From positions 1-44,767 of the IMG/VR virus record IMGVR_UViG_3300027575_000005: DNA of 44,767 nt. The stretch is one strand, 5' to 3'. The notes under the pieces were generated by a model that saw nothing but the letters and a program-made list of their open reading frames with translations, made no database searches and had not been told where the DNA came from. The DNA is from a virus. Taxonomy: Duplodnaviria > Caudoviricetes. The translations under genes and the position numbers were made by a program. Positions 1 to 44,767 of this stretch are shown here, piece after piece. How positions within the stretch are numbered: the first letter of the stretch is position 1; each line of letters begins with the position of its first letter.

Positions 1-323
1 CGAGCGTCGATGGCGTCCTATTCGATCCGCCATTTTCGCCCCGCCAGGTCAAGGAAGCCTATCAAGGATTTGGCCCGCTCGACACTACCAGGCGCTTCTA
101 CAGCTCGCGAAAGCGGGAGGCCGCTAGGGTGCTAAAGCTCGGCGCTACGGCCATCGTATGCGGCTGGAACAGCCTTGGCCTGGGCGCCTGCAATGGCATG
201 GAGCTTGAAGAGGTTTTGATGGTCAACCACGGCGACCAGAACGACACCATCGTGACCGTTGGTCGGAAGGTGGCGCTGAAACTGGATTTTAGCGAACCTG
301 CCGAGCAGTTGGCGACATACTGA
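1..323 (+). CDS. Phage DNA adenine methyltransferase, 5'-truncated by window edge
   Basis: Open frame from nt 3 reads SVDGVLFDPPFSPRQVKEAY...ARVLKLGATAIVCGWNS...EVLMVNHG.QNDTIVTV. This is an amino-MTase motif IV (DPPF) with the C-terminus typical of a small phage MTase family. The ORF track shows only 129..323. Confidence 0.75.
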   Translation, partial: SVDGVLFDPPFSPRQVKEAYQGFGPLDTTRRFYSSRKREAARVLKLGATAIVCGWNSLGLGACNGMELEEVLMVNHGDQNDTIVTVGRKVALKLDFSEPAEQLATY

Positions 324-366
324 GGTTTAACAGGCACTTTCGGCTGTAACAATTCGTGATAATAGG

Positions 367-408
367 GCGCCCTAGGGCGCTTGACATTGCCGCCCTAGGG
401 CGTATTTT
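367..408 (+). promoter_or_regulatory. Sigma70 promoter overlapped by two palindromic operators
   Basis: TTGACA (381-386), 16 nt spacer, TATTTT (403-408). Perfect palindromes GCGCCCTAGGGCGC (367-380) and CGCCCTAGGGCG (391-402) lie on either side of the -35. Confidence 0.7.
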
Positions 409-439
409 AGGGTTAAGTCAAGGGTAGTTAGACCCCCGG

Positions 440-685
440 ATGGAGAGACAGATGGCCCGCGCAATAATCCGACACAATAAGAAATACGGTTACATTTCCG
501 TACTTTGCCCAATTGGGCATCTGCTCGAAGCCCATAAACTTGATCGAAACTTTGGGGGCAGCATGTTCGAGGCCGAGCTTGCATTTCGGTGCGAAGGCGA
601 CCGTTTTGATCGACTGGCCAATTGTTGCAATGGGGCTGGGCATGAAAGCCAGATGATCGGGCACAATCAGGGTCCGGCGCTATGA
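440..685 (+). CDS. Hypothetical protein
   Basis: First ORF after the promoter, with ATGA overlap to the next gene. The start may be ATG 452, which follows GGAG. Confidence 0.6.
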   Translation: MERQMARAIIRHNKKYGYISVLCPIGHLLEAHKLDRNFGGSMFEAELAFRCEGDRFDRLANCCNGAGHESQMIGHNQGPAL

Positions 686-885
686 CCGCCAAGCAATTCC
701 GCGCCCTGCTAGCCAAGCTCGATATGTCGCAGCGAGCAGCGGCGCGGTTGTTCCGGGTCAATGAGCGCACATCGCGCCGCTGGGCAAGCGGTGACTTGAA
801 GGTTCGGCAAGACGTAGCCGAGAACTTAGTCAAGCTGCACAACGGCAGCATCACGAAAGAAGATATCGACCATGCGTTTAAGTGA
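682..885 (+). CDS. XRE/Cro-type HTH transcriptional regulator
   Basis: MTAKQFRALLAKLDMSQRAAARLFRVNERTSRRWASG is a canonical HTH pattern. Confidence 0.8.
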   Translation: MTAKQFRALLAKLDMSQRAAARLFRVNERTSRRWASGDLKVRQDVAENLVKLHNGSITKEDIDHAFK

Positions 886-955
886 CCTCATGTCCACCTA
901 CCGCAGCGACCCAATATCGGGTTTCTATAAGCTCGAATATTGCACGCGAGATTAG
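872..955 (+). CDS. Small ORF (27 aa), possibly a gene remnant
   Basis: MRLSDLMSTYRSDPISGFYKLEYCTRD* fills the gap between neighbouring genes. Confidence 0.3.
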   Translation: MRLSDLMSTYRSDPISGFYKLEYCTRD

Positions 956-958
956 GCC

Positions 959-1162
959 ATGAACGTCACCCCCGACAAAATCCCAACCGACGCCCCATCA
1001 TTTCGCAAATGGGCCGATGCTGCCTGCCCGCAATGGCCCGGAGAACTGCAAGTTCTCGCCTATCGCGCTTGGCAATGGCTGGAAGGCATGTCGTTTCGGT
1101 CGGCTGCGGACCATGAGGCGTTTATGACGGGGTATAAGAAATTCACAGGAGAGGCATCATGA
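959..1162 (+). CDS. Hypothetical protein
   Basis: ORF in a tightly packed operon, ATGA overlap with the next gene. Confidence 0.65.
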   Translation: MNVTPDKIPTDAPSFRKWADAACPQWPGELQVLAYRAWQWLEGMSFRSAADHEAFMTGYKKFTGEAS

Positions 1163-1398
1163 GCCGGTCGATCGACGTGACAGGCCGTAGCCGGGAGGAA
1201 TTGCTGGTCATCGCTGAGCGCGCCTGTGCGCGACTAGTAGCCATCGCCAACTATGCGACCACGGACGAAGGCGACGAGGATGCGACCGAGGAAGAATTTG
1301 GCCTAGGCGCCAGCGACGTCGTCGAAATGGCGCACGACAACATCATCGCCGCAGCCCGAGCTACGCTGGATAGCATCCTCAAGGAGTTTCTAAAATGA
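1159..1398 (+). CDS. Hypothetical acidic protein
   Basis: GAGG RBS; overlaps neighbours on both sides. Confidence 0.65.
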   Translation: MSRSIDVTGRSREELLVIAERACARLVAIANYATTDEGDEDATEEEFGLGASDVVEMAHDNIIAAARATLDSILKEFLK

Positions 1399-1712
1399 AC
1401 AACAACTGCGTCTGCGGCGCACCAACAGAAGGCAAATGGGTTGACAAACATTCAGTCGGCTGTCCTGCGGCCCTAATCCCTTTCAGGGAAGGTTTCTATT
1501 GGGGCCAATGGCGTATCAAAGACGAAGGCACCGCCGACGAGAATGACCCGCCGGGCAAGGAATGGGAAGTGATGCACGTTGTCGAAAACTGTATCGACGA
1601 GACCGACGACGAATATCTGATGGTCATGGTGCCCGGCGTTGGGAAATGGCAGTCCGTTGAAAACTTCATTTGGGGCGATCCGGTTGCCAAACCGCCAGCA
1701 CTGAGAGATTGA
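1395..1712 (+). CDS. Hypothetical protein
   Basis: AAGGAG RBS; EGFYW motif common in small phage proteins. Confidence 0.65.
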   Translation: MNNNCVCGAPTEGKWVDKHSVGCPAALIPFREGFYWGQWRIKDEGTADENDPPGKEWEVMHVVENCIDETDDEYLMVMVPGVGKWQSVENFIWGDPVAKPPALRD

Positions 1713-1715
1713 ACT

Positions 1716-1799
1716 ATGACGGACTACAGCCGCGCCAGCCGGGAGAACACCCATACCGTGCAGCGGATGCGGATGGAGAAAAGTGGGAGTGCAGCATGA
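1716..1799 (+). CDS. Small ORF ending in the MRMEKS linker peptide
   Basis: MTDYSRASRENTHTVQRMRMEKSGSAA*; ATGA overlap with 1796. Confidence 0.4.
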   Translation: MTDYSRASRENTHTVQRMRMEKSGSAA

Positions 1800-2008
1800 G
1801 CCGAAAACAGGAAATCGAGATCGTGCGGCCTCGTAAAGCGATAGCGGCTTTGGAAGGCTTCAATAACGATGTTGGAGTTTTACTCGCGGCGGCGCGCAAT
1901 GCTCACTCATTTATGACGGACAAAACACTTGATCCGGTCAAGGTGTGTTCAGCTTTGGCTGAGACGCTTGCCGGGCCAATAGCGGCCGTCGCACGCTGGT
2001 ACGATTAA
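1796..2008 (+). CDS. Hypothetical protein
   Basis: MSRKQEIEIV...ARWYD*; GGAG upstream. More likely start than the 1670 given in the ORF track. Confidence 0.6.
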   Translation: MSRKQEIEIVRPRKAIAALEGFNNDVGVLLAAARNAHSFMTDKTLDPVKVCSALAETLAGPIAAVARWYD

Positions 2009-2042
2009 TGCGGATGGAAAAGAGCAGCGAGAAGGTGGCGTG

Positions 2043-2249
2043 ATGACGATAGCAAACAAGGCCGATGCGATGATCGAGCTTATGCGCGAAAGCCAGCGCA
2101 ATAAGTGTTCCGATACGGCCGCAAGACGATCTGTGAAAGCCTGTCGGATGCTCGGCATTGAAGGTGCTGAGATCATTCGAGTACTGCAATGGATAGGCTA
2201 CTGTCAATCTGATGGAACACCATACGGCAAGATCAAGCGCATTTGGTAG
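2043..2249 (+). CDS. Hypothetical protein
   Basis: ORF between two linker repeats, GAAGGT RBS. Confidence 0.6.
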   Translation: MTIANKADAMIELMRESQRNKCSDTAARRSVKACRMLGIEGAEIIRVLQWIGYCQSDGTPYGKIKRIW

Positions 2250-2287
2250 CGGATGCGGATGGAAAAGAGCAATGGGAAGGTGGCGTG

Positions 2288-2491
2288 ATGAAAAAGTATC
2301 TTGCATTGATCGCGCTGCCATTTTGGGCATTCTTGTTGACGTTTGCCGGGAGGACTGTGCTTGACTTTGCTTTTGAGCATCGGGGTGAATGGTGGGGAGG
2401 GATGCCGCTGTGGGCCATGGGGTTTGTAACGCTGGTGGCGATTGGAGTCGGCTTACCGATGTCATTCGCATTTCGCTTTTTGAAAGATTGA
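2288..2491 (+). CDS. Small two-TM membrane protein
   Basis: MKKYLALIALPFWAFLLTFAG...LWAMGFVTLVAIGVGLPM: two hydrophobic segments. Confidence 0.6.
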   Translation: MKKYLALIALPFWAFLLTFAGRTVLDFAFEHRGEWWGGMPLWAMGFVTLVAIGVGLPMSFAFRFLKD

Positions 2492-2518
2492 TGCGTCGTT
2501 AGTCGGGAAAAATTGTTC

Positions 2519-2551
2519 TTGACATAGGAGTGTATAATCCTATATTAGGAT
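2519..2551 (+). promoter_or_regulatory. Sigma70 promoter with overlapping TAGGA/TCCTA inverted half-sites (probable Arc operator)
   Basis: TTGACA (2519-2524), 16 nt spacer, TATATT (2541-2546). Inverted pairs TAGGA..TCCTA and ATCCTA-tat-TAGGAT overlap the spacer and -10. Confidence 0.7.
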
Positions 2552-2769
2552 GTGGAACACAGGGAGAAACGGTAGCGGCGAAACGAGGGGAAAGCTGACG
2601 CGAAGCCCGGCGGTCAATACCAAGTAGCGAACAGTGCCGTAGCTCACCCGAGCGATCCGGTCCCCTTCAATGGGATAGCGAACGGGAAGATGGGATCGGG
2701 AATTGTATCGGACCAAAAGTCACACGAGCAGCAAACGAACTCACTGGCCAAGTCCACCCTGTGTTCCAC
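2552..2769 (+). ncRNA. Putative structured leader or ncRNA (~218 nt)
   Basis: Begins at the predicted TSS. A 13-bp perfect closing stem GTGGAACACAGGG/CCCTGTGTTCCAC encloses candidate helices (GGTA/TACC, TGAC/GTCA, CAGTG/CACTG, CGATCC/GGATCG). No credible ORF. Confidence 0.55.
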
Positions 2770-2785
2770 TGAATTTGAGGATGTC

Positions 2786-2965
2786 ATGCCCAAAAAGACC
2801 GTCGAAACTCACGTCTACATGACGCCCGAAATCAAGAAGCGGCTTGAACATTTTGCCAAGCTGAATCATCGGAGCGTCAACGGCCAGATCATGCACTATA
2901 TCCAATCTGGCATAGAACATGACGATTTGGTTCGATCAGATAAAAAGTATCACGCGAGTAGGTAG
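2786..2965 (+). CDS. Arc-family ribbon-helix-helix repressor
   Basis: THVYMTPEIKKRLEHFAKLNHRSVNGQIMHYI matches the Arc pattern (A..N.RS.N..I); GAGG RBS. Confidence 0.8.
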   Translation: MPKKTVETHVYMTPEIKKRLEHFAKLNHRSVNGQIMHYIQSGIEHDDLVRSDKKYHASR

Positions 2966-2977
2966 GTCATGGAGGCT

Positions 2978-3100
2978 ACTTAGCGGTGAGCGGCGATGCC
3001 GGACAATCCTAGGAGAGTTGGCGGTGTCCCAAGCGGCGGTCTGCACATGGCTTCGCGCCCAGGCCGATGGAGGTGCCGCCCTCCCCGCTCACCGCTAAGT
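2978..3100 (+). ncRNA. Putative structured RNA (~123 nt)
   Basis: 16-bp perfect inverted repeat ACTTAGCGGTGAGCGG/CCGCTCACCGCTAAGT encloses GGACA/TGTCC and GGCGG/CCGCC pairs; intergenic. Confidence 0.55.
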
Positions 3101-3113
3101 CCCGGAGAGAAAC

Positions 3114-3401
3114 ATGCCAGAGCATAGCCGAGATATTTTTGAATTTGTGATGTTCGGCAAGACGCGAGTGGTCCCGCAAAAGCCGCGTGAGCGCTTTACG
3201 GTCGGGGAACAGCCCTGCCGTAAATTCTTGCGCGGCGACGCCGACATTGCGGCACTCGGCATAGGCAACCGGCAGAACCTTCACCAATGCCCGAAGTGCT
3301 GCGGCAACCGGGCGTGGTGTGACAACTGCCACGCTGACCACCATGACGGCGGTTGGGAAACATGCAAACCCGGCGCTTACGATTACGTCGAGGAAGAATG
3401 A
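3114..3401 (+). CDS. Cys-rich hypothetical protein (zinc-binding)
   Basis: GGAG RBS; CPKCC...CDNCHADHH...C. Confidence 0.65.
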   Translation: MPEHSRDIFEFVMFGKTRVVPQKPRERFTVGEQPCRKFLRGDADIAALGIGNRQNLHQCPKCCGNRAWCDNCHADHHDGGWETCKPGAYDYVEEE

Positions 3402-3404
3402 GCC

Positions 3405-3701
3405 ATGCGCGATAGCTACCCCGTTACACACTTCACGGCTGGCCGCATATTCCGATGGTTTGTGGCCAGCCGCTATCCCGATGGCGTCGTGCGCCATGAA
3501 GCCGGGCCGTTCTGGCGCTTTCTCACAGCCGAACGGCTCAAAGGGGAGTTTGTCAGAAACTACCGCAACGGCTTCGACATGGGCGAAAGCGGTAAATATG
3601 CCTACGGCAAACATGAGCCGGCTTATGGCGAATGGTGCCGCAATCCCGCTGCCTGCGCTGGCAAAGGCTATTGCCCGCTTGATCCAACCTGCGGAGATTG
3701 A
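3405..3701 (+). CDS. Hypothetical protein with Cys-rich C-terminal tail
   Basis: Ends WCRNPAACAGKGYCPLDPTCGD; operon spacing. Confidence 0.65.
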   Translation: MRDSYPVTHFTAGRIFRWFVASRYPDGVVRHEAGPFWRFLTAERLKGEFVRNYRNGFDMGESGKYAYGKHEPAYGEWCRNPAACAGKGYCPLDPTCGD

Positions 3702-3704
3702 GCC

Positions 3705-4235
3705 ATGGCAACCGACCATGAAATGCGGATCGAGGCTTTTCGGCTTTACGAAGAAAACGGACGCCTCCGCGACGCGCTCAAGGGCCTACATGATTGGTAC
3801 GTGGACTACGCCAAGACCAACAATCTGCACAACGGCGATGGAAGTCCCGCCACGTTCCATGAATTGCTTGTAGCGCGGCGGATGTTGGAATTAACGGCGC
3901 TAGCGGATGACGCGGGCTATGTTGGCGCGGCACATGGTTTTTTGAACGCGAGAGACACCGGCCAACCGCTTCAACGCGAATCCGGAATACGCGAGAAGGT
4001 CATACAGCTTCTGTGGGAGAAGCAATTTGAAGGCTCGCCCTGGCAGGGCAAGTTTCATTTGATCCGCCCTGACAGTTTAGAAGCGGATTACGGCGCTCTC
4101 GCCGACAAGATGATTGCGACCGTGCGCGCCGACATCGAGAGTTGCTTTACGCTTACCGACCGCCGCGCACCTGGCGGCGCGGACCCTGCCACAGACGATG
4201 GCACTGACAGATTTCGCCGCGCAGATGGCGGCTAA
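3705..4235 (+). CDS. Hypothetical protein
   Basis: GGAG RBS; ENGRLRDALK coiled-coil start typical of phage accessory proteins. Confidence 0.65.
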   Translation: MATDHEMRIEAFRLYEENGRLRDALKGLHDWYVDYAKTNNLHNGDGSPATFHELLVARRMLELTALADDAGYVGAAHGFLNARDTGQPLQRESGIREKVIQLLWEKQFEGSPWQGKFHLIRPDSLEADYGALADKMIATVRADIESCFTLTDRRAPGGADPATDDGTDRFRRADGG

Positions 4236-4251
4236 CACGGGGTTAACGGCT

Positions 4252-4536
4252 ATGAGCAACCGAACGCTGACGAAAGCGCTGGGCAGAAATATCCAAGCGG
4301 AAAAGCGCGACGCAGCGGAACGCGTGACAGCCCTCCGACTACAGGCGATGGCTTGGCGCCAGCTTGCGATGATCGGCCTTGTCGATCAGGAATATGCGCG
4401 AAAGACGGCTCAATGGCTTTTGTGGCAAACAGTGCCCTTCACAAATGGCCCTGCCATCGAACAATTCATTGCCGAGACTGCGGATCGCGCCAAACAGTGT
4501 GCTATCAAGGCCGGTGTTTGTACGGATAGCCGATAA
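4252..4536 (+). CDS. Hypothetical protein
   Basis: MSNRTLTKALG... is the non-overlapping start within ORF 4114..4536. Confidence 0.55.
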   Translation: MSNRTLTKALGRNIQAEKRDAAERVTALRLQAMAWRQLAMIGLVDQEYARKTAQWLLWQTVPFTNGPAIEQFIAETADRAKQCAIKAGVCTDSR

Positions 4537-4552
4537 CAGGACGTTAGCGCCC

Positions 4553-4789
4553 ATGACCAAAAGCACACATCCGATGGCTCAACAGTGGTGGGATTGGGAG
4601 CCGATAGATACGGCGCCAAAAGATGAAACCCGCATTATGGGTTCAGACGGCAAAAATTATTTTGTGATGTACTGGCGCGGTAAGGATCATCTGCCACACC
4701 AAGACAAACCGAACTGGTATATCGACGGCACCCTTATAATCTGTCGGCCTCCGACGCATTGGTGCCCGATCTTCCCAGTTGGACACTAA
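4553..4789 (+). CDS. DUF551-family phage protein
   Basis: WEPIDTAPKD...PTHWCPI signature. Confidence 0.75.
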   Translation: MTKSTHPMAQQWWDWEPIDTAPKDETRIMGSDGKNYFVMYWRGKDHLPHQDKPNWYIDGTLIICRPPTHWCPIFPVGH

Positions 4790-4814
4790 CCGCCGACAAG
4801 CATGGAGCAATTCA

Positions 4815-5135
4815 ATGGCCTTGATATCCAGCGAACTGACCGAACATCGGCATCCAGGCATCGCGCGGGCCGCGCTCGAAATGTCATACGCCAACGGCGG
4901 CATAAACCGCGATCGTTCCGAGGCGGACGTGCTTAGCGATCTCAACGTGACGCTGGCCATCATTGAAGGGTTCAAACTCGATCTTGGAGCAATCGACAAA
5001 TGGCTTGGCGCTCTCGACGAGGAGGACTTGCTTACCGTAGTAGACGGCGAAGAATCCGAGAGTGACACACTGACCGCCAAGGCTCCCGAAGGTACGCAAC
5101 CGTTGCTCAACGCCATTTTTCACGGAGCGGCATGA
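4815..5135 (+). CDS. Hypothetical protein
   Basis: GGAG RBS before ATG 4815; acidic protein. Confidence 0.65.
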   Translation: MALISSELTEHRHPGIARAALEMSYANGGINRDRSEADVLSDLNVTLAIIEGFKLDLGAIDKWLGALDEEDLLTVVDGEESESDTLTAKAPEGTQPLLNAIFHGAA

Positions 5136-5169
5136 GCCGACATACCCGTCCAATGCAGGAGGAACCTTC

Positions 5170-5403
5170 ATGATGAAGATAGTCGAATCTCTCAGCCGCC
5201 TCCCCTTCGGGACCGCGAGCGAAATCCTCAATCAGCTTGAAGCTGACGGTTTTGTTATCGTGCCAAAAGTGCCGACCGAAAAGATGATTATTGTCGGCTG
5301 CGAAAACAACCCCACGCTATGGACTGAGGAAACGGACGACGGGTTTGCCGCCATCGTGGCAAATGATGTGTTCGTGTCGATGGTCCGGGCGGCCAATCAG
5401 TAG
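5170..5403 (+). CDS. Hypothetical phage protein
   Basis: AGGAGG RBS; GFVIVPKVPTEKM motif common in phage accessory proteins. Confidence 0.7.
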   Translation: MMKIVESLSRLPFGTASEILNQLEADGFVIVPKVPTEKMIIVGCENNPTLWTEETDDGFAAIVANDVFVSMVRAANQ

Positions 5404-5414
5404 AGAACCGCCAG

Positions 5415-5624
5415 ATGCCGAGACGCTACTATCGCAAGCACGAGGTCAACGGCGCGGGTTGGACGCGCTGGATTCCAGCCGCGCGGCGGCACAAAATTAG
5501 TTGCTGCGATTGCGGCCTCGTGCATGAGTTTCGTTTTCACGTCAACAATCATGGCGTGATCCACTTCAAGGTGCGCCGACTCATTGGCGAAACGGCAAAG
5601 AAACGCCGGGCAATGAGGCGATAA
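5415..5624 (+). CDS. Small basic zinc-ribbon-like protein
   Basis: CCDCGLVH motif, recurrent in phage proteins. Confidence 0.65.
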   Translation: MPRRYYRKHEVNGAGWTRWIPAARRHKISCCDCGLVHEFRFHVNNHGVIHFKVRRLIGETAKKRRAMRR

Positions 5625-5648
5625 CATCACATCAACCGGGAGATTCGA

Positions 5649-5939
5649 ATGGCAGGCGCGGTCCTTGATTTTGTGAACGGTTACATGGGCATTGAGCGGT
5701 GCCAGAATGTCGAGAACGAGGCCGAGCAATTCTTGATGGCGCACATCTATTCAAAAAGCAAAGGACAGCGAGTTTCGTCCCCGGTTACTGTCCGACAAGC
5801 AATGGATTTTGCCACCGCCATCGTCAAACAATCCCTTCTCGCGGACGGCCATCACGAGGATGAATTGGAGGGTGTGGCGTGGAATGGTTATGCGTGGACT
5901 TCGACGAACGCTCAGATCAAGCAGGCGATAGAGAAATAG
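5649..5939 (+). CDS. Hypothetical protein
   Basis: GGGAG RBS; ORF track. Confidence 0.6.
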   Translation: MAGAVLDFVNGYMGIERCQNVENEAEQFLMAHIYSKSKGQRVSSPVTVRQAMDFATAIVKQSLLADGHHEDELEGVAWNGYAWTSTNAQIKQAIEK

Positions 5940-5959
5940 GAAGTCGGTTAAACCCCCAT

Positions 5960-6142
5960 ATGCGCCCGAAACCGAAAGCAACCCGCCGTCGAAATCATCC
6001 TAAAAATTGGGGCGATTCCGGTTGCCGTAGCAAAGTCGCACGACAGCGCCGCAAGAAGAAAAATGACGTTTCCTTACCGCGATCTCACTTTGACCGGGAC
6101 GGCTGTGACCCGCCGCAATGGTATGGCCCAACCGGAGAATAG
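5960..6142 (+). CDS. Small basic hypothetical protein
   Basis: MRPKPKATRRR...; weak RBS. Confidence 0.35.
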   Translation: MRPKPKATRRRNHPKNWGDSGCRSKVARQRRKKKNDVSLPRSHFDRDGCDPPQWYGPTGE

Positions 6143-6151
6143 GCAGTAGCG

Positions 6152-6331
6152 ATGACACAGCCGGGAAACGGAGCGCGTGAAGCACTGCGTAGCCTGATCG
6201 CAGAGTTTAATGTTGTGTCGGTCAAAAACTATGAGGCCGCAACCGATGTATTTCTCAAAGAACTTTGGGAACGTGGCTTTAAGATCGTACCGATAGGTGC
6301 TGACGCCGAGATAGCAGGAGAAGCCAAATGA
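6152..6331 (+). CDS. Hypothetical protein (not in ORF track)
   Basis: MTQPGNGAREALRSL...DVFLKELWERGFKIVP...*, 59 aa, ATGA overlap with the next gene. Confidence 0.65.
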   Translation: MTQPGNGAREALRSLIAEFNVVSVKNYEAATDVFLKELWERGFKIVPIGADAEIAGEAK

Positions 6332-6501
6332 ACAGAGAAGATGCCGATTGCATTATCGACTACATCGAGAGCATGGAAGAGGCCACTCGGCATGAGCGCA
6401 CGATGGCTTCAATGGATCAAAAAGGCTACAAGCCCGAAGAAGTAGACAGAGCGCTTAAGAAGCTCGGTAACATAGCCGGTCGCGACTGCGGACTTTTCTA
6501 G
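6328..6501 (+). CDS. Hypothetical protein (not in ORF track)
   Basis: AGGAG RBS; MNREDADCIIDYIE...RDCGLF*, 57 aa. Confidence 0.65.
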   Translation: MNREDADCIIDYIESMEEATRHERTMASMDQKGYKPEEVDRALKKLGNIAGRDCGLF

Positions 6502-6530
6502 CGACTGGTCCCTGAACAGCAGGAAGAATC

Positions 6531-6815
6531 ATGATTGCGCGCAACCCACCTGTGAACACGGAATGCCCGGAATGTGGCTCGCCGGGTGCTGGCCACAACT
6601 ATGGTTGCAGCCAATGGCTCAAGGCCAACCGGACTGAGCGCGAATCCGACGCGAAGGTGATCGCGGCGTTGAAGGGTGCGTTCTTAGCTCACCTAATGCG
6701 CGAGAATGAATGCTACTGTTTTCAAAATGGCGTGCCGTGCGATGCGAAGAAATGCGGATGCCTTATGGAACTGCAAGCGGCAGTTGATGAGCAGACAGCC
6801 GGGGAAAGCAAATGA
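6531..6815 (+). CDS. Cys-rich hypothetical protein
   Basis: AGGA RBS; CPECG...H...C and CYC...C...CGC. Confidence 0.6.
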   Translation: MIARNPPVNTECPECGSPGAGHNYGCSQWLKANRTERESDAKVIAALKGAFLAHLMRENECYCFQNGVPCDAKKCGCLMELQAAVDEQTAGESK

Positions 6816-6949
6816 ACAATTTTCTACTCGGGTTTTGTCTTGCGATGTTCATCTGCCTGATCACCACTACCACGCCAGAGCGTACCGCCAAGAATCTGCA
6901 AGAATGGTGGCGAGCCTTATCGAACCGGCCTAAAAAGCCAGAGTGTTAA
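6812..6949 (+). CDS. Small membrane-anchored protein (not in ORF track)
   Basis: MNNFLLGFCLAMFICLITT...PEC*, 45 aa, overlaps the upstream stop. Confidence 0.5.
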   Translation: MNNFLLGFCLAMFICLITTTTPERTAKNLQEWWRALSNRPKKPEC

Positions 6950-6969
6950 GCGATTATTCTGGAACAGAT

Positions 6970-7188
6970 ATGAGCAAGCATCAAAAACATTCGACAAACT
7001 ATTGGCAGGAAGGCTACGATGCTAGAGTCGCAGGGCTCAAGCGCACCCCCAATCCCTATCCGATGAAAAAGGCATCCACACCTGGGCCGTCATGGGATGA
7101 AGGATGGCGGAGTTCCGATCTATCAATTGAACTTGGCTATCTTCATGTGAACAATAGGCGCGTGCGTCGCGCGGCCACAAAAGAGTAA
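6970..7188 (+). CDS. Rmf/CrpP-fold protein
   Basis: YWQEGYDARVAG...PNPYP...WDEGW matches the ribosome-modulation-factor-like pattern. Confidence 0.65.
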   Translation: MSKHQKHSTNYWQEGYDARVAGLKRTPNPYPMKKASTPGPSWDEGWRSSDLSIELGYLHVNNRRVRRAATKE

Positions 7189-7484
7189 TGGCCAACAAGC
7201 AGGGGAATGACATGAGCCAATGCTGCGGTTTTGGAAAATGTACTGGCGCTCCTGACTGTGTGCAACGGCGCTATTATCCTTCGCCCAAGCAGGAGCCGAA
7301 CTATCCGCTCAAAGGGGACGCTTTTGGATGGTTCCTGATTGTCTCTTTGTCTCTGCTGGTGCTTGTGCCTTTCGCCGCGATTGCGGAGGCATTCGGCGAT
7401 ACGGCTGGCCCATACATTTTTTTAATTTTGGCTTTTGGTTTTCCGGCGTGGGCCATCCACCAAGGCACGAAGCCATACAGCTAG
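7188..7484 (+). CDS. Two-TM membrane protein
   Basis: Two hydrophobic helices in the C-terminal half. Confidence 0.6.
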   Translation: MANKQGNDMSQCCGFGKCTGAPDCVQRRYYPSPKQEPNYPLKGDAFGWFLIVSLSLLVLVPFAAIAEAFGDTAGPYIFLILAFGFPAWAIHQGTKPYS

Positions 7485-7533
7485 GCACTAACAAGAGAAC
7501 TGTCGGCAGAACCTATAACCAAAGGAGATACCA

Positions 7534-7953
7534 ATGAGCCTCGATGACGTGACCGCGGAGGAAACCGGAAAGATCGCCGGCATCCTGGAAACCAAATGGA
7601 CGGAAATGTCCTCGGACAATACTCGACTGACGGCCGAGAACGAGTCGCTGAATGTCTCGTTGGATTTGATGACGCAAGATCGCAACTATTGGCGGGAGCG
7701 GGCCGAGACCCGCGAACGTGAACGTGACAGGGCACGCACGGAACGTGAATACATGTTGCAGCAATGGTTGGGAGTTATAGCCATTGCCGAGGAAACCAAG
7801 AATGAGGTATTAAGCGGCCGAATTTGCCGAACTGTCGCGGAGCAAAAGGCTTCGATTGTAACGGATGACGCTGAGCGCGAATTGAAAAGGCTTGGCGCAA
7901 AATATGGCGGAAACAACAATCCTACCGCGGCTTTAATTTCTACCAGGAATTGA
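7534..7953 (+). CDS. Coiled-coil hypothetical protein
   Basis: AAGGAG RBS; heptad-rich sequence. Confidence 0.7.
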   Translation: MSLDDVTAEETGKIAGILETKWTEMSSDNTRLTAENESLNVSLDLMTQDRNYWRERAETRERERDRARTEREYMLQQWLGVIAIAEETKNEVLSGRICRTVAEQKASIVTDDAERELKRLGAKYGGNNNPTAALISTRN

Positions 7954-7955
7954 CT

Positions 7956-8204
7956 ATGGGTCACGAGAGGACAACGCGAACTGAAAGACCGGACTCGGTC
8001 AACGATCTGCCGGTGCTGAAATGCTTTGCGTGCGACGGCGCACGTAGCGAATTCTACTGTCCAAAATGTGAAAGAACAGGCTCGATCTTCTGGGTCGGTC
8101 GCGCATTTCCCTACACGCCAGAAGGCGAAAAACGCGCACTTGCTTTTCTCCGCAGCGAGACGGTGACCGATTCCGGCGCCGATCCCACGAAGGCCCTTTC
8201 GTGA
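7956..8204 (+). CDS. Zinc-finger protein bracketed by inverted GGTCA elements
   Basis: CFACDG...CPKCERTG; both termini are encoded by copies of the dispersed element. Confidence 0.6.
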   Translation: MGHERTTRTERPDSVNDLPVLKCFACDGARSEFYCPKCERTGSIFWVGRAFPYTPEGEKRALAFLRSETVTDSGADPTKALS

Positions 8205-8340
8205 TACAAACTGTTGACAACCTGTGCACACCGCGAGACACTTACCCGTCAAGGTGTCACTCACCATTCGCGGAGTATCTGCATGTAGAGGATCACCACG
8301 CAACCAAGCACAACCCAAACCTTTGTGAGACTTTCGTAGG

Positions 8341-8379
8341 GGCGTCGTTTCTGAAAATGGAACGACGCTCTTACTTTTT
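8341..8379 (+). terminator. Probable intrinsic terminator at the convergence of the two operons
   Basis: Stem GCGTCGTT/AACGACGC followed by TCTTACTTTTT. Confidence 0.5.
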
Positions 8380-8547
8380 GTTTGGAACACCGATGTCTAT
8401 CACCTTGGCCATGACCTTCCCGCATTTCTCGCAATCGTAATAAGCGTAGGCCAAGTCCTTCACCGGATGAGGTTCATACCGAGTCATCTTGATATGCGCG
8501 CCGCACTTGGGGCACTTGCCGTTGGCGGGGAGCTCGATGGACGGCAT
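8371..8547 (-). CDS. Zinc-ribbon protein (not in ORF track)
   Basis: MPSIELPANGKCPKCG...YDCEKCGKVMAKV...KK*, 58 aa. Confidence 0.65.
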   Translation of the reverse strand: MPSIELPANGKCPKCGAHIKMTRYEPHPVKDLAYAYYDCEKCGKVMAKVIDIGVPNKK

Positions 8548-8550
8548 CGG

Positions 8551-8901
8551 TCATGGCGGCAAGGTTGGCGGCGTTTTGCGCGAGATACCCGCATTATTAT
8601 CAATGATGATAAGCGCCGCTGCAATCTGGCGGTTAATGTCCGTGATCTGATTTTGCAGCAACGTCACCCGGTCGTCGGTGGCTTTGGACACCGCCTGAAA
8701 TGTACGATCCTCGACAGGCTCATGAGCTTGTTTGGAAATGATAGTGGATTGTGCTGCCTCAACGATAGCAAGCCGTCGCCCCAGATCGGAAATCGTTTTA
8801 TCAGTATTTGAGAATTGGTTTTGAGTGACTGCCCAAAGCGCGCCTATTCCTAGCGCAACGACAGTCACACCGATATTCAGCCAGGACTTGTCGTCGGCCA
8901 T
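8551..8901 (-). CDS. Membrane-anchored coiled-coil protein
   Basis: N-terminal TM followed by heptads; possibly lysis-associated. Confidence 0.65.
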   Translation of the reverse strand: MADDKSWLNIGVTVVALGIGALWAVTQNQFSNTDKTISDLGRRLAIVEAAQSTIISKQAHEPVEDRTFQAVSKATDDRVTLLQNQITDINRQIAAALIIIDNNAGISRKTPPTLPP

Positions 8902-8907
8902 TTTGCA

Positions 8908-9267
8908 TCAATGCCCCGCGTTAATCTTCGCCTGTATATCGGAAATCTGCCGCTGCAAATCGTTTATGCGCTGCTGCACTGTAGCACTCGGCGCCTTCGC
9001 CATGTCCTGTTGCGCCGCATAGAGCGAGCTTTGCAGTTGATTGAGTGCGAGAGTATTGATTGCCCTCGCGGTATCGACCTGGATCAGCTTGACCGGATCG
9101 ACCTGTTCATGAACAAAAGTTTTGCTTGCGGCTTCCGGCAATCCCATCGCCTCCCACGCCGGGGGCACCGCGACGATTGCTGTTGCGGTCGCCGTGATCA
9201 GTGCGAGTATCGAGGTAATGCTTTTGCGGAGACTCGTTCCCCATAATGCGGCTATTAAGTCATTCAT
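8908..9267 (-). CDS. Membrane-anchored coiled-coil protein
   Basis: AGGA RBS; TM followed by a Gln-rich coil. Confidence 0.65.
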   Translation of the reverse strand: MNDLIAALWGTSLRKSITSILALITATATAIVAVPPAWEAMGLPEAASKTFVHEQVDPVKLIQVDTARAINTLALNQLQSSLYAAQQDMAKAPSATVQQRINDLQRQISDIQAKINAGH

Positions 9268-9306
9268 GGCGATCCTGTATCGGTTGAGAGTTTCTATACG
9301 CCAGTT

Positions 9307-9783
9307 CTACATCGGCACGTGTTGTCGGCTGCTGATCATCAACAACAAATCGCGCGGATCGACCAAGTGTGCGGGAGCCGCAAGCGGAAATGGAAACCAT
9401 TCACAGGCACGCAGCGCGAGCGTGATGAGGGCCGAGCAGATCGCGTGATCGAGCGTGTGTTCGTGCTCGGGAATTAGGAACCCAAGAATTGCTTTCCAGT
9501 CGTAGGGTTCGCCTATATGAACTTGGAGAAAATTATAGAATTGGGCCGATCGCGAATCGGTTGTACCTTCGAGCGTCAAGAATAGTTCGTGGGAGAATTT
9601 ACCTGCGTCGTAGTTTTTCGGTCGTTTCTGGACGCCGCCACTCAAATGTGCGCCTAAATAAAAGCCGTCAGGGGTGACGGCTTCGACGTGTGAAGGTGTA
9701 AACGGCATCGCTGTCTTTTCAAGGGCAACGATGCCATCTGAGGCTAGGCCGATGCTGCGAACGAAACGAATGACGATTGGCAT
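9307..9783 (-). CDS. Permuted papain-like NlpC/P60 (YiiX/YaeF-type) cysteine hydrolase
   Basis: His before Cys order: PSHVE ... IGEPYDW ... ICSAL. Confidence 0.75.
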   Translation of the reverse strand: MPIVIRFVRSIGLASDGIVALEKTAMPFTPSHVEAVTPDGFYLGAHLSGGVQKRPKNYDAGKFSHELFLTLEGTTDSRSAQFYNFLQVHIGEPYDWKAILGFLIPEHEHTLDHAICSALITLALRACEWFPFPLAAPAHLVDPRDLLLMISSRQHVPM

Positions 9784-9798
9784 CGGTTTTTCTGGCTC

Positions 9799-10614
9799 TT
9801 AGAAGTCGTAGCGGATGTACGCCTTATACTGCGTTCCGATCTTCACGCTCGAATCAATCGTGATCGGAGCGCCGGCCGCAAAGACGTTATCGAACGTCAT
9901 CCCGCGGGTCGGCCAATCGACCGCAACGCCCATGTCGAGTGCGCCGCCGTTGGGTTTGCCGGTCGCATCAACCGTCTGCCATAGGTAGCCCGTGCGGAGA
10001 CCAGGCGCGATGCCCACCGTCTGTCCGGAAGCGGCGCCGAAATTGCCGCTGATGCCAAACTCCGTCACGAACGCCCCGAAATATTCCCGAGGCGTCACGG
10101 CGACCGCCACGTTGGATGGAAGTTGCGGGGTGAACGACGGGAACGGGTTCGAGAGACCAGTGCGGGTCAAGAGCATCTGCACCAGATCGGCTCCCACATC
10201 GACGCCCTGCATCGCTGACCAGCGGCTTGCGACCGAGGCGCTCGCGGCGCCGGTCGTTGCGGTAGCGCCCACGCTCACGCCGCCGCTGATGTTCTGGTAG
10301 GAGCCCGACAGATAGACGCGCGCCCATTGGGCCACGCCGGCAATCGAGGCATTGCCCCAGATGTAGCCAATTTCCGCATCCACGGACTGCCCAGCGGCGG
10401 TGAGGTTGCTGGTGACGAGCGACGTGGCAAAGACGTTGTTGCCCGACACGTTGGCCTGATCGACGCCGGCCGTGGTGCCGATTCCCCAATAGAAGCCGGA
10501 ACCGCTGTAAGTGAGGAACGGGCTGGGCTGTGCTTTAACCGGCATATCCGCCGCCATTGCCGCGGTCGAAGTCAGGAGCGCAAGGCCCCCGAGAATTCCA
10601 AGCAATTTGCGCAT
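9799..10614 (-). CDS. Outer-membrane beta-barrel protein (RopB/Omp25-like)
   Basis: Signal peptide, then AADMPVKA...YSGSGFYWG; C-terminal YIRYDF BamA-type motif; GGAG RBS. Confidence 0.75.
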   Translation of the reverse strand: MRKLLGILGGLALLTSTAAMAADMPVKAQPSPFLTYSGSGFYWGIGTTAGVDQANVSGNNVFATSLVTSNLTAAGQSVDAEIGYIWGNASIAGVAQWARVYLSGSYQNISGGVSVGATATTGAASASVASRWSAMQGVDVGADLVQMLLTRTGLSNPFPSFTPQLPSNVAVAVTPREYFGAFVTEFGISGNFGAASGQTVGIAPGLRTGYLWQTVDATGKPNGGALDMGVAVDWPTRGMTFDNVFAAGAPITIDSSVKIGTQYKAYIRYDF

Positions 10615-10700
10615 GATCTTCTCCGTTTGAGATTGACTTTACGCAGACTGCTTAACAGATAAAGGCGTGACAATTTTAGCACATCACAGATTTAAACGAC

Positions 10701-11559
10701 GGTTTGTTTGGTTAGACTGGCTACCTTGGCCCTCACGTCACCGTTAGGATTTTACGGCCATAGAGGTTTGTTAATTCTCACTCTTAGAGTGCGGATTTTT
10801 TTGGTTCGAACCGGCCCATAACAGGCTCAATATTCAGTGAGGCACGGTCGTAAATGCGCAACACGACGCCGAGCGCGCCGCACCATTTGATCAGATTGGA
10901 AAAGCGTGGGACGTTAGAACCGCGTTCCCAGCCCGTGAGAAATTGTGGATGGATGCCGAGCTTATGCGCGACTTCTTTTCGCGTAAGACCACGGCGCTCG
11001 CGCGCGGCCCTCAAATCACGGATGACCTCAATGGCCGACGTAACCTTGGCTCGCGGTCGTTTGAGCCCCATACTGCTCGCCATCTTCATGATGGACATCC
11101 AGGGGTGGCGCGGCAAAGCCTGCTTAATTGCTTCCTCATACGCGCAGGGATAGAGTTGGCGAAGCGTCTGCTTTTCAGACCGCAGCCATGGAGTTCGCTT
11201 TGCTGGCGTAGTTTTTCGTTTGGCGATGCCATCGCCCCAAAAGCAATAATAGCGGTCCACCGTCTGCCACGTCGTTCCGCACTGCTTCGCAGCTTGCGCA
11301 CGGTTCGTCTTCATTTCAAACCGGCTACGCAGTTTCTTGACGATCTCCAATGAGACAGAGCGGCCGGATTTCACCGGCACGTTGCCGCGCCGAAACATCG
11401 GGAAGCCGAGTTCGGCAGTCAGCAATTCGTCTATGTCGAGAATCTCGGTCATGATTTTCCGCATTCAGCGGTCTTGACTTTCATTTTCTCCACCCTCTAT
11501 GGCCGTAAGAATCTCACAGAACTTTTGAGGGCCAAGGTAGCCAAGCTAACAAACAAACC
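10701..11559. mobile_element. 859-bp unit bounded by 66-bp imperfect inverted repeats
   Basis: Arms 10701-10766 and 11494-11559 share exact blocks TGGCTACCTTGGCCCTCA (18 bp), TTACGGCCATAGAGG (15 bp) and GGTTTGTTTG. No transposase and no target-site duplication seen. Confidence 0.6.
10784..11452 (-). CDS. Multi-HTH DNA-binding protein (HTH, Myb/SANT-like and XRE domains)
   Basis: RAQAAKQCGTTWQTVDRY; PWLRSEKQTLRQLYP...SMGLKR; LRAARERRGLTRKEVAHKLG...GWERG..VPRFSNL. Start is 11452 or 11464. Confidence 0.75.
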   Translation of the reverse strand: MTEILDIDELLTAELGFPMFRRGNVPVKSGRSVSLEIVKKLRSRFEMKTNRAQAAKQCGTTWQTVDRYYCFWGDGIAKRKTTPAKRTPWLRSEKQTLRQLYPCAYEEAIKQALPRHPWMSIMKMASSMGLKRPRAKVTSAIEVIRDLRAARERRGLTRKEVAHKLGIHPQFLTGWERGSNVPRFSNLIKWCGALGVVLRIYDRASLNIEPVMGRFEPKKSAL

Positions 11560-11715
11560 TTACTTCGTCACCGGCTGATGCGCCTGCACCGTCTTGACGA
11601 TGTTCATAAAGTTCGGCGCCAGCGCCAGTAACGTTGCAATCCCGATCTTGGCGATGATGGCTTCCAGATCGGGACCGTTCTTCGAGGCGAGTTCGGCGAT
11701 CAGTTCTGGGTTCAT
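11560..11715 (-). CDS. Small protein downstream of holin (not in ORF track)
   Basis: MNPELIAELASKNGPDLEAIIAKIGIATLLALAPNF...*, 51 aa, ATGA overlap with the holin. Confidence 0.6.
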   Translation of the reverse strand: MNPELIAELASKNGPDLEAIIAKIGIATLLALAPNFMNIVKTVQAHQPVTK

Positions 11716-12023
11716 GGTGTCACCTTTGGTGCGGCGGGAGCATTGTTGGAAAGTGCGCTGATTGTCTGGTCTTTGGTCTGCGAATTTTTCGTCGAACCAA
11801 AATAGTAGGAGACGATGCTGCCCACCTGATTCGCCAGCACGCCGACCAGCGTCGTGAGTACCGCGAAGATTTGAGGATCGGCCTTCGGCGACGTAAAGAT
11901 CAGAAGGATGATGACCGCGATGAACGCCACCGAATAGAGCAGCGCCAAAATCTTTTGCGTGTCAGCCCACGATTCCGTAGGGTCGGCCTTCGGAGCGGGC
12001 GGCGTGATTGTCGTATCAGTCAT
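11712..12023 (-). CDS. Putative holin
   Basis: Two TMs and the IVSYYFGS motif, next to the endolysin. Confidence 0.7.
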   Translation of the reverse strand: MTDTTITPPAPKADPTESWADTQKILALLYSVAFIAVIILLIFTSPKADPQIFAVLTTLVGVLANQVGSIVSYYFGSTKNSQTKDQTISALSNNAPAAPKVTP

Positions 12024-12029
12024 AATTTT

Positions 12030-12161
12030 TCACCATGGGTAAGCAAAAATGCACATGAGGATAGCGACGGGCAATGCCAACGTGAAAGCCGCCGCCAATT
12101 GTCCAGCAACGCTCGGGCCAGTGTACGGGCGCCCGTCGCCTGCGTAGGGATAGTCCGTCAT
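12030..12161 (-). CDS. Small single-TM protein (not in ORF track)
   Basis: MTDYPY...LAAAFTLALPVAILMCIFAYPW*, ATGA overlap with the lysin. Confidence 0.5.
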   Translation of the reverse strand: MTDYPYAGDGRPYTGPSVAGQLAAAFTLALPVAILMCIFAYPW

Positions 12162-12748
12162 GACGTTGCCGCGGGCGCCGTTGCCATCTTAAGAGCGTCC
12201 GCACCAATTTCCATCGAACGCCGAATCCAATCGGTGCCAAAATATTTGAAGCCCGACAGCGCGCGGTAATAAGCCTGCCGCTCTATCGTGAACGCCTTGA
12301 TGATGCCAACCGGATTTGTGATCGCCTTGACCGCTGCATCCGTCTGCGGTCCCCACGCGCGGTCGGCAGTAATTTGCAGCGAGCGTTGCAGGATCAGCGT
12401 CGCCGCGCCGGGACCGGCGTTCACGGCCTCATCGAAGAACTGTAAGTCGAGCCCGGCTGGCAGCTTGGGGCATTCCGGCAACCAATACGAATTGTAGTAG
12501 ATGTCGGCGCCCTCAGTGCGACTGATCTTGCTCACGTCTTGCAGCGGCAGACCTTTGCTCCTGCGGTAGTGATCGTATTCCCGTTGAATGACGCCGCACA
12601 TCGTCTCGCCGCCCGGATCGTGAGCATCGTTCGAGAAGTTGCGCCGATTGCTCCAATCGTTGGGGAGCGGACACTCCTGAATCAAAGTGAAGGGCCAGCA
12701 CGCCGTAAAGCGCGGGTCCGCGAGAGCCGTTGCTGCGTCCGTCATCAC
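12158..12748 (-). CDS. GH108-family endolysin with PG-binding-3 domain
   Basis: E...NDAHDPGGETMCGV, IY...YW, FDEAVNAG, LQRSL, YFGTDWIRR. Confidence 0.85.
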   Translation of the reverse strand: MMTDAATALADPRFTACWPFTLIQECPLPNDWSNRRNFSNDAHDPGGETMCGVIQREYDHYRRSKGLPLQDVSKISRTEGADIYYNSYWLPECPKLPAGLDLQFFDEAVNAGPGAATLILQRSLQITADRAWGPQTDAAVKAITNPVGIIKAFTIERQAYYRALSGFKYFGTDWIRRSMEIGADALKMATAPAATS

Positions 12749-12754
12749 ATCACC

Positions 12755-12934
12755 CTATGGTTTCAGAAACCACACGTAATAGCCGTGTCCTACCGTCACC
12801 CCGAGAACGCCAAATCCTACGATACCGAGACCAAGAACGAACCTCTGAAACGGCGTCAACTTTTCCACGGACGGATCGGTGACCGAGTCCGGTCTCTCAG
12901 TTCGCACAGGACTCGCGTGACCAAAATGCCTCAC
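12755..12934 (-). CDS. Small single-TM protein (not in ORF track)
   Basis: GTG start overlapping the upstream TGA; MRHFGHASPVRTERPDSVTD...FVLGLGIVGFGVLGV...*. The N-terminus is encoded by a GGTCA element. Confidence 0.5.
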   Translation of the reverse strand: MRHFGHASPVRTERPDSVTDPSVEKLTPFQRFVLGLGIVGFGVLGVTVGHGYYVWFLKP

Positions 12935-13158
12935 GAATTCATCCTCTTGATTTCCTTCGGACTAGCCTTCTGCGGCGGCATCATACTCTCAAGCAACAGA
13001 CTACTCCCCCGTTTCGATATTTCCAACCCTGCGTTGAGGGCTGTCCACATGCCAAGAGACAGGATGGTTTCCGTCTTTCTCCCCCTGTTCACGACCACGC
13101 AAACACCTTCGACACCATCCATGAAGCCAACCCAGATTTCTTCGACGGTAAGGATCAT
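12931..13158 (-). CDS. Hypothetical protein
   Basis: AGGA RBS; operon orientation. Confidence 0.5.
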   Translation of the reverse strand: MILTVEEIWVGFMDGVEGVCVVVNRGRKTETILSLGMWTALNAGLEISKRGSSLLLESMMPPQKASPKEIKRMNS

Positions 13159-13224
13159 GGCGCGGTCCTGATTCTTTGAGGGTGAGTGACCCTGACTCCG
13201 CTTCGTTCATAGGTCAACGTCCAA

Positions 13225-13359
13225 TCACGTTATCCCGTGCAATCCCTTCTTTATTGTTGGTGAGCGTTTGTGGTTTTTGACTTTGCCGTGGCGTGGCTTG
13301 CGGATGACGCGCTTGGGTTTTATGGCGATGCGGGGAGGGTGTGGGAGTTGGTCAGGCAT
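13225..13359 (-). CDS. Small very basic protein (not in ORF track)
   Basis: MPDQLPHPPRIAIKPKRVIRKPRHGKVKNHK...*, 44 aa. Confidence 0.4.
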   Translation of the reverse strand: MPDQLPHPPRIAIKPKRVIRKPRHGKVKNHKRSPTIKKGLHGIT

Positions 13360-13549
13360 TTGGGTCACGAGAGGCCGGGGTTACGGTTCGGTCAACTTTC
13401 CGCCTGCGACGGGAAAGATCATAAATGTCTTTGTCGTGATACTCCCCGTCGATCAAATAACAATCAAACAAAACGCCGCGACAATCTTCTTCTCGATACA
13501 CCTTCCGTTTGGTGACCGATGATCCTGTCGGCTCACGTTCCGCCATCAT
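13352..13549 (-). CDS. Hypothetical protein in a GGTCA-bounded cassette
   Basis: Start lies in a long-form element and the end crosses a short-form element. Confidence 0.5.
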   Translation of the reverse strand: MMAEREPTGSSVTKRKVYREEDCRGVLFDCYLIDGEYHDKDIYDLSRRRRKVDRTVTPASRDPNA

Positions 13550-13559
13550 GACCCAAACC

Positions 13560-16500
13560 CTAATCCTGCAACTTCTTCATCTTGAACGCCGTAGCATCAG
13601 CCGGAATCTGCGGAAACTTCGCCATCATCACGCCCGACGCCGCTTCCCTGGACTGCCTGATAACCTCCGAAATCACATCATGCTTGATATGATTCGGCCA
13701 AGTCTGCCAGTCCGGAGATTTCACTATAGCATCAAGCCTCATCTTCGTCATCCGTCCAGAAATGCGGGAATAATCGTCATATTGCTGGTCGGTCAGGTCC
13801 ACATTCCTGATCTTGCGGATAGGCTGTGCCGGATAAATCCCAAGCTGTAGCATCGCCTGATTCACCGGATCGCGGTTCACGCGGGTCTCATAGATCGCCG
13901 TCACGCCCGCATGTCCCAAGGCTTCGTAGCTCGGCATTTCTTCGCCCCAAATATCCCTGCGAGGCAACAGAGTTTCAGACAATCCCGGCACCTTGGCCTT
14001 GATCGAATCCATCACGGTTCGGGCTTGACGCGAGTAGGGATCGGACGCCCGCGCCATCTGCGCCATACCGACAGAAAACGGCACGAACGAGGAAAGGAAA
14101 TTCTTGATATAGCCTTCGCCGTAGCGGCCGGGGTCCTCAACCGCCTTGATCAAATCCGCCGGACCTCTCATAAAAGATTCATCCAAGATGTTCTGCGTGA
14201 TCGCGTGCTGAATATGCGACGCTGCCATAAGCACATCGCCCTGTGCCGCCTCGTGCGCCACGTCGTAGAAATCCGCAGCCGTACTCATCAGCATACCCAT
14301 CGGCCCTAACCGATTGACCTGATACCAGATATCGCCGATACGAACGCTATGCGCTTGGTTGCCTGCCAATCTCCACATGGCCGATTGCCTTGGATCGGAA
14401 GGCCCGGAGCCCGAGGCGTATCCTTCCATCGCTAGCCCACCAAACAACAACGCCATCGACGTTCCGGCGATCATCCGCGCGCTCGCCATGTCTTGAGCAA
14501 TGTTGCCGTTCTTCCCCATAAGATCGGCGCGGATTTCGGGCGAGAGAATTCCAACGGGGGTCCTCTCGACAATCGCCTGTTTGATGATGTTCGCTCCGAT
14601 GTGAACGAACGGATCGATGAATTTTAATGGAGCAATCTTTCCAATCACGGGAAGATCGAGCGTGGCATTAGTGAGTTTGCTTAGAGCTTTGACGAACTCG
14701 CCGCCTTGTCCCATCAACGTCAATTGCGTGGCAGTCTCGCGCGACCGCTCCATGATTTCCGGGGTCGGATTCTGCCAGATATCGCCCACGCGCGAATCGA
14801 ACGCATTCCCCGTAAGACCTTCCTCCGATGCCGTCCGGAAGGCTTCCGCGCTCTTGTTCATCGAGTAAATGAGCGACCGGAAAAAGCTGTGGATAGCCGC
14901 CACGGATCGTCCTGGAACGCGGATCGTGGAGCCAACGGGAAGGACCGTGACGCCCCGGACGGCCAAATCCGGTATCTGCCCTAGCGTCGAATAGTTGGCC
15001 CCGATCAGCGGCGCCCCCTCGATTCCCCCGGCCTTGAGCAACGCCGCGCCGGCCACGAACCCATCCCGGATTCCCCGGATCATCGAGAATGCCTGTGCCC
15101 CAACTTCCCGCCACGCCACGGGATTATCGGTCATGCTCTTGGCCACCGCCAAACTGGTATCCCCCGAGAAAGGCATCAGGGGCCGCGCCTGTTCGCCTGG
15201 CAGGAGCGTGGTCTGTCCTGACCGCATCGCCTCAAGGAACGCCTCCGCAGCGCCGGGTAGCCCGCGGATCGCGCCTTTAAGCTGCGCCCCGACTTCACCG
15301 ATATGAACGACCTCGCCCGGCCGGCCGCCGGCACGCCTTGCGGCACCTAAAGCGGCGGCAATAGCAGTCTCGGGACCGGCCTTTTCGAGTGCCAGAATAA
15401 TATTACCCTGGACGTAGGTCACATGGGTCGCAATGCCCGAAATCAGCCCGTTAATCCAGTATTCCAATACCATCCCGCCGAACGAACGATCCCGTGCGTC
15501 ATTGAGGAATTTCGATATCTTGGCCGGGCTATCGAGTTGGGCACCCAGCTTGGCCTCCATTTTCAACTGGAACAGGGTTTTGCCGGTGGCCTGCTTTATG
15601 AATTCGTTCGTCGCTTGTGCACCTTCCTCCCCCGCCATGGTTCGGAACGCACGGAGCGCGCGGCCGGCTTCTGCCGTGATTCCCGCGACAGTCGCCTGAA
15701 TAAGTTGATGCCGGTCTTTTGCGATGGCGTAGGCCATTAAATCTTCGTCGGTCCCGATGGCCGCTTTCTTCATCGCGGCCGAGACTTCGGTAGCCGACTG
15801 GATCAAGAGCTTGCGGACGGCCCAAACTTGTTCGGCGTTGTACGCCTGCCCCACGACATGCTTTTTAACCAACGCCTCGGCGCCTTCCATGCCAAGGTCG
15901 TTGGCCAAGTCCTGCACCTGACCGTCAGTGACCACGCCGCGGCGGTCGCCGATAAAATCGTCGTTCTCGGAGGCCGCGTCGCGAATCGCCTCGCGCACGT
16001 CCTGGTCGTTGGTGAGGTTTTCCAGCCGGATATTGCCGGCCTTGTCTAGGAAGGGGGACTCTCTTGCCCCGAGGGAGGCTGCGGGGTTTGGAGCGAGGGG
16101 TTGGTCCCGAGTAGCGTTTGCAGGTTGGGGTCCTCGCTCGCCGCTTGGATGTTCATTGCCTTCTCGTACAGGTCCGCCGCCGCCTTCTTCGACTGTGCCG
16201 CGTCCCTCGCCCACGCCGCCGCCTGGGGCGACAGGTTCGGTCCCGCCGCCACCTGTGCCCAATACTGCTGATCCATCCTGGTCTGGTCTAGCTTCTCCTG
16301 GAGGCTCGGCGGCTGTTCCTGCGGTTGCTGCTTGCTCGGCTTGGACTTCGGCTGTCCGGGCTTGGATTTCATGGGCTATCTCTGCGTGGGGTTCCGCAAT
16401 GTAGCGGTCGGCTTCGTTGTTGACCATATCGCCGCGAGGTTCGGCCTCGTTCGGTGGTGTTTCACGCGCATCAACAACATGGATATCGGCAAGTGTCGGG

Positions 16501-19500
16501 CGGACGGTTCGTTCCGGCGCGATCACGGTTTTTTGAGGCTCCGTGGTTAACAGCCGGTCGAATACCCGCTTCACGTCGTCGTTTATGGGACTGCCTAGGC
16601 CCTTTATGGTCCGGTAGATGCCAAGGAGCCAGTTCTTGAACTTTGCGAATACGCCCGCGAGTTCCTGTGAGGGTGCGACGCCTTCCCTTAAATATTGTTC
16701 AAAGCCGCGGGCGAATTTCTCGTGGGCCTTTGTTGCGGAGATTTTCGATACGCGATTCGATTCGGGGTAGAGTTTCAAATCCTCCGGGCCTTTGAGGCCA
16801 AGCCAATCCGTGACGGTTTTCAGATCGTCTTTGAGGTCCTGCGGCGCGGCTTCGTGGCTTGCGTCTCTGACAAGCTCGGCAAGATATTGGTGGCCGCTTT
16901 CGTGGATGAAGGTCGAGGCATTACCTTCGCTGGTGATGCGTAGGAGAGGTTTGACGTTCTCCATGCCGATGTAATCGTGGCCGGGAACGGCGTTGGGATT
17001 TAGGACGATGCCGCCGCGTGCTTGTTGGAATAATTCTCTTTTCTCGGTGGGCAATCTCACTTCATAGACATAACCCGCCATACCATTTGTTATTCCTAAT
17101 GCGCTTTTGCGCGAATCTGGTGCTTCTATAACCTCATAACCGCGGCGCTTCAAAGCGTCGTAAACACGCATCCCGTCACTGGTAACGTTGATATCGGAAC
17201 GCAACGGCAAACCTTTTTCGTCGGCATATTTTATCGCACGCTCATAAAGTGCAGTCCCGATACCTTGACCGCGATTCGATTTTAGAACCGACGCTAAGCG
17301 ACTATATACCGCGTGGCGCCCCACCCACAAACTCAGAGAATCATCGGGATCATCTTTCGATCTGATAAATACATTGCCATTGTCGCGCTCGTCTACTTCG
17401 GTATCGTGCATGACTTTGGCAAGTTGAAACAATTCTCCTTGATTTTTTTCATCGCCAAACAACCCTTCATCCATCGGCTTCTGTTCGGCAGTCGGACGCA
17501 GCGGTTGATTGGCGGTGCGCTGCGCTCGTTCGGCATCGCTGATTCTCTCGGCTCCGGGAATCTGTTGCTGGCCTTCGGCCTCGCGCTCAGCGATCAAGTC
17601 GCGTTCCCGTTTCCGCTGGTAGAATTCCGTCCAAGTTTTTTCTCGATAATTTTCGCGATTTGCTCGTGTGCTAGCGCCAACTTCGGGTCCACCTTCCGCA
17701 GTTGCTTCGCTCGCTTCCTGTGCTCCTGCGGCGTCATCAGGTAGGGGTACGTCCCATCCGGGGATATGCTCGGCGCGTTCCGGATAACCTTTGGTTTCGA
17801 CGGCATGTTCGTCGGTCTCCATGATTGCTTGTTCGTGAGCTTTGCTCGGCTCTAACCTCTGGCGCGCGATAAGTTCGCGCGTTCGCGCCATGATGTGAGG
17901 TTCGATGTCTCTTGTGGTTTGGCCAATGTCTTTTAGATAATCATTGACGATTGTATCGACCTCGGCTTGTTCTGCGCGATGACGTTCGGCTTCCGCTTCG
18001 TCGATATCTCGAACCTTCGCGTCGGCAGGTTCGATGCCTTGGCGGTAAACCTTTGTGCCGCGGGCTTCCTTGTCGATGGCTTGCAGGAGTGTGTCGAGAT
18101 TCGATGTGGCTTCGCCTGCCTTGACTCCGGTTTGTCCGAGGTCTTGCAGATAGCCGGCTTCGACTGCGGCCTCCCTGGCGCGGTCAAGCGTCATGCCACC
18201 GGGGCGAATCAGTTGGCCGAATCCGGGCTCGAAATGGTTTTTGCCGCCGAAACTCTGTTTTACGTCGCCGATGTTCTTGTCGTCCGGTCGGATTCCGCCA
18301 CGATCTGTGAGGAATTGAAGGAGCGACCAGCGTTCTTGCGGGACGGCGCGTGGGCCGCGTGCGGCTTTGGGACCGACTGCGATTTCGGGTTCCGGCTCGT
18401 ATAGTGGTGTGGTTGCTTCCTTGAAACTTACAGGTTTGTCACCGACTAAGCCTTTTTGTGGCTCGGCGTTGTAGCTCTTGCTGATGCCGTTGGCGTCGGG
18501 CTTGGCGATTAGAGTGTAAGTACCGTCAGAATTTTTCTTCGTGATAAGCAGGTCTTTGACAAAACCCACGTCCACGACATTGCCGGGAGTCCACACTTGC
18601 GTTGCACGGCGGCGGATGGGCGCTCCGGTTTTGGTCCGCTGGTCGTTGTAGCCGGTCGCGATATTCGCCGTCTGCTCGCGCTCCTGCCGTGCGGCGACAA
18701 AGGCATCCCACTGTTCGGCCGGCGCACGCTCGGCAAGCGGGGGCACTTCGGCCGCTGGCGTCGGTGCCACGGTTGGTGGTGCGGCAGGGGGCGGCGCTGC
18801 TGGTCCTTTCGGCCCCCGAATCAGCGCCCCCTCACGCTCGTAAAGCTCCTGCGCCGTCCCAAGGCGACCACCCATGCGCGCGGCTCTAGCCTCGTATCGT
18901 GCGGCGACAAGTTTGCCTGCGGCCTCGGCTTCCTCTGACGGTCTGCCGGCGGCGGTTAGTTGCTTGGCTACGTCTGCGGCGATGAATTGCTTTTGGGCCT
19001 CGATTGACCTTGGGGCAGTTCCGATAATGCCGGTTTCGGCGTCGATTGGTGCGGAAGGGCGGACCTCTGGCGGTGGAAACAATCCCCACGATTCCGATAC
19101 CGGCTGCGGTTCCACTGTGGGATGGCCGGATGCTTCTGCGGCCCTGCGGTAGGCGGCGGCGATCTTTGGTTCCAGTTCGGCAAGCTCTCCGTTGAGGGTT
19201 GCCAGATGCCCCGCTGCTACGGGTGCATTCTCGGTACCTTCCGACGTGACCCATTCCTGTAAGGTGTTGCGGCGCTGGTTGATTTCCTGGTATTGGTCGA
19301 AAAGGTCGGGGTCCATCCTGCGGGCGACTTGGTGAATATCGGGCAATGATGGGGTAGTTTGGGTCACGAGAGTCTCAGTACGTGCCGCGTCCTGTGCGGT
19401 CATCGCGGCGCCGGGATTCCGCTCGTGAGCGCCCTCGAATACCTCCTTGGTGACGCCTGGCCCCATGACGTTGAGATCGCTGGCCTGGGCGACGGTCGGG

Positions 19501-20405
19501 GCGTGGAAAAGGGTGGCTGCGACGCCTTGCGGTGGGGCTGGGCGCAGTTCCGTAGCGGGTTGGGCTTCCTGTGGCGCCTCGGTCGGTTGCTGGACTGTGG
19601 GCGGCGCTGTGGCTGCTGGTACGGGCTGCGGACGGCCAAGGAGGGTGCGGGTTGGTCGAGCGCCGATTTCGGTCAGGCTTTCGCCGATTCGGGTTGGGGT
19701 ATTGAACACGAGTCCGAATCCGGTCGAGACGGCAACCTTCGTCCAATCCGGGGTTTGACCGCTTGCCGCCTCCTGCCCCAACTCCATGCCGCCCATGGCC
19801 GCGCCGCCGAACACGCGGGCTGTGGCGGGGTGCGCAAGGATGCGCTGCAGGGCCGTGGCGTTTTCGGGCAGTTTGGTGGTGGTCGCCAGCCCTGGCCGCA
19901 TGGTGAGCGCGTATGGCGTTAATCCCCCGAGGAACGAGGCATAAGGGTGTTCTTGTTCGTCTAGCTTTTCCTGACGGTCATCAAGACCGATTTTCTCTTT
20001 CCACGAGTCCGGGGCTTTGGAGAGGACGTAATTCTGTGCCTGCGAAAGCAGGTAGCTTCCGCCGAATCCTCCGACAACGCCGCCGATGAGGGCGCCAACC
20101 GGGACCGTGATGGGAGCAAGAGGACCGCCCGCCGCACCAACGGCGGCGCCGACCTCCGCCCCCGCGCCGATAGCGGGGATGCTGCCGAGCGCCGGAACGA
20201 TGCTGCGCTCGGCGCCGCGGGCGAACGCCCCTGTGGTCGAAGATTGATCGGGCTGAGCCTTGATGCCCTGACCGGGGAACGGGTTGAATTCCTCGAATGG
20301 ATCGTCGGGCTTTTTGTTCTGGTTCGCCGGCAAAGCTCCGACCTTATCCGGATCGAATTGATCGAACGGATTGGCGTCGGCGGGATCGTAGGCGCGGTCG
20401 GTCAT
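13560..20405 (-). CDS. Large internal virion (ejection) / polyvalent protein, 2281 aa
   Basis: N-terminal NPFDQFD and Gly-rich hydrophobic helices; GNAT motif NRGQGIGTALY; zincin STFIHESGH...HEKFARGFEQYL; long helical C-terminus. Last gene of the ejection-protein series. Confidence 0.85.
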   Translation of the reverse strand: MTDRAYDPADANPFDQFDPDKVGALPANQNKKPDDPFEEFNPFPGQGIKAQPDQSSTTGAFARGAERSIVPALGSIPAIGAGAEVGAAVGAAGGPLAPITVPVGALIGGVVGGFGGSYLLSQAQNYVLSKAPDSWKEKIGLDDRQEKLDEQEHPYASFLGGLTPYALTMRPGLATTTKLPENATALQRILAHPATARVFGGAAMGGMELGQEAASGQTPDWTKVAVSTGFGLVFNTPTRIGESLTEIGARPTRTLLGRPQPVPAATAPPTVQQPTEAPQEAQPATELRPAPPQGVAATLFHAPTVAQASDLNVMGPGVTKEVFEGAHERNPGAAMTAQDAARTETLVTQTTPSLPDIHQVARRMDPDLFDQYQEINQRRNTLQEWVTSEGTENAPVAAGHLATLNGELAELEPKIAAAYRRAAEASGHPTVEPQPVSESWGLFPPPEVRPSAPIDAETGIIGTAPRSIEAQKQFIAADVAKQLTAAGRPSEEAEAAGKLVAARYEARAARMGGRLGTAQELYEREGALIRGPKGPAAPPPAAPPTVAPTPAAEVPPLAERAPAEQWDAFVAARQEREQTANIATGYNDQRTKTGAPIRRRATQVWTPGNVVDVGFVKDLLITKKNSDGTYTLIAKPDANGISKSYNAEPQKGLVGDKPVSFKEATTPLYEPEPEIAVGPKAARGPRAVPQERWSLLQFLTDRGGIRPDDKNIGDVKQSFGGKNHFEPGFGQLIRPGGMTLDRAREAAVEAGYLQDLGQTGVKAGEATSNLDTLLQAIDKEARGTKVYRQGIEPADAKVRDIDEAEAERHRAEQAEVDTIVNDYLKDIGQTTRDIEPHIMARTRELIARQRLEPSKAHEQAIMETDEHAVETKGYPERAEHIPGWDVPLPDDAAGAQEASEATAEGGPEVGASTRANRENYREKTWTEFYQRKRERDLIAEREAEGQQQIPGAERISDAERAQRTANQPLRPTAEQKPMDEGLFGDEKNQGELFQLAKVMHDTEVDERDNGNVFIRSKDDPDDSLSLWVGRHAVYSRLASVLKSNRGQGIGTALYERAIKYADEKGLPLRSDINVTSDGMRVYDALKRRGYEVIEAPDSRKSALGITNGMAGYVYEVRLPTEKRELFQQARGGIVLNPNAVPGHDYIGMENVKPLLRITSEGNASTFIHESGHQYLAELVRDASHEAAPQDLKDDLKTVTDWLGLKGPEDLKLYPESNRVSKISATKAHEKFARGFEQYLREGVAPSQELAGVFAKFKNWLLGIYRTIKGLGSPINDDVKRVFDRLLTTEPQKTVIAPERTVRPTLADIHVVDARETPPNEAEPRGDMVNNEADRYIAEPHAEIAHEIQARTAEVQAEQAATAGTAAEPPGEARPDQDGSAVLGTGGGGTEPVAPGGGVGEGRGTVEEGGGGPVREGNEHPSGERGPQPANATRDQPLAPNPAASLGARESPFLDKAGNIRLENLTNDQDVREAIRDAASENDDFIGDRRGVVTDGQVQDLANDLGMEGAEALVKKHVVGQAYNAEQVWAVRKLLIQSATEVSAAMKKAAIGTDEDLMAYAIAKDRHQLIQATVAGITAEAGRALRAFRTMAGEEGAQATNEFIKQATGKTLFQLKMEAKLGAQLDSPAKISKFLNDARDRSFGGMVLEYWINGLISGIATHVTYVQGNIILALEKAGPETAIAAALGAARRAGGRPGEVVHIGEVGAQLKGAIRGLPGAAEAFLEAMRSGQTTLLPGEQARPLMPFSGDTSLAVAKSMTDNPVAWREVGAQAFSMIRGIRDGFVAGAALLKAGGIEGAPLIGANYSTLGQIPDLAVRGVTVLPVGSTIRVPGRSVAAIHSFFRSLIYSMNKSAEAFRTASEEGLTGNAFDSRVGDIWQNPTPEIMERSRETATQLTLMGQGGEFVKALSKLTNATLDLPVIGKIAPLKFIDPFVHIGANIIKQAIVERTPVGILSPEIRADLMGKNGNIAQDMASARMIAGTSMALLFGGLAMEGYASGSGPSDPRQSAMWRLAGNQAHSVRIGDIWYQVNRLGPMGMLMSTAADFYDVAHEAAQGDVLMAASHIQHAITQNILDESFMRGPADLIKAVEDPGRYGEGYIKNFLSSFVPFSVGMAQMARASDPYSRQARTVMDSIKAKVPGLSETLLPRRDIWGEEMPSYEALGHAGVTAIYETRVNRDPVNQAMLQLGIYPAQPIRKIRNVDLTDQQYDDYSRISGRMTKMRLDAIVKSPDWQTWPNHIKHDVISEVIRQSREAASGVMMAKFPQIPADATAFKMKKLQD

Positions 20406-20618
20406 TTAGTTTGCGTTATAGAGAAACGCTGGATGCGCAATCATCGGCTCCGTGTACGTCGATCCATCCGGTCGCGTGCAATTGTAGTACGGATCGGGTC
20501 CGGGACCGCACGTTGCCTGCATGTCGCAATATTGTTTGCCGTTGCTTACTTCGCAATGCGCGGGCGGCGGCGGCATACAAACGAGCGTCGTCACAAGAGC
20601 GAGAGTACAAACGTCCAT
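20406..20618 (-). CDS. Small Cys-rich protein (moron)
   Basis: GGAGG RBS; 6 Cys; inserted between two ejection-protein genes. Confidence 0.6.
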   Translation of the reverse strand: MDVCTLALVTTLVCMPPPPAHCEVSNGKQYCDMQATCGPGPDPYYNCTRPDGSTYTEPMIAHPAFLYNAN

Positions 20619-20659
20619 TTCATCCTCCGTGATTTGGTGACCGAACCGTAATCACCAAC

Positions 20660-23299
20660 CTATCGTGACCCAACATAATCTTGAACTTTCTGCGGCGTAA
20701 CCGACCTTATCAGATTCCCAAGATACCCCGCAGGCCCCGCGCCTTCCCTGGAACTGAGAGGCGTTGCAAGTGTAGGCGCCGATGGTGGCTGCGCTTCCGG
20801 CTGCATACGACCAAGCGTTTCTTCTTCTGGCGGCGCCACCGATGCTTCCGTTTTACCCGCAAGCACACCCAAAACCTGTTGCGCCGTAATCCCCGCAGGC
20901 CCGAACCGATCATCAAATGCCTTCACCAATTCCGGCGTCGGATTCTCCCGCAGCTTATTAACGACCGCTGCCCAATTCGCATAGGGCCACGCATGACCTG
21001 ACGCGGACACAGGCGGATTGGATATCACCTTCGCCCACGCCGCAGGATCGACCTTCTCCGGTGTCTGCGGCAATTCCTGCGGACCTTGACCCGGCACATC
21101 GGCTTGTGCCTGTCCGGTCGCGATCATCCTGTCCGCATCCATCTGAGATTTCGGGCGCATTCCCGTGAGCATCTTATCGACGTTCTCACGCGCCAGAAAC
21201 GCCCACGGGTCCTTGCCATCCTTCACCCACTGGTCATAAGCCGCCTCGAACTTGGGAAGGAATGTTCCATTGAACAGCGCCTCTCCCTTTGGATCGCGAA
21301 TCTTGATCGGCCCGGTATCTTCCTCGAACGAGAGTTTCTGTTTGGCGTAATTCAACAAGCCAACCTTGGCTTGGTTCACCGAGGCATCGCTGACGCTTTT
21401 CTGATTCTGCGCCATGATGCCTTTCAGCTTCTCGACGCCCGCAAGCGTCAAATCACCGTTGGGGCCGGCGTGCTGATAGAGCATCGTTTGATCTGCTAAT
21501 CGATTCGGATCGCCCGGCGGCGCGGTCGCGGCCTGATAGAGTTTCCAAAAGCCGGGACCATATTGCATCGAGGCGCCGGCAATATCGTTTCCAGACTGCG
21601 CACGCGCGAGATTGATCAAAGCATCGCGCGTTTTCCAATCGGAATTCAGCCGCGGATCGGTCGCTATGCGCCCAACCAATTCCGGGGAGCCTTGGCCGGT
21701 ATGGATGGCTTTGCTGTATTCATCCGCCGTGGACTCAACCAATTGCTTGTTGGCCTTTTCGTCATTGTCGGATGCAATCTGTTGCGCCGCGAGCGTCGTG
21801 GAAACATAGTGCAATGCATGATCGCGAGCGCCGGCCGAGAGATTCGGATCATTCAAGATCGCGGCATAAGCGTCGCCCTTGACCGAACGCGCGGAAGCTC
21901 CTGGACCAACAGCTAGCGAAGCCGGCTCGCCTGTTGGATTGTTGAATCGCTGCGTCCACATCGCCGTAAAGACGGAAGCGGGAGCGTTCGGGTCGCCGCC
22001 GTTCTGTCTTATCTGGTCGTCACCAACCAAAGAACCGGCGCGCATGGTTGGATTCTGCAAGAGTTTCGCCGCGCCGAACGGCCCTTGCTGGTGAGCAAGA
22101 TACAGTTCCGCATCGGTCGGATCGCGCCGCAACGCAAGCGACAAGATAGGTTTATTAGCCGCCGCATATCGCTGCGTTGCGGCAATGGCATCTTCGGGAT
22201 TGGTCGGATCGCCCTTCCCTACCTCTTTCCAGGTCGCGGGAGAGAATTGCCCAAGCCCGACATGCGTTCCATTCGTCGCATTTGGATCGCCGCCGCTTTC
22301 AATCTGAATTGTGCGCGCGAGACCGCCTGCCGTGTAGCCGTTGGGCAATGTATCCGCAGCCTGCCGGTAGATCGGCAATCCTGGCGCCGCATACGGATGC
22401 TTGAGCGTTGCGGAAGCAACCGCCACGCTACCAGCTTGCAATCCCTGTTGCTGATCGGCGCGAGCGCGAAACTGTCCGGACAGCGTATCGTAAAACGACT
22501 GCCCGGTTTTCTTATCGACAATGCTCAGCGTGTTCTTGTAGTTGTCCGCAAGGCTCAGTGCCTTTGATGGGTCTTTTACCGCGATAGCCTGCAACCGCGC
22601 CGCCGTCGCTTCTGCCTTGGCCTCATCTATTGTTTGTTTGGTGATAGTCGGATCGTCGCCGTATTTTAGTTGAGCTTCCTTCACCCGGAAGTTTATCAGG
22701 TCCGTGGTGTTGTGCTTGAACTGTTCCAAGTCGTCGGGATTGCGCGCGATACTCGCGAGTGCCAAATCCGAACCCGTCGCGTTGACGTTTCCCGCCCATG
22801 ACTTCCATTGCTGATCGGCATGTACTCCGGTTCGTTGCTCGGAATCCGCATACATCCGCCGGGTCTGCGTATCGTATTCGAGTTTTTCCTGTGGCGATTT
22901 GAGGTTCTTTGCTCCTTCCTGCCGCAAGTCCTCCAATTGTTTCAGAGTTGCGTCGCGCTGATCGGAAGCGGCACGGCCTTGTAATCCGTAATAGCCGGTA
23001 TCCGGAACAGGTTTTCCGTCCGGACCAATCGTCGTTTTAGCGGGATCGCCATAGAGGATTTTATTATGATCTGTAACCCAATGATTGACCTGATCATCAA
23101 CGTTGATCTTGCCGACGAACTGAGAAATATCGAAGATGTTGGCGGCGGCGCGTTCCGTGCCCTGACCGAGATTTTCCAATCCCTTTGCGACCAGGCCGCC
23201 TTTTTCTTCGGGATTTGCTTGCTCGTGCTGATAATCGTCCGGCGCCCTTACCTCGGGTGTGACGGTCGGCACTCCTTCGCCGTAAGGAACGTTTGCCAT
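20660..23299 (-). CDS. Internal virion protein with lytic transglycosylase domain
   Basis: IQIESGGDPNA...GLGQF...TW...LYLAHQQG lysozyme-fold motifs; gene order. Confidence 0.85.
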   Translation of the reverse strand: MANVPYGEGVPTVTPEVRAPDDYQHEQANPEEKGGLVAKGLENLGQGTERAAANIFDISQFVGKINVDDQVNHWVTDHNKILYGDPAKTTIGPDGKPVPDTGYYGLQGRAASDQRDATLKQLEDLRQEGAKNLKSPQEKLEYDTQTRRMYADSEQRTGVHADQQWKSWAGNVNATGSDLALASIARNPDDLEQFKHNTTDLINFRVKEAQLKYGDDPTITKQTIDEAKAEATAARLQAIAVKDPSKALSLADNYKNTLSIVDKKTGQSFYDTLSGQFRARADQQQGLQAGSVAVASATLKHPYAAPGLPIYRQAADTLPNGYTAGGLARTIQIESGGDPNATNGTHVGLGQFSPATWKEVGKGDPTNPEDAIAATQRYAAANKPILSLALRRDPTDAELYLAHQQGPFGAAKLLQNPTMRAGSLVGDDQIRQNGGDPNAPASVFTAMWTQRFNNPTGEPASLAVGPGASARSVKGDAYAAILNDPNLSAGARDHALHYVSTTLAAQQIASDNDEKANKQLVESTADEYSKAIHTGQGSPELVGRIATDPRLNSDWKTRDALINLARAQSGNDIAGASMQYGPGFWKLYQAATAPPGDPNRLADQTMLYQHAGPNGDLTLAGVEKLKGIMAQNQKSVSDASVNQAKVGLLNYAKQKLSFEEDTGPIKIRDPKGEALFNGTFLPKFEAAYDQWVKDGKDPWAFLARENVDKMLTGMRPKSQMDADRMIATGQAQADVPGQGPQELPQTPEKVDPAAWAKVISNPPVSASGHAWPYANWAAVVNKLRENPTPELVKAFDDRFGPAGITAQQVLGVLAGKTEASVAPPEEETLGRMQPEAQPPSAPTLATPLSSREGAGPAGYLGNLIRSVTPQKVQDYVGSR

Positions 23300-23302
23300 G
23301 GA

Positions 23303-23839
23303 CTACGTCGTTGCCGTGGTGCCGGTATTACCGAGTTGCGACCATTTCAGACCGAGCGAAGATGCACTTCCGAGCAATCCTCCGGCCGCGCTCAGGTCCG
23401 CGCCGATGGGCGCTTGTTCGGCTTCTTCGGTTTCAAGCTGCGATGTCGCCTGGAATCCCGTCGCTTGAGAACGATAGCCGTAAGCCTGCAACTCGGAATT
23501 ATTGAGCACGGTTTCCGAATCAAGTTCTCCGGTTTCGCGCTGGGATTTCTGCACATCCACTGCGGAGCCCGTATTCACATCCACGCCGCTCGCCGCCTGC
23601 GTAGCTTTAATCTTGCCGCTTACCGCCGCGTTCTTCCGGCTCTGCGTAGACGTCGCCTCCTGCCCCGCTGCCACGGAATAGGCAGCGTTATTGTTCGCGA
23701 TAGTCGCGTTGTTCGCCGCCACAGCCGCATTATAGTTGGCGGCGTTCGCTTGCGCCTGCCCAGCCTCCGCAGTCCCGTAAGCCGAGATTCCAGCACCGGC
23801 AATTCCGGCAATCAAAGCAAGCGGCGCGGCAAAAGCCAT
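23303..23839 (-). CDS. Internal virion protein (T7 gp14-like ejection protein)
   Basis: Hydrophobic N-terminus; AASGVDVNTGSAVDV motif; Ala/Gln-rich. Confidence 0.8.
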   Translation of the reverse strand: MAFAAPLALIAGIAGAGISAYGTAEAGQAQANAANYNAAVAANNATIANNNAAYSVAAGQEATSTQSRKNAAVSGKIKATQAASGVDVNTGSAVDVQKSQRETGELDSETVLNNSELQAYGYRSQATGFQATSQLETEEAEQAPIGADLSAAGGLLGSASSLGLKWSQLGNTGTTATT

Positions 23840-24375
23840 CAGGCGGCCTCAAGGCGGTAAGAGACAACGGTACTAACGCCACGGCCAAATGCGATGCGGG
23901 ATTCAGTCTGTTTGAACGCCTCAAGGATTCTTCGTCTGCCATACCGCGAGGATGACGACGGCGAATAGGCAAAAGCATCCGCCGGAAACAACCCAAGAAA
24001 CGCTGCAAATCTCTTTGAGGACTCATCCCCATCAAGAATCGTGGTCACAAGCTCGCGCTTGACCTCCATGATTTCGTCCAATTGGCGACGGGCTTCCTTG
24101 ACGATAGCAACTGGATATCTCATGGCCTTATTTGATAGCGCCAGCCAGACAAACCCGACTGCTGAGAGAGTGTCGCCCGTAACGCCACCAAGCCCGGCAA
24201 GGTCACCTTCGATCAACCACGCGCGGCGAAACGACGATTGGTCAAACTTATCCCGCAACTCCCTGTGCGAATCGATACCGATCATCGCAATAGCCTGCGC
24301 GTGTTCCGAACGCAGCAACCGCGCCATCCGGCCACAGTGCCAAGGCTTTGCATCGATGATCTGGAACGCGGTCAT
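23839..24375 (-). CDS. T7 gp13-like / GNAT-fold virion assembly protein
   Basis: LLRSEH...GFVWL...SKRFAAFLG pattern; position between nozzle and ejection proteins. Confidence 0.7.
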   Translation of the reverse strand: MTAFQIIDAKPWHCGRMARLLRSEHAQAIAMIGIDSHRELRDKFDQSSFRRAWLIEGDLAGLGGVTGDTLSAVGFVWLALSNKAMRYPVAIVKEARRQLDEIMEVKRELVTTILDGDESSKRFAAFLGLFPADAFAYSPSSSSRYGRRRILEAFKQTESRIAFGRGVSTVVSYRLEAA

Positions 24376-24656
24376 TGTTTGGTCGGGTTCATATCATGGT
24401 AGTTCATGCCGCTCTTGTTCTCAGGATCAAGCGCCTGTTGCAACAGCATGACGCCCTTGGTCGCGTGCGCGATCATGTAGAACAAAAGCTCGCGCTGCTG
24501 CGAATTCGGCATCCTGCGGATTGCTCGGCCTGTTCTTTCATGTCGGGAGGCGAAAGCCGCTGATATTCGCTGAGTATCCCCGCTGGCGACAACGGAGGCA
24601 ACAACGCCGCTGTGACCGATGATGCTTTCCCGTTTCGCTCCCCGCTCATGATGCAA
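24372..24656 (-). CDS. Small inserted gene; frame uncertain, possibly split
   Basis: Starts in a long-form GGTCA element. ATG 24649 reads MSGERNGKASSVT... to 24473, while MPNSQQRELLFYM... to 24372 is in another frame. Confidence 0.4.
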   Translation of the reverse strand: MHHERGAKRESIIGHSGVVASVVASGDTQRISAAFASRHERTGRAIRRMPNSQQRELLFYMIAHATKGVMLLQQALDPENKSGMNYHDMNPTKQ

Positions 24657-24659
24657 ACC

Positions 24660-27600
24660 CTATTTTTCCTGCTGCTTTTTCGGCCACTGCGTCTGCGCGG
24701 TATCACCCGGAAGAATCTCAGGATAGAGCGAAAGAATGTTCATGGGTAGTGGTGAATCCTGCTGCAACGCGACTTGTCCAGTGGTCGCAATGCCTCCCCC
24801 TGTAGGAATGCGGATATCCCCCGTAAACAGTGGCGTGGTCAATGAGTTGTAAGGAGGCCGCGGCCGATTCGGAGCCCCAGCGTAGATCACTCTGGTTAAT
24901 CCCCCAGCACCCTCGTTCCAAGGCACCGAGACTGGCATAGGCGACTGCGTCGAAGCGTCAGGCTGATTCGTCCCCATTCTGATTCCAGTCCCGCCAGAAG
25001 CCTCAAGCCGCACGGTCACCGCAGGAATCTTCTTCCTCTGGGCCTGCAATGTAGGCTCCCCAGCATCAAGATAAACCGTTTGAAACTGCGGCAGGAACGC
25101 CAATCCTACCACGACTTGCGAAGCGGCAGTGCCCAACGTGATCGTCCCCGTCGCCGAAACCACAGTCGGGGAAATCACATTGCCGTCCGCCAGTCCCGTG
25201 ACCGTAGCCCCCGCCAAATGCTGCAAGCCGCCAATGACCGTGACAGGAGCCGTCATCGTCCAAGACCCTGCCGGCTGCGATTCCACGATCCCACCCGAGT
25301 TCGGCACCACATCGATAATCGGAGAGAGGATATTCGCCGTGACATGCTCGGAATCGGTAAACGCCGTAATCGAAGCAATCCCGCCGCCCATCCGGATAAC
25401 GGACCCCACGTTCGGAGCCGAAAAGACCGCAGCCGAAGCCGTGAACGTCGCGGTATTGCTCAAGGTCACAACCGCATTCGGCGCGCTCGCGAACGAACCG
25501 CCCTGAGAGCCGGCCGGGTCGTTGAATACCAGTTGCGGATTGAGATAGCCGGTTCCCTGAGAGCTAAACGTGATCCCGGTAATCACGCCGCCAGCAATCG
25601 TCAGAACAGGAACGGCACCCGTGCCAGGCCCCGGCGGTCCATTAGGAATCAAGGGAGCGTCAATGACAGTTGCCGTCGTCCCCGCCGACCATCCCGAGTT
25701 CGTTGCAATCGACGTAACGCCTGTGCAAGCCCCAAGCCCCGTCGCCGAGCTTGCCGTCAGAGACGCAGCAGGAGTCGGCTGCGAAAGAGACAACCCGGCA
25801 TCAACGGCCCACACGTCCTCTGACGCGAGCCACTGTCGGTTGTCCATCCGCTCGATCATGTACGCGGTATTCGTTCCGGGAAATCTCTGCGTCGCCAGAT
25901 AGAGAGCATTGTTCGGAGGCTCTACCACAGAGCAAACACTCACGAATATTCCGTTCGTATCGTGCCGCCCCCAACCTGCAATCTGCTGCGATTTATAATA
26001 GGTCAGACTCAGCATTACGCCGTCACTGCGCACCGCCCATAACAATTTGTAAGGCTGCTCGCACCACGCATGTTGCAAGATGGTGTAGTTCTTGAACAGA
26101 TGCGAAGAATTCTCCGTGATATCGATTGGCTCAGACAGCGCATAAAGCTGATAGGGAAGATCGCGATAGTATGATCCTTGCGCCTCCACATAGATCACGT
26201 CGTAATTGATCTTGATCGGCGGCACAGTGGGAGAACAACCAGAAAACGCTTGCGTGGTGACGTTCTGACTCGATGGCGAAATCTCTTGCACGTTCGTCGC
26301 AAAAGAACCTGTACCAACGAGAAGCCAAGCCGAAAGCCCCGTCATCACCAACAAACCACCCGAAGTCGGCACCATCCACTGAATGCCATTGACCTCGAAC
26401 GACCACGGCGATCCTGTGATAGCGTCGGAATCAATCGTCGGAATTCTGGTATCAAAATTGGTGAACGCTCCCGGTTGAGACATATAATAGGTGTCGGGAT
26501 TATTGAGGGTGTTCGCGTAGGCACGTCGTTCCTGAAAATAGGAAACCGTGGAAGGATAAGTTCCACTCTCCGGACCAATAGTCAGTTGCGCCGTCGCCGA
26601 TCCCCCACCTACAACGACAACCGCAACGGTATCGCCCGGCTCAAATCCCTTGCCTCCATCAGCCACGTTGATTTGCACCAACACGCTATTGACGATGATA
26701 GGCACAAGGACCGCATCCGTCCCGCCCGCGGTTCCAAACGTGAACGTAACCGATGTGACCGTGCCAGAGCTTGTCAGCACTTGGACGGATTGAATCTGCC
26801 CGCGCGCAAATGGGTCCTGATGTGTCGGAGGAACCTGCGCATAATCCGCGACGATATTGTTGTCGGCGAAAGATGCTCCATAGGCTTGCCCCGCAAACCC
26901 GTACAAAGCGCCCCCCGGAATCGGCACAGGACCCGGAAGCGGTTGAGCTTTGTAGACGTTGTACTCTTGAACACCGAGAGTCGCGGGCGGCGTCCATGTT
27001 ATGAGAATAGTCCCGGCCGTGCTCGCAACATCTACTGCGTTGCTCACAAGAGCGATATTAGATGCGATGCTTTCGCTTCCGTCTGTCGGGCTTACCGCCG
27101 TCACCACATAGCCGTAGTCTGTGCTCCCCGCCGAAGTCGCACTCCCTGCAGCATTGGTCGGCGGCAGCACTGATGGTTCCGGAACAACAGCAGTAAAATT
27201 CCAACTCGTATCCGAAACGCGATTCAAATCCTGCGCTGGGTATTCCGTTTGCGTTATCTGATTCACACAGCAAATTGACATCACGTCCGCCGATTGCGTG
27301 AATTTCAGATAGTCCAAATCCGCCTCGGCATAGATCGTCGTGAGCGTGAAGATTCGCGACGCCAACCCGCCCGATGTATAAACCCCGAACGCCGTGGAAT
27401 TGATCGGATTACCGTACACGTCATGTAAAGTCAGAGAACTCCCGGCAACGAGCGCGATGACCGCAGTCAGGCCGTTTAGTTGCGTCATTCCGCCAACACC
27501 GGAAATCTCTATCCAATCGCCTGCGTTGAAGAATGGCACGAGAGAAATAGGCGTCGTGGTGACCGTGAATTGTGCTCCGATGCCGCTTCCGGTTGTGGAG

Positions 27601-28688
27601 GCTTGAGACACCGGATTTGATGGATAGGTCGAGTAAGAACCTGCCACAGAAACAGCGACCGCGTGCGGCGCCATCAACGCACCAAGGAAAGTTGCTCCCG
27701 TTCCCGACCCTGACGTAGAGGCTTGTGTAAAAGTACCGCCCGCAGGATTCGCCGTGAACACGCCGGGATTGGTGATGGTGAAGCCAAGCACCCCGAGCGT
27801 GATATCGAGTTGCGCGCCGGTCAGCGTAACGCCCACAGGAGCGCCCCCGCCCGAGTAAGAAACAAGCGTCACCGGCTCGTTCGCAGGAGTCGTGGGATTG
27901 ACCGTATAGTTGCCCGCCAGCGAAATCGAATTGACGCTCAGCAATCCGGTCACGTCCATCTGACAAGACGCCTGGAATTTTATTCCCGTGCCCGTGGTGC
28001 CTTGAACAATTGCAGTCGTCGCACCTGACCATGTTCCTGGAACAACAATGCCAGCCGCCGCGATAGTGGCCCCGGAAACCTGCGTAGTAGCCACAGTCAG
28101 GACCGCAGGCGTACTCTGTGTTCCGCCCGTCAGATGAATCGTATCGACGGGCGCGTAGATTCCAACCCCGGAGAAATTCAGTGCGAGATTCAGAAGGAGC
28201 GTATTTGTAACAGAAAGTCTCGTCGGCACCGAGAAGATACCGCCCGCGAGTGTCACCAAATCCGCAGGCGCATAGGACTGAGATATCCCTGAATTGACCG
28301 GCACCGCAGAAGCCGCTTCCGCACCCGTTCCGTTGACCGTGATCACCAACGGGTTCGCGTTCGTCGCCGCCGTGATCGTCGCTTGAAGATCGGAAACAAA
28401 TGCACCGTTGGAAACGACGCGCATGTAGAAATTACCGAATTCCAGCGCCAGCCCTTGATTGATTGAGAATTGAAATGGAATCAGGCGCGGCGGGAACGAG
28501 CGTCCGGTTTGTTTGGAGAAACCTACAAAGGCTGTGCCGGCGCGTGAGTATGCGCCTCCTTGAAAACCGACATAGAGATTGCGGAGCGTCGCGCACGCGA
28601 TGTGAAGGCGCGCAAGATCAAACCTACCAAATAAAGCGGGTGCGACTTCTCCGATAGTGAAGGCCGGTAAACTGACAGGCACCGACAT
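24660..28688 (-). CDS. Tail tubular protein B / nozzle (T7 gp12 / P22 gp10-like) with large insertions
   Basis: FTIGEVAPALFGRFDL, RLIPFQFS...LEFG..YMRV, QSADV, YPSTVSYFQER, GWGRHDTNG, LQHLAGATVTGLADG, PLPMNILS. Confidence 0.9.
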   Translation of the reverse strand: MSVPVSLPAFTIGEVAPALFGRFDLARLHIACATLRNLYVGFQGGAYSRAGTAFVGFSKQTGRSFPPRLIPFQFSINQGLALEFGNFYMRVVSNGAFVSDLQATITAATNANPLVITVNGTGAEAASAVPVNSGISQSYAPADLVTLAGGIFSVPTRLSVTNTLLLNLALNFSGVGIYAPVDTIHLTGGTQSTPAVLTVATTQVSGATIAAAGIVVPGTWSGATTAIVQGTTGTGIKFQASCQMDVTGLLSVNSISLAGNYTVNPTTPANEPVTLVSYSGGGAPVGVTLTGAQLDITLGVLGFTITNPGVFTANPAGGTFTQASTSGSGTGATFLGALMAPHAVAVSVAGSYSTYPSNPVSQASTTGSGIGAQFTVTTTPISLVPFFNAGDWIEISGVGGMTQLNGLTAVIALVAGSSLTLHDVYGNPINSTAFGVYTSGGLASRIFTLTTIYAEADLDYLKFTQSADVMSICCVNQITQTEYPAQDLNRVSDTSWNFTAVVPEPSVLPPTNAAGSATSAGSTDYGYVVTAVSPTDGSESIASNIALVSNAVDVASTAGTILITWTPPATLGVQEYNVYKAQPLPGPVPIPGGALYGFAGQAYGASFADNNIVADYAQVPPTHQDPFARGQIQSVQVLTSSGTVTSVTFTFGTAGGTDAVLVPIIVNSVLVQINVADGGKGFEPGDTVAVVVVGGGSATAQLTIGPESGTYPSTVSYFQERRAYANTLNNPDTYYMSQPGAFTNFDTRIPTIDSDAITGSPWSFEVNGIQWMVPTSGGLLVMTGLSAWLLVGTGSFATNVQEISPSSQNVTTQAFSGCSPTVPPIKINYDVIYVEAQGSYYRDLPYQLYALSEPIDITENSSHLFKNYTILQHAWCEQPYKLLWAVRSDGVMLSLTYYKSQQIAGWGRHDTNGIFVSVCSVVEPPNNALYLATQRFPGTNTAYMIERMDNRQWLASEDVWAVDAGLSLSQPTPAASLTASSATGLGACTGVTSIATNSGWSAGTTATVIDAPLIPNGPPGPGTGAVPVLTIAGGVITGITFSSQGTGYLNPQLVFNDPAGSQGGSFASAPNAVVTLSNTATFTASAAVFSAPNVGSVIRMGGGIASITAFTDSEHVTANILSPIIDVVPNSGGIVESQPAGSWTMTAPVTVIGGLQHLAGATVTGLADGNVISPTVVSATGTITLGTAASQVVVGLAFLPQFQTVYLDAGEPTLQAQRKKIPAVTVRLEASGGTGIRMGTNQPDASTQSPMPVSVPWNEGAGGLTRVIYAGAPNRPRPPYNSLTTPLFTGDIRIPTGGGIATTGQVALQQDSPLPMNILSLYPEILPGDTAQTQWPKKQQEK

Positions 28689-28700
28689 TGTTTGGTCCTA

Positions 28701-29594
28701 TCAATACACCGATCCATCCGAAAACGACAGGCTGTCGTAGCCGCAAAACAGATTCCCAGGACCGCCATATCCGCCCGAACCACCCCACCAGCCGCGACCA
28801 GCACCAGCATCCCGAGCCGCCAACCAATCGACCGGAATATCGTTCTTTGGTGTTCCCTCGTTCCCATCCGTCATACGAGCGTTCATTACTTTTTCTTTCG
28901 CAATCGCTATTTGCTGGCCCCTTAATTCAAGGCCGAACTTGCGATCTTTCTCGATCCAAAGCGGCAGCGCCACTTCGCTCGCGAGATAAGCAACGAGCGC
29001 GGCGCGAAACTGTACATCCCAATTGCTCGGATAGAGCATCAGGCGCGTGTAGACAAAAATTGCGTTCTGCACATTTGTCAGAATCACGGTTCGCCCTTGC
29101 GGAGAAACACCTTGCGTTTCCCACGTGACTTGCCCTGCGGGTACGGGATAATTGGTATCCGTCGCCTCAAGCCACGGCGCCGGACGCAATCGCGCGCCGA
29201 CGATGGGTTGCTGGCCAAAATTCGTCATGAGCGGCGCACCGGAATTCGGCGGCACGATGTTGCCCTGTGGCGCTCCCGGATTTGTTGGAAGGTTGTAAGG
29301 TAAAAATCTTCCCTTCATTCCGTCAATGGGCCATGCGTATTCATACTGAAAAGGAGCAATAACCTGTGTGCCGACATTGGGCGTATTTCCCGAGGCATCA
29401 GCCAGCAACAATAATGGAGCCTGAGCACGCGCGAAGTTCCAGTGACAAGCGCGGAGCAATTGTCTGAGGCATTGCCAATATGCGCGGAGCAAGACTTGCG
29501 CGGCGCGCGTACCTTCTTCGATGTCTCCGATAGTCACCGGAGACCCGATGGCGTCCAAACTTTGCTGCGCAACGTCTGTCGGCGTCTGAGCCAT
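28701..29594 (-). CDS. Tail tubular protein A / head-tail adaptor paralogue 3
   Basis: SLDAIG...I.DIEEG..AA...LLRACHWNFA...YEYAWP.D...WDVQFRAAL..YLA. Confidence 0.8.
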   Translation of the reverse strand: MAQTPTDVAQQSLDAIGSPVTIGDIEEGTRAAQVLLRAYWQCLRQLLRACHWNFARAQAPLLLLADASGNTPNVGTQVIAPFQYEYAWPIDGMKGRFLPYNLPTNPGAPQGNIVPPNSGAPLMTNFGQQPIVGARLRPAPWLEATDTNYPVPAGQVTWETQGVSPQGRTVILTNVQNAIFVYTRLMLYPSNWDVQFRAALVAYLASEVALPLWIEKDRKFGLELRGQQIAIAKEKVMNARMTDGNEGTPKNDIPVDWLAARDAGAGRGWWGGSGGYGGPGNLFCGYDSLSFSDGSVY

Positions 29595-29597
29595 CGC

Positions 29598-30215
29598 CTA
29601 GCCTTGCTCGGTTTCTGCCATCGCGACAGTTTGTGCTTCGTCGGCGGCGGCAGGCTGAATTGCATTCAATCCGATTAGTTGAGGAACGAGCCGCCGCCCG
29701 AGCGCCGCCGCGAGCGAATCCGTATAGCCCGTATTCCATGTGGCAGGGTCCGTGATTTGTCCCGTGTACACAAGATTTGCGTTTGGCACATCACAGAGAA
29801 TTACCTTTTGCGCGGGCGTATAGTTGTTGTCGTTCGCGAGAAAGAAGCGATTCGGCTGCGGATCGAAATTGAGTACGAACAGCGGCACGGGCTTGACGGC
29901 GCGGACCTTGAGGCAATCTGGCGGATACTGGTAGCTAAAGAGCCACCCTGGCGGCGGATTTGTCGCGGGATTCCAAACAACCGGCGGCACATATCCGTTG
30001 ACTGGCGCCGACTTCAAAAGTGTCATCGTCAGATTGCGTTCGGCAAAATCCCAATCGTTCTCGACTAACACTTCATCGCGAGTCTGGGCGTAAACATCCA
30101 GCGCGGCCTTGGCCGCGGTAGAACCGTCAAACAATGATCCGACCCTGAGTTTATAGCCGATGCGGCGCAAGCAGAGATTTAGCACGTCGGCTGGATTGGT
30201 CACTGATGCAGGCAT
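29598..30215 (-). CDS. Tail tubular protein A / head-tail adaptor paralogue 2
   Basis: NLCLRRIG...DGS.AA...RDEVL...WDFA...YQYPPDCL...W...YTDSLA..L. Confidence 0.8.
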   Translation of the reverse strand: MPASVTNPADVLNLCLRRIGYKLRVGSLFDGSTAAKAALDVYAQTRDEVLVENDWDFAERNLTMTLLKSAPVNGYVPPVVWNPATNPPPGWLFSYQYPPDCLKVRAVKPVPLFVLNFDPQPNRFFLANDNNYTPAQKVILCDVPNANLVYTGQITDPATWNTGYTDSLAAALGRRLVPQLIGLNAIQPAAADEAQTVAMAETEQG

Positions 30216-30787
30216 TAATCCGGCCTCGTTTCACCGATGGATTCAAACGCAGCGCCGCTCTGCAGGTATGCCTCCGCACTATCCGGCCGCCCATACAGCG
30301 CCATCGAAAGTTCACTCGAAAGCAGGCGCACCACAGCTTCCCGGAAAAGCGCATCCCACGTCGATTCGTTCGGGTTGTTGTTATAGACCGCGAGCGCGCC
30401 TGCGAGATTGCACTGAATCACTTTCGTCTGCGTACCGCTTACGAGCGTATTGGCCACGTTCCAATTCACCGGGAGCGGATTGTTTGGATCGGAGAGTGCT
30501 GGCGGCATAAGCTGCCAGACTTCGATTCCATTCGACGGATAAGAATACTCTTGGGTGTAGGCGGGATTTGTAGGCGTGTTTCCTGTGCTGGCCAGTGCGA
30601 CGGTATTACGCGCGAGGTCCCAGCCCCATTGCCGCGCGACTGTCGCCACCACAGCGCTGTAGAGTTTGGAGAGGGCTATGCCTGCGGTCGATCCGTCCCA
30701 CGTTGGATTCTGGCCGCCCACGGTCGGCGCGTTATCCCCTGTCAGTTGTAGGGCTTCATTCGCAACGTCATTGCTCGTCGCGGCCAT
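30215..30787 (-). CDS. Tail tubular protein A / head-tail adaptor paralogue 1
   Basis: NEALQLTG...DGSTAG...WGWDLA...YSYP...WDALFREAVVRLL. Confidence 0.8.
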   Translation of the reverse strand: MAATSNDVANEALQLTGDNAPTVGGQNPTWDGSTAGIALSKLYSAVVATVARQWGWDLARNTVALASTGNTPTNPAYTQEYSYPSNGIEVWQLMPPALSDPNNPLPVNWNVANTLVSGTQTKVIQCNLAGALAVYNNNPNESTWDALFREAVVRLLSSELSMALYGRPDSAEAYLQSGAAFESIGETRPD

Positions 30788-33409
30788 CTACTGAATCCCA
30801 TAGATGATGATTGAGCCTGACGTTATATTGCCCGAATCCATCAAGACTTGGAAGCCGTCAACGACGCCTGCGGTGTTCCAATAACCGGACGATGCGCTAT
30901 TTGTCAGACTGCCATTTCCATTGAGATAGCCACCATTGACATATATCATGCAAAGTGCGTTTGCCGATGGAGTCGTTATGATAGCATTCCCAGAAAAACC
31001 AGGAGCAGCATTGGCTAGAGAGGCGGCGTTTGCATCGGCAGGTAAACTGATTGGAATATAAGTGGTGGAAGTACCGCCGCTGCTGGTATTTGAGATCAGG
31101 ACGGTATTATTTGACAGATATCCAGTGGCTTTGAATGCACCACCAGAATGGATTTGTAGTTGCAGTATTTTTTCGTTTGTTGCCGGCACGATGTTCTGAA
31201 ACACCAGCAAGTACGACGTGTAGGTGTTGGTGATATGCGTGGTGTCGCTCAACGACGCTGAATTGCTCGCAGTCAGCGTTGCGAGATTCACCATCGCGCC
31301 GGCAACGTTGGTGCCGCAGGTCGGGTCTGCACTCGCACCACCGCCGACGATGACCTGATTGGTTGCACATGGTCCCACAGCGTTCTGCGCCGACGCGCCT
31401 TCGCTGATTGGGATGGAATGTGCGGCGGCTGTGGCGTGACCTGTTCCTCCATTAGGAACAGTCACCGGAGACGACACCGTTAAGGCGGCTACTGCTAAAT
31501 TGCCTGCATTATCCAAGATGGCAGTAGACTCGCAGCTTACCGTACCGCTGCTGGCCGCATTATTGTAAAGGATACAACCGGCCGAGCCAGGGCTGACAAT
31601 TCCGGTTTTAGCAACGACAATGGAAGATGGGCCAGCGGCGCGGAAAATTCTCCATGCTGCACCATCGTAGCCGACGAGAAGATCGAGCGCGCCGCTACCG
31701 CCCGTAACTGTCGTTCCCGGCGTGGTGCAGGTGCCGTCGCCGCAATTCGCCGCGAGGCCATCAACGATGTGGGAGATTTGGCCGGCGGTCGGGGAGGCAG
31801 GGAGGCCGGCATAGGTGTGTGCCGCCAAAGTGGGGTCGGCGATCGTCGGCGCTTGCTGCCCAACGAGAATGCCGATTCCGGTCATTCCATCGCCAAAGCT
31901 ATCCTGATAGCCTTGCTGAAATTGGCAGTTGCCGGTGCTTCCCGGCATTTGACTACTGCAACTTGCATTGCTTGCGAGAAGTAGCCGGCCTGGGCCTACG
32001 CCAAAAAAAGTAGGCCCAGATGATCCGGCATCGCCACTACCAGAATGTGCCCATGCGCTAAGGTCAATATTTGAACTGATGCTTTGGGCAAACTGCGTCC
32101 AAGTAACAGCAGATGGAATGTGTGTCGTACCCGCGGCGACAAAATACCCGCCCGCAGAAATGTTCCAATGGTAATTAAAATTAGCGAGGATTGTCTCGCC
32201 GCCGCTCGTCATGTTTGACGAGGCTCCGCCGTTCACGCTTACGTGCGAACCACTGCCTCCCCAAGAGCCCCAATAGATATTACTGTAGTCGCAGATCGCT
32301 AGCTGTCTGCAAAAAATGCCCGTGCCGCCGCTTGCCGCAGTTATTTCTAAATTATTGACCCCGGCCTCCCCTCCATCTTGGATGACAATACCATTGCCGC
32401 TATGACTGCTGTCCGCAGCAGCAATGGAAAGAATGACGCTTGTCGGCGACCCAATATCGCCGTTGATAGAGACGAGCTGCGAAGAACTTCCGCCTGAATT
32501 TCCTTGAATCGTGCAAAGATTGCCGTTTCCGTCTGGCGCCGAATAGGTGCCGTGAGCAAGATTGATTGGTCCGACCGTTCCAAGGAACGTCGCAACCTGA
32601 GAAACAAACTGACACGCCGTCGCCAGCGTGCAGGCATTCCCCGAACTGAGACAGGTGCCGGTGCCGGTCGCCGTGGGCGCAGCAAAGAGAGGTAGCCCAC
32701 CGACCGGGGCATTAAGCACCCCGCACTGCCACGTCCCGGAAATTCTCAGAAGGTCGTAATTGTTGGTCGCGCACGCTCCATCAAGCGCCGCACTCTGCGT
32801 GCGGTTACCGAGCACGCCCGCATTGTTATAAAGCTCAAATCCACTCGTGCCGCTCGCAATGGGTGTCGTTCCGATAATGAGTGAACCGAGTCCGCCATTG
32901 ATCGGCGCACAACTCCCATTCACACAAACGTCAAAAGGCAGCGGAATCGCCGTACCACCAGACCCATAAATCAGTTGACCGCCTTGGATTCCTCCCGCGG
33001 TCGTGTTCGGCGAAAAGCAAAGAAAATGATACCCAGTCGGATTCGTAATCGGCGCATCGTAATCGCACCAATTCGTACCGAATGGTCCGGTCCCTTGTCC
33101 GGCATACGGAGGCGTGCCGGTTCCGCGAGCAACAAGAAGCTGCTCCGACAAACCATAACCCGTCGCGCCGCCACCGGCAGGCCCGGAATCCTGCACCACG
33201 GCCTGCCCCGAGCCTTGGCCCGTATACATCGGCGCGTGGCCTGGCGCCCAAGGTCCGCCTTGCAGAATCGTACCTTGCGCGAACACCGCTGTTGCGGAGA
33301 ACAGGAAAGAACAGAGGATCAGGATTGCGTCACGAGAGCGGAGCGATAACGGTTCGGTCACCCGCGCCAGAGTGACCGTGATGAGTCGCATCATGCGATC
33401 AGCCCTCAT
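30788..33409 (-). CDS. Tail fibre/spike-like protein with signal peptide, Cys-rich
   Basis: Hydrophobic leader ending AVFA|Q; beta-helix-like centre; VPNGGTG fibre motif; C-terminal LATLTASNSASL...SGNITSG..IYG fibre-tip domain. Confidence 0.7.
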   Translation of the reverse strand: MRADRMMRLITVTLARVTEPLSLRSRDAILILCSFLFSATAVFAQGTILQGGPWAPGHAPMYTGQGSGQAVVQDSGPAGGGATGYGLSEQLLVARGTGTPPYAGQGTGPFGTNWCDYDAPITNPTGYHFLCFSPNTTAGGIQGGQLIYGSGGTAIPLPFDVCVNGSCAPINGGLGSLIIGTTPIASGTSGFELYNNAGVLGNRTQSAALDGACATNNYDLLRISGTWQCGVLNAPVGGLPLFAAPTATGTGTCLSSGNACTLATACQFVSQVATFLGTVGPINLAHGTYSAPDGNGNLCTIQGNSGGSSSQLVSINGDIGSPTSVILSIAAADSSHSGNGIVIQDGGEAGVNNLEITAASGGTGIFCRQLAICDYSNIYWGSWGGSGSHVSVNGGASSNMTSGGETILANFNYHWNISAGGYFVAAGTTHIPSAVTWTQFAQSISSNIDLSAWAHSGSGDAGSSGPTFFGVGPGRLLLASNASCSSQMPGSTGNCQFQQGYQDSFGDGMTGIGILVGQQAPTIADPTLAAHTYAGLPASPTAGQISHIVDGLAANCGDGTCTTPGTTVTGGSGALDLLVGYDGAAWRIFRAAGPSSIVVAKTGIVSPGSAGCILYNNAASSGTVSCESTAILDNAGNLAVAALTVSSPVTVPNGGTGHATAAAHSIPISEGASAQNAVGPCATNQVIVGGGASADPTCGTNVAGAMVNLATLTASNSASLSDTTHITNTYTSYLLVFQNIVPATNEKILQLQIHSGGAFKATGYLSNNTVLISNTSSGGTSTTYIPISLPADANAASLANAAPGFSGNAIITTPSANALCMIYVNGGYLNGNGSLTNSASSGYWNTAGVVDGFQVLMDSGNITSGSIIIYGIQ

Positions 33410-33430
33410 GACCCAGAATCTTTTCTTGCC

Positions 33431-33934
33431 TTAGCAGTGCGTGACGATGCCGTTGATGACCGCAAAACTCGAACTCGGAGTGCCCGAGCACGACACCGGA
33501 TTGATAGCCTGTCCATTGACATTGAAATTCAATGGCAGACTTGAAGCGATTCCACCAGCACCGTATGCGATCAATCCCCCACCGCTTGCGTTCGGCGAGA
33601 AGCACAGGAAGTGATAGCCGGCGGCGGCGTTTGTGGGACCGTCGTTCATGCAGGCGATTGAGCCGAATGGGCCTGTGCCTTGTCCGACGTAAGGAGGCAA
33701 CCCCGTGCCGGTCGCTTGGAGTAGAAGTTCGCTCAATCCCGTTCCCGTCGCCCCGCCGCGCGCCGGGCCGCTGTCGGTAACGACGGCTTGGGAACTGCCG
33801 CTAGGGACATAGGCCGGCACATGTCCCGGCGTCCATGGTCCGCCTTGAAGCAAGGACGATTGCCCGAATGCCGGGATCGAAAGACTCAGCGCAAGAATGA
33901 CCGTGATGAGCCGCAGTGCAGTTTGCCCTCTCAT
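33431..33934 (-). CDS. Exported protein paralogous to the N-terminal domain of 30788..33409
   Basis: Leader ending PAFG|Q; shares QGGPW.PGH...DSGPA.GGATG.GLSE...GQGTGPFG...GYHFLCFSPN. Confidence 0.75.
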   Translation of the reverse strand: MRGQTALRLITVILALSLSIPAFGQSSLLQGGPWTPGHVPAYVPSGSSQAVVTDSGPARGGATGTGLSELLLQATGTGLPPYVGQGTGPFGSIACMNDGPTNAAAGYHFLCFSPNASGGGLIAYGAGGIASSLPLNFNVNGQAINPVSCSGTPSSSFAVINGIVTHC

Positions 33935-33955
33935 GAGACCAATCCTTAGACCTTT

Positions 33956-34045
33956 CTAGCGATTCTTGCCGGATATCTTATAGAAATAACCCCATATCGG
34001 AAAGGCCACCGAGGGCAGAAGCAAGAGCGCCCACCACCAATTCAT
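33956..34045 (-). CDS. 29-aa membrane peptide (not in ORF track)
   Basis: MNWWWALLLLPSVAFPIWGYFYKISGKNR*, GGAAGGA upstream. Confidence 0.45.
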   Translation of the reverse strand: MNWWWALLLLPSVAFPIWGYFYKISGKNR

Positions 34046-34066
34046 CGGCACTTTTCCTTCCTACCC

Positions 34067-36736
34067 TCACCCCACCGCAGCGAGATACATCGGGGCGTTG
34101 TCGTTGGATGATGGAGCGAGATCGCGGGCAAGAAGATAATTGAATACCGATCCGGTCTCGCAAAGCTGCGGCGACGCGGTTAAGGTGGCGCTGCCGCTGA
34201 TCGGCGTAATGGCGCCAGTGATATCGCGGCATTGCGTGTAGATGGCATTGAGCGTGTAAGCTGTCGGGCCGCCGCCTTCATCCCAGACTGCGAGCGCCGC
34301 ATAGCCTGGCCGCGAGATCGGCACGGTGTAGATCGTTCCGGTCAACGTGTACTGACCGACGAAGGCGCCTTGCATCCATTTGGTCATCTGGACATAGGCA
34401 GTCCCGGCTTGGGTCAGCGTGCTAACGCAAGGCGGGATGGTCCCCGATCCACACGTCCACAAAGTACCAAAGCCGGATGACGACGGAGGCGCCGGATCGT
34501 TGGTCACGTTGTCGTCGTAGGCGTACCAATAGACCCGTGAAATTCCCATTCCGTATTTGACGAGCAACGTCTTGGCAGCAAATATCGCCTGCTGCGTCGC
34601 ATCAGAGAATGCCGAATTGATGCCCCAACTGCTTTCTGTGTCCCAAAACGGCAGGTTGGAAACACCGTAAATCGAGAATTGCGTTTTGTAATCCTTGATC
34701 GCCTGGATGATATTGCCAACGTTGACGCTGCCCGATGTCGGATAAAGATGAACCGCCATCACGTCTTGCATGTTAGCGGCGTTCCCGCCAGCGGCAAGAT
34801 ACTGCGCCATGATGGTCGGGCCGTAACCGAAGCTGGCATTGACGGACGACGGCGATGCTACCGTAGAGGAAGGAGCAATCGCCTTGACGGCTGGATAGAG
34901 CGCCTTTACCCAAAGAACGATCTGAGACATCGACAACGCCGGCAACACCGCTGAGCTATTGTTGTTGAAGAAGCTGAACTCGTTCATCGCCTCCCAGGCC
35001 GTAACCTCTGGGTTCGCGCCCGTTCCGTATCTGGTGACAATGCTGTTAATGAACGCCGTCAGGAAATCGAACCGAGTCACGGATGCGACCGGAACGGAAA
35101 AGCCAGTGACGCCGCCGATGTTGCCCGAGCTTGCCGACAGCGTATCACCGACCTTGTAGAGATTCGTGCCGCCATTTTGAAGCGTGACGGCAGTGACCGC
35201 GCCGCCCGAGACAGTGACGTTCGCTATCGCACCCGAGCCAGTGCCGCCGGTCATTGCGACGTTCTGATAGGTTGCGTCTACGCCGCCCGATCCCGCAGTG
35301 ATCGAGCCGAGCGTGTTGGTGTTGCCCTGATCGCCACTGGTCGAACTCGATGGCACCCATGTTTGACCGGAAACGCCGCCTGCCCAAGTGGGGGTTTCCC
35401 GAAAGTCGTAATCCGTTGGCAGGCCGAGCGCCTGCGTGCCGCTCAGATAGGCATCCAAGGATGCGGTCGGTGCCGAACCATTGGCTGTCGTATAGGCAAA
35501 AGTGCCATTGGCCGTTTCAATATATCGCCACGTTGTTCGCCCGACGCGGCGCGCTACAGCGGCCGGAACCGCGAGCGATGTGGTTAATGTTGGCTGCGTA
35601 ATCGGCGCTGAGAAATGCAAACCAAAATAACTGGACGGAACCGTGTTTGATGCCAGCGTCTGGCTTTGCAACTGCGCTGAGGTTAGACGCACCTTCCAAA
35701 TCGTGATGCGCTCGATGCACATATTTGCAGGCAAGCTGGTCCCGAGGCGCGTTCCTAAGTAGGTCGTTACGACAGCATTCGGCGCAACGCCGTCCGAAGT
35801 AACAATGCCGCCATTCGCATTCAATGACCTGCCAGTGGAGTCCCATGCAAATGCAGTCCGATTGCGTGAGGTCCACGAAAGAATTGCATTGGTGAGTGTG
35901 CTGGACGCGGCATTCCAAAAAGACGCCAACGTATCGGCAATATTTGGTTGTCTTTCTAAGACTGCGCGGTTACCAGAATTGCCTAGCACAATATTTGTTT
36001 GCGCTCCGCTAGGCGACTCGGCCGCATTTGTCTGCACAATCACAGTGCCCGCAGTGATCGTCGCAAACGGTGCGGCAGGTCCGGCCGCAAGCGGAACATT
36101 GTCTATTGCGCGGGTAACCGCGGCCACCGTCGTGATTATCAACGATGTCCCGAATGCGCCGTTTTCTAGTTGAAAGGCGTTCAAGGAACCTGACACCGTG
36201 ACGACGACGGTGCCCGCGATGGTCAGCACAAAAGTATTAGGCTGCCCTTGAACAGCCGCACCGAACCCGGTGCCAGTCGCCGTTCCTGCGGACGATGTTG
36301 CCGAACCAGCACCATTGACCCATAGCGTATAAGTGCCCGTGCCGAGCGACGCTGTTGTTTGCGTCGCGGGCGCGGTGCTGTTCAACAGCGAGTTCGTGCG
36401 CGCTTCTTCAATCAGAACACAATTATTTACCGTATAACGAACCTGATTCGCCGAGTACGTGGTGAAGGCCGCGCCAGATGCAGATGCAGGGAGAAGATCG
36501 GTTGCTCCCGCACCCGCTCTAGTTTCCGATACGCAATTTGTTAGAGAACTACATCCGGTATAGGCGCTGGTTAGAAAATTAATATCAAAATCAGGCGACG
36601 GTAATCCACTCCCCAACGGCAAGCTAGGACCAAGCGGCACCAGGGAACCTGGACCGATCGGCGGATAAATCCATTGTGCTAACGCAGTAGCACTAAAAAA
36701 TAAAACAACAAATAACGTTGCTATGTATCGAATCAT
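34067..36736 (-). CDS. Exported head-spike/lectin protein fused to a clan-A glycoside hydrolase
   Basis: Leader ending TALA|Q; LIEEARTNSLLNS head-spike-fibre motif and LamG-like region; WEAMNEF (acid/base), AVHLYP, WDTESSW (nucleophile) and YWYAYD of GH5/GH39-like barrels. Confidence 0.75.
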   Translation of the reverse strand: MIRYIATLFVVLFFSATALAQWIYPPIGPGSLVPLGPSLPLGSGLPSPDFDINFLTSAYTGCSSLTNCVSETRAGAGATDLLPASASGAAFTTYSANQVRYTVNNCVLIEEARTNSLLNSTAPATQTTASLGTGTYTLWVNGAGSATSSAGTATGTGFGAAVQGQPNTFVLTIAGTVVVTVSGSLNAFQLENGAFGTSLIITTVAAVTRAIDNVPLAAGPAAPFATITAGTVIVQTNAAESPSGAQTNIVLGNSGNRAVLERQPNIADTLASFWNAASSTLTNAILSWTSRNRTAFAWDSTGRSLNANGGIVTSDGVAPNAVVTTYLGTRLGTSLPANMCIERITIWKVRLTSAQLQSQTLASNTVPSSYFGLHFSAPITQPTLTTSLAVPAAVARRVGRTTWRYIETANGTFAYTTANGSAPTASLDAYLSGTQALGLPTDYDFRETPTWAGGVSGQTWVPSSSTSGDQGNTNTLGSITAGSGGVDATYQNVAMTGGTGSGAIANVTVSGGAVTAVTLQNGGTNLYKVGDTLSASSGNIGGVTGFSVPVASVTRFDFLTAFINSIVTRYGTGANPEVTAWEAMNEFSFFNNNSSAVLPALSMSQIVLWVKALYPAVKAIAPSSTVASPSSVNASFGYGPTIMAQYLAAGGNAANMQDVMAVHLYPTSGSVNVGNIIQAIKDYKTQFSIYGVSNLPFWDTESSWGINSAFSDATQQAIFAAKTLLVKYGMGISRVYWYAYDDNVTNDPAPPSSSGFGTLWTCGSGTIPPCVSTLTQAGTAYVQMTKWMQGAFVGQYTLTGTIYTVPISRPGYAALAVWDEGGGPTAYTLNAIYTQCRDITGAITPISGSATLTASPQLCETGSVFNYLLARDLAPSSNDNAPMYLAAVG

Positions 36737-37479
36737 GTCAAATCGTCGCCAACAACATAAACGTCACAGGTTGCTGCCGATCCCGCTCCTGTGCTCAAAG
36801 CCAGATAGACGTTCGCTAGGGTCATTCTCGGATTAGAAGCTATCGTTGGGTTTAAAACAATTGTCAGCGCGCTCAATGACGAATAAGCCTGCGACGCCGC
36901 TACAATAGGCGTCCCACCTTTAGAGGTTGTTGGATAAAAACCACCTACGGCAAGTGTGAGAGTTCCCGAACAATTGGTTACCGTAATTTTTGTTATCTGA
37001 AACGCAGTGATCCGCGAATTGATCGGAATAGCTTGGTCCGTCGTGATGTTGAAATTCGCACTGCGGAGCGAACCAAGAACGCCGCTCAATCCAGTTGGTA
37101 AGCGTGCTTGATTTAATGTGCCTCCAGCGATATTGCCGGCCTGAGTAGTGTCGGTCGTCGCCGAAGCGGCAAATGCTGATCCATTCGTTTTTGTGCAAAC
37201 GGTCGCAACCGCACCGGCAGAAGTCGTACAGTCACCCGTGAGTGCTGGCATACGCCCTGCGGCTACCGTTCCGGTTCCTAAGTCGGATGCGCTGCCAGAG
37301 GTCGCAATGGCCGCAGGAGACGAACCATTTATCTTCGCAACGGTCGGAGATGGATATGTTCCCGAAAGATCGCCGCTAGCCGAGCCTGCGGGCGCAGAGG
37401 TTCCGCCGCCGTTAGGCCCCGTCTGCGCTATGGCGGCGTGAGTCCATAACGCAATAAGGAGAGCGAAGAATATCCTCAT
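36733..37479 (-). CDS. Exported fibre-like protein
   Basis: Leader ending AAIA|Q; GDLSGTYPSPTV and SGSASDL..GT...RMP fibre repeats. Confidence 0.7.
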   Translation of the reverse strand: MRIFFALLIALWTHAAIAQTGPNGGGTSAPAGSASGDLSGTYPSPTVAKINGSSPAAIATSGSASDLGTGTVAAGRMPALTGDCTTSAGAVATVCTKTNGSAFAASATTDTTQAGNIAGGTLNQARLPTGLSGVLGSLRSANFNITTDQAIPINSRITAFQITKITVTNCSGTLTLAVGGFYPTTSKGGTPIVAASQAYSSLSALTIVLNPTIASNPRMTLANVYLALSTGAGSAATCDVYVVGDDLT

Positions 37480-37919
37480 GGAAACGTCTCAACATCGAGA
37501 ATTGCGCCCGATGATTGCTGGATGAATTGAACTGTTGAAAGTGGCCCGGCGTATTGAAAACAAGAACCCGCTGCCGCCGGCATTCCAATGCTCGCCGTAG
37601 GCGTCACTACACCCGACGAGGTATAGCGCACAGCTTGCGTTTCAACGCAGATTTGAGCGATGGTGGCGTTAGAGAGAATCGTCCCCGTGGCGCAATTAGC
37701 CGTCAGCAATTTAGTTGCCGCAGAGAGGGACGTGATTTGGCAATACTGCGGCGGAACTGCGGGTGGCACACCATATTGACCCGACCTAACAGAAGTGGGG
37801 TTGCTCGGCGTCCCGCCTCCACCGCCGGGAATCTGCGCGTCTGCCGACAAATAACTGACGCTCGCCAGCACAAGGCCAGCGAGCGTCAGTGTTGCAATTC
37901 GGCGAAGGTGAAACCGCAT
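37476..37919 (-). CDS. Exported decoration-like protein
   Basis: Leader ending SADA|Q; ETQAVRY...PTASIGM motif of phage beta-sandwich decoration proteins. Confidence 0.7.
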   Translation of the reverse strand: MRFHLRRIATLTLAGLVLASVSYLSADAQIPGGGGGTPSNPTSVRSGQYGVPPAVPPQYCQITSLSAATKLLTANCATGTILSNATIAQICVETQAVRYTSSGVVTPTASIGMPAAAGSCFQYAGPLSTVQFIQQSSGAILDVETFP

Positions 37920-37927
37920 ATCCCCGC

Positions 37928-38443
37928 TCAGACCATATCCGGTTCGGGCCGCGATCGCTCGACGGGAGTGGAGTCGGCCGGCGGCGGGTAATAGTCAGCG
38001 GGAGGCGACGGGGGATTCTCCACGGCCAGCTCGGGAGGCGCGGCCGTCAACGGCAACCGAGGCTCGGGCACATAGTCAACCGCAGGAAGCGCCGCCGCGC
38101 GCCGATTGCGCTCGGTCTGATCATTAAGAGGACGCCCATGCTCCCGATTGAATTCCTGCAAGTCCGCGTCGCTCATGACCTGATAGCCCGGCTGAACCTG
38201 CCGTACAGGAGCGAGTCGCTGCCGCTTGTAGTCCTCAAGCATCAACGTCGAAAGCTCGAAGCCCGGCTGTAGCAAGGCTTTCAATTCCGTAAACTGATTA
38301 TCCGAAAGCACCGCTTGCGGCGCTGCCTTGTCGGAATCGTGCAGGTCGGTCAGAAAGGCCTTGAGTTCCTGCAAGTGAGCGTCCGTGATCACCACGGCAT
38401 TGTTCACATCGACAGGCTCGTGGTCATTGATATGTCGCGGCAT
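37928..38443 (-). CDS. Hypothetical protein with Pro-rich tail
   Basis: GGGAG RBS before MPRHIND; the upstream extension in the ORF track overlaps another gene. Confidence 0.65.
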   Translation of the reverse strand: MPRHINDHEPVDVNNAVVITDAHLQELKAFLTDLHDSDKAAPQAVLSDNQFTELKALLQPGFELSTLMLEDYKRQRLAPVRQVQPGYQVMSDADLQEFNREHGRPLNDQTERNRRAAALPAVDYVPEPRLPLTAAPPELAVENPPSPPADYYPPPADSTPVERSRPEPDMV

Positions 38444-38468
38444 TGTAGTCTCCCTTTGGTTCCCACTC

Positions 38469-38759
38469 TCAATTGTTTTCAGCGTCCTCGGACTCGATAG
38501 CCAAGTCCTCGATCTGTAATTCGATGCGGCATGTTCCATCCACGCCAATGTTCGATCCTGGCAGAATGCGCGCCATGAAATGCCCATGAACCATACCGTC
38601 TGTAACTGCGACGGATGGATCAAGATCGAGCTTGGCCATTTCCTTTTCAGTCAGGCAGATTCGTAGCCCGCAGGGATAGTCCGGCATCGGCATGGGCATC
38701 GGAAGGATCGCATCCATCTTATCTTCATCATCCAATTCCATGTTTCTCATGACGATCAT
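38469..38759 (-). CDS. Capsid staple protein (epsilon15 gp10-like)
   Basis: DYPCGLRICL...LDLD...RIELQIEDL pattern. Confidence 0.65.
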   Translation of the reverse strand: MIVMRNMELDDEDKMDAILPMPMPMPDYPCGLRICLTEKEMAKLDLDPSVAVTDGMVHGHFMARILPGSNIGVDGTCRIELQIEDLAIESEDAENN

Positions 38760-38766
38760 GACACCC

Positions 38767-39219
38767 TCACGCAGCAGCAGCGGCAGGAGGCCCACCGGGC
38801 GCCGCGCCTGGCGCGGGGGCCGCAGCAGCCTCGGGAGCTGGCGTCCCCGCGGCGGGCGCCCCAGGCCCACCACCGGCCTGCATTTCCTCCATCTGCCGCG
38901 CGGCCATATCGTCGTGTTCCTTGGAATGCCGCGAATGCATCTGATCGTACTCGGAACGATGGTTGCCGTGCATGTCGCGTCGTTCGGTACGATGGCGCTT
39001 GTGCATTTCCTCGCGTTCGGCGGAATGCTTTTCGTGCATCGACGGGCCAGCTTGTGGCTCTTTTTCCTTGTCCTCACCTTCGGGCTTTTTGGCCTCGCCT
39101 TTAGGCGGCTCCTTGTCTTTTTTCGCCTCGGACTTTCCCGACTCGCCGCCCATCTTCTTCGAGGACTCGTGGCCGTACATCTTCGACTTCGGCTTTTCGT
39201 CTTTTTCTTTTTCGGCCAT
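38767..39219 (-). CDS. Charged His/Met-rich protein (possible internal head protein)
   Basis: MHEKH..EREEMHKRH...MH repeats; Ala/Pro tail. Confidence 0.7.
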   Translation of the reverse strand: MAEKEKDEKPKSKMYGHESSKKMGGESGKSEAKKDKEPPKGEAKKPEGEDKEKEPQAGPSMHEKHSAEREEMHKRHRTERRDMHGNHRSEYDQMHSRHSKEHDDMAARQMEEMQAGGGPGAPAAGTPAPEAAAAPAPGAAPGGPPAAAAA

Positions 39220-39221
39220 GA

Positions 39222-39449
39222 TCACATTCCCTTTGCACTGGATGGATGCGAATACATTTTGGACTTACGCTTCATGCCCATCAAGTTCTGAGCCAGCCGC
39301 GCCTCTTTACCCAAAGCGCCGGGCGCGTCTTTCTTCTCGGCCGCATACTCTCGCGTCGTCTCGCCCGCGGCTTCTGCCTTGGCTTTGAACTTGCCCCGAT
39401 TCCCTTTCGGGATGGCTTTCTTGATCCAATTTTTCTTGCCTTCGGCCAT
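39222..39449 (-). CDS. Small basic phage protein
   Basis: KKNWIKKAI...PGALGKEARLA..L family pattern; start 39449 or 39494. Confidence 0.7.
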   Translation of the reverse strand: MAEGKKNWIKKAIPKGNRGKFKAKAEAAGETTREYAAEKKDAPGALGKEARLAQNLMGMKRKSKMYSHPSSAKGM

Positions 39450-39493
39450 CGAGGTTGTCCTTGAGAGCATATCAACGATTGTCGGCGAGGCCA

Positions 39494-39670
39494 TTACATT
39501 TTCGCACTTGAAGCGTGACTATAGAGCGGCTTTTTCTTCTTGCCTTGCGCCTTATCGGCAACGGCAAAATCCTTTCCTACGGATTGCGGGACCCCGACTC
39601 GCTTTGCGGCTTTCGGGTCATGGGCGACCATTTCCATGAAGTTGTGTTGTTTCTGACTGACCGAGGGCAT
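39494..39670 (-). CDS. Small basic phage protein (not in ORF track)
   Basis: MPSVSQKQHNFMEMVAHDPKAAKRVGVPQSVGKDF..ADK..., a recurrent phage small-protein pattern. Confidence 0.75.
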   Translation of the reverse strand: MPSVSQKQHNFMEMVAHDPKAAKRVGVPQSVGKDFAVADKAQGKKKKPLYSHASSAKM

Positions 39671-40050
39671 CACGGTTCCTCAAACGCATTGGCAGTGTGC
39701 GCAGCAAGCATCATTTTCTGCAACGTCTGAGCATCGGATCGCGCTGCGTCGCTCAAGCCTAACTGCGATTCGTAATTCATGCGCAGCCGGATAGCATCGG
39801 GCGAATAAGGATCGTGCCGCAGAAAGAAACTGATTCCCTCGATAGCGACTGCTGGATGAGTCGGATTGAGCATCGGCCATTCGACCAGCGCTGCTCTGAA
39901 AAACGGATTGATCGGGTACAGTTTGATAGCGTTTGCGATTCCGAGCATAGGCAGCGACGACGAGCGCGCCAAATAGACGGTATGCTGTGCCATCAGCGAG
40001 GCCACCGCACTCCATATCGCGACGACGGTAAGCGCCGCCCGCAGCAACAA
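39670..40050 (-). CDS. Exported helical-repeat protein overlapping the ligase 3' end
   Basis: TTG start gives MLLRAALTVVAIWSAVASLMA|Q...AIKLYPINPFFR...LRHDPYSPD; TGATG-coupled to the next gene. Confidence 0.55.
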   Translation of the reverse strand: MLLRAALTVVAIWSAVASLMAQHTVYLARSSSLPMLGIANAIKLYPINPFFRAALVEWPMLNPTHPAVAIEGISFFLRHDPYSPDAIRLRMNYESQLGLSDAARSDAQTLQKMMLAAHTANAFEEP

Positions 40051-41035
40051 GCCCAAGAATTCCCGTGGTCGGATTGTGCAGCGGAAAGGCAAAGCAGGAC
40101 ATGACACAGAGCGCGAGGAACGCGTACTTTTCCCAGCATGTCGGGCCGCTGAGAACTCCTGCGGACAAAAGCCCTGCCAGAACGATTCCCATAATGCCAA
40201 GCTCATAGGTCAATTCCAGCCAGTCGTTGTGCGCGTGATCGCTACGGATTCTTTCGATAGGTTGTCTGGTCGCGGCTTCTGGAAACGTATTGTAGAACTG
40301 TCCTATCCCCCGGCCTAAGAAAGTTGTTCCGGCAAGCGTGTCTTTCCACAGGTCCGTGCGGTCTTTTGCGGAGTGGAGTTTTCCGGGGGTCAGAGTGAGG
40401 ACTGCGGCACCGATGCAAGTGGCGATGATGGTTATGATGGTCACGGTTCGGCTGAGTTTCCAGACCATCAGTGCGGTCACCATGCCGCCTGCGAGAATCA
40501 CGGTACGGTCCATCGGAAGCATTAGCGCCGGCAGGATCGCTGCGGCCATGAGCCAACGTCGTTGCCAGACTATCGGGACGATAACGAGCGACGCCGCTTC
40601 CGCCATGAAATCCCGATTGCCGAATAGTCCCGCGGGCGAAGCCGTCAAAACCTCCATAACCGGATGCCATCCGAGAACCTGACAAACCGCGAGCGCGGAA
40701 TTGACGATCATTCCCCACGCCGCGCCTTCAAAGATATTTTCAGCACCGCCCGCGCGCCCCACAACGAAAGCACCCGCAAGCAGCCCGAGTTGAAGAAACC
40801 CGTTGATGGCGTTTAAAGGTTCTGGCGCCCATGCAAACGACACGAGCGCCAGAATAAGTAGGACACCACCGCAGAGAGTCCAACGAATGGACGGAACGAT
40901 CCAGATCAGCAACGCAATGCACAGCCACGCTACCGCCCAGCGTCCGACATTCACATCGGCGTAGGCGTTTGGAACGAACGCGACTGCCAGGCCGAAACCT
41001 AGCAGCCGCGCCGTGATTGTGCAGACGATTTCCAC
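39680..41035 (-). CDS. O-antigen ligase / O-oligosaccharyltransferase (Wzy_C, WaaL/PglL-like)
   Basis: About 11 TM segments; GLFGNRD, RTDLW, FLGRGIGQF, HAHNDWLE..YELG..G, FPLHNP. GTG start at 41035. Confidence 0.85.
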   Translation of the reverse strand: MEIVCTITARLLGFGLAVAFVPNAYADVNVGRWAVAWLCIALLIWIVPSIRWTLCGGVLLILALVSFAWAPEPLNAINGFLQLGLLAGAFVVGRAGGAENIFEGAAWGMIVNSALAVCQVLGWHPVMEVLTASPAGLFGNRDFMAEAASLVIVPIVWQRRWLMAAAILPALMLPMDRTVILAGGMVTALMVWKLSRTVTIITIIATCIGAAVLTLTPGKLHSAKDRTDLWKDTLAGTTFLGRGIGQFYNTFPEAATRQPIERIRSDHAHNDWLELTYELGIMGIVLAGLLSAGVLSGPTCWEKYAFLALCVMSCFAFPLHNPTTGILGLVAAGGAYRRRDMECGGLADGTAYRLFGALVVAAYARNRKRYQTVPDQSVFQSSAGRMADAQSDSSSSRYRGNQFLSAARSLFARCYPAAHELRIAVRLERRSAIRCSDVAENDACCAHCQCV

Positions 41036-41045
41036 CCCGACACCC

Positions 41046-42314
41046 TTACAGTTCCGAGTTGCCGCCGATGGAGCCGGTGCCGCTGTTGCTTTGCAGCATC
41101 GTTGCATTGCCGATGGTCAGGCCGAGCACAACCGTTCCCGAAAGACCGATGCCATACTGAGTCGTCGCGCCAGAGGTCGCCGCGAGCGCCGTAAGGTTGA
41201 CCTGCGTGCCCGTCGATCCGGTCGTGGTCATAGAACCAAACACAGCAGTCGGAGTCGGCGCAACGCGCATCGTTGTCGGATTCGGGATGAAGTAGCGCGA
41301 GGACGTGGTAGAGACGGCCACACCCAAGCCAAAGTCGGTAGTGCCGGATTCCGAACCCACCCAGAAATAACGCTGCTGCAACGCAGTTTCGATCTGCTGC
41401 GAGCGGCGCATGAACGACTTTGCACGAGTATCGCCAGCCCCGAGCGACACGCCAGCCGCACCAGCCGCAGACGACAACGCGCCATTGCGGGTCAACTGGA
41501 TGCCGCTGAACGCAACGTAATCGTTGGTGCTCGCTGTACCCACAGGGGTAAAGCAAAGAGCAACACCAAGTTCGGTCGCGGTCGAAGGGATATTTGCCGC
41601 AACAGTGTAGCGGAGAAAGCCGGTAGTGATGGTAACCGGAATGGCAAAGTTGGTCTCGCCGGTCCAGCCGACCGTGCCCTGACCACCGCCGTTGATGCCA
41701 AAGGCAAGTTTGTTGGTGCCTTCATCCGTGCCCGTTCCGGAGACGATGTAGGCCGTCATCTGCGAGTTCGCGGCGCTGAAATTCGAGCCAGCAACCGCAA
41801 AGAAATCCAATTCCGCAGTGGCACCATCGAAAGCATATGAATTGACGCTTTCGATTTCCTGCATCATGCAGACAGGAACCACGCCGGTCTGACCGGACGT
41901 GCGCGCCATCTTGAACGCATATTTGTACGGAGGGCCAACGTCGGTCGTTGCCGAATCTTGGCTGACCGTCATCGCCGTGGAAGCGCCTGACCAATAAGCC
42001 CAACGATTCGGACCACCATAAGTGACGGACGTGGTGACGCTCGAACCCGTCGTGCCGTTGGCAAAGAGATTGGTCGTTGCATCGCCGCCGATCAGCGCAT
42101 TCTCGGCGCCGTTGCCGGCGAGAGTCGCGGAGTAATTGCCCAGCAAAGAAGCGGGGGCATAGACATTCCCGACAACCGGCTGACCGCCGACAACATCTTG
42201 AAACAGATCGCTCGAACCAATAGCCGTCACCTGCGGGACGCTGGGCGACTGCGAGTAAGCGACACCACCGAGCGCCAGGAGGCCCAGGGCAGCGTAGATC
42301 AGAGTCTTTCTCAT
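41046..42314 (-). CDS. Exported carbohydrate-binding / fibre-tip-like protein
   Basis: AAGGAG RBS; leader ending VAYS|Q; NALIGGD...NRW...GIQL...ETALQQRYF...MRVAPT, a phage fibre CBM-like pattern. Confidence 0.75.
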   Translation of the reverse strand: MRKTLIYAALGLLALGGVAYSQSPSVPQVTAIGSSDLFQDVVGGQPVVGNVYAPASLLGNYSATLAGNGAENALIGGDATTNLFANGTTGSSVTTSVTYGGPNRWAYWSGASTAMTVSQDSATTDVGPPYKYAFKMARTSGQTGVVPVCMMQEIESVNSYAFDGATAELDFFAVAGSNFSAANSQMTAYIVSGTGTDEGTNKLAFGINGGGQGTVGWTGETNFAIPVTITTGFLRYTVAANIPSTATELGVALCFTPVGTASTNDYVAFSGIQLTRNGALSSAAGAAGVSLGAGDTRAKSFMRRSQQIETALQQRYFWVGSESGTTDFGLGVAVSTTSSRYFIPNPTTMRVAPTPTAVFGSMTTTGSTGTQVNLTALAATSGATTQYGIGLSGTVVLGLTIGNATMLQSNSGTGSIGGNSEL

Positions 42315-42335
42315 TGTGGTCTCCTTGATGCCCGA

Positions 42336-42833
42336 TTATTCGGTGCGATAGTAGACATTCCCGCCTGCACTGTAGTGCCACGCGGCGTCAGTCGGCGAAG
42401 TGGACGAACAACTCGTGTAGCCCGCGCCAACGATGGTTTGTGGAGAAGTGGCCGACACTGCCACGGTTGTGGTGCTGCCGCCCGGACAGGTCACCTTGAC
42501 GATCTGCCCATCAGCCGGCGCGAGCGGGAGTGTGATGTTCCAGGTCGTGATGGCGCCCGTGGCAATAGCAAGCGAAGCTGTATTCGGAATCGTCGTGTTG
42601 ACCGTCGTTCCCGCCGCCACGAGGATATAGCCCTCGGAATTGCGAATCTGATTGATCGTCACCGTCTGGATTTGCGGATTGGTGACTACCGTTCCAGTCG
42701 AAGGAACCAAAACATTGATCTGCTCAAGGCCGGTCGGCGACGCAATGAACAATCCTGGAACCTGAGCCAGAACCACAGCCGAGATTGCGACGAACGCAAC
42801 CGCGCTAAGGGCGATTGCCAAAATCTTCTTCAT
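42336..42833 (-). CDS. Exported virion-associated protein
   Basis: Leader MKKILAIALS...VVLA|Q; ITLPLAPADGQIV motif of fibre C-terminal domains. Confidence 0.7.
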   Translation of the reverse strand: MKKILAIALSAVAFVAISAVVLAQVPGLFIASPTGLEQINVLVPSTGTVVTNPQIQTVTINQIRNSEGYILVAAGTTVNTTIPNTASLAIATGAITTWNITLPLAPADGQIVKVTCPGGSTTTVAVSATSPQTIVGAGYTSCSSTSPTDAAWHYSAGGNVYYRTE

Positions 42834-42847
42834 GGTCCCGTTCCTTC

Positions 42848-43771
42848 TCATCCCTGACTCAGAGGCCCAACCGCGAGCGATTCCGCCGCGCCGCCGGTCT
42901 CGCTGATTCTGTAATTGATCGTCCCCGACGTGAACGCGATGCAGTTCAAACGATAGAGCACGTTCTTTTCAGGTTCGCCGAACGTGATATTCACTGGTGT
43001 TCCCGCGGTCCACTGCGCAAGCTGACCCGAGCCTCCGACGTTGCAAACGATCCACGTTGCCCCACCATCAAAGGACCGCTCAAGCTGCACAGTCGCCGAA
43101 TAAACAATCGCCGCGCCAGTGAACGTCGCATTTGCGTCCGCGCCCGAGACCGTGATCGCATTCAAGGTCAGCGCAAATTGCAGCGGCATCCGAAAGTCTA
43201 GCACCGGAGCCAGTGTTGGAACGTTCGACAGAAAGATGATTCCTTCCCGCCCAGGAGCACCCGCGCCGCCATTCGGAGCAGCGCCTTGCGGCGCAATGTC
43301 GGTCTGAAAGATCGAGGCTACCGTCGTCCCGGCCGGGAGCGTGATATTTTCGTTGTTGGACGGAACAGTAACCGTAGCCCCGAGCAACGCAGCAACATTC
43401 GATCCAGGCGGCAGCGTGCAGCGTCCTGTAGAGGTATTGACGCGACACCAATAGGTGAGAGTCGGCAACCCCAGCGTGACAGTTGTTCCGCCAAGGACTG
43501 CAATAGTCGAACCGCGCGGAACGTTCACGCTGTTGATGGCATTGCCAGCAATCAGACCCGTAGCACTTCCCACCGTCGCAGAAAGCGACGCCGCGGTAGT
43601 GGTGAGCGCCGTAGCAATCGAGGCCCAAATCGCGAGATTCATCGGCCCGCGAAACGCAAACGGCTTTCCAGGACCTATCCCTGAGAATACCCCGGACACA
43701 ACGGCGTTCGCCTGGTCCCCGAGATTCGGGAGACCAGAGGCAGAAACGCCGTTTGGTGCCGGGATGCCCAT
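42848..43771 (-). CDS. Putative capsid decoration protein
   Basis: ATVQLERSFDGGATW...EPE....YRLNC...SGT.NYRIS; no signal peptide. Confidence 0.65.
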   Translation of the reverse strand: MGIPAPNGVSASGLPNLGDQANAVVSGVFSGIGPGKPFAFRGPMNLAIWASIATALTTTAASLSATVGSATGLIAGNAINSVNVPRGSTIAVLGGTTVTLGLPTLTYWCRVNTSTGRCTLPPGSNVAALLGATVTVPSNNENITLPAGTTVASIFQTDIAPQGAAPNGGAGAPGREGIIFLSNVPTLAPVLDFRMPLQFALTLNAITVSGADANATFTGAAIVYSATVQLERSFDGGATWIVCNVGGSGQLAQWTAGTPVNITFGEPEKNVLYRLNCIAFTSGTINYRISETGGAAESLAVGPLSQG

Positions 43772-43774
43772 GGC

Positions 43775-44545
43775 TTACTGCGCAACCCTCGCGGCCATCG
43801 CCTCGGCAGGATTCTGGTAATTCCGGCGGGCGGGTTGGGCCACCGTGCCGAGGATACGAACCTCGGGGGCGTTCGGATCGTTGTTATCCGCAGCTTCCGG
43901 AGAATGATCCTGCGGCTGCCCCACAGCCAGACGCGGCGGGGCATCACCCTTCACCACGAGACCACCCGGCGTCATCCACGGCGGACGATTGTCCGGAGCA
44001 ACGATTCCACCATGGGACCCCTTGATGGATTTCAGCTTCTCGGTCGAACCAATCGACTCCTTGTAGAGCGCGTAGATATCATGCGCGATATCGTTGAGCG
44101 GCTTCAATCCCTCGCACGGAATACCAGTCCAGATGATTTCCTGGGGGACGACGGTTTTGTCGGGCTGGCGGCGCCACGGATCGATGATGCGTTCACCGAA
44201 ATAGATTTTCGACACCACCTGATATTCCGGCTTCAAGCCTTTCAGGCGGGTATCAGTAACCAGCTTCGCACACTTTTCCGCCGCCGCCGCGCGCCGGGCA
44301 AGAACTTCCGGAGCCACGCGCTTCCGGCTCGTTCCCTGATCGGAAATCTCCGCGATCTGCAAGGCCATGGTCGAGAAGAACGCCTTCGTGGCGTCATCGA
44401 CGTTCATTCCGTTACTGGCCTTAGCAAGAGACGCAACAGCTTCCGCCGCCGCCCTACTCGCGGCTTTCTGCACCGCCTCCTGGAATTCCGGCGTCGCCAT
44501 CATGGCAGACACGTCCGGCTTCTTGTTCTCATCCGCCATGAACAT
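43775..44545 (-). CDS. Hypothetical protein downstream of capsid cement gene
   Basis: GAGAGGA RBS before MFMADENKK; the ORF-track extension overlaps the upstream gene. Confidence 0.7.
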   Translation of the reverse strand: MFMADENKKPDVSAMMATPEFQEAVQKAASRAAAEAVASLAKASNGMNVDDATKAFFSTMALQIAEISDQGTSRKRVAPEVLARRAAAAEKCAKLVTDTRLKGLKPEYQVVSKIYFGERIIDPWRRQPDKTVVPQEIIWTGIPCEGLKPLNDIAHDIYALYKESIGSTEKLKSIKGSHGGIVAPDNRPPWMTPGGLVVKGDAPPRLAVGQPQDHSPEAADNNDPNAPEVRILGTVAQPARRNYQNPAEAMAARVAQ

Positions 44546-44594
44546 ATCCTCTCTGGGTCGTGGTTTGCGTCCCGGTCCCAATGTCGTGCTCCGA

Positions 44595-44767
44595 CTAGGC
44601 GACCGTAAAATTCTTTGCGGCGAAGCGGTTGGCCTGATCGTCACGAACCATCGTTACGAGTGCAGAACCGATGGTGCCCGCCGTAAAGCTCGTTCCGCCC
44701 GACAGCGTGAACAGCAAGCGCAGATAGCGCGCTTGGAGATTCGCCGGCATCTGCGGAATCCACGGCG
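44595..44767 (-). CDS. Bbp16-like capsid cement protein, 5'-truncated
   Basis: ...QARYLRLLFTLSGGTSFTAGTIGSA...* matches the RYLRL...TAG.I pattern of BPP-1 Bbp16-type proteins. Confidence 0.6.
   Translation of the reverse strand, partial: PWIPQMPANLQARYLRLLFTLSGGTSFTAGTIGSALVTMVRDDQANRFAAKNFTVA

Follow-up and report, generated by a model that had tools for sequence, protein, structure and literature searches.

A two-box DNA element that likely marks sites of accessory gene exchange in soil phages

Introduction

Phage mosaicism is mostly ascribed to illegitimate recombination filtered by selection, and the signals of V(D)J recombination, which have two boxes and spacers about one helical turn apart (the 12/23 rule), give tip-to-tip junctions. 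In the pdif/dif modules of Acinetobacter plasmids, as described in PMC13141974, small accessory modules lie between inversely oriented asymmetric sites served by XerC/XerD in trans, and single modules are replaced by two crossovers, while elements of the IS1202 family are described as site hunters that land beside pdif sites (PMC10132070). The sfx sites of the R64 shufflon, recognized by Rci, are given as 12+7+12 bp with one variable arm (PMC11852207). PeSL cassettes of T4-type phages are present as dozens of repeats per genome at gene boundaries, with modular shuffling of small genes (PMC2839356), and the stoperators of cluster A mycobacteriophages are many asymmetric, intergenic protein-binding sites per genome (PMC3029335).

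The window analysed here is a podophage contig of 44,767 nt (positions 1 to 44,767 of IMG/VR record IMGVR_UViG_3300027575_000005). It contains a two-part DNA signal with the consensus TTTG-NN-TCAYGAGAG, followed by a spacer and then CGGTCA-MC; no description of this motif was found in the literature searched, subscription papers and supplements being outside the scope. The element resembles pdif in having inversely oriented sites around exchangeable modules, and insertion sequences land beside both, the element here attracting IS1595 with its tip duplicated as by the IS1202 family at pdif (PMC10132070). The pdif site has two 11-bp arms and a 6-bp spacer, whereas the element here is 38–49 bp with two directly repeated boxes; it is also unlike the pdif sequences of Table 1 in PMC13141974 when compared by eye, is located in phages, and is often unpaired. 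Compared with the shufflon, the sfx core is conserved but the element core varies, the shufflon has an adjacent recombinase gene but none adjoins the element, and the shufflon inverts within one cluster, whereas the sites here are genome-wide, with the second box 24–37 bp away and no inversion seen. Like PeSLs it is a gene-boundary repeat, and its mosaic cores and swaps would fit module exchange, but the PeSL is a σ70 promoter plus stem-loop upstream of genes, and the element is without hairpin or polarity and occurs in facing pairs. Stoperators share the many asymmetric intergenic sites per genome, but they are 13 bp with one orientation to transcription, whereas the element is three times longer, unoriented, and located at gene-content breakpoints.

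Definition and distribution of the element

Short copies are 38–39 bp and long copies 46–49 bp, with a core of 30–41 bp counted from TCA to TCA. Where an earlier note on this DNA gave two length classes, by sequence there are three classes in the window, long B, long C and short S. A fourth class was also seen in the wider analysis. The strict pattern has 6 matches in the window, compared to a mean of 0.02 and a maximum of 1 in 100 dinucleotide shuffles, and is more frequent than the shuffled expectation. A first matrix detected 11 places at 29–42 against a shuffle maximum of 21, a result that is circular because it was trained on ten of these same copies. With a class matrix, for which 265 copies drawn from all loci served as training set, 10 window copies remained at scores of 27.8–60.5; above a score of 14 it matched once among 30 shuffled windows and once across 879 kb of tail-related loci. 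The window thus has 10 clear copies and a doubtful eleventh inside a gene, where the earlier note counted 11.

Altogether 249 copies are found in 46 viral contigs from soil phages, with up to 24–29 places per genome, and the carriers include phages with different structural genes. The classes are partly genome-specific, all copies in 45285_000115 being of class C and all in 36790_000128 of class B. The element is absent from 13 tail-related genomes, plasmid and isolate-phage collections gave no meaningful match, the RNA collections list no holder, and a search of host chromosomes in 185,579 genomes with the short-class pattern only gave one match, in housekeeping genes, that fails the matrix. 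The host is probably a soil Hyphomicrobiales strain. A metagenome scan gave 61 loci, of which 17 duplicate loci already in the set (one is the window's own record), and those that were examined look phage-like; in two tip-to-tip scans 54 of 74 loci had no element by the matrix and were left out.

Only 11 of 237 sites lie inside a predicted gene, compared to 2172 of 3420 random positions, with gene calls made in this analysis. The outer box abuts gene stops and gene starts about equally often (113 vs 123), which leaves no transcriptional polarity. Since the element is found at gene boundaries whatever the direction of transcription it is not a promoter or terminator, and the absent polarity also argues against a stoperator; plain regulator sites, mentioned as an alternative in the earlier note, are possible but leave the breakpoints and the pairing rule described below unexplained.

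Copies and inserts in the window

The copies are listed with class and, in brackets, box spacing.

7955..8003, + strand: element, long B (35), partner facing it at 8162–8210, found by both matrices
8002..8163, no strand: 162-bp insert between the facing tips of elements 7955..8003 and 8162..8210
8162..8210, − strand: element, long B (35), spacer family unlike that of its partner 7955..8003
12878..12926, − strand: element, long B (35), unpaired, overlaps the start of ORF 12755–12934, upstream of the endolysin
13359..13396, + strand: element, short S (24), partner facing it at 13511–13557, found by both matrices
13395..13512, no strand: 118-bp insert between facing tips, 46% G+C
13511..13557, − strand: element, long C (33), directly follows the stop codon of the gene for the 2281-aa internal virion protein
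19358..19404, + strand: doubtful copy within the 2281-aa gene, with a good outer box but no class-specific inner part
20636..20674, − strand: element, short S (25), unpaired, the 879-aa gene ends within it, and the 70-aa gene 20406–20618 comes next
24611..24657, − strand: element, long C (33), unpaired, begins a 285-bp insert that separates the tail gene from the core gene after it
33324..33362, + strand: element, short S (25), partner at 33371–33417 across 12 bp
33361..33372, no strand: 12 bp at the junction of an empty facing pair, in frame, within the 5' end of the 873-aa gene
33371..33417, − strand: element, long C (33), found by both matrices
33896..33942, − strand: element, long C (33), unpaired, overlaps the start of the 167-aa gene 33431–33934

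The inward-facing pairs of the earlier note are present, with tip-to-tip distances of 162, 118 and 12 bp, as are the long spacer common to 7958(+) and 12923(−), the sequence ACGGTTCGGTCA common to the short copies, and the start of the copies at 13562(−) and 24662(−) at the TAG of the 2281-aa and 1342-aa structural genes. A facing partner is missing for 4 of the 10 copies. The doubtful copy (19364) passes the first matrix but fails the class matrix, and was counted as outer-only. The peptides that the note found to be shared between unrelated proteins are real, but they are a consequence of the DNA motif, the copies being read in different frames; the ER..SSVT frame at 24649 ends after 58 codons, and the next gene is reached in another frame. 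The two genes behind 20668 and 24651 have TGACCG at their starts; this was rejected as part of the element, being their native start, which L011 has without the element.

The 162-bp insert and both its flanking elements make up an 82-aa Cys-rich ORF (7956–8204, +). The orthologous place in L272 has a copy 98% identical to element 7955..8003, and an IS1595 at the left edge of the insert with 8000–8007 duplicated; two different IS1595 elements (L272, L167) have duplicated the tip on insertion. Element 12878..12926 recurs together with its downstream gene behind other upstream DNA (L130/L188, L123/L204), element 33324..33362 has 32 of 33 bases in common with the unrelated phage L072, and the 12-bp empty junction is the same in L026/L071. 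The two core genes flanking element 20636..20674 abut in L011, and in 31 of 42 related loci fewer than 30 bp separate the tail gene from the next core gene, the two that flank the 285-bp insert here. The 167-aa gene and the N-terminal part of the 873-aa gene are paralogous.

Breakpoints between relatives

Comparison of orthologous loci, as suggested in the earlier note, shows gene-content breakpoints that coincide with the motif; the upstream gene and the element are kept in relatives, and divergence starts right after CGGTCA. For 43 pairs with homologous upstream DNA, cores 94% identical and unrelated downstream DNA (a few with partly shared downstream DNA), identity is 62% at tip+1 and 46% at tip+3, compared to 52% and 34% in a baseline of 696 unrelated pairs, and 30 of the 43 already differ by the third base past the tip. 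In the sequences compared, the outer box remains attached to the adjacent core gene, and the DNA changes at the CGGTCA tip or no more than two bases from it. When both flanks of a slot are homologous, the inserts are unrelated in 5 of 6 pairs. Among 55 facing pairs no inverted inserts were seen in orthologous slots, no joints at an element in contigs of the two probable source runs (such contigs drop rare variants), and no excess of duplicated tip cores at the far ends of inserts behind unpaired copies. The cores also move from place to place: 282 near-identical pairs lie at loci without homology to each other, 44 of these pairs inside a single contig, and identity ends at the TCA of each box.

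Facing pairs and the empty junction

Among neighbours within 600 bp, 39 of 56 face each other, compared to 14.9 expected and a maximum of 27 in 2000 permutations. Short copies never face short copies (0 of 54 facing pairs, 5.3 expected, P 0.0006; 0 of 40 after one pair was kept per slot group), and like-with-like spacer families, hand-drawn after inspection of the data, face each other in 7 of 54 pairs with 18.1 expected. As an analogy only, this is similar to V(D)J recombination, with spacer lengths about one helical turn apart, no short–short pairing and tip-to-tip junctions, but long–long pairs are common here (25 of 54) and no RAG-like or other transposase is linked.

The distinct gaps below 60 bp (n=25) include 10 of 19 bp and 4 of 12 bp. 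All ten 19-mers have C at position 9 and G at 11, a conserved C-N-G centre, and filled tips have a weak consensus with a symmetry centre at the same place. The empty 19-bp junction together with its two CGGTCA boxes would fit the 12+7+12 geometry of a tyrosine-recombinase site with one conserved arm, like sfx, and the central 7 bp differ between sites. From this geometry a tyrosine recombinase is the first candidate for the enzyme. A 7-bp overlap predicts a cut at +6/+7, whereas the breakpoints map to tip+0 to +2, which is 4–6 bases short; the cut position is not fixed, because an earlier, looser profile gave some excess identity up to +7.

Search for an enzyme

In agreement with the earlier note no recombinase was found in the window, a fragment, when 69 and 57 proteins were scanned against PHROGs and Pfam, and the search it suggested for a co-occurring recombinase or transposase gave none common to the carriers. 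One tyrosine-recombinase family is present in 5 of 13 near-complete carriers and absent from G005, G008 and G010, though these have 12–15 copies, and there is no resolvase in the 13. Tyrosine recombinases are encoded at L144:11961–12968 and L138:940–1890. Among the carriers the most widely shared family (15 contigs) resembles a DNA methyltransferase on visual inspection, and its position near the elements is not fixed. Among 143 further proteins from two near-complete genomes, proteins above 700 aa being left out, the only mobility genes are one integrase and one IS1595 transposase. An autonomous copy, with a transposase between the same ends, was not present in the fetched loci (hosts were scanned with the short class only), and no orphan long-class inner box, a possible end of a full-length element, was found in 1.19 Mb.

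Interpretation

The reading preferred here, with a probability of roughly one half, is that these two-box sites, where relatives differ in the following DNA, would be one-sided recombination sites with the recombinase supplied in trans. The asymmetric recombination sites proposed in the earlier note fit to this extent, the breakpoints being at the copies, the facing partners unlike and the system apparently non-autonomous. A protein would occupy the two boxes from the same face of the helix; a pair of unlike ends would be brought together, with strand exchange at the tips or just beyond them. Joining of the tips to each other would give an empty slot, joining to the tip of another copy would swap inserts between slots or co-infecting phages, and joining to a weak look-alike in foreign DNA would capture a gene or gene piece. 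New positions probably arise when ordinary phage recombination carries an element with its insert into a new gene boundary, and such elements are likely to survive where no gene is broken. Against recombination sites stands that no enzyme tracks the element across carriers, that the variable central 7 bp would hinder a recombinase needing identical overlaps, and that the breakpoints fall short of the predicted cut, with neither inversions nor joints at elements found, in evidence that is comparative throughout. An extended version, which we regard as rather doubtful, is a V(D)J-like phage system in which the candidate recombinase would pair two unlike ends, with boxes about one helical turn apart, join their tips into the 19-bp empty slot and open the slot again for the capture or exchange of arbitrary DNA; with start and stop codons provided by the ends, fragments of genes would turn into new small genes.

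The main rival, at well below even odds, is that the element is retained as the binding site of a protein with a different role, architectural or regulatory, and that homologous recombination of the phages uses it as a linker for module exchange, since it is repeated over 30–41 bp at gene boundaries. Left and right halves are combined as mosaics in the cores, and exchange is found at the tip in 69 cases and at the outer box in 11, both of which a crossover anywhere in the core would give. Partly genome-specific classes and the lack of a dedicated recombinase also agree with a linker, the avoidance of like-with-like partners could reflect selection against near-perfect inverted repeats, and PeSL-mediated shuffling is documented (PMC2839356). 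Homologous exchange does not, however, predict facing pairs or a 19-bp peak with an invariant C-N-G centre, it leaves the first junction to element-free DNA unaccounted for, and the missing polarity is unlike PeSLs and stoperators.

The model of the earlier note, with facing copies as imperfect terminal repeats of a non-autonomous transposon, either a MITE or a mobile cassette, which inserts as one piece and drops morons behind stop codons, is unlikely, and is unsupported as stated because no target duplication marks the outer ends: outside the facing pairs there are 0 of 55 for 4–8 bp at 16 offsets, with 2–3 bp at chance level, and outward-pointing copies have no flanking duplication of 5–9 bp above chance, which also removes composite transposons between such copies. 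The facing pairs with unlike partners would suit it, as would inserts at junctions that are empty in relatives and the 91 sites where relatives have the upstream DNA but no element. These empty junctions, in relatives of 70–95% identity, have an outer join that wanders 10–30 bp, whereas the sharp breakpoint is at the inner CGGTCA tip. An outer box abutting starts as often as stops, the many unpaired copies, the missing orphan inner boxes, and the failure to find any of 280 predicted precise empty sites, in relatives that are perhaps too distant for this comparison, speak against it as well.

Very improbable is that the 30–41 bp core is itself a minute selfish insert which a single-strand or RNA-templated route writes into TTTGNN-TCA-MC targets, with insert turnover as a secondary effect. 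The identical cores at unrelated places, which stop sharply at both TCA triplets, would suit it, and different-class cores occupy the same locus, with 12 short/long switches among 108 pairs. No empty target could be reconstructed, and the core as a precise insert was rejected since none of 280 empty junctions was found; there is no clear enrichment of the bare target (15 in 1.19 Mb vs 11 in 0.88 Mb), and the pairing rule is unexplained. REP/REPIN sequences are HUH-mobilised through a stable single-strand hairpin, but eight window sequences have no stable fold (z −1.34 to +1.38), and the mismatch spectrum is not adenine-specific, as variation from the template repeat of a diversity-generating retroelement would be. 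An integron-type cassette array, which has tandem, directly repeated sites and a duplicated core at each cassette end, was rejected with no excess of same-strand tip cores downstream and one case only (L125), as were resemblances to Tn7/CAST-type ends, the tips having no conserved TG..CA, and to a LexA-type direct repeat, which fits part of the short class only.

Significance

A defined DNA site with a pairing rule marks gene-content breakpoints at up to 24–29 places per genome, and from the comparisons made it likely marks sites where a candidate enzyme swaps accessory genes. The element can be synthesised for testing, and its binding protein is retrievable by pull-down. If an enzyme serves the element, phages would possess an equivalent of the pdif modules, and one-armed recombination sites could be drawn from a new source.

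Element classes and distribution

In consensus the element has TTTG-NN-TCAYGAGAG as its outer box and CGGTCA-MC as its inner box, which forms the tip. Ten of the 11 window copies claimed in the earlier note pass our class model, the one at 19364 does not, and the motif is above shuffled expectation, with almost no matches in shuffled windows and almost none in 68 loci of tail-related phages. Short and long copies are separated by box spacing, but into more than the two length classes proposed, with clusters at 24–25 (S), 32–33 (C) and 33–36 (B), and a fourth class with TCATTC in place of TCAYGA in the outer box (viral loci L214, L268, L198, L149, L142 and L185), which faces B or S copies over gaps of 12, 19 or 25 bp. 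The first matrix gave 229 sites on 45 contigs and the class model 249 on 46, both lower bounds, with the fourth class outside the class model.

In a whole-record pattern search the element was present, in as many as 24 copies, in 20 of the 22 records selected as carriers and in 0/13 tail-related records; the reversed control pattern never matched. Carriers were found with the element patterns, and these counts describe this family and not its full range. Pattern scans of viral contigs also located the element in phages whose structural genes are different, and some genomes contain a single class. Of 70 loci retrieved with the tail protein, just the nearest two, at 97% and 81% protein identity, have it. 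At the tail-to-next-gene junction the genes are less than 30 bp apart in 31 of 42 loci, and the ten other inserts there all lack the element.

Features of the window genome

The T7-like tail and internal virion genes are on the minus strand, and the plus strand has many small genes. The window is the whole 44.8-kb virus record, and the contig is a fragment in which neither terminase nor portal was recognised. Contigs from two probable source runs match 7000–25987 with one difference in all, and the element copies in this region are therefore no assembly artefacts. Further features are:

2008–2046 and 2253–2291: early region, 39-bp direct repeat (92%), 245 bp apart, unrelated to the element
2978–3002 and 3076–3100: early region, 25-bp inverted repeat, unrelated to the element
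6943–7188: small ORF, ribosome modulation factor match slightly below the Pfam cut-off (26.8 vs 27.9 bits)
9799–10614: porin-like 271-aa protein, no Pfam or PHROG match
10708–11553: unit with 28-bp inverted repeat ends (89% complementary), sole gene an HTH regulator (10784–11464)
30788–33409: 873-aa gene
33431–33934: 167-aa gene, paralogous in tandem (585-bp offset) to the 873-aa gene's N-terminal domain
39680–41107: O-antigen ligase-like (Wzy_C) gene within the structural region

The 873-aa and 167-aa genes each begin inside an element of class C, and their N-termini resemble signal peptides; their common domain is widespread among tail-related phages. The porin-like protein is found in 5/10 other element-rich contigs, and its 116 homologues, many on phage-sized contigs, include no informative name. 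The porin-like N-terminus points, in our reading, to a soil Hyphomicrobiales bacterium as the probable host.

Position relative to genes

Of 237 sites, 11 fall entirely within a gene as called by us, compared with 64% of random positions. Flanking genes are co-directional in 203/236 cases irrespective of element orientation, which relative to these genes is 113 versus 123, i.e. without polarity. The outer box has a GTG start on its opposite strand in 21 cases, or often lies 4–24 bp after a stop. Orientation both ways, boundary position and this placement together indicate an element that works as DNA and has been trimmed into gene boundaries.

Breakpoints and pairing

Breakpoints between relatives coincide with the motif, as the earlier note had expected: 69 distinct alignments enter upstream, cross the element and end at its CGGTCA tip, and in 11 cases the element and downstream DNA are common and the alignment ends at the outer box. 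With near-identical cores only, the break maps to tip+0 to +2; in a looser alignment set some excess identity persists to tip+7. Slots with both flanks homologous carry unrelated inserts (123–1267 bp) in five of six pairs, and no inverted insert was found among the six. Identical cores of 30–41 bp recur at unrelated places, four in one carrier genome (G005) and three in another (G002), and identity between recurring cores stops at the TCA of each box. An 11-bp near-duplicate of the tip flanks one insert at L125:3126–3330, where L183 has none, and this one instance resembles integration of a circle at the tip.

Facing neighbours are separated by a median of 529 bp, against 2363–2736 for the other three arrangements. 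No short-short facing pair occurs (0/54, or 0/40 with one pair per slot group), and long copies that face each other are mostly from different spacer families; P values for pairing are guides, as slots are common to related phages and we assigned the family labels with the data already in view. Gaps of empty pairs are quantised, with 19 bp in 10/25 distinct gaps and 12 bp in 4/25, two of these four being the window and its relative, and some partners in this count being matched by hexamer alone. In the 19-mers each half reads M-C-N-W-W-N-C-K-C about one central base.

Insertion sequences at the tip

Locus L272 is orthologous to window 7488–8908, with an IS1595 element and cargo exactly at the tip of the 7961 copy and 8 bp duplicated (tip-1 to +6); the window represents this locus before or without the insertion of IS1595. 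Another IS1595, distinct from this one, caused duplication of a class C copy's inner box in L167. IS1595 occurs at 11 distinct places in the carrier loci, of which these two overlap a tip; one starts about 22 bp beyond a tip, six have no tip link, and two have unconfirmed repeat-like sequence at a similar distance. IS1595 transposases are present in 6/13 near-complete carriers and 0/8 controls (which may have other hosts), so that these elements are visitors and not the general enzyme.

The L272 element (2006–4167) carries a 357-aa cargo gene, and its right end gives a ribosome-binding site and ATG to the Cys-rich gene that follows; in the window this gene takes its start from the element at 7955. 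The repeat ends of unit 10708–11553 recur in further phages, where they enclose different contents and in L166 stand beside an IS1595 transposase, and the unit is probably a non-autonomous IS1595-type cassette.

Possible mechanism

We put at about one in two the probability that the elements are one-sided recombination sites served in trans. The observed basis is the sequence family, boundary position, absence of polarity, tip breakpoints, facing geometry, unlike partners and the 19-bp junction. A protein would bind the element, unlike ends would be brought into synapsis and strands exchanged between them; the class of the recombining enzyme is likewise putative. Two weak points are that the mapped break falls 4–6 bases short of the position set by a 7-bp overlap, and that the enzyme is as yet only hypothetical. 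Protein scans found no recombinase in the window, in agreement with the earlier reading. One tyrosine-recombinase family is present in 5/13 near-complete carriers, including a G007 member missed by the Pfam search, and 0/8 controls; it is absent in three genomes holding 12–15 copies and may simply be a prophage integrase. No resolvase was found in the 13 carriers.

A linker for the phage's own homologous recombination would account for the swaps and the mosaic cores with no need of a new enzyme, but leaves the 19-bp junction unexplained, and we regard it as possible at lower odds. The non-autonomous transposon with facing copies as ends, which was thought to drop morons after stop codons, is unlikely, failing specific tests: the outer junction is ragged among the filled/empty comparisons listed, and no target duplication was found in these or in the pair comparisons. 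Still less probable is a self-copying core as a tiny insert, which fails its specific tests as well.

Other genes in carrier phages

A methyltransferase-like gene is common to 15 carrier contigs (L083:13420–14664 and 14 relatives), with two catalytic types and mix-and-match N-terminal domains as judged by eye; the one member scanned had no Pfam match. Between portal and capsid genes L126, L087, L206 and L114 have sugar-pathway clusters (RmlD-like, radical SAM, DegT aminotransferase, hexapeptide acetyltransferase, glycosyltransferase), possibly serving virion or DNA modification. A 577-aa phage protein (L130:8090–9823) has a weak ART-PolyVal (ADP-ribosyltransferase) match below cut-off.

Relation to known systems

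Of known systems, pdif modules are closest in way of working (PMC13141974; PMC10132070) and sfx has similar site geometry (PMC11852207), but the element does not qualify as a member of either; PeSLs (PMC2839356) and stoperators (PMC3029335) differ from it in polarity. The literature searched gave no description of the element, which is real and adds to phage genomes a form of site-bounded gene modules undescribed there.
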